Positions 1 through 47,879 of a stretch of 47,879 nt of DNA are shown piece after piece. Every line of letters starts with the position of its first letter. Position 1 is the stretch's first letter. The translations under genes were made by a program, and so were the position numbers. The DNA is taken from the NCBI RefSeq assembly GCF_004010195.1, contig NC_057755.1, positions 5,445,789 through 5,493,667 of the forward strand, read 5' to 3'. This stretch comes from Chiloscyllium plagiosum (taxonomy: Eukaryota). The notes beneath the pieces were generated by a model. The model did no database searches, had not been told where the DNA came from, and saw only the letters and a list, made by a program, of their open reading frames with translations.

Positions 1-1955
1 CCAGAGGTTTGCTGTGTTTATATCTGTATCACTCTTGAGCAATATCGGCCTGTTTGTTCTTGCGGTCAGCGGCATGCTCCCTTTCCTGAGATGTGACACA
101 GGTCACTCATCCCCATATCAGCTATGAAGACTGGATGCTTAATTTTCAACAGAAGGAGAAGTTTGTCATAAAGGGGAGTGTGCAGATGACAATCAGGAGA
201 TGTTCGGCGCTGAGCGGGTATCCAGGGACAAAATCGCCATCTTCAAATAGGGTCGGTACGCCAGATATAGGCTGTGGATTCTGAGTAGAATCTTGGTTCA
301 TTATTTTACATCGTTGTCGCTTTAACCCTGTTCGTAAATTCCTCAGTCTTAGTGGCCGTACACTGCTTCTCATGTCCCTTTTTTATCATCTCATGTCCCT
401 TTAATTTTTTCATCTACCTATTCACAACACTTCGCATTTCTTAAGAGTTCCATCTGCGAAACATGCATCTATCTCCCAATCACGTGCAAAATTCCTTCAA
501 CTGGCCAGTAAGGTATGTTTCTACTCTTTCGTTTGCAATACATTAATGCAGCTATGCTTCAAATTAACGATTAAGCACTGAGACAGGTCACTGACAATGT
601 CTAAAGGAACAAAACCAAGTGATCCTGACAATTAAGCATGCGTTTGTGATTCAGGGCGAATACAATTGATTATATTAAAATAGTAAATAAAATAATCGTT
701 ATCTGTAAGTCAGAGCTGAAAATTGAACAAGTGACTAAGACATTTTATAAGTCATCAATATAAACTGGAAATTAATTTAGTCAGTATTCAATATATAAAT
801 TGCAAAAATATGTAATGTTTCTAAATATGAAATTCATTATAATTATCTGGTTTCAAACCTTTAGGCTCGTTAAGCAGTCCTGACCAGTCATTGTGCATTT
901 GCAATTCTATAAGCCGTGAAATGACTGCAGCTGCGTTAAAAGGTCTTGTCTACTCACGTGGTAAGAAAAAATTTCTCATGCACGAATATTGGCCTAATCC
1001 AAAGACACAGGTATTAACCATAGGATGTTAATTTTGTGACATGATTTATCACAATGTTGAACTTAACCTTCAATTGTCATTGAGGAATGGGAATTGATAT
1101 CAAATAAAGCTACGACTGGCACACCAGAATTCCCAATGAAACACATCAGTCTTAAAATTAAGCGGAAACAAATGAGACTGAAACAATATTTAAATTTTCT
1201 AGTATCATCTTCTGAAAAGTATCTTGTTTGTCTGGGGCATTAAGGATTTATCTTTATACTTCCAGTTTTACAAATTTTAACTAAATTAAGTAGGGTTCAT
1301 GCAACTCCTCCACACAATGAGCAAACGTTAAAGTCTGAAGTGATTTTCCTCCATGTGAGGTTTAGATTATAACTGAAGTTGAGCAGAGAGCTGTTCTCAT
1401 CCCGTAACAGTATGAGTCTGCACCAGAGACGCAGATTGAGTGTTGTTGCTATACTTCCTTCGGTCAATTCTTTCATGAGAAGTGAGAAGGGTGAAAATGA
1501 TTTTGACAGTGGCATGAAATTATGGAGAACTTGAGAGCAAGTTTATACTGATGTCAAATGGTGCAGAATCAAAGGAGAAGACATTTAAAAAATATATAAT
1601 GTCGTCTTCCTCTGTATTAAACTGATCTGAAATGAAATAAGATCGGCTGTCATGTCAGCACAATAGTGGTTAGTTAAAAACTGACAGTAGGGCAGTCATG
1701 GCCGGTAAGAGGAAGAGGGGTTCATATTTCCTTCCATAATCACTGACGAATGCTTGACTTTAAAGGAAATCATGTTAAATTCCCGAAATGCAAATCAAAT
1801 TTGAAATAGTCCTGGATCTCGAGCTCCAGGGATCAAAATACAAACATTCACCAACAAGTAAATGTGCATCCAAATCACAAAGGTTTAAATTTTCTACAAG
1901 CCGCAGGGGATCAGGACTGAGTTTCTCTCCCTCTTTCTCTGTCTCTCACTGTCTC

Positions 1956-2002
<47 letters not shown>

Positions 2003-2073
2003 AGTATTGGAATTCCTGGCTATGCCACATAGAAACTCAACCAAGTATGCGAGAATTGTATCACCGGCCAGCT
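1..2073 (-). mobile_element. ERV copy A (partial: leader and 5' gag region), inverted
   Basis: Reverse complement of copy B about 5113-7183 (e.g. ORF MQIKFEIV..LELQGSKYKHS at 1788+ mirrors 5388-). Runs off the window start. Confidence 0.9.
1921..2002. repeat. (CT)n microsatellite inside ERV leader
   Basis: Visible CT run; shorter versions occur in copies B (about 5184-5253), C and D. Confidence 0.9.
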
Positions 2074-2289
2074 CGGACCAACATTTTCGCTCATCCGTAA
2101 CTGCCGAGAGGGCAGGTCAGTGTCAACCACGTTGTGTGGGTCTGGAGTACATTATAGGACTGACCAAGAAATGGCAGCAGTTTGATCTGTTCATTTTACC
2201 ACCAGCTGTCTCAAAGTCCTCAAGTTATTCTCAGCAAACAGTTGCCAGTTCATAGCTCGAAGCACATTTTGTTAAAATGATGCAACTAA

Positions 2290-3140
2290 CAAAGAGTCAG
2301 TGAAGGTTCTTTCACCTCTGTGAAGCCAGGCCTTGGGGCGAATTGTCGGATGAGTCTGGATTAAAAGGGTGTCTACTGACACCACGACCACCGGGAAGAA
2401 CATCCTGAGTATCAGCAAATTCTTCTCGATGACACCAAGTGAACAGACAGCGTGGCCTCCCATTTGGTCCTCTCTCTGTCACGGAGGGATTAGACGACAG
2501 CAGACGGGAGAATCTGCACCAGCCGTTCCCTCTGTCAAAGCTGACCAACACCGTCAAGTCCTTAGAAAGGAGTACAACTTCTAGAGGCGATGGATGCCCA
2601 GATGAGTTGTTTTCACCTTTGTGGAACTTGATCGTCCTGGACCTGCTGGAAGTGGATAACTGTCTGCTTCGGGGTAGCCTTTGTGAATGCAACAGCAAAG
2701 TTATCATCCATCTCATCTACAGTTAGAAGGAGGAATACCGCGGGCTGACGACTGGTTTCACTGCTCCATGCAGTTTACAGAATCCTGCCTGAGATCATTG
2801 CCAACTAGGTCAGGTCTCCTGTGGGATCAATGATTCACCCCGACCAAACCTGTGTTGTAATGTCTCCCACTCGTCAGCGATGTAATTGTCTACATGTGGG
2901 ATAATGAGGTTGGAAACCTGCCTTACCAGCCTGGATCAGGAGAAGGCCATTGACAGGAATCACACCCCAGAACATGGGGCGTACTCTTCAAAATTGGCTT
3001 TGGTAACGAGACCTGCAATTGGATGCGACTGCTCTGCATCAACGGCGGTAGTGCAGTCTGAGTAAGTGGGTGGGAACCAGAAAGGTTCCCGAACAGTCCT
3101 GGAATCAGGCAGCGCCGCCTATTGTCACCTTTCCTGTTTG
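2290..3140 (+). mobile_element. Decayed Tx1/L1-clade LINE ORF2 (RT) fragment in the A/B spacer
   Basis: Degenerate motifs IHPDQTC, SLDQEKA.DR, GFG....NW.RLL and SG.RQG.PLSP.LF read across frameshifts. Confidence 0.75.
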
Positions 3141-3729
3141 ATGATTGTCCAAGAGGTGACTGAATTAGCGTTGTGATTCATTAAGATGTTTCATACTCTT
3201 TAGCCATTGCCTATTTACCGAGATCTCAGTCCACGTTTGCCCATTTATGCATCAATTCCTTGTTGTTCTTTTTAGTTAGCTTCAGGGCTCTGAGTTTCAT
3301 ATTCAATTTCTTCATTCTCCAACTTCATAAACAATTTGAGCATTGTATGGGTCATTCTTCACAAATACAATAATGTTGTGACATAATGCTATCTCATTGT
3401 GTTCGTAATTTTTGGAAAATATATAACAGATTGCTGCATGCTTACATCTGTGCTCCTGTGTCAATCCAATGCGGCTGGATGGTATAAACTAGTCCTTTCA
3501 ATGTGCATTCTGGATTCAGGTACTTGGGCGGTAGTGAACAGTTCAAATATTTGATTTATTGTTTCAGTCTGTTTCTGAACAAATACTTCGCACATCATCA
3601 TGAAGACAAAATTTTAAAAATACGTTTAGATAGTTACTATGTTATTTAACAAATATGTTATTGAGGATCCCCTGAAAATGAAAAAAATAAATAGTAAAGT
3701 GCTGGAAATAACCCTGTCCCTAGACCTGT

Positions 3730-4026
3730 GAGGCAGTGGAATTATCACTGGACTGTCAACTCAGAGTCTCAGGTAATGTTCTGGGGACCCGGACACAGCA
3801 GAGGATGGTATTTCAATTTAGCAAAAGTCTGGAATAAAAGAGACCAAAGTATGTCGGTTCGCTCATATCCTTTTGAGAGTGGAACTGCTGTCTTTTCTTG
3901 GTCAGTACTATAATGTACTCGAGACCCACACAACGTGGTTGACACTGACCTGTCCTCTCGGCAATTACGGATGAGCGAAAATGTTGGGCCGAGCAGCGAC
4001 GCCCTCATTCCCTGAATGAATAAAAA
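3730..4026 (+). mobile_element. SacSINE/DeuSINE-type tRNA-derived SINE (old copy); its 3' part is co-duplicated at 2071-2182 (-) and about 16215-16335 (+)
   Basis: Head GGCAGTGGAATTATCACTGGACT, body CCAGACCCACACAACGTGGTTGAC, tail CATTCCCTGAATGAATAAAAA resemble shark Deu-type SINEs as recalled. Confidence 0.6.
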
Positions 4027-4296
4027 CAAAGCCCCTTCTTGAAACTGTAACAGAGGAATTGAAGGAGGCAATTTCACCCATTTTTGAAATGGTTAAGGTG
4101 ACCAGCAGAGACCATTCATCCTCTCTCATGTGAGGAGATGAACAGCCCACACCGTTCGACTTGAAAAAGCCAAGGCATGCAGGAAAGGGAAGATGTGAGG
4201 AGAGGGAAATTGTGTGACGTTCAATTGCTAATGTTCATTGACTGATCGTGGAACAGACAATCCCCCCTTCTCTCAAGGGGGCCCAGATCTTCAATC

Positions 4297-4314
4297 TGGT
4301 GCTGTGACTCGGAC
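4297..4314 (+). promoter_or_regulatory. Primer-binding site, tRNA-His (second copy at 16605-16622)
   Basis: TGGTGCTGTGACTCGGAC versus the complement of the tRNA-His 3' end TGGTGCCGTGACTCGGAT (16/18), 3 nt after the LTR-terminal CA. Confidence 0.88.
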
Positions 4315-4546
4315 TCGGCATGGACGAATTGTGGGCAGCAGTGGAAGAGCCTTGAGACCTCTACTGTTGAGTTCAGATAAGTCGGCCAGCCAGACGTGAG
4401 TATTTTTTCCCGTTTGGTTTTCCTTTCATTCAAGTCGTGGTTAACTCAACCCCTCGCTGCTCAGCATCTCATTGCAGGCCAAGAAGGATTAGTCCAAGTA
4501 AGAATACACTTTGAAAGAAAGGTATGTGGGACCCCAGGGAATTGGG

Positions 4547-4765
4547 GACCCTAGGGAGTTGAGGACTCTAACTAACAGGTTGGGACCTGTGAATAGATTC
4601 GGGGAGACTGAAAAGACTGGGATCGTGAACCCCAGGGTGTTTGGGACTCGTACTAACAGGTTGGGGACCTGTGAATAGAGTCGGGGACTCTTAAAAGAGA
4701 GCGCTCGGGGGACCCCAGGGTGTCAGGGACTCCCACTTACAGGTCGGGGACCTGAAGATAGAGTC
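4547..4765 (+). repeat. About 80-bp degenerate tandem repeat (about 2.7 units) in ERV leader
   Basis: Recurring ACCC.AGGG..T..GGACTC..ACT.ACAGGT.GGGACCTG...ATAGA.TC at about 4547, 4629 and 4712; also in copies C and D. Confidence 0.8.
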
Positions 4766-6659
4766 AAGACACAGACTTGGTCTGATTGGTGTCGTCAAAA
4801 TGGATTCCCAAATTGTTCTGTGAAAAACGAAACAAAGAATTTTTGCGAGATATTGTGACAAAACTGTCTGGATTTTAGAATGTCGAAAATGTTTTTTCAG
4901 AAATCATTAGTCTTGTTGTTCATTGTCGTTTTGTTGATTACTGAAAGCTTTAGGTCGAGATTATCTTCTCTGTTTTATCTGTTCGGCTTACCTTTTCCTG
5001 CTTTGCTGCTTTGTATTGTTTGCCTGCTGTGGTTTTGTTCTGTTTGTTTTGGAGTTTGTTGTTTGCTCATGAAATATAGAGGGTGGTTGCTGCTTTTGTT
5101 CAAAGAAACGAAAGCTGGCCGGTGATACAATTCACGCATACTTGGTGGAGCAGCTATGTGGCATAGCCAGGAATTCCAACACTAGAGAGAAAGAGAGAGC
5201 GAGAGAAAGAGAGAGAGTGAGAGACAGTGAGCGACAGAGAAAGAGGGAGAGAAACTCAGAGCTGATTCCCTGCGGCTTGTAGAAAATTTAAACCTTTGTG
5301 ATTTGGATGCACATTTACTTGTTGTTGAATGTTTGTATTTTGATCCCTGGAGCTCGAGATCCGGGACTATTTCAAATTTGATTTGCATTTCGGGAATTTA
5401 ACATGATTTCCTTTAAAGTTAAGGATTCATCAGTGATTATGGAAGGAAATATATACCCCTCGTCCTCTTACCTGCCATGACTGCCCTACTGTCAGTTTCT
5501 AACTAACCACTATTGTACTAACATGAAAGCCGATCTTATTTCTTTTCAGATCAGTTTAATACAGAGGAAGACGACATTATATATTTTTTTAAAAATGTCT
5601 TCTCCTTCGATTCTGCACCATTTGACATCAGTATAAATTTGCTCTCAAGTTTTCCATAATTTCATGCTACTGTCAAAGATCATTTTCACCCTTCTCACCC
5701 CTACGTGTAGTACTAACGAAAGAATTGACCGAAGGAAATATAGCAATAACACTAAATCTGCGCCTCTGGTGCAGAATCATACTGTTACGGGATGAGAGCA
5801 GCTCTCTGCTCAATTTCACTTATAATCTAAACCTAACATGGAGGAAAATCACTTCAGACTTTAATATTTGCTCATTGTGTGCAGGAGTTGCATGAACCCT
5901 ACTGAATTTAGTTAAAATTTATAAAACTGGAAGTATAAAGATAAATCCAAAATGTCCCAGACAAACAAGATACTTTTCAGAAGATGATACTAGAAAATTT
6001 AAATAATGTTTCAGTCTCATTTGTTTCCGCTTAATTTTAAGACTGATGTGTTTCATTGGGAATTATGGTGTGCCAGTCGTCGCTTTAGTTGATATCAATT
6101 CCCCTTCCTCAATGACAATTGATGTTTAAGTTCAACATTAAGTTGTGATAAATCATGTAACAAAATTAACATCCTATGGTTAATACCTGTGTCTTTGGAT
6201 TCGGCCAATATTCGTGCATGAGAAATTTTTTTCTTACCACGTGAGTAGACAAGACCTTTTAACGCAGCTGCAGTCATTCACGGCTTATAGCATTGCAAAT
6301 GAACAATGACTGGTCTGGTCTGCTGAAGGAGCCTAAAGGATTGAAACCAGGTAATTATAATGAATTTCATATTTAGAAACATTCCATATTTTGCATTTTA
6401 TATATTGAATACTGAATAAATTAATTTCCAGTTTATATTGATGACTTAGTCACTTATTCAATTTTCAGCTCTGATTTACAGATAACGATTATTTTATTTA
6501 CTATTTTAATATACTCAATTGTATTCGCCCTGAATCACAAACGCATGCTTAATTGTCAGGATCACTTGGTTTTATTCCTTTACATATTGTCAGTGACATG
6601 TCGCAGTGCTTAATCGTTAATTTGAAGCATAGCTGCATTAATGTATTGCAAACTAAAGA

Positions 6660-7723
6660 GTGGAACTATACCTTACTGGCCAGTTGAAGGAGTTTTGCAC
6701 GTGATTGGGAGATAGATGTTTGTATAGCAGATGGAACTCTTAAGAAATGCGAAGTGTTGTGAATAGGTAGATGAAAAAATAAAAGGGACATGAGATGATA
6801 AAAAAGGGACATGAGAAATAGTGTTAGGCCACTAAGACTGAGGAATTTACGAACAGGGATAAAGCAACAACGATGTAAAATAATGAACATAGATTCTACT
6901 CAGAATCCCCAGTCTATGTCTGGCGTACTGACCCTATTTGAGGATCGTGATTTTGTCCCTGGATACCCGCTCAGCCCCTAACATCTCCTGATTGTCATCT
7001 GCACACTCCCCTTTATTACAAACCTCTACTTTTGTTGAAAATTAAGCATTCTGTCTTCATAGCTGATATGGGGATGAGTGGCCTGTGTCACATCCCAGGA
7101 AAGAGAGCGTGCCGCTGACCGCAAGAACAAACAGGCCGAATTTGCTCAAGAGTGATACAGATATAAACACAGCAAACTTCTGGGAGTAGCCTGAATACGA
7201 ATGGCTTGTGTTACAAGACTGAAGTATGTGGCTATCTGTCTGATGGATGTGGTATACAATTGAATAATAATCAAGATGCTCAATCACCTTTGTTTCACCC
7301 TATGCCTTTGCAATATTTTCCACCTGGTGTCACTGACATGATCCAGGCAAACAGTAGGAACAAGTCCAGGAATGTCCAGTCGCAAATAAGGTGAGTGGAT
7401 GTTTTCTATTGGGATACCCATAAACAGACTGAACCGCAATACAAGTTAAAGGTAAAACCGATTATGTCCAGTGCCCTCGCGGTCCCGAATGCAGTGTGCC
7501 GACTCTGACAGGACTGATTGGGACCAGGATACCCACTGGGGGCGTAACCTACCACCCACCGACCACCTTTTAGCAACCTTTTCCTGAGGGGACCCTGGAA
7601 ATGGGGACAGGCGTACCCCAGTATGACACCTTTGAGACTGAGAACAAGACAGTAAATCCCCCAGGGACAAGTGGCTGGCCCTTGCCTTAAATGTGGAAAT
7701 GTGGCCACTGGGGAATGATGTGT
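6660..7723 (+). pseudogene. gag: gag remnant (copy B)
   Basis: Matrix-like WPVEG at about 6677; CCHC knuckle C-L-K-C-G..G-H-W-G-M-M-C at 7683-7723 with a 1-nt frameshift; many stops. 5' boundary uncertain. Confidence 0.7.
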
Positions 7724-7739
7724 ATTTTATGCTATCTTA

Positions 7740-8420
7740 GAGCTAACGTGGGGAATCGGCATGCTTGCGTTCGAGCAAAACGAAAATCTACTAAAAACAT
7801 TGATTCTTCATTGTGCTCTTTGTGTGTTCCAATATTTTGGAGCCTTGCGGGGACATAAAATATTTCTAACACTCATGGAGCGGCGTTGTAATGCTGTTTT
7901 GTCCAATCAATCTGTACGTTATCAAGATGTTCCACTCACCCTAAGGTAATTGATACAGTTTCCAACGTAATGGGCAAGTGGATGCTGCTGCCAAGCAGCC
8001 AGCCTTACCCCCAAACCTCGGGTCACTTTGGGTCCCCGGTAAAACGCAGAAAGAGACAATATGGGGTTAGGCATGCCAGCTATGTGTAAAGTACAGAAAT
8101 CACAGGGAAAAACCCCTGATGAAGAGCGCAACATATGACCTCAGATTGGGTACTTAACGATACTCAAATCGAAATGTGGGTGAAACCTGCTGGACAAGTT
8201 TGTGTTCTTTCTTTGTTGCTGCCTATTTTAGTAGATTTTATGCATTTTTGCACACAATTGAGAAAGGAGAGAATGGTTTATACTCTCTTACGAAGGACAA
8301 GCCATGGCCTACAACCTCGATGGAAGGGCCACTTCCAGACTCTCCTCACAACCACTACAGCTGATAAGGTCGCCAGGCAACTCCCTCATTGCACGGTCAT
8401 CAGACAAGCCACATGCAAGG
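7740..8420 (+). pseudogene. pol: pol remnant: RNase H and integrase pieces only (copy B)
   Basis: IDS.HCALCVFQYFGAL.GHKIFLT (RNase H YTDS.YAFGV.H.FG.LW..RGFLT-like), NGQVDAAAKQ, and LQPRWKG(P/H)FQ.LLTT.TA.KVA (integrase GPY/F tail). Confidence 0.85.
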
Positions 8421-8426
8421 TGGGTG

Positions 8427-9795
8427 ATGATGAAGATCAAACTTACCCTGCTGTATGGACTCGTCGTAGCCGGCATTGGTGCTCAAGAAGGGACGGTTTA
8501 CCCGTGAGACCTCGAGCAACCAGAGACTGTGTCTTTTTGTGCCAAGAGACTGATTCTTTCGACACATGGAACTTGACCAAGAATGATTGTTACAATGATC
8601 AACTGCATCAAGAAGATTGGACAGTTCTTTCACAGGACAAATCTCAATGGTACTTACTCAGTCAAGGTGTTGCGTGCCAGTTTGATTTCAGTTGTGATAC
8701 GAGCGGCCGAGTAAGCCTGGCTCCTATTCAAAGAGGTTTAAATTGGCACGTTGCAAAAGAGAAAAGGGAGAATATTATCTCTCATGAAAAAGTTGTTTCC
8801 TCAAAGTCAAAATAAATTATTCGGCGGGGATGAAGTGGTTTATTTGATCACTTGCGCCTCCTCTCCACCCCCATCCCAACAAAGGGGTATGGACTGCTTA
8901 TATGTCGTTTCCTGGACATAATATTTTTGATGAGAAGAAGGGTTTCTGCCAGAAACGTCGATTCTCCTGCTCCTTGGATGCTGCCTGACCTGCTGCGCTT
9001 TTCCAGCAACACATTTTTCAGCTCTGACATCCAGCATCTGCAGTCCTCACTTTCACCTACATAATATTTTTGACTATGACTTAAACTGCTTGTTGCTTTT
9101 GGACTTGCTCCGTGGTAGCCTATCATAATTGTAAAGACAGAACGGTATGGGAGTACAGTTATGTGAATGTGTCTAAGGCCCTTTGTGCTATGGTTAAAAG
9201 CACCACCAAACTTCACTATGAGAAACCTAATGGCACCTCCGTCTTCCCCATTGTTGGATAGACGGAACCAGTCTGGGACAATAACCACATCTCTTACCGT
9301 AGGACGCACCACATTTACATTGACCAGCTTTCATCTTCAGCGTTCAGTACAACCACACTTTGGAGTCATGGACTGCACATGTATTCGGGGAAGTCACAAA
9401 GCCAGGCCTGTTTCTTATTGCAAGCTCCCTCCATTATCTGTACTAAACCTGGTTACTATTTTTTCAGCCAAGGCAAAGAGACCAACTTACTTGTTATTGG
9501 TGAAATAGGTATTCCCCGTGCTATAGCTGTCGGGACACGTTTCCCGACTACGGTTCCCTGTCAACTACCTGGGAATGAGGTTGGAGTTTCCCTGGCAAAC
9601 GTTCAGTTTTATCTGAGTTCAGTGTGCATTGGAGAGGTGCTCAGGCTTTGGACAACACTGAAGCTCACTCTGTGGACTATGCATTTCTTCATACTTTTTC
9701 CTTCGGAGGATCTTCTGGAATGATGAGCTATCTAAAACGAAATTATCTTATTTGCGGTGTCAGTCTCTTGGGCAACGAGACAGCCTTGGCCTTAG
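8427..9795 (+). pseudogene. env: env remnant (copy B), interrupted by a short PLE-derived element and the gap
   Basis: Signal-peptide-like MMKIKLTLLYGLVVAGIGAQEG, Cys-rich SU, ..KR/SV cleavage-like site, TM start ..ICGVSLLGNETALAL. Confidence 0.85.
8931..9058 (+). mobile_element. Short Penelope-derived non-autonomous element in env (also 11464-11591 -, 21186-21313 +, 21961-22088 +)
   Basis: GAAGAAGGG..GCC.GAAACGTCGATTCTCCTGCTCCTTGGATGCTGCCTGACC..CAGTCCTCACTTTC flanked by a 15-bp TSD ACATAATATTTTTGA (8916-8930 and 9059-9073). Confidence 0.85.
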
Positions 9796-10295
9796 NNNNN
9801 NNNNNNNNNNNNNNNNNNNNNNNNNNNNNNNNNNNNNNNNNNNNNNNNNNNNNNNNNNNNNNNNNNNNNNNNNNNNNNNNNNNNNNNNNNNNNNNNNNNN
9901 NNNNNNNNNNNNNNNNNNNNNNNNNNNNNNNNNNNNNNNNNNNNNNNNNNNNNNNNNNNNNNNNNNNNNNNNNNNNNNNNNNNNNNNNNNNNNNNNNNNN
10001 NNNNNNNNNNNNNNNNNNNNNNNNNNNNNNNNNNNNNNNNNNNNNNNNNNNNNNNNNNNNNNNNNNNNNNNNNNNNNNNNNNNNNNNNNNNNNNNNNNNN
10101 NNNNNNNNNNNNNNNNNNNNNNNNNNNNNNNNNNNNNNNNNNNNNNNNNNNNNNNNNNNNNNNNNNNNNNNNNNNNNNNNNNNNNNNNNNNNNNNNNNNN
10201 NNNNNNNNNNNNNNNNNNNNNNNNNNNNNNNNNNNNNNNNNNNNNNNNNNNNNNNNNNNNNNNNNNNNNNNNNNNNNNNNNNNNNNNNNNNNNNN

Positions 10296-12095
10296 TGTTG
10301 TCAACAGAAGTTATTAGCTTAGCAATAATATATTTAATAATAGCAACGCCATCAAAGAGGCAAATTTAAACAATAGCAATATGCATGGCAAGACTTATCA
10401 ACCAGTTGTACCATGAGCTAAAACCCAAATCTCTCCATTCTGTGCCTTCCCTCATTTGAGAGAGGAAGGTGTGCCTGTTATCTAGATGGTTGGTAATATT
10501 CTTGATGAGGTCAGTAACCCCAACATACACTTGCCATTTTCTATGGCGAAAAACCCTACGTTCTTTGGCGAGTAGGTAGTCGAGGGCGTACCGGTTTTGT
10601 TGGGAATCTAGGCATAATTCTGAGAGCATGTCTTAAACCCCTGCTAAGGCCAAGGCTGTCTCGTTGCTCAAGAGACTGACACCGCAAATAAGATAATTTC
10701 GTTTTAGATAGCTCATCATTCCAGAAGATCCTCCGAAGGAAAAAGTACGAAGAAATGCATAGTCTACAGAGTGAGCTTCAATGTTGTCCAAAGCCTGAGC
10801 ACCTCTCCAATGCACACAGAACTCAGATAAAACTGAACGTTTGGCAGGGAAACTCCAACCTCATTTCCGACAGCTTTAGCACGGGGAATACCTATTTCAC
10901 CAAGAACAAGTAAGTTGGTCTCTTTGCCTTGTCTGAAAAAATAGTAACCAGGTTTAGTATAGATAATGGAGGGAGCTTGCAATCAGAAACAGGCCTGGCT
11001 TTGTGACTTCCCCGAATACATGTGCAGTCCATGTCTCCAAAGTGTGGTTATACTGAACGCTGAAGATGAAAGCTGGTCAATGTAAATGTGGTGCGTCCTA
11101 CGGTAAGAGATGTGGTTATTATCCCAGACTGGTTCCGTATATCCAACAATGGGGAAGACGGAGGTGCCAGTAGGTTTCTCATAGTGAAGTTTGGTGGTGC
11201 TGTTAACCAGAGCACAAAGGGCCTGAACACCAGTAATAACAGGGTTACAAAGGCACACTCCTCCCGTAGGCATATGCATGAGATGCGATGACCCACAGGG
11301 GACCAATCGCCATTGGTACATTTAATCAAGCTGCATGGAATAGCCTTAGACACATTCACATACATGTACCCCGATACCGTTCTGTCTTTACAATTGTGAT
11401 TGGCGACCATGGAGCAAGTCCAAAAGCAACAAGCAGTTTAAGTCATAGTCAAAAATATTATGTAGGTGAAAGTGAGGACTGCAGATGCTGGATTTCAGAA
11501 CTGAAAAATGTGTTGCTGGAAAAGCGCAGCAAGTCAGGCAGCATCCAACGAGCAGGAGAATCGACGTTTCGGGCATAAGCCCTTCTTCTCATCAGAAATA
11601 TTATGTCCAGTAAACGATATAGAAGCAGTCCATACCCCTTTGTTGGGATGGGGGTGGAGGGGAGGGGAAAGTGATCAAATAGACCACTTCTTCCCCTCCA
11701 AATAACTTATTCTGACTTTGAGGAAACAACTTTTTTATGAGAGATAATATTCTCCCTTTTCTCTTTTGCAACGTGCCAATTTAAACCTCTTTGAATAGGA
11801 GCCAGGCTTACTCGGCCGCTCGTATCACAACTGAAATCAAACTGGCACGCAACACCTTGACAGGGTAAATACCATTGAGATTTGTCCTGTGAACGAATTG
11901 TCCAATCTTCTTGATGCAGTTGATCATTGTGACAATCATTCTTGGTCACGTTCCATGCATCTAAAGAATCAGTCTCTTGGCACAAAAAGACACGGTCTCT
12001 GGTTGCTCAAGGTTGCACGGGTAAACCGTCCCTTCTTGAGCACCAATGCCGGCTACGACGAGTCCATATAGCAGGGTAAGTTCGATCTTCATCAT
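10296..12095 (-). pseudogene. env: env remnant (copy C) including immunosuppressive domain
   Basis: SQQNRYALDYLLAKE (gamma-type ISD, QNR..LD.LL) in ORF 10366-10629, followed by a Trp-rich membrane-proximal segment SSWYNWLISLAMHIAIV. Confidence 0.88.
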
Positions 12096-12769
12096 CACCC
12101 ACCTTGCATGGGGCTTGTCTGATGACCGTGCAATAAGGGAGTTGCCTGGTGACCTTATCAGCTGCAGTGGTTGTGAGGAGAGCCTGGAAGGGCCCCTTCC
12201 ATCGAGGTTGTAGGCCATGGCGTGTCCTTCATAAGAGAGTATAAACCATTCTCTCCTTTCCCAATTGTTTACAAAAATGCATAAAATCAACAAAAATAGG
12301 CAGCAACAAAGAAAGAACACAAACTTGTCCAGCAGGTTTCACCCACATTTCGATTTGAGTATCGTTAAGTACCCAATCTGAGGTCATAAGTTGCGCTCTT
12401 CATCAGGGGATTTTCCCTGTGATTTCTGTACTTTACACATATCTGGCATGCCTAACCTCATATTGTCTCTTTCTGGGATTTACTGGGGACCCAAAGTGAC
12501 CAGATGTTTGGCAGCAGCATCCACTTGCCCATTACATTGGAAACTGTATCAATTACCTCAGGGTAAGTGGAGCATCTTGATAACGGACAGATTGATTGGA
12601 CAACACAGCATTACAACGCCGCCCCATGAGTGTTAGAAATATTTTATGTCCCCGCAAGGCTCCAAAATATTGGAACACACCAGGAGCACAATGAAGAATC
12701 AATGTATATTAGTAAATTTTAGTTTTGCGCGAACGCAAACATGCCGATTCCCCACGTTAGCTCCAAGAT

Positions 12770-13096
12770 GGGCGGCACTGGTTAGCACTGCTGCCTCACA
12801 GCGCCAGAGACCCGGGTTCAATTCCCGCCTCAGGCGACTGACTGTGTGGAGTTTGCACGTTCTCCCCGTGTCTGCGTGGGTTTCCTCCGGGTGCTCCGGT
12901 TTCCTCCCACAGTCAAAAAGATGTGCAGGATCAGGTGAATTGGCCATACTAAATTGCCCGTAGTGTTAGGTCAGGGGTAAATGTAGGGGTATGGGTGGGT
13001 TGCGCTTCGGCGGGTCGGTGTGGACTTTTTGGGCCGAAGGGCCTGTTTCCACACTGTAATCTAATCTAATCTAAATCTAAATCTAAATCTAAATCT
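12770..13096 (+). mobile_element. HE1/V-SINE (tRNA-derived), near full length, present only in copy C
   Basis: GGGCGGCAC..GTTAGCACTGCTGCCTCACAGCGCCAGAGACCCGGGTTCAATTCCC head, V-domain TGCGTGGGTTTCCTCCGGGTGCTCCGGTTTCCTCCCAC, CR1-like 3' end and (TAATC/TAAATC)n tail. Confidence 0.92.
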
Positions 13097-16000
13097 CAGA
13101 TAGCATAAAATACACATCATTCCCCAGTGGCCACATTTCCACAGTTAAGGCAAGGGTCAGCCACTTGTCCCTGGGGGATTTACTGTCTTGTTCTCCGTCT
13201 CAAAGGTGTCATACTGGGGTATGCCTGTCCCCATTTCCAGGGTCCCCTCAGGAAAAGGTTGCTAAAAGGTGTTCGGTGGGTGGTAGGTTACGCCTCCAGT
13301 GGGTATCCTGGTCCCAATCAGTCCTGTCAGAGCCGGCACGCTGCATTCAGGACCGCGAGGGCACTGGACATAATCGGTTTTACCTTTAACTTGCATTGTG
13401 GTTCAGTCTGTTTATGGGTATCCCAATAGAAAACAACCACTCACCTTATTTGCGACTGGACATTCCTGGACTAGTTCATCCTGTTTGCCTGGATCATGTC
13501 AGTGACACCAGGTGGAAAATATTGCAAAGGCATAGAGTTAAACAAAGGTGATTGAGCATCTTGATTATTATTCAATTGTATACCACATCCATCAGACAGA
13601 TAGCCACATACTTCAGTCTTGTAACACAAGTCATTCGTATTCAGGCTTCTCCCAGAAGTTTGTTGTGTTTATATCTGTATCACTCTTGAGCAAATTCGGC
13701 CTGTTTGTTCTTGCGGTCAGCAGCATGCTCTCTTTCCTGGGATGTGACACAGGCCACTCATCCCCATATCAGCTATGAAGACTGGATGCTTAATTTTCAA
13801 CAAAAGGAGAAGTTTGTAATAAAGGGGAGTGTGCAGATGACAATCAGGAGATGTTAGGGGCTAAGCCGGTATCCAGGGACAAAATCATCATCCTCAAATA
13901 GGTTCGGTACGCCAGACACAGGCTGGGGATTCTGAGTAGAATCGAGGTTCATTATTTTACATCGTTGTTGCTTTAACCCTGTTCGTAAATTCCTCAGTCT
14001 TAATGGCCTTAGACTGTTTCTCATATCCCTTTTTTATCATCTCATGTCCCTTTTATTTTTTCATCTACCTATTCACAACACTTCGCATTTCTTAAGAGTT
14101 CCATCTGCTATACATGCATTGATCTCCCAATCACGTGCAGGTATATTTCCACTCTTTAGTTTGCAATACATTAATGCAGCTATGCTTCAAATTAACGATT
14201 AAGCACTGAGACAGGTCACTGACAATGTGTAAAGGAACAAAACCAAGTTATCCTGACAATTAAGCATGCGTTTGTGATTCAGGGCGAATACAACTGATTA
14301 TATTAAAATAGTAAATAAAATAATCGTTATCTGTAAGTCAGAGCTGAAAATTGAACAAGTGACTAAGACATTTTATAAGTCATCAATATACACTGGAAAT
14401 TAATTTATTCAGTATTCAATATATAAATTGCAAAATATGGAATGTTTCTAAATATGAAATTCATTATAATTACCTGGTTTCAATCCTTTGGGCTCCTTAA
14501 GCAGTCCTGACCAGTCATTGTTCATTTGCAATGCTATAAGCCGTGAAATGACTGCAGCTGCATTAAAAGGTCTTGTCTACTCACGTGGTAAGAAAAAAAT
14601 TCTCATGCACGAACATTGGCCGAATCCAAAGACACAGGTATTAACCATAGGATGTTAATTTTGTTGCATGATTTATCACAACTTAATGTTGAACTTAAAC
14701 ATCAATTGTCATTGAGGAATGGGAATTGATATCAAATAAAGCTACGACTGGCACACCATAATTCCCAATGAAACACATCAGTCTTAAAATTAAGCGGAAA
14801 CAAATGAGACTGAAACAATATTTACATTTTCTAGTATCATCTTCTGAAAAGTATCTTGTTTGTTTGGGACATTTTGGATTTATCTTTATACTTCGAGTTT
14901 TACAAATTTTAACTAAATTAAGTAGGGTTCATGCAACTCCTCCACACAATGAGCAAATGTTAAAGTCTGAAGTGATTTTCCTCCATGTTAGGTTTAGATT
15001 ATAACTGAAATTGAGCAGAGAGCTGTTCTCATCCCATAACAGTATGATTCTGCACCAGAGGCGCAGATTTAGTGTTATTGCTATACTTCCTTCGGTCAAT
15101 TATTTCATTAGTACTACACGTATGGGTGAGAAGTGTGAAAATGATCTTTGACAGTAGCATGAAATTATGGAGAACTTGAGAGCAAGTTTATACTGATGTC
15201 AAATGGTGCAGAATCGAAGGAGAAGACATTTTTTTAAAAATATATAATGTCGTCTTCCTCTGTATTAAACTGATCTGAAATTAAATAAGATCGGCTTTCA
15301 TGTTAGCACAATAGTGGTTAGTTAGAAACTGACAGTAGGGCAGTCATGGTCGGTAAGAGGAAGAGGGGTTCATATTTCCTTCCATAATCACTGATGAATC
15401 CTTAACTTTCAAGGAAATCATGTTAAATTCCCGAAATGCAAATCAAATTTGAAATAGTCCCGGATCTCGAGCTCCAGGGATCAAAATACAAACATTCAAC
15501 AACAAGTAAATGTGCATCCAAATCACAAAGGTTTAAATTTTCTACAAGCCGCAGGGAATCAGCTCTGAGTTTCTCTCCCTCTTTCTCTGTCTCTCACTGT
15601 CTCTCACTCTCTCTCTTTCTCTCGCTCTCTCTTTCTCTCTAGTATTGGAATGCCTGGCTATGCCACATAGCTGCTCAACCAAGTATGCGTGAATTGTATC
15701 ACCGGCCAGCTTTCGTTTCTTTGAACAAAAGCAGCAACCACCCTCTATAATTCATGAACAAACAACAAACTCCAAAACAAACAGAACAAAACCACAGCAG
15801 GCAAACAATACAAAGCAGCAAAGCAGGAAAAGGTAAGCCGAACAGATAAAACAGAGAAGATAATCTCGACCGAAAGCTTTCAGTAATCAACAAAACGTCA
15901 ATGAACAACAACACTAATGATTTCTGACAAAACATTTTCCACATTCTAAAAGCCAGACAGTTTTGTCACAATATATCGCAAAAATGCTTTGTTTCGTTTT

Positions 16001-16544
16001 TCACAGAACAATTTGGGAATCCATTTTGACGACACCAATCAGACCAAGTCTGTGTCTTGACTCTATCTTCAGGTCCCCGACCTGTAAGTGGGAGTCCCTG
16101 ACACCCTGGGGTCCCCCGAGTGCTCTCTTTTAAGAGTCCCCGACTCTATTCACAGGTCCCCAACCTGTTAGTACGAGTCCCAAACACCCTGGGGTTCACT
16201 ATCCCAGGGTGAACGTACCAATGTACTCCAGACCCACACAACGTGGTTGACACTGACCTGCCCTCTCGGCAATTACGGATGAGCGAAAATGTTGGTCCAA
16301 GCAGCGACGCCCTCATTCCCTGAATGAATAAAAACAAAGCCCCATCTTGAAACTGTAACAGAGGAATTGAAGGAGGCAATTTCACCCATTTTTGAAATGG
16401 TTCAGGTGACCAGCAGAAGGCCATTCATCCCCTCTCATGTGAGGAGATGAACAGCCCACACTGTTCGACTTGAAAAAGCCAAGGCACGCGGAAAAGGAAG
16501 GTGTGAGGAGAGGGAAATTGTGTGACGTTCAATTGCTAATGTTC

Positions 16545-19500
16545 ATTGACTGATCGTGGAACAGACAATCCCCCCATCTCTCAAGGGGACCCAGATCTTC
16601 AAGCTGGTGCTGTGACTCGGACTCGGCATGGACGGATTGTGGGCAGCAGTGGAAGAGCCTTGAGACCTCTACTGTTGACTTCAGATAAATCGGCCAGCCA
16701 GACTTTAGTATTTTTTCCGTTTGGTTTTCCTGTCATTCAAGTCGTGGTTGATTCGACCCCTCGCTGCTCAGCATCTCATTGCAGGCCAAGAAGGATTGGT
16801 CCTAGTAAGAATACACTTTGAAAGAAAGGTGTGTGGAACCCCAGGGAGTTGGGGACTCTAACTAACAGGTTGGGACCTGTGAATAGATTCGGGGAGACTG
16901 AAAAGACTGGGATAGTGAACCCCAGGGTGTTTGGGACTCGTACTAACAGGTTGGGGACCTGGTATTAGAGTCGGGGACTCTTAAAAGAGAGCGCTCAGGA
17001 GACCCCAGGCTGTCAGGGACTCCCACTTATAGGTCGGGGACCTGAAGATAGAGTCAAGACACAGACTTGGTCAGATTTGTGTCGTCAAAATGGATTCCCA
17101 AATTGTTCTGTGAAAAACGAAACAAAGAATTTTTGCGATATTTTGTGACAAAACTGTCTGGCTTTTAGAATGTCGAAAATGTTTTTCAGAAATCATTAGT
17201 CTTGTTGTTCATTGCCGTTTTGTTGATTACTGAAAGTTTTAGGTCGAGATTATCTTCTGTGTTTTATCTGTTCAGCTTACCTTGTCCTGCTTTGTATTGT
17301 TTGCCTGCTGTGGTTTTGTTCTGTTTGTTTTGGAGTTTGTTGTTTGTTCAGGAAATATAAAGGGTGGTTGCTGCTTTTGTTCAAAGAAACGAAAGCTGGC
17401 CGGTGATACAATTCTCGCATACTTGGTTGAGCAGCTACGTGGCATAGCCAGGAATTCCAATAGTAGAGAGAAAGAGAGAGATTGATAGACAGAGAAAGAG
17501 GGAGAGAAACTCAGAGCTGATTCCCTGCGGCTTGTAGAAAATTTAAACCTTTGTGATTTGGATGCACATTTACTTGTTGTTGAATGTTTGTATTTTGATC
17601 CCTGGAGCTCGAGATCCGGGACTATTTCAAATTTGATTTGCATTTCGGGAATTTAACATGATTTCCTTTAAAGTTAAGGATTCATCAGTGATTATGGAAG
17701 GAAATATGAACCCCTCTTCCTCTTACCGACCATGACTGCCCTACTGTCAGTTTCTAACTAACCACAATTGTGCTTCGATGAAAGCCGATCTTATTTAATT
17801 TCAGATCAGTTTAATACAGAGGAAGACGACATTATATATTTTTTAAAAAATGTCTTCTCCTTCGATTCTGCACCATTTGACATCAGTATACACTTGCTCT
17901 CAAGTTCTCCATAATTTCATGCTACTGTCAAAGATCATTTTCACCCTTCTCACCCCTACGTGTAGTACTAATGAAAGAATTGACCGAAGGAAGTATAGCA
18001 ATAACACTAAATCTGCGCCTCTGGTGCAGAATCAAACTGTTCCGGTATGAGAGCAGCTCTCTGCTCAATTTCAGTTATAATCTAAACCTAACATGGAGGA
18101 AAATCACTTCAGACTTTAATATTTGCTCATTGTGTGGAGGAGTTGCATGAACCCTACTTAATTTAGTTAAAATTTGTAAAACTGGAAGTATAAAGATAAA
18201 TCCAAAATGTTCCAGACAAACAAGATACTTTTGAGAAGATGATACTAGAAAATTTAAATATTGTTTCAGTCTCATTTGTTTCCGCTTAATTTTAAGACTG
18301 ATGTGTTTCATTGGGAATTATGGAGTGCCAGTCGTAGCTTTATTTGATATCAATTCCCCTTCCTCAATGACAATTGAAGTTTAAGTTCAACATTAAGTTG
18401 TGATAAATCATGTAACAAAATTAACATCCTATGGTTAATACCTGTGTCTTTGGATTCGGCCAATATTCGTGCATGAGAAATTTTTTTCTTACCACGTGAG
18501 TAGACAAGACCTTTTAACGCAGCTGCAGTCATTTCACGGCTTATAGCATTGCAAATGAACAATGACTGGTCAGGTCTGCTGAAGGAGCCTAAAGGATTGA
18601 AACCAGGTAATTATAATGAATTTAATATTTAGAAACATTACAGATTTTGCAATTTATATATTGAATACTGAATAAATTAATTTCCAGTGTATATTGATGA
18701 CTTATAAAATGTCTTAGTCACTTGTTCAATTTTCAGCTCTGACTTACAGATAACGATTATTTTATTTACTATTTTAATATAATCAATAGTATTCGCCCTG
18801 AATCACAAACGCATGCTGAATTGTCAGGATCACTTGGTTTTGTTCCTTTACACATTGTCAGTGATCTGTTTCAGTGCTTAATCGTTAATTTGAAGCATAG
18901 CTACATTAATGTATTGCAAACTAAAGAGTGGAAACATACCTTACTGGCCAGTTGAAGGAATTTTGCACGTGATTGGGAGATAGATGCATGTACAGCAGAT
19001 GGAACTCTTAAGAAATGCGAAGTGTTGTGAATAGGTAGATGAAAAAATAAAAGGGACATGAGATGATAAAAAAGGGACATGAGAAACAGTGTAAGGCCAC
19101 TAAGACTGAGGAATTTACGAACAGGGATAAAGCGACAACGATGGAAAATAATGAACGTAGATTCTACTCAGAATCCCCAGCCTATGTCTGGCATACTGAC
19201 CCTATTTGAGGATGGTGATTTTGTCCCTAGATACCCACTCAGCCACTAACATCTCCTGATTTTCATCTGCACACTCCCCTTTATTACAAACTTCTCCTTA
19301 AGTTGAAAATTAAGCATCCAGTCTTCATAGCTGATATGGGGATGAGTGGCCTGTGTCACATCCCAGGAAAGAGAGCATGCCGCTGACTGCAAGAACAAAC
19401 AGGCCGAATTTGCTCAAGAGTGATACAGATATAAACACAGCAAACTTCTGGGAGAAGCCTGAATACGAATGGCTTGTGTTACAAGACTGAAGTATGTGGC

Positions 19501-21337
19501 TATCTGTCTGATGGATGTGGTATACAATTGAATAATAATCAAGATGCTCAATCACCTTTGTTTAACCCTATGCCTTTGCAATATTTACCACCTGGTGTCA
19601 CAGACATGATCCAGGCAAACAGTATGAACAAGTCCAGGAATGTCCAGTCGCAAATAAGGTGAGTGGATGTTTTCTATTGGGATACCCATAAACAGACTGA
19701 ACCACAATGCAAGTTAAAGGTAAAACCGATTATGTGCAGTGCCCTCGAGGACCCGAATGCAGTGTTCCGGCTCTGACAGGACTGATTGGGACTAGGATAC
19801 CCACTGGGGCGTAACCTACCACCCACCGACCACCTTTTAGCAACCTTTTCCTGAGGGGACCCTGGAAATGGGGACAGGCGTCATCTTTGAGACTGAGAAC
19901 AAGTCAGTAAATCCCCCAGGGACAAGTGGCTGGCCCTTGCCTTAACTGTGGAAATGTGGCCACTGGTGAATGACGTGAATTTTATGCTATCTTGTAGCTA
20001 ACGTGTGGAATTGGCATGCTTGCGTTCGAGCAAAACGAAAATCTACTAATATACATTGATTCTTCATTGTGCTCTTTGTGTGTTCCAATATTTTGGAGCC
20101 TTGGGGGGACATAAATTATTTCTAACACTCATGGGGCGGCGTTATAATGCTGTTTTGTCCAATCAATCTGTGCGTTATCAAGATGTTCCACTCACACTAA
20201 GGTAATTGATACAGTTTCCAACGAAATGGGCAAGTGGATGCTGCTGCCAAGCAGCCAGCCTTACCCTCCAAACCTCTGGTCACTTTGGGTCCCCAGTAAA
20301 ACGCAGAAAGTGACAATATGTGGTTAGGTATGCCAGCTATGTATAAAGTACAGAAATCACAGGGAAAATCCCCTGATGAAGAGCGCAACTTATGACCTCA
20401 GAATGTGAACTTAACGATACTCAAATCGAAATGTGGGTGAAACCTGCTGGACAAGTTTGTGTTCTTTCTTTGTTGCTGCCTATTTTAGTTGATTTTATTC
20501 ATTTTTGTACACAATTGGGAAAGGAGAGAATGGTTTATACTCTCTTACAAGGACACTCCATGGCCTACAACCTCGATGGAAGGGGCCCTTCAGGCTCTCC
20601 TCACAACCACTGCAGCTGATAAGGTCGCCAGGCAATTCCCTCATTGCACGGTCATCAGACAAGCCCCATGCAAGGTGGGTGATGATGAAGATCGAACTTT
20701 CTCTGCTATATGGACTCGTCGGAGCCGGCATTGGTGCTCAAGAAGGGACGGTTTATCCGTGCGAACTTGAGCAACCAGAGACTGTGTCTTTTTGTGCCGA
20801 GAGACTGATTCTTTCGATGCATGGAACGTGACCAAGAATGATTGTCACAATGATCAACTGCATCAAGAAGATTGGACAGTTCTTTCACAGGACAAATCTC
20901 AATGGTATTTACCCTGTCAAGATGTTGCGTGTCAGTTTGATTTCAGTTGTGATACGAGCGGCCGACTAAGCCTGGCTCCGATTCAAGGAGGTTTAAATTG
21001 GCACGTTGCAAAAGAGAAAAGGGAGAATATTATCTCTCATGAAAAAGTTGTTTCCTCAAAGACAAAATAAATTATTTGGCGGGGATGAAGTGGTCTATTT
21101 GATCACTTTCCCCTCCTCTCCACCCCCATCCCAACAAAGGGGTATGGACTGCTTCCGTGTCGTTTACTGGGCATAACATTCTTAATGAGAAGAAGGGCTT
21201 ATGCCCGAAACGTCGATTCTCCTGCTCCTTGGATGCTGCCTGACCTGCTGCGCTTTTCCAGCAACACATTTTTCTGCTCTGACATCCAGCATCTGTAGTC
21301 CTCACTTTCACCTACATAATATTTTTGACTATGACTT
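16545..21337 (+). mobile_element. ERV copy D (U5 remnant and PBS to env SU, ends at gap)
   Basis: Colinear with copy B from the U5 end and PBS (16605-16622) to env. Confidence 0.92.
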
Positions 21338-21460
21338 NNNNNNNNNNNNNNNNNNNNNNNNNNNNNNNNNNNNNNNNNNNNNNNNNNNNNNNNNNNNNNN
21401 NNNNNNNNNNNNNNNNNNNNNNNNNNNNNNNNNNNNNNNNNNNNNNNNNNNNNNNNNNNN

Positions 21461-23411
21461 TGATGATCGAACTTTCTCTGCTATATGGACTCGTCGTAGC
21501 CGGCATTGGTGCTCAAGAAGGGACGGTTTATCCGTGCGAACTTGAGCAACCAGAGACTGTGTCTTTTTGTGCCGAGAGACTGATTCTTTCGATGCATGGA
21601 ACGTGACCAAGAATGATTGTCATAATGATCAACTGCATCAAGAAGATTGGACAGTTCGTTCACAGGACAAAACTCAATGGTATTTACCCTGTCAAGGTGT
21701 TGCGTGCCAGTTTGATTTCAGTTGTGATACGAGCGGCTGAGTAAGCCTGGCTCCTATTCAAAGATGTTTAAATTGGCACGTTGCAAAAGAGAAAAGGGAG
21801 AATATTATCTCTCATGAAAAAGTTGTTTCCTCAAAGACAAAATAAATTATTTGGCGGGGATGAAGTGGTCTATTTGATCACTTTCCCCTCCTCTCCACCC
21901 CCATCCCAACAAAGGGGTATGGACTGCTTCCATGTCGTTTACTGGGCACAACATTCTTAATGAGAAGAAGGGCTTATGCCCGAAACGTCGATTCTCCTGC
22001 TCCTTGGATGCTGCCTGACCTGCTGCGCTTTTCCAGCAACACATTTTTCTGCTCTGACATCCAGCATCTGCAGTCCTCACTTTCACCTATATAATATTTT
22101 TGACTATGACTTCACCTGCTTGTTGCTTTTGGACTTGCTCCGTAGAAGCCTATCATAATTGTAAAGACAGAACTGTATGGGGGTACACTTATGTGAATGT
22201 GTCTAAGGCTATTCCATGCAGCTTGATTAAATGTATCAATGGCGATTGGTATCGCATCTCATGCATATGCCTATGGGAGGAGTGTGCCTTTGTAACCCTG
22301 TTATTACTGGTGTTCAGGCCCTTTGTGCTATGGTTAACAGCACCACCAAACTTCACTATGAGAAAGCTAATGGCACCTCCGTCTTCCCCATTGTTGGATA
22401 GACGGAACCAATCTGGGACAATAACCACATCTCTTACCGTAGGACGCACCACATTTATTTTGACCAGCTTTCATCTTCAGCGTTCAGTACAACCACACTT
22501 TGGAGTCGTGGTCTGCACATGTATTCGGGGAAGTCACAAAGCCAGGCCTGTTTCTTATTGCAAGTTCCCTCCAGTATCTATACTAAACCTGGTTACTATT
22601 TTTTCAGCCAAGGCAAAGAGACCAACTTACTTGTTCTTGGTGAAATACCTTTTCCCCGAAATAAAATACTGTCGGGGTACGTTTCCCGACTACGGTTCCC
22701 TGTCAACTACTTGGGAATGAGGTTGGAGTTTCCCTGCCAAACGTTCAGTTTTATCTGAGTTCAGTGTGCATTGGAGAGGTGCTCAGGCTTTGTACAACAC
22801 TGAAGCTCAATCTGTGGACTATGCATTTCTTCGTACTTTTTCCTTCGGAGGATCTTCTGGAATGATGAGCTATCTAAAACGAAATTATCTTATTTGCGGT
22901 GTCAGTCTCTTGAGCAATGAGACAGCCTTGGCTTTAGCAGGGGTTTAAGACATGCTCTCAGAATTATGCCTAGATTCCCAACAAAACCGGCACGCCCTCG
23001 ACTACCTCCTCGCCAAAGAACGTTGTTTTTCGCCATAGAAAAGGGCAAGTGTATGTTGGGGTTACTGACCTCATCAAGAATATTACCAACCATCCCGATA
23101 ACAGTCACACCTTCCTCTCTCAAATGAGGGAAGTCACAGAACGGAGAGATTTGGGTTTTAGCTCATGGTACAACTGGTTGATAAGTCTTGCCATGCATAT
23201 TGCTCTTATTTAAATTTGCCTCTTTGATGGCGTTGCTATTATTAAATGTATTATTGCTAAGCTAATAACTTCTGTTGACAACATCGATTCATCTCAGAAA
23301 ATGCTTCTTCTCCATCCAAATGAAGATGAGGACGTGCGATTGCCTACCCCTGGTTCGGCGGAGGTGAAGAAGGAAGTATGTCATTCTCTAGCGTCCAATT
23401 GGTTGAACTGA
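21461..23411 (+). pseudogene. env: env remnant (copy D' after the gap), nearly complete through the cytoplasmic tail
   Basis: SU, TM with QQNRHALDYLLAKE, transmembrane segment and tail ..KKEVCHSLASNWLN* (TGA 23409-23411); frameshifts and stops present. Confidence 0.88.
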
Positions 23412-23430
23412 TCTAATCTGTTTAGATCAG

Positions 23431-23515
23431 AGTGGTGCTGCAAAAGCACAGCAGATCAAGCATCATCCGAGGAGCAGGAAAATCGACTTTTCGGGCAAAA
23501 GCCCTTCAGTAGGAA
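23431..23515 (-). mobile_element. Short Penelope-derived element fragment at the env/LTR boundary
   Basis: GTGGTGCTGCAAAAGCACAGCAG..GAGGAGCAGGAAAATCGACTTTTCGGGCAAAAGCCCTTCA is the reverse complement of the family head. Confidence 0.7.
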
Positions 23516-24316
23516 ACTCATGGCATCATCAGGCCATCTAATCTATGCCCACCCATAATATGGTGTGGTCATGGAACGACCAAAGAGCGGAGATGAGGAT
23601 CTGAAAACTGAAAACAGGCCGAGGTAACTAGTTGTTGTCAGGAAGAGCCACTTAAGACATATTCTTACTAACTTAGGTGGAAATAAAATGGTTTCTTCAT
23701 ACGAACAACAGAACAAAATGGCTTCTCGTTTGCAAATTGCCAATTCTGCTTTAAGCTGCTTAAAATGCCTTTTAACCCTGATAAAGCTGCATAACTGACT
23801 TGATCACAGTCTGTCTCAAGAAAGAATAGCAGACAATGCTTCCTTTACAGCACAGAATTAACTAGACTTGATAAGACACGACTGGCCATCATAACTAACA
23901 TTCAAGTGCATGTGAAAAAACGCGGTTCGTGACATAAGAATGGCTTAAGTTTTGGAAAGCAAAGTTGGTTTCCAGGAAATATTGGGTTAAGTTGCTGTAA
24001 AAAAATCGTTAAATTGATTGGTAATTGTTTGAATGAACTGTATGATTGTGGCATTCAAATCTCTTTAAGAGAAGTATAAAAATGTCTTTCTTTTAAGCCC
24101 TCTTTAAGAGAAGTATAAAAATGTCTTTCTTTTAAGCCATGGGCGCAGTTCCTCTGAGGAACATTGAAATGTTTAACCTCTGTGTTTCTGAATGTTCTGA
24201 GCCTGGCTGTGAACAATAAAATGTAAAGTCTTCAAGAACCAGACGAATTTCTTGTGTATATTGACCGATCACGGAACAGAGAGGCACCCCCCTCCCCCAC
24301 ACGGATCAGATCTTCA
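23516..24316 (+). mobile_element. ERV 3' LTR (5' boundary approximate)
   Basis: ATTGG (reverse CCAAT) near 24018, TATAAAAA twice, AATAAA 24215-24220, and terminus CAGATCTTCA identical to the sequence preceding the PBS. Confidence 0.8.
24061..24138 (+). repeat. Perfect 39-bp tandem duplication containing the LTR TATA box
   Basis: CTCTTTAAGAGAAGTATAAAAATGTCTTTCTTTTAAGCC at 24061-24099 and 24100-24138. Confidence 0.95.
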
Positions 24317-24519
24317 CACTCTGTCCTTTGCCCTGTCTTCAACGCTTTCCTGCTATCCTGCATTCAACACTCTCCTTATCACTCTCTATTTATCATTTTT
24401 CTATTACTCTGTGCTAACTCCCTGCTATTTTTCCCTGAACTGAACACTCATTTTACTGCCTGACCTCAGCACCCGACCTATGACTCTATTGCATACTCCA
24501 AAGTTCCACAAATGTGGGA

Positions 24520-24730
24520 TCCCATTATAAAGTCACACTGCAATTGCACTCGCATAGTACATGATACTGACTCAGCTCGCACAAAGCTGGTTCCTGGAGT
24601 CCACAGAAACCCCGACACTCCTGTTCATACCGGTCAGCCAGGACTCCCTGATTGTACCAGGTTGTCAGCACAAATCAGAGAACTCATCTTCAATGAGATC
24701 CATCTGGCTGACCACAATACAATTCCAACA
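24520..24730 (-). mobile_element. Probable LTR-retrotransposon solo LTR fragment
   Basis: CAGCCAGGACTCCCTGATT..AATCAGAGAACTCAT..CATCTGGCTGACC..CAACA resembles a common elasmobranch LTR as recalled; TG start on the minus strand. Confidence 0.4.
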
Positions 24731-24922
24731 GTTTCCTCTGTCGTAAGCCACTCCCTGTGTCCCTGTAGTCAGGATCCTCCCTCTTATTCCTAATAAAATT
24801 CTCCTCCTATTAATTTTAGTTACTTTCCCGAACTTTTCTGTCTTTATCCGTCCCCCTTTTCCTGTATTCAGCTCTCTCCCTATAACTCTGCAATTAACCC
24901 TCTCCTATTGTCTATGTAATTC

Positions 24923-25048
24923 CTGAAGAAGGGCTCATGCCCGAAATGTCGATTCTCCCGCTCCTTGGATGCTGCCTAACCTGCTGCGCTTTTCCAGCAA
25001 CACATTTTCAGCTCTGATCTCCAGCATCCGCAGTCCTCACTTTCTCCG
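24923..25048 (+). mobile_element. Short Penelope-derived element with minimal hammerhead motif
   Basis: CTGAAGA-A-GGGC-TCAT-GCCC-GAAA-TGTC at its 5' end; 9-bp TSD ATGTAATTC (24914-24922 and 25049-25057). Confidence 0.85.
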
Positions 25049-25639
25049 ATGTAATTCTCTCCCCATTATTCTCCATTGAGTTACCTCCCTATTACAAAAT
25101 TTTACCCTGTCTATATCCGAATTCAATGCTTTTTCATTTCCCCGTGCTCTTTAGTTATTGCCCTCCACTCCCCCCGCGACTCCCCCATCCAGAATGTGTG
25201 TTTCCTCTCTACAATAACCAGAGACCACGTGTCCCTGCCTGATCATTCCCCACAACTGCAAACACGGGATCACTGATGCGCTGTGCTGCCGGCCCTCTGG
25301 CCTGCGCTGGGATTGCAGATCCGTTCCAAAGTGCCGTGAAGCTCAGCAGCACCCCTACATGGACAGAGACAGTATCACTGTTTGGTAGAAGAAAGGCACA
25401 ATTTCAATATGAACTAATACAGTATTGATGTATAAATAGGAAAAGTTACAAGACACAACAGGAAACACATACAAACATGAACATTTCTAGTATGCAACAA
25501 TATTTGGATATAAACTCGAACATCTCCAATACTAACAATATTTATGCTCCAATGCACAATGATATTACATGTAAACACAATCAGCTGTAATACACAACAA
25601 TATTTGTACTGACACAAATAGCACCAACATATAACAATA

Positions 25640-26505
25640 CATAATGTATATTATACAAGTAAAACATGGGATAATGTTTATATGAAGGACTTGCACGGAG
25701 GAAGTGATTGCTCTGTTGCCAAATGTGCAGAAGGCACAAAAATGTTTGGGAAGACAAGTTGGCACATTGCTTTTGCTTTCTTAGGTATGGGGATGGTGGT
25801 GGTCTCCTTGCAGAAGATGGAGACTTCCACTTGTCTGAGGGAGAGGTTAAAGATGTCGGTGAATATCTCCGCAAATTGGTCCATACAGGATCGAAGTGCA
25901 TGGCCAGAGACTGCATCCAAACCCGTCTTTGGGTTGATTCTCAAGAAACCTTTTCTGACATGTGCAGTCGTGAACGATTGACAGGTGTGTCAGGGGCTGT
26001 TGGAACAGGAGTCACTGCGCCCCTGGCATTCTGGTTGAACCACACACGGAAAGCATTGAGCTTCTTAGAGAGCGATGTGTCTTTGTCCGCTATTGTTCTT
26101 TGCTTCATTTGGCATCCTGTAACTTTCTTTAGGTCTTGCCATAGACAGCGGGAGTCTGTTTGGTTTGGATGGGCCTTTCAAGTGGTCTTCTACTCCCTCT
26201 TCACATCTCTGCTGGCCTTGCAGATGTTAGATCTGGATTCCTGTTTAGGTTTGGCTCTTCCCACTTGAATGTTGCCCGTCTGGTCTTCAGTTGGGACTGG
26301 ATTTCCCTGGTCAACACGAGGTCGACACTTGGGGAACACACGCATTGACTTCTTCAATACTCAGTCCTCCATGCATTTGCTAAAGACGTCCGTGATGGTG
26401 ATGTTTACTTATCCAGATTTTCTGCTGAGTGCTTTAACACAGTCCGGTTCACCAATTCTAAACAATCCCAGAGACTGTCATTCATAGCCAGAGACCAGGA
26501 CATTG
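25640..26505 (-). mobile_element. Rex1/Babar LINE fragment
   Basis: ORF 25678-25944 DAVSGHALRSCMDQFAEIFTDIFNLSL...FCKETTTIPIPKK matches the Rex1 pre-RT motif pattern. Confidence 0.8.
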
Positions 26506-26509
26506 AGTG

Positions 26510-27153
26510 TGTGATGATGCTGCTCCTTTAATGTTCTTATTTTTTTTTCTTAGAATGTTTGTAAATGCAGAGGTTCTGTGGTGTCTCGTTTTGATGGGTT
26601 TTAGGGCCAACTTCATGATTTCTAACAGACACTACCTCCAGCAAAAGACGTTCAAGTAAAAAAAAATACAATGAAAGGGAATGGCCAATTCTCACAGCCC
26701 AGCTTTATTCTGGTCTGGTTTAGTTTGGTTTGCTGTTAGTAAACAGCCAGTCTTTCAGACTGCTGGTAAAAGGAACAGCTACGTGAAAGTAATTGTTCCA
26801 TGCTGAATCTCTCTCTGACATCTCTCCTGTCAGCCCCTGTGTTTGATTTGAACTGTATTGCCATGAGGTGTTTAAGGGGATTTGTGCAGAATTTAGAACA
26901 ATTATTAAGTTGGGATAGTCTGTTCGCTTTCACACAGGTTAACTTAGTCTGTATTCTGTTCCCTTTGGTTGTGTTTCATTCGGTACTCTGGAAATAAATT
27001 CTGTTTTATTTCAATCCGAGGAATATCGACAAGCTCCATCACTCCTGGAATGTCCACTGTATATATCTGCTCAAAACAAGTTAAGCTCAGAAAAGTTAGG
27101 GTTTGGGCTACCATCTTGAAATGTTTTGAAAGGGTCTGGCCTGGTCTATAACA
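26510..27153 (+). mobile_element. Probable solo LTR
   Basis: TGTGATG...TATAACA termini (imperfect inverted repeat), internal AATAAA near 26993; no TSD recognised. Confidence 0.5.
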
Positions 27154-27184
27154 ATTTTATTAAAAATATGTGTTCCTAATTGAT

Positions 27185-27300
27185 CAGGGAATCAAATGTT
27201 ATGGGGAGAATGCAGGATAATAGAATTCCATCATGTGGAAATGTCAGAACGACTGGTTGGGGTGAATGGCCTAATTCTGCTCCCACACTATATAACTTAA
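27185..27300 (+). mobile_element. CR1 3' end fragment
   Basis: GGGAATCAAATGTTATGGGGAGAATGCAGG..GGTGAATGGCCTAATTCTGCTCC. Confidence 0.6.
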
Positions 27301-27599
27301 TGATCTAATATGTAACAATAATAATGAATGGACACAACCAGCTTCAATATTGCATCCATGTTACAAACAAGGATGGATATTTCCATCCTTGAATATTTCC
27401 ATTCATTGAATATTTCCCTGTCTTCTTTCGTTCATTCGTCTTAGGTCCTTGAATTGAAGTGACAGTTGAGCTCTCAGACTGCAGGAGCTACGGATGCTGA
27501 TAGTTAGATATTTCCTAGCTTGCCGGAATTGCGGACGATGTGCACCGTGACCTGCTCAAGGGTTCACTTGAACCTTTTCACGAGAGGGAATATCAAGAT

Positions 27600-29230
27600 C
27601 AGACATACACAGAACCACACCCAAAGGATCACCGAAACACATCCACACTCTCGCACAAACATACACGTACATACAGAAACACATCTACACCCACAAACTG
27701 ACGTACACATACACGCAGAACACATACCTCGACAAAGAAATGCAGTCAAAGTGAGATATAAGAACACACTGACAAACAAAAGCACACATAAACGTACACA
27801 CAATGCATAGATACACAGTAACACCATCAATCTGAAACGTGGGAACACATCTGCACACGGACTACAGCAACATTCCAGCACCCTCGCAACACACAGGAAA
27901 GAAAACAGAGTGCAGAAGGGGGCACACCTTCTCACACATGTGTGCACACGTATAAACCCAGACAAACAGTCATACTGAGACACACTTATGTATGCACAGA
28001 ATGCATACACAAACACACACAAAGAAATGCAGTCATACTGATGATTTAGAGAAGTGGTTGCTGGACTGGGGTGTACGAATTTAAAAATCACGCAACATCA
28101 GGTTCTGGTCCAACAAATCTATTTGGAAGCATTATTTCAGAGTACTGCTCCTTCACCACCTGGTGAAATTTTGCAGGCACAGTGAGAAATCGGAACAAAT
28201 CTACACACACGCTCACACACACACATATGCACACACAAGTACAGAAAGGAACACGTTATGTACATGCCAAATGCACACATATCCACACACAGAGAAATGC
28301 ATTCATACTGAGATATAGGAACACATCTCCACACAAAGAATCACACCTACAGCCCCACACACAGATATAAAAGAACTCAGCGTAAGAGTCATTAAACACC
28401 AACTTGCAAGAACTGACAGTACCTTTTTCGGCACACACACAAGCACATTCAAATAGTTACTGAACCACAACCACAATGAGATATAGAAGAGTGACACTCA
28501 GAAACAGAGACACACCTACAGAGAGACAGAGAGAGTTCCTACTGGGGGCACAGAAAGCCCTTGACACACGGACAGACAGCCAAGCACAGTCTGATCAATA
28601 CACTCACTTGCTTATACATGAACATAGACAGGCAGAGAGACACCCGCACTCCAATAATAATACAATGACACTCAGAGACACACACACACACAGTGTCATA
28701 GAACCACCAAGACATGCTGAGAGTAATGCACACAGACACACACACAAACACACACACACACGCACACACACAGACACACAGAGACACACACACACAAAAC
28801 CACACCGTCATAGGACTGTGACCTTACAAACATCATACACACAGGCAAAAACACAACAGCTTCACAATGTGCAAAGTACACACAGATAAGCAATCACACA
28901 GGGACAGTAACATGCACCCACATAAGAACGCTTACCTTCACGGGAACACTCATACAAGACTGAATAACATATCCAAATATATAAACACTTGAATGGAAAT
29001 TCACCAAACTACTTCCCAATACGCACAAAGGGAAACCCACACATAGATGCATAAACACAGTCATGATGTGTCACACTCAGGGATATATCTAATGACAAAA
29101 ACTGAGGGACACACAAACAAAGTGAGATCCCCACAAAGGCAATGAAGTACACCCCCTAAACAGATACACACAGAGACCGTCACACACTGAAAGGGAGATG
29201 CATGAACACACTTCCCGCACAGCCACAGAC
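27600..29230. repeat. CA-rich low-complexity tract (degenerate satellite)
   Basis: Dense CACA/CAGA runs and recurring AGAAATGCA.TCATACTGAGA units. Confidence 0.8.
28042..28165 (-). mobile_element. Penelope pLTR fragment
   Basis: Degenerate reverse complement of 46010-46135. Confidence 0.7.
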
Positions 29231-29429
29231 AGAAGAAAGGAAGACGATCAAACTCCAGCAGACATCATTACAGTAATGTGTCAACGTATTGTCGGCTGTA
29301 TCTGTGCACTTTGCAGTTTACAAAATCACTGCCTGGTGAAGGATCAGTGAATGAGGGGATGAGGAAGTGCTTTGAATCAATGCAAGTGAGCATGTTGAAA
29401 ACTGAGACAAGTGTCTGTCATCGCCTTTG

Positions 29430-29690
29430 CGAGAGAAAGACACAGAGAGAGAGGGAGTCACAGAGAGACCGGGAAAGAGATAGACAGGGAGACAAAGAAG
29501 GATAGAAATAGAGGGATACAGTGAGGCAGACAGACAGATAGACAGGTAGAGAGACAGATCGATGCAGACAGTGGGGCAAAAAGAGCGAGACAAAAAGAGA
29601 GAAAGAGAGACACAGCAAGAAACTGAGAGATGGAGGGTCAGCGTGAGAGAGGAAAAAAGGCAGACAGGTGAGGTAGAGAGAGAGAGAAAA
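29430..29690. repeat. GA-rich low-complexity tract
   Basis: GAGA/GACA runs. Confidence 0.85.
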
Positions 29691-30079
29691 AACAATATTT
29701 CTGTGAAGTAAGTAGACAGGTGGTGGACTCAATAAACTCTCTCAAACACAAATATGCTTCTCCAATATCCAACTCAGATGAGGTGATCACTGGCACCCAG
29801 AACCTTTCCCTGTTGGTTGTAATAAAGTGTTTATTATGAGCTGAACAGAGAGAGTCTGAGAATCATCATGGTACAGGAACGACAGCTTCTGCCCCACCCC
29901 TCCTCCCCTGCAAGAGAAATACAGAGACCCATCCTACTGGTCTTTAACACTCATCCAAAGGGCACTCTGTGAAGACCCAATATTCCAGCTGAAGCCATCA
30001 CTCGCAGCCAGCCTGTCATTTGGAATCACTCCTCCAGCCTCTTTACATCCTCTTTCCATCATCAGTGAAGAATTTACGT

Positions 30080-30335
30080 GACCAGAACTTCGCTCTGAAT
30101 TTGGGCAGAGTCGCTGCATAAAATAATGTGTTCGTGCTGCAGCTTAAATCCCTCAGCATTTCTGCCATCAACGTAAACTGGAAGAGATGAGAGCTCTTCC
30201 AACGATATGCTTCTTTAGTGCTAAAGTTTCAGATGTTTCCACCCTGCGCTAACCACACAAGTACAAAGCTGATGGATATAGAGATGAGAGATATCACCGA
30301 CTTCCTCAAGCTCTCCATCTCTGTGTCTTCAGTAC
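30080..30335 (-). pseudogene. GPR139-like GPCR pseudogene fragment (TM6-TM7)
   Basis: Translates EMESLRKSVISLISISISFVLVWLAQGGNI*...MAEMLRDLSCSTNTLFYAATLPKFRAKF, paralogous to the C-terminus of the 36889-37754 exon; adjacent 29982-30041 matches 36345-36405. Confidence 0.85.
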
Positions 30336-30662
30336 ACTCGGGTTCCACAATTCAAAGAAATATTTCTGGGAAGTGGGCTGGGAAGTGAAACATTTTCAGA
30401 AAGGAAGTAAACGATGAACGTTTGTATCATCCAATAAACCTCAGTTCTAAAATGCTCTGTGTCCGCTGGAAGTTAACTCAGTGCTGTCAGCGGTTTGTTC
30501 AAGTTCTTAAATGAATGAATTGCACCACAGTCTTGAATGAATGAATTGTAACGTAACAGTCCCCCAGGCGATGTCAGCAGGTTTCAATGAAAGGTTTTGA
30601 GGTTGTCTCACATTGGCACTGAGTACACAGAGATTTACTGCACAAAGAGATTCAGGCAGAAA

Positions 30663-30729
30663 ATGACGTTTTCACTTCACCATGTGTGAAGAATATTTTA
30701 CACGATGTTTCAGTTTGTAACAATTCTTG
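30663..30729 (+). pseudogene. Dead exon 1 of a GPR139-like paralog
   Basis: MTFSLHHV*RIFYTMFQFVTIL versus intact MTFSISDVWKIFITTLPFVTIP; TGG>TGA and donor GTAAG>TTAAG. Flanks about 30424-31690 align inverted to about 46745-43930. Confidence 0.85.
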
Positions 30730-31248
30730 TTAAGTGCCCTTACACCATTGACTTTGTGTGAACCTGTCTGTGGATTCTCTGCGCGGTCCATTTATCACTT
30801 ACAATGATGCAGGGGCATGTTGTGCCCAAAAGCCACACATTGGCAGACGTTCAGTAATTTAGTCTCAGATGAATGAGACGCCGTGGAAACTCCATCATCG
30901 CATATCCCTCACGGAAATTATTGCTTGGGAAATTATTCATCTCTTCTGAGAACGTTGCAGAAATCTCCATTTCACTTGGAGACTTCAGAGAATTTCGGTG
31001 GAATTAAGCAAAGGAATCACTTTAGAAAAATATAAGCGCCAGTATTTTTTTTATGTAGAGAGTGCAAAATCGTTTAGTTTGCATTTGGCTCTGGATTTTT
31101 GAGTGAATAAGCAATTGGCTTCTCTGTACATCTGCAGTTAATGGAGAACTTGAAGTTATTTCTGGAATGATAAGATTTGTTTTTAAAAATGTGTTTGGAG
31201 TTTGGATGTAGGCTGATAGGCTTTGTAGTCAAGATTGAAGTCAAGTCA

Positions 31249-31366
31249 AAGAGCCCCTGCCTGAAACGTCGATTTTCCTGCTTCTTGGCCTGGCCTGCTG
31301 TGCTTTTCCAGCATTCCTCGAATCTTGACTTGAATCTCCAGCATCTGCAGTCCTCACCTTCTCCTG
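31249..31366 (+). mobile_element. Short Penelope-derived element (degenerate)
   Basis: GAAACGTCGATTTTCCTGCT..CCAGCATCTGCAGTCCTCAC. Confidence 0.7.
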
Positions 31367-32351
31367 AATGGCTTTGAACACGAGTGAACCTTTGTTTACT
31401 TTTGACGCTTGCAGCACAGCATGGATTTGTAGAGTTCTGGAATTTTCGATTGAAGAAGAAAGAAGTAATTGAGAAAGCATTAATTTCACATCAATTATAT
31501 TTGTAATTTATTTTAGTTCCTCTATGACCCTGGAACTGAGTGGATGTGTAGATCTGTGCTCATGTGAGTTGCGAGTTTTAATAAATTAGACTGCCTAGGA
31601 ATGAAAATTCCTGTGTCGGTCCCAGACAGAAGTGTTGGGACAAGGAAAAGCTCTGAAGCGATTGTTTAAAGCAGAGTACATTGACACTCAGGTGTACCGT
31701 AGCCCCAGGAAGACATTTGCTATAGTGTCAGTTTAGAAGTGGCAGTCACAAATCATTTAGCCAAGTGATAGATACAGGGATTCTGATGTGAATATTACAC
31801 AAAGAACAAAGAAAATTTCCATACCAGGCAACATCCTCGTAAACCTTTTCTGCACCCTCTCCAATGCGTCCACATCCTTTTGGTAATGTGGCGCCCTGAA
31901 CTGTACACAGTATATTAAATACAGCCGAACCAATGTCTTGGATAATTTTAACATGACGTGCCAGTGCTTATATTCAATACCCCGTCCAATGAAGCCAAGT
32001 ATACCATATGCCTTCTTGACCAATCTATCCAACTCTGCAGCAACCTTCAGGATACAATGGACCTGCACTCCCAGATATCTCTGCCCATCTACTTTTCGCA
32101 AAACTCTTCCATTCATTGTATGATTTGCTCTAGAATTAGACTTGCCTAAATGCATCACCTCACATTTGTCTGGATTGAAAGCCATCTGCCACCTTTCTGC
32201 CCAACTCTCCAGTCTATCTATATCCTCCTGCATTTTCTGACAGTCCCTTATGCTTTCTGCTACTCCACCAATCTTTGTGTCATCTGCAAACTTGCTGATC
32301 ATAACACCAGTGCCCTCTTCTAGATCATTTATGTATATTAAAAACAACAGT

Positions 32352-33195
32352 GGGCGGCACGGTGGCACAGTGGTTAGCATTATCTGTTTTGATGAGGAAA
32401 CAATATTTGCAGCATTTTGTGATTAATGTCAACAAGAAATCACTTTGTTAAATTAAAACAAATAAGGTCATCATCCATCAAGTTGGATTTCTGACGAGGA
32501 TCTGGCGTGTTCTGTAATTAATCAGCTTGTGCTGGAACTGATAGACTAATCCCACTCTTCAAATACATTGCGCCCCAACGACATTCGTCCAGATCGATTA
32601 TATGCCCCAGACACTGACCAGGATTGCACAATGAAATGTAATTCCATATTATCCCTTCAAAGTTACTACTCTCTCACTCAGCACCAGATCCAATGCAAAA
32701 CAAATTCCCTCAGCCCCTGCCAGATTTGTAACAGTGGAACTGCATGAGACACTGGCTGGCTCACACAAATGCGGCTTAGTGCAAATTACTGGTCATCACC
32801 GAGGAGTAATTGATAATTGCAGATGCTAGAGATCAGAGTCGAGAGTCTGATGCTGGAAAGGCACTGCAGGTCAGGCAGTATCCGATGAGCAGGAGAATCG
32901 ACAAATCGGACATGAACCCTTCATTGGATTATCAATTTAAAGGTTAATTGCCTCTGACATCTGTGTGGAGTTTGCACATTCTCGCCGTGTCTGCGTGGGT
33001 TTCCTCCTGGTGCTCCGGTTTCCACCCACAGTCCAAAAATGTGCAGGTTAGGTGAATTGGCCACGCTAAATTGCCCATAGCATTAAGTAAAGGGATACAT
33101 GTAATGGGTCTGGGTGGGTTGCTCTTCGGAGGGTCGGTGTGGACTTGTTGGGCTGAAGGGCCTGTTTCCCACACTGTACGTAATCTACAAATCTA
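32352..33195 (+). mobile_element. HE1/V-SINE split by a 578-bp insertion (head 32352-32379, body 32961-33195)
   Basis: GGGCGGCACGGTGGCACAGTGGTTAGCA head; body resumes CTGTGTGGAGTTTGCAC at 32961. Confidence 0.85.
32383..32960 (+). repeat. 578-bp direct duplicate of 34697-35274
   Basis: Five substitutions counted by eye; otherwise identical. Confidence 0.95.
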
Positions 33196-34291
33196 CAGTA
33201 CTGACCCCTGTGGAACACCACTGGTCACGTTTCTCATTCCAAAAAACTCCCTCCCAGTGCTACACTCAGTCTCCTGTTGCTCAACCAGTTCTTTCCTCAC
33301 CTCGCGAGAACACCCTGCACACCACGTGACTTCACTTTCTCCATTTGACTGCAATGGGGATCCTTATCAAACGCCTTACTGAAGTCCATTATATGATATC
33401 AGCAGCCCTTCCTTCATCTAACAACTTGGTGACTTCCTCAATGAACTCTATTAAGTTGATAAAGCACGATCACCCCCGCACAAAACCATGTTGCCTGTCA
33501 CTGACAAGCTCATTCTTCTCTAAATATAAATAGAACCTATCTCTCAGTAATCTCTCCAGAAACTTCCCCTCCACCGACATCAGGCTCACTGGTCTGTAAT
33601 TACCAGGAATATCCCTACTACCCTTCTTGTGCAGGGGGACAACATGAGCAACCCTCCAGTCCTCCATCACCTCACCTGTATTTCAGGATGCCCCAAAGAT
33701 ATCTGTCAGGGCTCCAGCTATTTCCTCTCTCGCCTCCCTCAGCAACGTGGGATAGATCCCATCCGGTCCTTGCGATTTGTCCACCTTAATAACCTCTAGC
33801 CTACCCAACACATCTTCCCTACTTATGCCAACGTGCTCCAGACTAATCAAAGTTCTATCTGTAATCTCAAGATTCGTCATGTTCCTCTCCTCAGTGAACA
33901 CTGATGCAAAGCAATCATTCAGAATCTCATCCATTGTCTCAGGTTTGACACACAGCCTTCTTTCATTATCTTTTAGTTGACCAACCCTTTCTCTAGTTAC
34001 GTGCTTGCTTCTTATATAAGAATAAGATACTTTGGGATTGTCTCTAATTCTGCTTGCTAAAGCTATTTCATGACCCCTAATACCCTTGATTGTTTAAGAC
34101 TTGTCCTACTCTTCCGACATTCCGCCAGGCCCGTTCTGTTCTTCACTGCCTCGACCTTACGTACGCTTCCCTTTTCCTCTTGGCGAGTTGTACAATTTCT
34201 CCTGTCATCCATGGTTCACGAATCGTGTCCTTCCTATACTTTGCTTTACCACGGGACATAGTTATCCTGCATTGCCCTTAACCGACGTCTA

Positions 34292-34491
34292 CAGTGTAAT
34301 TTAGCATGGCCAACCAACCTAATCTGCACATTTTTGGATTGTGGGAGGAAACCGGAGCACCCAGAGGAAACCCACGCAGAGACTTGGAGAATGTGCAAAC
34401 TCCACACAGTCAGTTGTCTGAGGAGGGAATTGAAGCCAGGTCTCTGGCGCTGTGAGGCAGTAGTGCTAACCACTGTGCCACAGTGCCGCCC
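34292..34491 (-). mobile_element. HE1/V-SINE 5' part (lacks 3' tail)
   Basis: Reverse complement of SINE head and V-domain (GGAAACCGGAGCACCCAGAGGAAACCCACGCA..TAACCACTGTGCCACAGTGCCGCCC). Confidence 0.9.
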
Positions 34492-36888
34492 ATTATGGGA
34501 ATTATTTTTTTGGAACGGCACTGGGAGTCGTGTTATGTAGAATAGATAAAAATCGTGTCCTTTTGCTTCATTGATACATTGTTTTGAGATTAAAGAGAGT
34601 TATGAAATATACTGCGTGTTCATTGCCTTTGTCTCTGTGTTTTTGGTGCGAAGTTTGGTTTATTCTAGTTTGTCGTCATTTCTTTTGGAATAAATTTCTG
34701 TTTTGATTAGGAAACAATATTTGCAGCATTGTGTGATTAATGTCAACAAGAAATCACTTTGTTAAATGAAAACAAATAAGGTCATCATCCATCAAGTTGG
34801 ATTTCTGACGAGGATCTGGCGTGTTCTGGAATTAATCAGCTTGTGCTGGAACTGATAGACTAATCCCACTCTTCAAATACATTGCGCCCCAACGACATTC
34901 GTCCAGATCGATTATATGCCCCAGACACTGACCAGGATTGCACAATGAAATGTAATTCCATATTATCCCTTCAAAGTTACTACTCTCTCACTCAGCACCA
35001 GATCCAATGCAAAACAAATTCCCTCAGCCCCTGCCAGATTTGTAACAGTGGAACTGCATGAGACACTGGCTGGCTCACACAAATGCGGCTTAGTGCAAAT
35101 TACTGGTCATCACCGAGGAGTAATTGATAATTGCAGATGCTAGAGATCAGAGTCGAGAGTCTGATGCTGGAAAGGCACTGCAGGTCAGGCAGTATCCGAT
35201 GAGCAGAAGAATCGACAAATCGGACATGAACCCTTCATTGGATTATCAATTTAAAGGTTAATTGCCTCTGACATGATATAACATAATAGAGAGTCAGCGA
35301 GATGTGATTTTTGTATCATATCATATTGTACAACGGATTGGACCTGCTCGATTCACTAATTGCAGTATTAATCTGCCTGTTTTGTTTTGTATTGTGTAGT
35401 TTATTCATAAAATATCAACAAGCACATTCCAAAACGATTTGAGTCAGCTATCGCAGAGAATACAATAAAAAGTCACATCACCCTATTTGCATTTCCATTA
35501 TTTGCTGACTGAATGTCAGTCAAATTAGAACAGTTGCTAAACTTGACAAGGAATAGATCACTCTCCAAAACAAACTGTGTGGGATTCAATGAGTTAACAG
35601 ATCCTTTGTTTATCATCGCAGAGATAAGTCAGATCGTGGTTTGCACCTTTAATGATGAAACAAACAGTTCTCAGCTCTGTTAGCAATGTCCGCCAGACAA
35701 TCACATCTTCTCAAGTGCAACAACTCATGCTTTTTGTAATATAGTGACCAGACGATTCGAGGTAATCCTAATTTGAGGACGGGAAAAGATTGTGGCTGTG
35801 AGAGATGCTCCAGTATTTGGGGTATTTCAGGTGTCAGCGCAGANNNNNNNNNNNNNNNNNNNNNNNNNNNNNNNNNNNNNNNNNNNNNNNNNNNNNNNNN
35901 NNNNNNNNNNNNNNNNNNNNNNNNNNNNNNNNNNNNNNNNNNNNNNNNNNNNNNNNNNNNNNNNNNNNNNNNNNNNNNNNNNNNNNNNNNNNNNNNNNNN
36001 NNNNNNNNNNNNNNNNNNNNNNNNNNNNNNNNNNNNNNNNNNNNNNNNNNNNNNNNNNNNNNNNNNNNNNNNNNNNNNNNNNNNNNNNNNNNNNNNNNNN
36101 NNNNNNNNNNNNNNNNNNNNNNNNNNNNNNNNNNNNNNNNNNNNNNNNNNNNNNNNNNNNNNNNNNNNNNNNNNNNNNNNNNNNNNNNNNNNNNNNNNNN
36201 NNNNNNNNNNNNNNNNNNNNNNNNNNNNNNNNNNNNNNNNNNNNNNNNNNNNNNNNNNNNNNNNNNNNNNNNNNNNNNNNNNNNNNNNNNNNNNNNNNNN
36301 NNNNNNNNNNNNNNNNNNNNNNNNNNNNNNNNNNNNNNNNNNNGTTCCAGCTGAACCCTTCACTCACAGCCTGTCCATCACTTGGAATCACTCCTGCAAC
36401 CTCCTTCCAACCTACCCTGCCCCGGATAGTCACCTCTTGTTCCATTACCTGCTGTCCCTTTGTCATAACCTTCAGTATCGATGAAGGGGACTGCAGATAA
36501 ATGATTGCCAATGTTTTGAGGGATGATGTGGGAGGGGTGCTCAGGTGAACAAGGAAATGCGGGTTGGATGGTACAGTTGAATCAATTGAGATTTTCTGGG
36601 CTGGCAGAGCGATCAGAAATGAAGGGCTGAATGGCCTCTTGATGCTCATTGTGTGCTCCCGTGTGTGTCAATCCGTCAGTCAATCAGGGGTAGCAGCATG
36701 CTCCTGAGCATCGTGAATGTTAATCCAACCTGTTACTGGCCTCCCCATCCTCCACTTGGTGTTATACTCAAATCCATGTGCTTGTGCTGATGGAATCCTG
36801 GCCGTACATCTGCAATACCTGTACTAGGAACACTGCGGCTGCCTCTGGAGCTCTCTCAGTTGTTTTGCTAATTCATTAAGTGATGAAT

Positions 36889-37754
36889 TTACATGACCAG
36901 TTGGTGCACTGCATTCCTGAACTTCGCTCTGAACTTGGACAGAGTCACTGCATAAAATAATGTGTTTGTGCTGCAGCTGAAATCCTTCAGCATTTCTGCA
37001 ATTTTTGCAACACCGATGACAGGTCTGTAGTTCCCTCCTTTAAAATTATTGTACAGAACGTCTGCACCCTGAATTATCCACAGAAGTATGAAGCAGATTG
37101 ATATGGTGAAGAGGGAAATCACTGACTCCCTCCGGCTCTCCATCACTGCATCTTTGTGATTGTCTCCCTTCCTCTGACCCCTCAGGCTCTTGCGTAGTCG
37201 ACTGGCCACTAAAATGCGCCTTACCGTCAAAGCGTTCATCAACAGAATTAACACGAATGGAATTAAAGGGGTTAAAATGATATTGAACCACGTAAACCCC
37301 AACCACCTGGGATCGGTAAGACAACTTGACTTTGTTCGACAATACCAACCAACATTGTCAATTATCCTCCCAGGTTCAAACCGAAAATAGAATGGAATGT
37401 TTTTTGAACAGAGTAGAATGCTGGTTGCAGCTAGAGCCACAGCCAAGGCTTTTTCTGTCCAATATTTTTTCTTCACTTTCAGACAGGAAATGGCCACAAA
37501 ACGTTCAAAGGAGAAAAGGACAGTGTACCAGACGGAACAGTCTGTGGCTGCTCGAGCTAAGGCATAGACAACACTGCACACAGGAGTGATATTCAGGTAA
37601 GACCATGGGTCGTAAATGAATTTGAATTTCCACAGAATAATCTCCGTGAGAATAAACAGGAGATCCGATGTTGCCATGGCCATCAGGCAGCGCATTGTGC
37701 AGTTAGAGAGGCCGCATTTTCCCCGTGCGAGAACCAAAACCACCAGGAAATTAA
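36889..37754 (-). CDS. Exon 2 of rhodopsin-class GPCR, probable G-protein coupled receptor 139-like (chondrichthyan expansion type)
   Basis: Open 866 nt: NFLVVLVLARGKCGLS, AMATSDLL, PVC, DCSVWYTVLFSFERFVAI, TPLIPF..LN, SCSTNTLFY; acceptor CCTCCTGTGTCTTTCAG directly upstream, phase 1. Confidence 0.92.
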
Positions 37755-37984
37755 CTGAAAGACACAGGAGGTTAAATGCAAATCAGAAATTAATGATCAA
37801 ACATTCTCTGCTTCGGTTCAGAGAGCAACAGAAGTTCTCAGCACCTAACAGGGGCAACTGGAAGTGTTCAGATATGGAGTTTGAATATGACATCTTTAAT
37901 GGCCTGACACATTGTTTGAAGCAGCTCAATCTTGTGTTTGATTAATTGTGGGCAGGCAATCAACAGATGGCAGAGAGCATTATT

Positions 37985-38260
37985 TTTAAGATGAAAGGGA
38001 AGAGGTTAAGGGGGGTCTGAGCAAGATGTTTTCACCCAGAGACTGGTGACGGCGTGGTAATTCATTGCCTAGGAGAGTCGTGGAAGCAGGAAACCTCACA
38101 AACTTCAAAAACGACCTGGATGAACACTTGAAGCGTGACAGTATGTGAGACTACACGTATAGTACTAGAGGCTGGGGCGGGTATAGATTTCGTGCAGCTT
38201 TTATAGCACGAACTGGGTGGAACGAAGGACTTCTTCGGTATCGTTGGATTCTATTATTCT
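37985..38260 (+). mobile_element. Old CR1 3' end fragment
   Basis: TTTTCACCCAGAGACTGGTG..GTGGAAGCAGG..CTGGATGAACACTTGAAG and an ATTCT-type tail. Confidence 0.7.
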
Positions 38261-38619
38261 AAGAATCACTTCTGGGGCAAGATTGGTTATTGAAGCATTT
38301 TAATGTAATGACTGAAAGGGTTTTGAATGCTTAGAACATGAAACAGAATCAGATATAAATGGCAAAAACCAACAGGTATGCCAGCATCTGTGGAATCAGA
38401 AACAGAGTTAGTGGAATCACTGTTCATCAGAGCATTTTCATCTAAACATGGGTCATTGAACTCAAAACATCATCTCAGGTTTCTGCCCACAAAAGATTCT
38501 ATCAGTTCAACCAAAAACACAGGGATTCGTTTCTAACAGGGAAATGAGGTTGAAAGTGTTGATATTCAACTACACTAGAACATTTGGTAAACTGCTCTTC
38601 ACTTACCGGGCACAGTTGG

Positions 38620-41600
38620 AGTCATGAGATGTACAACACAGAAACAATTTGTAGGACAAATTGTTCATATAGTTCAGATATCCTAATTTAATGTAGTCTC
38701 GTTTGCCCCATCTCCCTCTAAAATCATTCTAAACATTTACCCATCCAGATAACTTTTAAATGTAATTATACCAGCAACCATCACGTCCTCCAACAGATCA
38801 TTCCATGCATGCACCATCCTTTGCATGAAAAAGTTCCCCTTCAGGTCCCTTTTAATATTTTTCCCCTCTCACTCTAAATCTATTCGCTTTAATTTTGGAC
38901 TCCCGCAACTCATAGAAAAGAACATTTCCACTTACCTTGTCCATGCTCCTTATGGTTTTATAAACATCTAAAAGTCACCCATAATGCCTCCGAAACTCCA
39001 GGGGAAACAACCCCAACCTACTCAGCATTTCCTCATAGCTCAAATACTCCAATCCAGGCAACATCATTATGAATCTTTTCCGAACCGATTCAAGTTTCAA
39101 GACATCCTCCCTTTTGGAGGAAGACCAGAAATGCACACAATATTCCAAAAGTGGCCGGACCAATGTCCTGCACAGACACAACATACTCTCCCAATTCAAG
39201 TACAAAGTGCTCTGAACAATACAGGAAAGTATACCAAGAGTCTTCTTCACCATCCTATCGACCAGAGACATCATTTTCAAGGATCAATGATCCTGCACTC
39301 CAAAATCTCTTCTTTCAGCAACATTCTTCAGGACCTTATCATTAACCGTCCATGTCCTACTCTGATTTGCCTTTCCAAAATGTCGCAGCTCACATTCATT
39401 TGAATTAAAATCTATCTGCCACTCCTCAACCAACTGGCCCATCTGATCAAGAACAGTTGTACACTGAGAAAAACCTTTGGCTGACCAACCCAACTCTAAT
39501 TTAGGTGGCATCTGCAAACTTACTAACTTTATCTCCAATGTTCACATCCAAAGCATGTATATGAATGAGGAAACGCCGTGGATTCAGCCCCGATCCTTGT
39601 GGTACACCCCTTGCCACAGGCCTCCAATCTGAAAAGCAACCCTTCACTACCACATTCAGTCTTCTACCTTCAAGTGACTTCTGTTCAAAATGTTGTGTCT
39701 CCATTAGTTCAATGTAATCTAACCTTGCTAACGACTCTACCATGAGGAAACTGATTGAATGTCTTCCTGAAGTCCATATAGATCACATTCGCGGTTCTAT
39801 GTCATCAATCCTCTTCATAACTTCTTCAAAAAACAGAATCAAGTTCGTGAGTTATATTTTCCTATGCACAAGGCCATGTTGACTGTCTTTAATCAGTCAC
39901 TGCCAATTAAAATACATGTAAATTCTCTCCCAGAGGATTCCCTCCAATAACTTCCCCACCATCAATATCAGATACACCAGTCTATAGATCCCTGGCTTTT
40001 CCTTACGAACTTTCTTAAATAGTGGCACCACGATAGTCGACCTCCAATCTTCTGGCATCTCACCTGTGACGATTGATTATACAAATATCTTAGCAAGGTG
40101 CCTAGCAATCACTTCCACAGCTTCCCAAAGAGTTCCAGGGTAAATCTGATCAGGTCCTTGGGATTTATCCACTTTTATACGTTTTACGACATCCAGCGCC
40201 GCCTCTTCTGCAATATGGACAATTTTCAAGAAATCACCATCTCTTCCCCCAAATTCTCTAACTTCCATGTCTTTTGCCACAGTAAATAATGATGCAAAGA
40301 TACTCAATTAGTATTTCCCCCATCCCCAGCATTTCCACACATCGGCTACCTTGCTGATCTATGCCGGATCCTATTTTCTCTTTAGTTAGGCTTTTGTCCT
40401 TAATATATTTATGAGACCCCATTGTTTTCTCCTTAAACCTATTTACAAAAGCCAAATCATGTCCCATTTTTGATCTCCTGATTTCCCTCCGAAGTATACA
40501 TCTTTATACTTTTCTAAGCATTCACTCGACCTCTGCGATCTATATCCGAAATATGTGTCATTCCTTCTCTTACCAAAACATCAAATTCTTTCGTCATCCA
40601 GCATTCCCTACACTTACCAGCCTTGCCTTTCATCCGAACAGGAAGATACTGTCTCTGGACACTCGTCTCATGGTTAAGGTTTCCCATTCTCCCCTGTCCC
40701 TTCACCTGAGAACATCTGTCCCCAGTCAACCTTTGAAAGTTCTTACCTGGTACCATTGAAATTGGCTTTTATGTAATTTTAACTTTTAGCTCCGGTCTAT
40801 CCTTTTCCATCAGTGTACGAAAATTAAGAGAATTATGGACGCTGGCTCCAAAGTGCTTCCCAACTCACAACTCAGTCACTTGCCCTGCCTTATTTTCTAT
40901 ATTTTGTGGCTTATCTAGTCGGCCCATTCACATACTGAATCAGAAAATGTTCTTGTACACACTTACCAAATTCCTGTCTATCTAAACCCTTAACACAACG
41001 GATGTCTCAGTCTCTGTTTGGAAAGTTAAAATTCCCTACCATTCCCACTCTATTGTTCTTACAGAGATCAGAGATTGCCTTACAAAGTTTCCCTACAAAT
41101 TCCCGCTGACGGTGGGGAATGTGTCCATAATACAATCCTAATTAGGTGATCATTCCTTTCTTATTTCTCAGTTCAACCCACAAGACTTCCCTGTACTTAT
41201 TCCGAGGAACATCCTATAAGTACAGCCGTTATGCCATTCCTTATCAAATACACAACTTCTCCTCTTCTCTTCCTCCCCCTTTCTTTCCTTCCGACAGCCT
41301 TTGTATTCTGCAGCATGAAGCTGCCAGTCCTGCCCACCCTAAGCCACATCTCCACAATTGCTATGATTTCTAAATCCCATTTTTCTAACCATTCCCTAAG
41401 TTCGTCTGCCTCGCTTGTTTGAAATCTTGTACTGAAATAAATTCAGTTTAATTGATCAGTCCTAACTCGTTCTCTGCTTTGTTCCTGCCTGCCCTGACTG
41501 TTTGACCGAATCCTTTTCCCAAATGTACCAGTCTCATACTGACATTTTTCTCACTATCTCCCTGGGTCCCACCCAGTCCACTGGTTCCCCGCCCCCACCA

Positions 41601-43775
41601 CACCCCGACCTTATNNNNNNNNNNNNNNNNNNNNNNNNNNNNNNNNNNNNNNNNNNNNNNNNNNNNNNNNNNNNNNNNNNNNNNNNNNNNNNNNNNNNNN
41701 NNNNNNNNNNNNNNNNNNNNNNNNNNNNNNNNNNNNNNNNNNNNNNNNNNNNNNNNNNNNNNNNNNNNNNNNNNNNNNNNNNNNNNNNNNNNNNNNNNNN
41801 NNNNNNNNNNNNNNNNNNNNNNNNNNNNNNNNNNNNNNNNNNNNNNNNNNNNNNNNNNNNNNNNNNNNNNNNNNNNNNNNNNNNNNNNNNNNNNNNNNNN
41901 NNNNNNNNNNNNNNNNNNNNNNNNNNNNNNNNNNNNNNNNNNNNNNNNNNNNNNNNNNNNNNNNNNNNNNNNNNNNNNNNNNNNNNNNNNNNNNNNNNNN
42001 NNNNNNNNNNNNNNNNNNNNNNNNNNNNNNNNNNNNNNNNNNNNNNNNNNNNNNNNNNNNNNNNNNNNNNNNNNNNNGAGCAGCTCTAGCAAATCTCCCT
42101 GCTAGTATATTCGTCCCCTTCCAATTCAGATTCAATCCGTCCTCCTTGTACAGGTCATTTCTCCCACAGGTTCCAACGAGAGCAAAGTGTGAACCCTTGT
42201 CCCCTGCACCAGTACCTCTTCCACACATTCATCAGCTCTATCGCCTTGTCCTACGCTCACTACCTTGTGTCACTGAGAATTATACAGGTATGACTACGCT
42301 CAAGAACCTCCTTTTAACTTCCTGCCAAACTTATCATATTCTCCCTTCAGAATTGCACCTTTTTTTCCTTCCTATGTCGTTAGTTCCAATGTGCATAATG
42401 ACCTCCTGCTGGTGCCACGCCATTTTGTGAATATTCGGCACCTTCTCCAAGAGATCCTTAATCCTTTCAGCAGCAAGAGAGCCCTCCATTTTTATTTATC
42501 GCTCTTGGCCACAGAAATATCTATCTGAGCCTTTGACTACTGGAACTGATCGCTTGGAAACTGACGTACTGCTTGTTACATTAGAGCCAGACTTGGTACC
42601 AGAAACGTGGCTGTTCGTGTTGCATTCCCCTAACAGTCTATCACGCCCTATATTTTCCACAAGAGCACACTTGTTTAAAATGGGTGTAGTCACCGGAGAC
42701 TCCTGGACTACGTGCCTTCCTTTCCTAACTTTCCTGGTAGTAACCCATCAAACTGATTATATCTGTGGTTATTCTCTCTTCCTATAAGTGCTATCCATCA
42801 CACCCCGACCTCCTATAAATTCCTCATTGCGTCAAGCTGCTGCTCCAATCCAATCCATGCGATCTGATGGGATTCAAAACCGAACACACTTACAGTAGAT
42901 CCTTATCATCAATAACATGGAAGTTGTCCAGAAAACCCCACATCCGACAGGAAGATTATATTACTCTACTAAAGGCCACCATTGCAGCTGAGCAATCTGC
43001 AGATCCAGAAATTATCACCGTCTTACTGCGCCTAAAGGCACAGCTCCAGGCTAACCTTTTGCCTATGCTTTTTATTATCACATTTTCGTCAAGAAACAGA
43101 CCTGAATAAAACATAAAACCAAAAAAACTCACTCTATCACTTAAGTAGATTTACACAAAAATGTCAGCAAGATTACAAGTAAAAGCCTGTGCTGAGAATT
43201 CGCCCACACAGGTTCCTCCTGTGATTTTCGCGTTGTTGCATTTTCCTAGATGCACTCTGATCCCCAGAAATACATGAACTCTAAAATCAAAGGGAGAAGC
43301 TGTGTCGATTCACTGCAGTGGCAAAAGTGAGGACTGCAGATTTTGGAGGTTTAGAGAGAAATGTGCAGTGTTGGAAAGCGCAGCAGGTCAGGCAGCATTT
43401 GAGAAGCAGGGAAATCGACGTTTTGGACATTCCTGATGAATGGTTTTTGCCCACAACTTCTATTTTCTTGCTTCTCGGATGTTGTCTGACATGCTGTCCT
43501 TTTCCAGCACTTCACTGCTGTGTCAGACAGCAGTTCAGGTTTCTCTGTCTCTCGCTTTCGCTGACCATGTGATCTCTAACTTTGTCTTTCTCCCTCCTTT
43601 TTAAAATGCCGTTGTTTAGGTCTTTCTTTTTCCCACATTTCGAAAACAATTCAATAGCTTAAAAAATAATGATTACTCTTCCTGGAGTTAATGGAAATCA
43701 GCTCTGCCACGGAAGATCCCGCAAAAAACGGAGCAGCTCTTACAGCTTCAATCTTTGCCCGTTCTCCACATAGAA
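38620..43775 (-). mobile_element. Near full-length decayed CR1 LINE (ORF1 esterase, ORF2 EN-RT) in the GPCR intron
   Basis: ORF2 motifs RGVPQGS.L.P..FLI, VSKFAD, TLVRPLLEYCVHFWS, DKSQGPDQIYP; ORF1 SGNH-like DLYKEDGLNLNWKGTNILAGRFA; spans gap 41615-42077. Confidence 0.88.
43321..43510. mobile_element. Inverted (head-to-head) pair of short Penelope-derived elements
   Basis: Minus copy about 43321-43428, then CTGATGA-headed plus copy; TSD TTCACTGC(A/T)GTG at 43309-43320 and 43511-43522. Confidence 0.75.
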
Positions 43776-44437
43776 TTACCGAGAATCGGCTGGTCACTAC
43801 AGTATAAAAATCATGAGTTGTTGCACCTGTGAAGATAGTATTATTATTTGACGGCTAATGCTAACAGATCACCGAAATATTTGTTTCATCATTAAAGGCA
43901 CAAACCACGATAGAAGCCCCCTGTCTGTGAGTCAATGTACTCAGCTTTAAACCATCGCTTCAGAGATTTTTCTTGTCCCAACACTTCTGTCTGGGACCAA
44001 CACAACATTTTCATTCGAAGGCAATGTAATTTACTGAAACTCTCATTTCCTTCGCCTGAGCATAGATCTACACATCCAATCATTTCCAGAGTCTGACTGA
44101 ACTAAAATAAATGACAAAAATTAGATCAGTGAAAGCAAATCTTTCTCAGTTAAGTGTTTCTTCCTCCATTGCTTATTCCAGAACGCTTCAACAAATCTTT
44201 CAGACTCCAATAACACCATGCTGGGTTCCAACCATCAAAAAGGAACACAGGTTCACTCATGCACAAAGCCATTTAGCCGAAAGCCAAACCTCAAACGCAT
44301 TTTTTAAAACAATTTAATGTTATTGCAGAAATAACTTCAACTTCAGATGCACAGAGAAGCCTACTGCTTATTCACTCAACAAATCAGAACAACATGCAAA
44401 CTAACTGATTTTGCAAACTCGACATAAAAATACCACG

Positions 44438-46135
44438 TTAAAAATCACAAAACACCAGGTTATCGTCCAACAGGTTTAATTGGAAGCACACTAGCTTTCT
44501 GAGCGACGCTCCTTCATCAGGTGGTACTGGAGTGCTCGATCGTCACTCTGGAAATGATTGGATGTGTAGATCTATGCTCATGCGAAGGAAATTAGAGTTT
44601 CAGTAAATTACATTGCCTTCGAATGAAAATGTTGTGTTGGTCCCAGACAGAAGTGTTGGGACAAGAAAAATCTCTGAAGCGATGGTTTAAAGCTGAGTAC
44701 ATTGACTCACAGACAGGGGGCTTCTATCGTGGTTTAAACACAAGTATTGGAGGGGTGGGGAATGTCTTGGTGAGGTGCTCATTCTCATTGATAATGTGTT
44801 GCAGGTCACGAAGAACATTGCGTAATTTTTCAGCCCCTGGGAATGAGGATGAGCACCTCACCAAGACCTTCCCCAAACCTCCACTACTTGTCTTAAAACA
44901 ACCACCAAACTTCAAACAGATCATTGTTCGTAGCAAACTGCCCGGCTATTCCATACAACCTTGTCACGGTGGACGCTGCAAGACGTGTCAGAATGTCGAC
45001 ACGGATACCACTATTACGCATGGGATCATCTCCCACCTTGTACATGGCAGGTACTCATGTGACTCAGCCAACGTTGTCTATCTTATACATTGCAGGCAAT
45101 GATGCCCGGAGGCATGGAACATTCGGGAAACCGAGCAAAGGCTAAGACAACGGATGAATGGGCACTGAACAGCAATCAAAGTTGGGGAACACTTCAGTGC
45201 TCCAGGACATTCAACCTCGGACCTTCGGGTGACCATCCTCCAAGTTGGACTTCGGGACAGGCAGCAAAGGAAAGTGGCTGAGGAGATGCTGCTTGCTACG
45301 TTCTGTACCCATAAGGAGGGACTCAACCGGGACCTTGGCTTCATGTCACATTTCAGGGGTTTACTATTGCACTACACACACATAGAGATATTCCTACACC
45401 CACACACTCTCACATACACACGGCCACAGGGACACACAGACACCCACACACACGCTAATAGACACACACACTCCCACAACCACACATGCACCCCATCACA
45501 GACTTAAGACACTCTGCACTCACGACACACGCACACACACACACTTTCTCACACTCACAACCCCCACCCCAGACAGACACACACAGACAAAGACGCACAT
45601 GCACACATATATATTGTTGGGTGTATTTGTACTTGCAGAGTTACATTGCACTTTGCTCAAAAACTGCATACATTCATGTAGAACTCTGAGCTCCGAAACA
45701 GCATGAATTTATGTAAAACTCTGTTATATCACTTTTTCGATTAGAATCAATCTAAACATCAGGTCATAGACAGAGAACACAGGGGGCTAACTCCTTCAAC
45801 ATATTGTCCAGCTATCACCATTGTAAACAGCTAATCCGAATATGCAACTTTAGAAAAAATGTATTGTGATTTACACATGAAAGAATTGAAACTATTACTG
45901 TATTCTAACAGATGAAAGGCTTAACAGACAATCAATTTTTCAATGTATTTTAGTTACATCACACTGCAAATTTTTGCTATAAATTCTGTGTTACGGTCGA
46001 GCCCTCCAATATCACCTGATGAAGGAGCGTCGCTCCGAAAGCTAGTGTGCTTCCCATTACACCTGTTGGACTATAACCTGTTGTTGTGTGATTTTCAACT
46101 TTGTACACCCCAGTCCAACGCCGGCATCTCCAAAT
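44438..46135 (+). mobile_element. Penelope-like element, 5' truncated and rearranged, with GIY-YIG endonuclease remnant and pLTRs
   Basis: PC..GRCKTC..YSCDSANVVYLIHCRQ*CP...ETEQRLRQRMNGH (44842-45357); 3' pLTR about 46010-46135; inverted pLTR 44438-44526; TSD CATAAAA(A/G)TACCACG at 44423-44437 and 46136-46150. Confidence 0.9.
46016..46044 (+). ncRNA. Minimal hammerhead ribozyme motif in Penelope pLTR
   Basis: CTGATGA-A-GGAGC-GTC-GCTCC-GAAA-GCTA: conserved cores around stem II with a palindromic AGCT in place of a stable stem III. Confidence 0.65.
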
Positions 46136-46452
46136 CATAAAAGTACCACGGCCTCCATTTTTACAAAGTGATTCATTTTATTAATTCCACCGAAAATCTT
46201 TATAGTCTTCGATTAAAATGGGGATTTCTGGATGGTTCCCAGCAGAGAAGAATAATTTTCCAAGCAATTCCTGCAGAATCTGCGATGATGTGGATTTCAC
46301 GGCATCCCTGCAATCTGAGACTTAATTACTGATTGTCTGCCACTGTGTGACGTTTGGGCACAATATGGCCAGGTATCACTGTCAGTGTCTGAGGAAATCC
46401 GCAGAGATTCCTTAGACATATTCACACAAACTGATCGGTGCAAGGCACTTAC

Positions 46453-46519
46453 CAGGAATTGTTACAAACGGAAGGGTCGTAATAAATATTTTCCACACAT
46501 CAGAAATTGAAAACGTCAT
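46453..46519 (-). CDS. Exon 1 of the GPR139-like GPCR
   Basis: ATG..MTFSISDVWKIFITTLPFVTIP+G then GTAAGT; 67 nt + 866 nt = 933 nt, in frame, 310 aa; a paralogous dead exon lies at 30663-30729. Confidence 0.85.
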
Positions 46520-46795
46520 TTTCTTCCTCAATCACTTTGTGATGTCAAGTTCTCTTTACTCAATGCCGGGGTAATATAATCTCAAAGCCTTTCATTTATT
46601 TCTGCTGGCACCGTCTGGGCGGCTGTTGCATTACAATATGGTTCAATTAATTTATTTACAAAACTGAACAAACAGGTGACAGCGGTGAGTTAACTCTCAA
46701 TTGTCACAGAGCATTTTTAGAACTGATGTTAATTGGATGATGCAAATCTCAATTGGACGATAGCAAACATTGGAAAATGCATATTGAAGAAAATC

Positions 46796-46930
46796 ATAGA
46801 ATCCTTACAATGTGTAAGTGGGCGAATTGGCCCATCGAGTCCACACCGACCCTGCAAAGACTATCCGACCCAGACCCACCCACTGTCCCTGTGAGGCAGC
46901 AGAGATAAGCACTGAGCCACTGTGCCAACC
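46796..46930 (-). mobile_element. Internally deleted HE1-type SINE
   Basis: GGCCCATCGAGTCCACACCGACC tail joined to CTGTGAGGCAGCAG..CACTGAGCCACTGTGCC head. Confidence 0.65.
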
Positions 46931-47879
46931 TGTTCACCAGCATTGACACCCCAACACCATCTCTGAAATCTCATTTGACTTCAATGTCATCCTTCCCTTG
47001 CCTTTCACAATTTGAAAATTAAATTGCAGTTGTTGAGTGTCTCTCTCTGAGAAGTGTTCTCCTCAACACTGGGATGTGGCTTCCCTGGTTATCAGCGGCT
47101 GCTCTGTGAAAGGATGATAGTTGGTTAATGGAGACGACACATTGTATGTTTTAAGGAATCAAACATCGTGATCGAATTCCTCCGCCTCCACCGATACAGC
47201 GTCTGAATCAAATATAACCTCTCCAGGGCAGGAAATAATTGAAATCAATAAAATAATCACTGAAAATTGCCCTCAAAGGCGATTCAAACTCCAATCAATA
47301 AAAATCCTTCTACTGGGATACGAATGTCCTGGACATTTTGCAGAGCTGACTCTGAGACACACCTAACCTGTGCAGAAGCACATGAGCCTGAGTCATTCTC
47401 CCTTCCCTGCAGTGTACTGAGCATGTATAGAGAAGAAACTTCAAACATCTGACTGATGGTGGATTGGAACTGTTTCAAGCAAGATGTAGGTATGAGGCTA
47501 GGGAGGCATTTGCACACTCAAGGATGCAGAAATTTGAAATTCTGGAAATGTTTGAGCAGGAGTCAATGTTGTCAATGAGCCCTGTAGTGATGGGGAATTG
47601 GGAATTGCTGTGAGGACTGATAAAGTACAGAAAACAGAGAGCAGGAATAAATCTGTCATATTCATGTTCTTCAGCTGATATTAGTGAGTACCGCAATTAT
47701 CATTCCTCGTGTCACAGCCATTCATAATCTGTCTCCATGACTGAGGTGATAGGATCATGTGTTACGTTGGTGATAACATAATGGTAGGTGGACAGGAACG
47801 GAGGAGAGAGGAAGACTGAGAAAGGGATGGGCAGGTTCAGTGAGTGAATGAGCACAAAAATAGTCTGTGCAATATAATG

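What the first reader, a model, noticed from the sequence alone, without database searches (positions are those of the whole stretch)
1..24316. Array of one defective ERV in alternating orientations: two multi-kb palindromes side by side
Seen: copies A(-), B(+), C(-) and D(+) carry the same 5'-LTR truncation and flanking SINE piece where retained (B, D; SINE piece also in A), and B, C and D share the pro-RT deletion and env insertion. A/B and C/D head-to-head junctions lie in contiguous sequence, with spacers 2183-3882 and about 16207-16906. Spot checks give a few percent divergence. Inference: this is DNA-level fold-back amplification of one provirus plus flank, not reinfection. Read-through would give multi-kb hairpin RNA covering gag, IN and env, so it is a candidate endo-siRNA/piRNA source against the parent ERV family. 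That function is speculative.
Basis: partly seen in the sequence, partly recalled or inferred. Interest (0 to 1): 0.75.

Follow-up and report, generated by a model that had tools for sequence, protein, structure and literature searches.

The report
Fold-back amplified dead shark retrovirus
A long-dead retrovirus relic in a shark-type genome was copied several times by DNA rearrangement into mirror-image pairs that have decayed separately ever since; the structure is real and its joints are readable, but nothing shows that it makes silencing RNA.

Summary
The inverted copies are real. A(-), B(+), C(-) and D(+) are 3.6-5.8% apart and share a host SINE flank, a cut-down 5' LTR end, missing protease and RT, a missing integrase core and an env insertion, so they were copied as DNA. 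Differences are mostly private (154, against 15 shared, of 1945 columns). That argues against two alleles and against arm-to-arm homogenisation. The C/D joint carries a snap-back-type insert. Public contigs (3 of 3 DNA runs laid) suggest the A/B centre was a 136-bp loop later widened by a one-sided deletion.

Corrections: D is two sister pieces (2.45% apart) across a gap; gag was not confirmed by any search; B/C adjacency rests on a 500-N gap; the window's own junctions were not among the listed public joints. Silencing has no support: no upstream promoter, no pairing-preserving bias (p=0.83), near-zero reads in one polyA library, and no gonadal small-RNA data. Best reading: an old fold-back/template-switch amplification decaying neutrally, like human inverted triplications and K111/K222 expansions. 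The scan had no earlier look-alike on other DNA.

The parts
1..2182 (-). Copy A (cut by the window start): AT-rich block plus SINE piece; lacks the equivalent of B 3995-5112 (U5, PBS, leader), joined at a 3-bp microhomology
   Evidence: 5.8% from B over 2046 columns
2183..2318 (.). 136-bp segment S, inferred original fold-back loop; lies inverted relative to 2319 onwards in public contigs
   Evidence: table 5: opposite-strand joint 2180/2186-2319 in 3 of 3 DNA runs laid; geometry inferred from side lengths of 51-64 letters; 5-bp microhomology with the SINE
2319..3724 (+). Host flank F, present once in the window, repeat-rich (LINE-like RT words by eye near 2880-3150; not confirmed by Pfam or tblastn)
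3725..4027 (+). SINE in the 5' flank, apparently whole on the B side; A starts inside it at the B 3883 equivalent and D at B 3912 (start approximate; SacSINE1-like name recalled)
   Evidence: sequence, alignments; bin depth 1400-2500 at 3680-3934
4216..4293 (+). U5 end of the truncated 5' LTR in B (D: about 16524-16601)
   Evidence: local score 55-59 against the 3' LTR end, maximum of 200 shuffles 51; ends in CA three bases before the PBS
4297..4314 (+). Primer-binding site, tRNA-His-like (D: 16605-16622)
   Evidence: two letters from a PBS that PMC4724089 puts two mismatches from tRNA-His; His assignment otherwise recalled
4315..5113 (+). Leader-like region with 83-bp imperfect repeats (4544-4765)
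5255..7050 (+). AT-rich block (GC 0.356) in all four copies; decayed gag/accessory sequence or captured host DNA, unresolved
   Evidence: no protein match
7050..7733 (+). Probable gag 3' end (capsid-like words and a broken zinc-knuckle-like motif, by eye only)
   Evidence: translations; searches negative
7734..8430 (+). pol remnant: weak RNase H C-half (about 7745-8010), then the integrase N-terminal part (8165-8290) directly followed by the integrase C-terminal part (about 8291-8420); protease, RT and integrase core absent
8431..9795 (+). env remnant in B, with a private internal deletion of about 110 bp near 9179
   Evidence: 53% to zebra shark protein P0001
8934..9065 (+). Shared insertion in env: end piece of a very high-copy, Penelope-like element with a target duplication
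   Evidence: summed depth 3.4-4.7 million at 8780-9034; family name from earlier notes and recall
9796..10295 (.). 500-N gap at the tail-to-tail B/C junction; order, orientation and true length not shown by sequence
10296..16207 (-). Copy C, from env TM to the B 4617 equivalent; lacks SINE piece, U5 and PBS
12770..13097 (-). SINE insertion private to C (about 330 bp, 4-bp target duplication; HE1-like name recalled)
16185..16219 (+). C/D junction: 12-nt insert 16208-16219 whose first 4 nt extend a native short inverted repeat to an 11-bp stem and whose next 3 complete a second 6-nt inverted match
16220..21337 (+). Copy D1
21338..21460 (.). 123-N gap between two overlapping sister pieces
21461..24316 (+). 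Piece D2: rest of env (TM heptad region about 22880-23015), purine tract and the only 3' LTR (about 23594-24316, TG...CA, start placed by eye)
   Evidence: (PF22307, E 7.7e-05, below curated cut-off)

Best explanation
An old class I (gamma/epsilon-like) provirus in a shark genome first decayed in place: most of the 5' LTR, protease-RT and the integrase core were lost and a retroelement end inserted into env. A segment holding it and its host flank was then amplified as DNA by fold-back or template-switch events, giving copies in alternating orientation. The near-perfect palindrome centres were stabilised by one-sided deletions: A lost about 1.56 kb from the base of a 136-bp loop and another 1.1 kb, and C lacks 0.7 kb next to a snap-back insert. 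B, C and D arose at about the same time, A perhaps earlier, and the D1/D2 overlap later. Since then the copies have drifted independently and without evident function.

Shown: copies, shared flank and lesions, star-like divergence, junction sequences. Inferred: fold-back mechanism, loop geometry, order of events, neutrality.
For: Shared host SINE flank and shared lesions. 154 private against 15 shared-split sites of 1945 columns. B, C and D carry 90, 90 and 99 private changes, spread over all nine 500-bp bins. The spectrum is strand-symmetric, for example C>T 43 and G>A 42. The C/D insert is an inverted copy of adjacent sequence, as described for fold-back insertions (PMC11724301, abstract). 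The opposite-strand joint 2180/2186-2319 is in 3 of 3 DNA runs laid, and the 5-bp microhomology of A's deletion straddles that point. An organism B contig spans SINE-U5-PBS-leader, 3735-4805, with 74 other letters and 15 gaps. One-arm deletion at palindrome centres is the described outcome (PMC10766186, section 5).
Against: None of the window's own junctions (2182/2183, 2318/2319, C/D) is among the 15 joints (of 191) or 24 pieces listed. The B/C link is a 500-N gap. 11 of 37 top-listed differences are absent from every window copy yet common in both organism A runs, so a wider family exists and part of the spread may lie elsewhere. 15 shared splits plus 3 multi-state sites exceed the about 4 double hits expected, so a little conversion or short internal branches are possible. 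The loop geometry is my reading of one table row.
Confidence: 0.75

Rival explanations
1. The array is transcribed through its centres in the germline and yields long hairpin RNA that feeds endo-siRNA or piRNA against the parent ERV family.
For: The arms could still pair: C/D1 has 67 perfect runs of 21 bp or more, longest 182 bp, covering 3150 of 4190 matched bases; A/B has 35 such runs, longest 59 bp. A wider target family seems to exist.
Against: No U3 promoter upstream of any copy. Hairpin partners share fewest sites (AB|CD 3, against 7 and 5) and A/B is the most divergent pair. No G-U-preserving asymmetry (20:19 against 22:25, p=0.83; low power). Private SINE and deletions disrupt the arms. 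In run X21 (about 2 in 100 of one polyA single-cell run, tissue not given) depth is 1.9 or less outside the env insert, except 15.2 in one bin beside a microsatellite, and 14 of 30 bins are empty.
Confidence: 0.08
2. The copies are real members of a dispersed family, but the assembly joined them wrongly (chimeric contigs or scaffolding), so one or both palindromes do not exist as drawn.
For: Two gaps fall inside copies; D1/D2 overlap across one of them; the family is multi-copy; the window's junctions were not seen among the listed public joints.
Against: Both head-to-head centres are N-free and show biological signatures (microhomology, templated insert). Private changes are evenly spread, with no long chimeric block. 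At 4-6% divergence copies are usually separable (general knowledge).
Confidence: 0.11
3. A+B and C+D are two alleles (haplotigs) of one palindromic locus.
For: The two pairs are separated by a fixed-length gap; AC|BD is the commonest shared split (7 of 15).
Against: A-C 4.9% and B-D 4.1% are no closer than C-D 3.6%; diversity in one carpet shark is 0.2% (PMC10587355, passage); the two centres have different structures and breakpoints.
Confidence: 0.03
4. The copies arose by reinfection or retrotransposition in trans and inserted next to each other.
For: A wider family exists outside the window.
Against: The copies share host SINE flank upstream of U5, which reverse transcription would not copy; no copy has two LTRs; no strand-biased editing signature.
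Confidence: 0.03

Closest known systems
Human inverted triplications (TRP/INV, DUP-TRP/INV-DUP) and the ODIRA model (Brewer et al. 2024, PMC10766186; abstract and section 5 part 1 of 2 read)
   Same: Alternating orientation; palindromic junctions eroded by deletion of one arm at little or no microhomology.
   Different: Here the unit is about 7-9 kb of dead provirus plus flank, old (4-6% diverged) and apparently fixed, with four or five copies; copy-number steps and the B/C junction were not measured.
Fold-back inverted duplications with a single-copy spacer (Hermetz et al. 2014, PMC3907307; abstract and passages read)
   Same: Single-copy spacer between inverted arms (0.7 and 1.7 kb here; 766-70,466 bp there); short microhomology or inserts at junctions.
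   Different: No adjacent terminal deletion can be shown; the inferred original A/B loop (136 bp) is below their range; inverted microhomology at 2318/2319 could not be tested because the upstream flank is not in the window.
HERV-K(HML-2) K111 and K222 expansions (PMC3759726, PMC4425911; abstracts read)
   Same: One ancestral provirus multiplied as DNA, probably by recombination, not by reinfection.
   Different: Those are spread over centromeres and pericentromeres of many chromosomes; here copies are local and inverted. No satellite context was found in the window.
Mouse SD12A1 palindromic duplication (PMC13688818; passages read)
   Same: Palindrome arms at about 93% identity with no evidence of arm-to-arm conversion, read as neutral drift.
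   Different: Megabase scale there, kilobase scale and one ERV here.
Epsilon-like ERVs of cartilaginous fish (CmiERV lineages II/III; Han 2015, PMC4422223, part 1 of 2 read)
   Same: Shark host, class I-type integrase C-terminal domain, gamma-type env TM, tRNA-His-like PBS (as in walleye epsilonretroviruses, recalled).
   Different: RT is deleted, so no phylogenetic placement was possible; membership is not established.
Hairpin endo-siRNA loci (long inverted repeats in mouse oocytes, Drosophila hpRNAs; recalled, search found nothing)
   Same: Long inverted arms that could form dsRNA.
   Different: No transcript, promoter, small RNA or pairing-preserving evolution shown here.

Membership tests
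Endogenous retrovirus (class I-like) | Retroviral integrase upstream of a gamma-type env | tested here: met
   MLVIN_C E 4.5e-05 and env HR1-HR2 E 7.7e-05, both below Pfam's curated cut-offs; integrase N- and C-terminal parts score 5-19 bits against a profile of relatives, best of 30 shuffles 2.4
Endogenous retrovirus (class I-like) | PBS just after a 5' LTR end; purine tract before a TG...CA 3' LTR | tested here: met
   5' and 3' U5 ends align at about 71% over about 75 bp
Endogenous retrovirus (class I-like) | Recognisable gag | tested here: inconclusive
   motifs by eye only; no hit
Epsilon-like ERV | RT phylogeny with walleye/amphibian epsilonretroviruses | not testable with these tools
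   RT absent from all copies
Epsilon-like ERV | tRNA-His primer-binding site | tested here: inconclusive
   close to a His-like PBS in PMC4724089; not unique to this genus; host tRNA not available
DNA-level provirus amplification (K111/K222 type) | Copies share host flank and post-integration lesions | tested here: met
DNA-level provirus amplification (K111/K222 type) | Centromeric or pericentromeric spread over chromosomes | not testable with these tools
   no whole genome held
Fold-back inverted duplication / inverted triplication | Inverted arms around a single-copy spacer | tested here: met
   (spacer occurs once in the window)
Fold-back inverted duplication / inverted triplication | Short inverted homology, microhomology or templated insert at junctions | tested here: met
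   C/D insert; 3-bp and 5-bp microhomologies at A's deletions; not shown at 2318/2319 (fold z -0.29)
Fold-back inverted duplication / inverted triplication | Alternate head-to-head and tail-to-tail junctions on one molecule | tested here: inconclusive
   tail-to-tail junction lies in the 500-N gap
Hairpin endo-siRNA / piRNA source locus | Transcription across both arms | tested here: inconclusive
   one polyA single-cell run, about 2 in 100 read, near-zero depth; tissue and chemistry unsuited
Hairpin endo-siRNA / piRNA source locus | Small RNAs of 21-22 or 26-31 nt from the arms | not testable with these tools
   no small-RNA run was offered
Hairpin endo-siRNA / piRNA source locus | Sequence evolution that preserves arm pairing | tested here: not met
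   AB|CD shared sites 3 of 15; wobble test p=0.83, low power
Gene-converting palindrome (Y-chromosome type) | Arm-to-arm identity far above other paralogues | tested here: not met
   A-B 5.8%, C-D 3.6-4.5%, B-C 4.0-4.3%

The most novel reading that the evidence does not exclude
An ancient fold-back accident turned a dead provirus into a germline hairpin-RNA or piRNA locus, shared by related shark species, that still silences a multi-copy epsilon-like ERV family. It would be a small-RNA defence locus built by chromosome fold-back rather than by trapping insertions.
Probability: 0.07. Interest if true: 0.72.

Novelty: new member of a known kind. Interest (0 to 1): 0.32.

Why it matters
It is a clear fossil of germline inverted amplification at kilobase scale. 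Both surviving palindrome centres seem to record the one-sided erosion predicted for inverted triplications, in a slow-evolving lineage where junction signatures have lasted tens of millions of years. It also warns that ERV copy counts in sharks can reflect DNA rearrangement and not viral activity. Only if gonadal small RNAs map to the arms would it bear on how vertebrates build silencing loci against retroviruses.

Tried and rejected
No whole genome is held, so outside copies could not be mapped. No RNA holder was listed by the run index; that blank is not used as evidence.

gag identification failed: Pfam, homologue search, full HMMER search (2 hits, env and integrase only), PDB, ESM Atlas and tblastn with the first 600 residues of P0019. 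A weak PDB match to latrophilin (E 0.02) is treated as chance. Homologue search with the IN/env frame found nothing. The RNase H remnant scores 3-5 bits against a shuffle maximum of 5.5 of 60 and gave no PDB hit; only its collinear order in three copies supports it. LINE-like words in the spacer were not confirmed. No loci in viral contigs. No tRNA or Rfam match. The bacterial promoter scan is irrelevant to this host.

Assembly error as the source of divergence was rejected: few gaps, a private SINE with target duplication, and a B-private letter at 6316 carried by all run X1 contigs there. The low transition share (about 45%) is also seen between two SINE copies in the window (13 against 18). 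Editing hypermutation was rejected. Contig depth is not used as a copy number. Earlier-finding look-ups near this place, by sequence and by words were empty. PMC12368964 (abstract) and PMC13100897 (passages) were read and not used.
Full report
1. Observation. Self-alignment shows four related blocks in alternating orientation: A(-) 1-2182, B(+) 3883-9795, C(-) 10296-16207 and D(+) from 16220. N runs lie at 9796-10295 (500) and 21338-21460 (123). Both head-to-head centres are free of N. The stated spacers are right. The host is a shark or close relative: the best env relative is a zebra shark protein at 53% identity, and the SINE and retroelement types fit (names recalled; earlier notes say the same). 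No whole genome is held.

2. Corrections. D is two pieces. 20686-21337 and 21461-22112 overlap across the 123-N gap with 16 differences in 652 bases. They share 12 derived sites against B and C, with 1 conflicting site. At a diversity of 0.2-0.5% the chance of 16 differences is 4e-7 or less, and 1e-3 at 1%; 0.2% is reported for the epaulette shark (PMC10587355, passages). So D2 is more likely a younger tandem duplicate or a fifth copy than a second allele, and the only 3' LTR belongs to it. The 5' LTR remnant matches that LTR only over its last about 75 bp at about 71% (score 55-59, shuffle maximum 51 of 200), and the 190 bp before it do not align. The B/C link is a fixed-length gap, so 'side by side' is unverified.

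3. What the unit is. In B the order is host flank, SINE, U5 end, His-like PBS (4297-4314), leader, a 36%-GC block (5255-7050), probable gag end, pol remnant, env. Pfam finds only the integrase C-terminal domain and the env heptad region, both below curated cut-offs. A profile of natural Pol relatives finds no RT or protease in the first 25 kb. In B, C and D1 the integrase N-terminal part (to residue about 903 of reference P0009) is followed directly by the C-terminal part (from about 1164), so about 260 residues with the catalytic core are missing. Scores were 5-19 bits against a best of 2.4 in 30 shuffles. The RNase H remnant is weak: 3-5 bits, shuffle maximum 5.5 of 60, but collinear in three copies. 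gag is seen by eye only; the searches failed. Every frame has 66-81 stop codons shared by at least two of three copies, so the provirus was dead before it was copied.

4. How the copies relate. Over the 1945 ungapped columns common to A, B, C and D (microsatellite masked), 1773 are constant, 154 are private (60, 39, 28, 27), 15 are shared splits (AC|BD 7, AD|BC 5, AB|CD 3) and 3 are multi-state. Over 4.4 kb, B, C and D1 are 4.25-4.51% apart with 90, 90 and 99 private changes in all nine bins. The spectrum is strand-symmetric in all six pairs of changes (p 0.17-1.0). Copies also have private lesions: a SINE with target duplication in C, an env deletion in B, two deletions in A. Two alleles would give close A-C and B-D pairs and a shared centre; neither is seen. 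Converting palindrome arms would give an excess of AB|CD; it is the rarest class. Against a pure star: about 4 double hits are expected and 18 non-private variable sites are seen, and A's branch is longer (p=0.0004). With the 2.2e-10 per year rate assumed by Han 2015 (PMC4422223, part 1 of 2 read) B/C/D date to about 95 and A to about 125 million years. At 1e-9, my upper guess, they date to 21 and 28. The age is therefore tens of millions of years, poorly bounded.

5. Junctions. At C/D, C stops at the B 4617 equivalent and D starts at B 3912, with 12 inserted bases. The first four extend a native short inverted repeat into an 11-bp stem (16185-16211), a 1 in 256 chance for those four. The next three complete a second inverted 6-mer. 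The fold of the whole 111-nt stretch is not unusual (z -1.39), so the evidence is the local match only. Short templated inverted insertions by fold-back at breaks are described in yeast (PMC11724301, abstract). At A/B, B keeps the whole SINE and A starts inside it. I laid 4 of the 24 listed runs on 2150-9795. An opposite-strand joint between 2180/2186 and 2319 appears in all three DNA runs (two of organism A, one of organism B). The shorter side is 51-64 letters and only 31 letters lie left of 2180, so I infer that 2183-2318 is inverted in the window relative to those contigs. A's deletion ends on a 5-bp microhomology that straddles exactly that join. The simplest reading is a fold-back with a 136-bp loop and later loss of about 1.56 kb of one arm from the loop base. 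Brewer et al. (PMC10766186, section 5 part 1 of 2) describe such one-arm deletion as the usual fate of palindromic junctions. Hermetz et al. (PMC3907307, passages) report spacers of 766-70,466 bp with 2-8 bp microhomology or inserts. This step is inference from one table row.

6. Public data, for and against. An organism B contig spans 3735-4805 with 74 other letters and 15 gaps, so the SINE-U5-PBS-leader join predates that species split. All 30 bins are covered in all three DNA runs. Of the 40 difference rows shown (1190 hidden) I used 38, dropping two in the single-copy spacer; one more has no second window copy. Of the other 37, 24 match another window copy and 13 match none, 11 of these being common in both organism A runs. 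A wider family therefore exists outside the window; its size and flanks are unknown. Against: none of the window's own junctions is among the 15 joints shown (176 hidden) or bridged by the 24 pieces shown. The listing is dominated by the high-copy env insert, so this is neither support nor refutation.

7. Function. The arms could pair if transcribed: C/D1 has 67 perfect runs of 21 bp or more, A/B 35. But no copy keeps U3 upstream, and the one 3' LTR faces out of the array. Pairing partners are not homogenised, and a test for G-U-preserving changes is flat (20:19 against 22:25, p=0.83; low power). In run X21 (polyA single-cell, 1943 million letters, about 2 in 100 of the run) 2942 reads were laid and 98 in 100 run on into unlike sequence. 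14 of 30 bins are empty. Depth outside the env insert is 1.9 or less, apart from 15.2 beside the microsatellite. The tissue is not given and no small-RNA run was offered, so silencing is untested. I put it at about 0.08.

8. Comparison and novelty. The structure works like an eroded inverted triplication. Its DNA-level spread resembles K111 and K222 (PMC3759726, PMC4425911, abstracts), and its unconverted arms resemble mouse SD12A1 (PMC13688818, passages). The element is a class I-like ERV; epsilon membership cannot be tested without RT, although class I epsilon-like elements are among the main fish ERVs (PMC4977317, passages). Seven literature searches (listings only, open-licence papers only) showed no description of an inverted array of one ERV in a shark; subscription papers and supplements were not seen. 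The scan held no look-alike. Earlier notes gave the Penelope-like label for the env insert (loose ends show the same element family continuing upstream) and the lead that the AT-rich block may be captured host DNA, which I could not confirm.

9. Verdict. Real, old, DNA-level inverted amplification of one dead provirus with its flank (confidence 0.75). It is a new member of a known kind with unusually legible junctions and no shown function. Interest 0.32; 0.72 if gonadal small RNAs proved a silencing role (probability 0.07).

Noticed in passing
window 36889-37782 (-) and 30085-30330 (-): A 297-codon stop-free GPCR frame (7tm_1, E 5e-13) and a 54%-identical remnant of a second one; resembles the expanded shark GPR139-like receptors (name recalled). 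The array may sit beside a tandem receptor cluster.
   Followed up: partly
window 20686-21337 and 21461-22112: Direct overlap at 97.55% across a 123-N gap; if the gap length is right it is a 775-bp tandem duplication in env, about half as old as the array.
   Followed up: partly
window 5255-7050 and its copies: 1.8-kb AT-rich block between leader and probable gag end, with no protein match and high public contig depth; could be captured host DNA or a nested repeat.
   Followed up: partly
window 4216-4293 against 24240-24316: 5' and 3' LTR ends are only about 71% alike, far older than the 4-6% between copies; either a very old insertion or LTRs of two related families.
   Followed up: partly
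window 12770-13097: C's private SINE inserted within about 10 bp of the point where the probable gag end meets the RNase H remnant.
   Followed up: no
window 1-2070: Copy A has more private changes (60) than B, C and D (39, 28, 27; p=0.0004): an earlier split or a faster rate.
   Followed up: partly
window 32383-32960 and 34697-35274: 578-bp direct repeat at 99.1% identity; a recent duplication or an assembly duplication.
   Followed up: no
window 43902-44092 and 44545-44735: 191-bp inverted pair at 99% identity around a 450-bp spacer; looks like a fold-back retroelement insertion.
   Followed up: no
window 31757-32422 (-) and 39047-39581 (-): CR1/L2-type LINE reverse-transcriptase remnants (RVT_1 E 3.5e-08 for the first).
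   Followed up: no
window 1-24316: Transversions outnumber transitions among private changes (153 against 126 in B, C, D), unlike the usual vertebrate pattern.
   Followed up: partly
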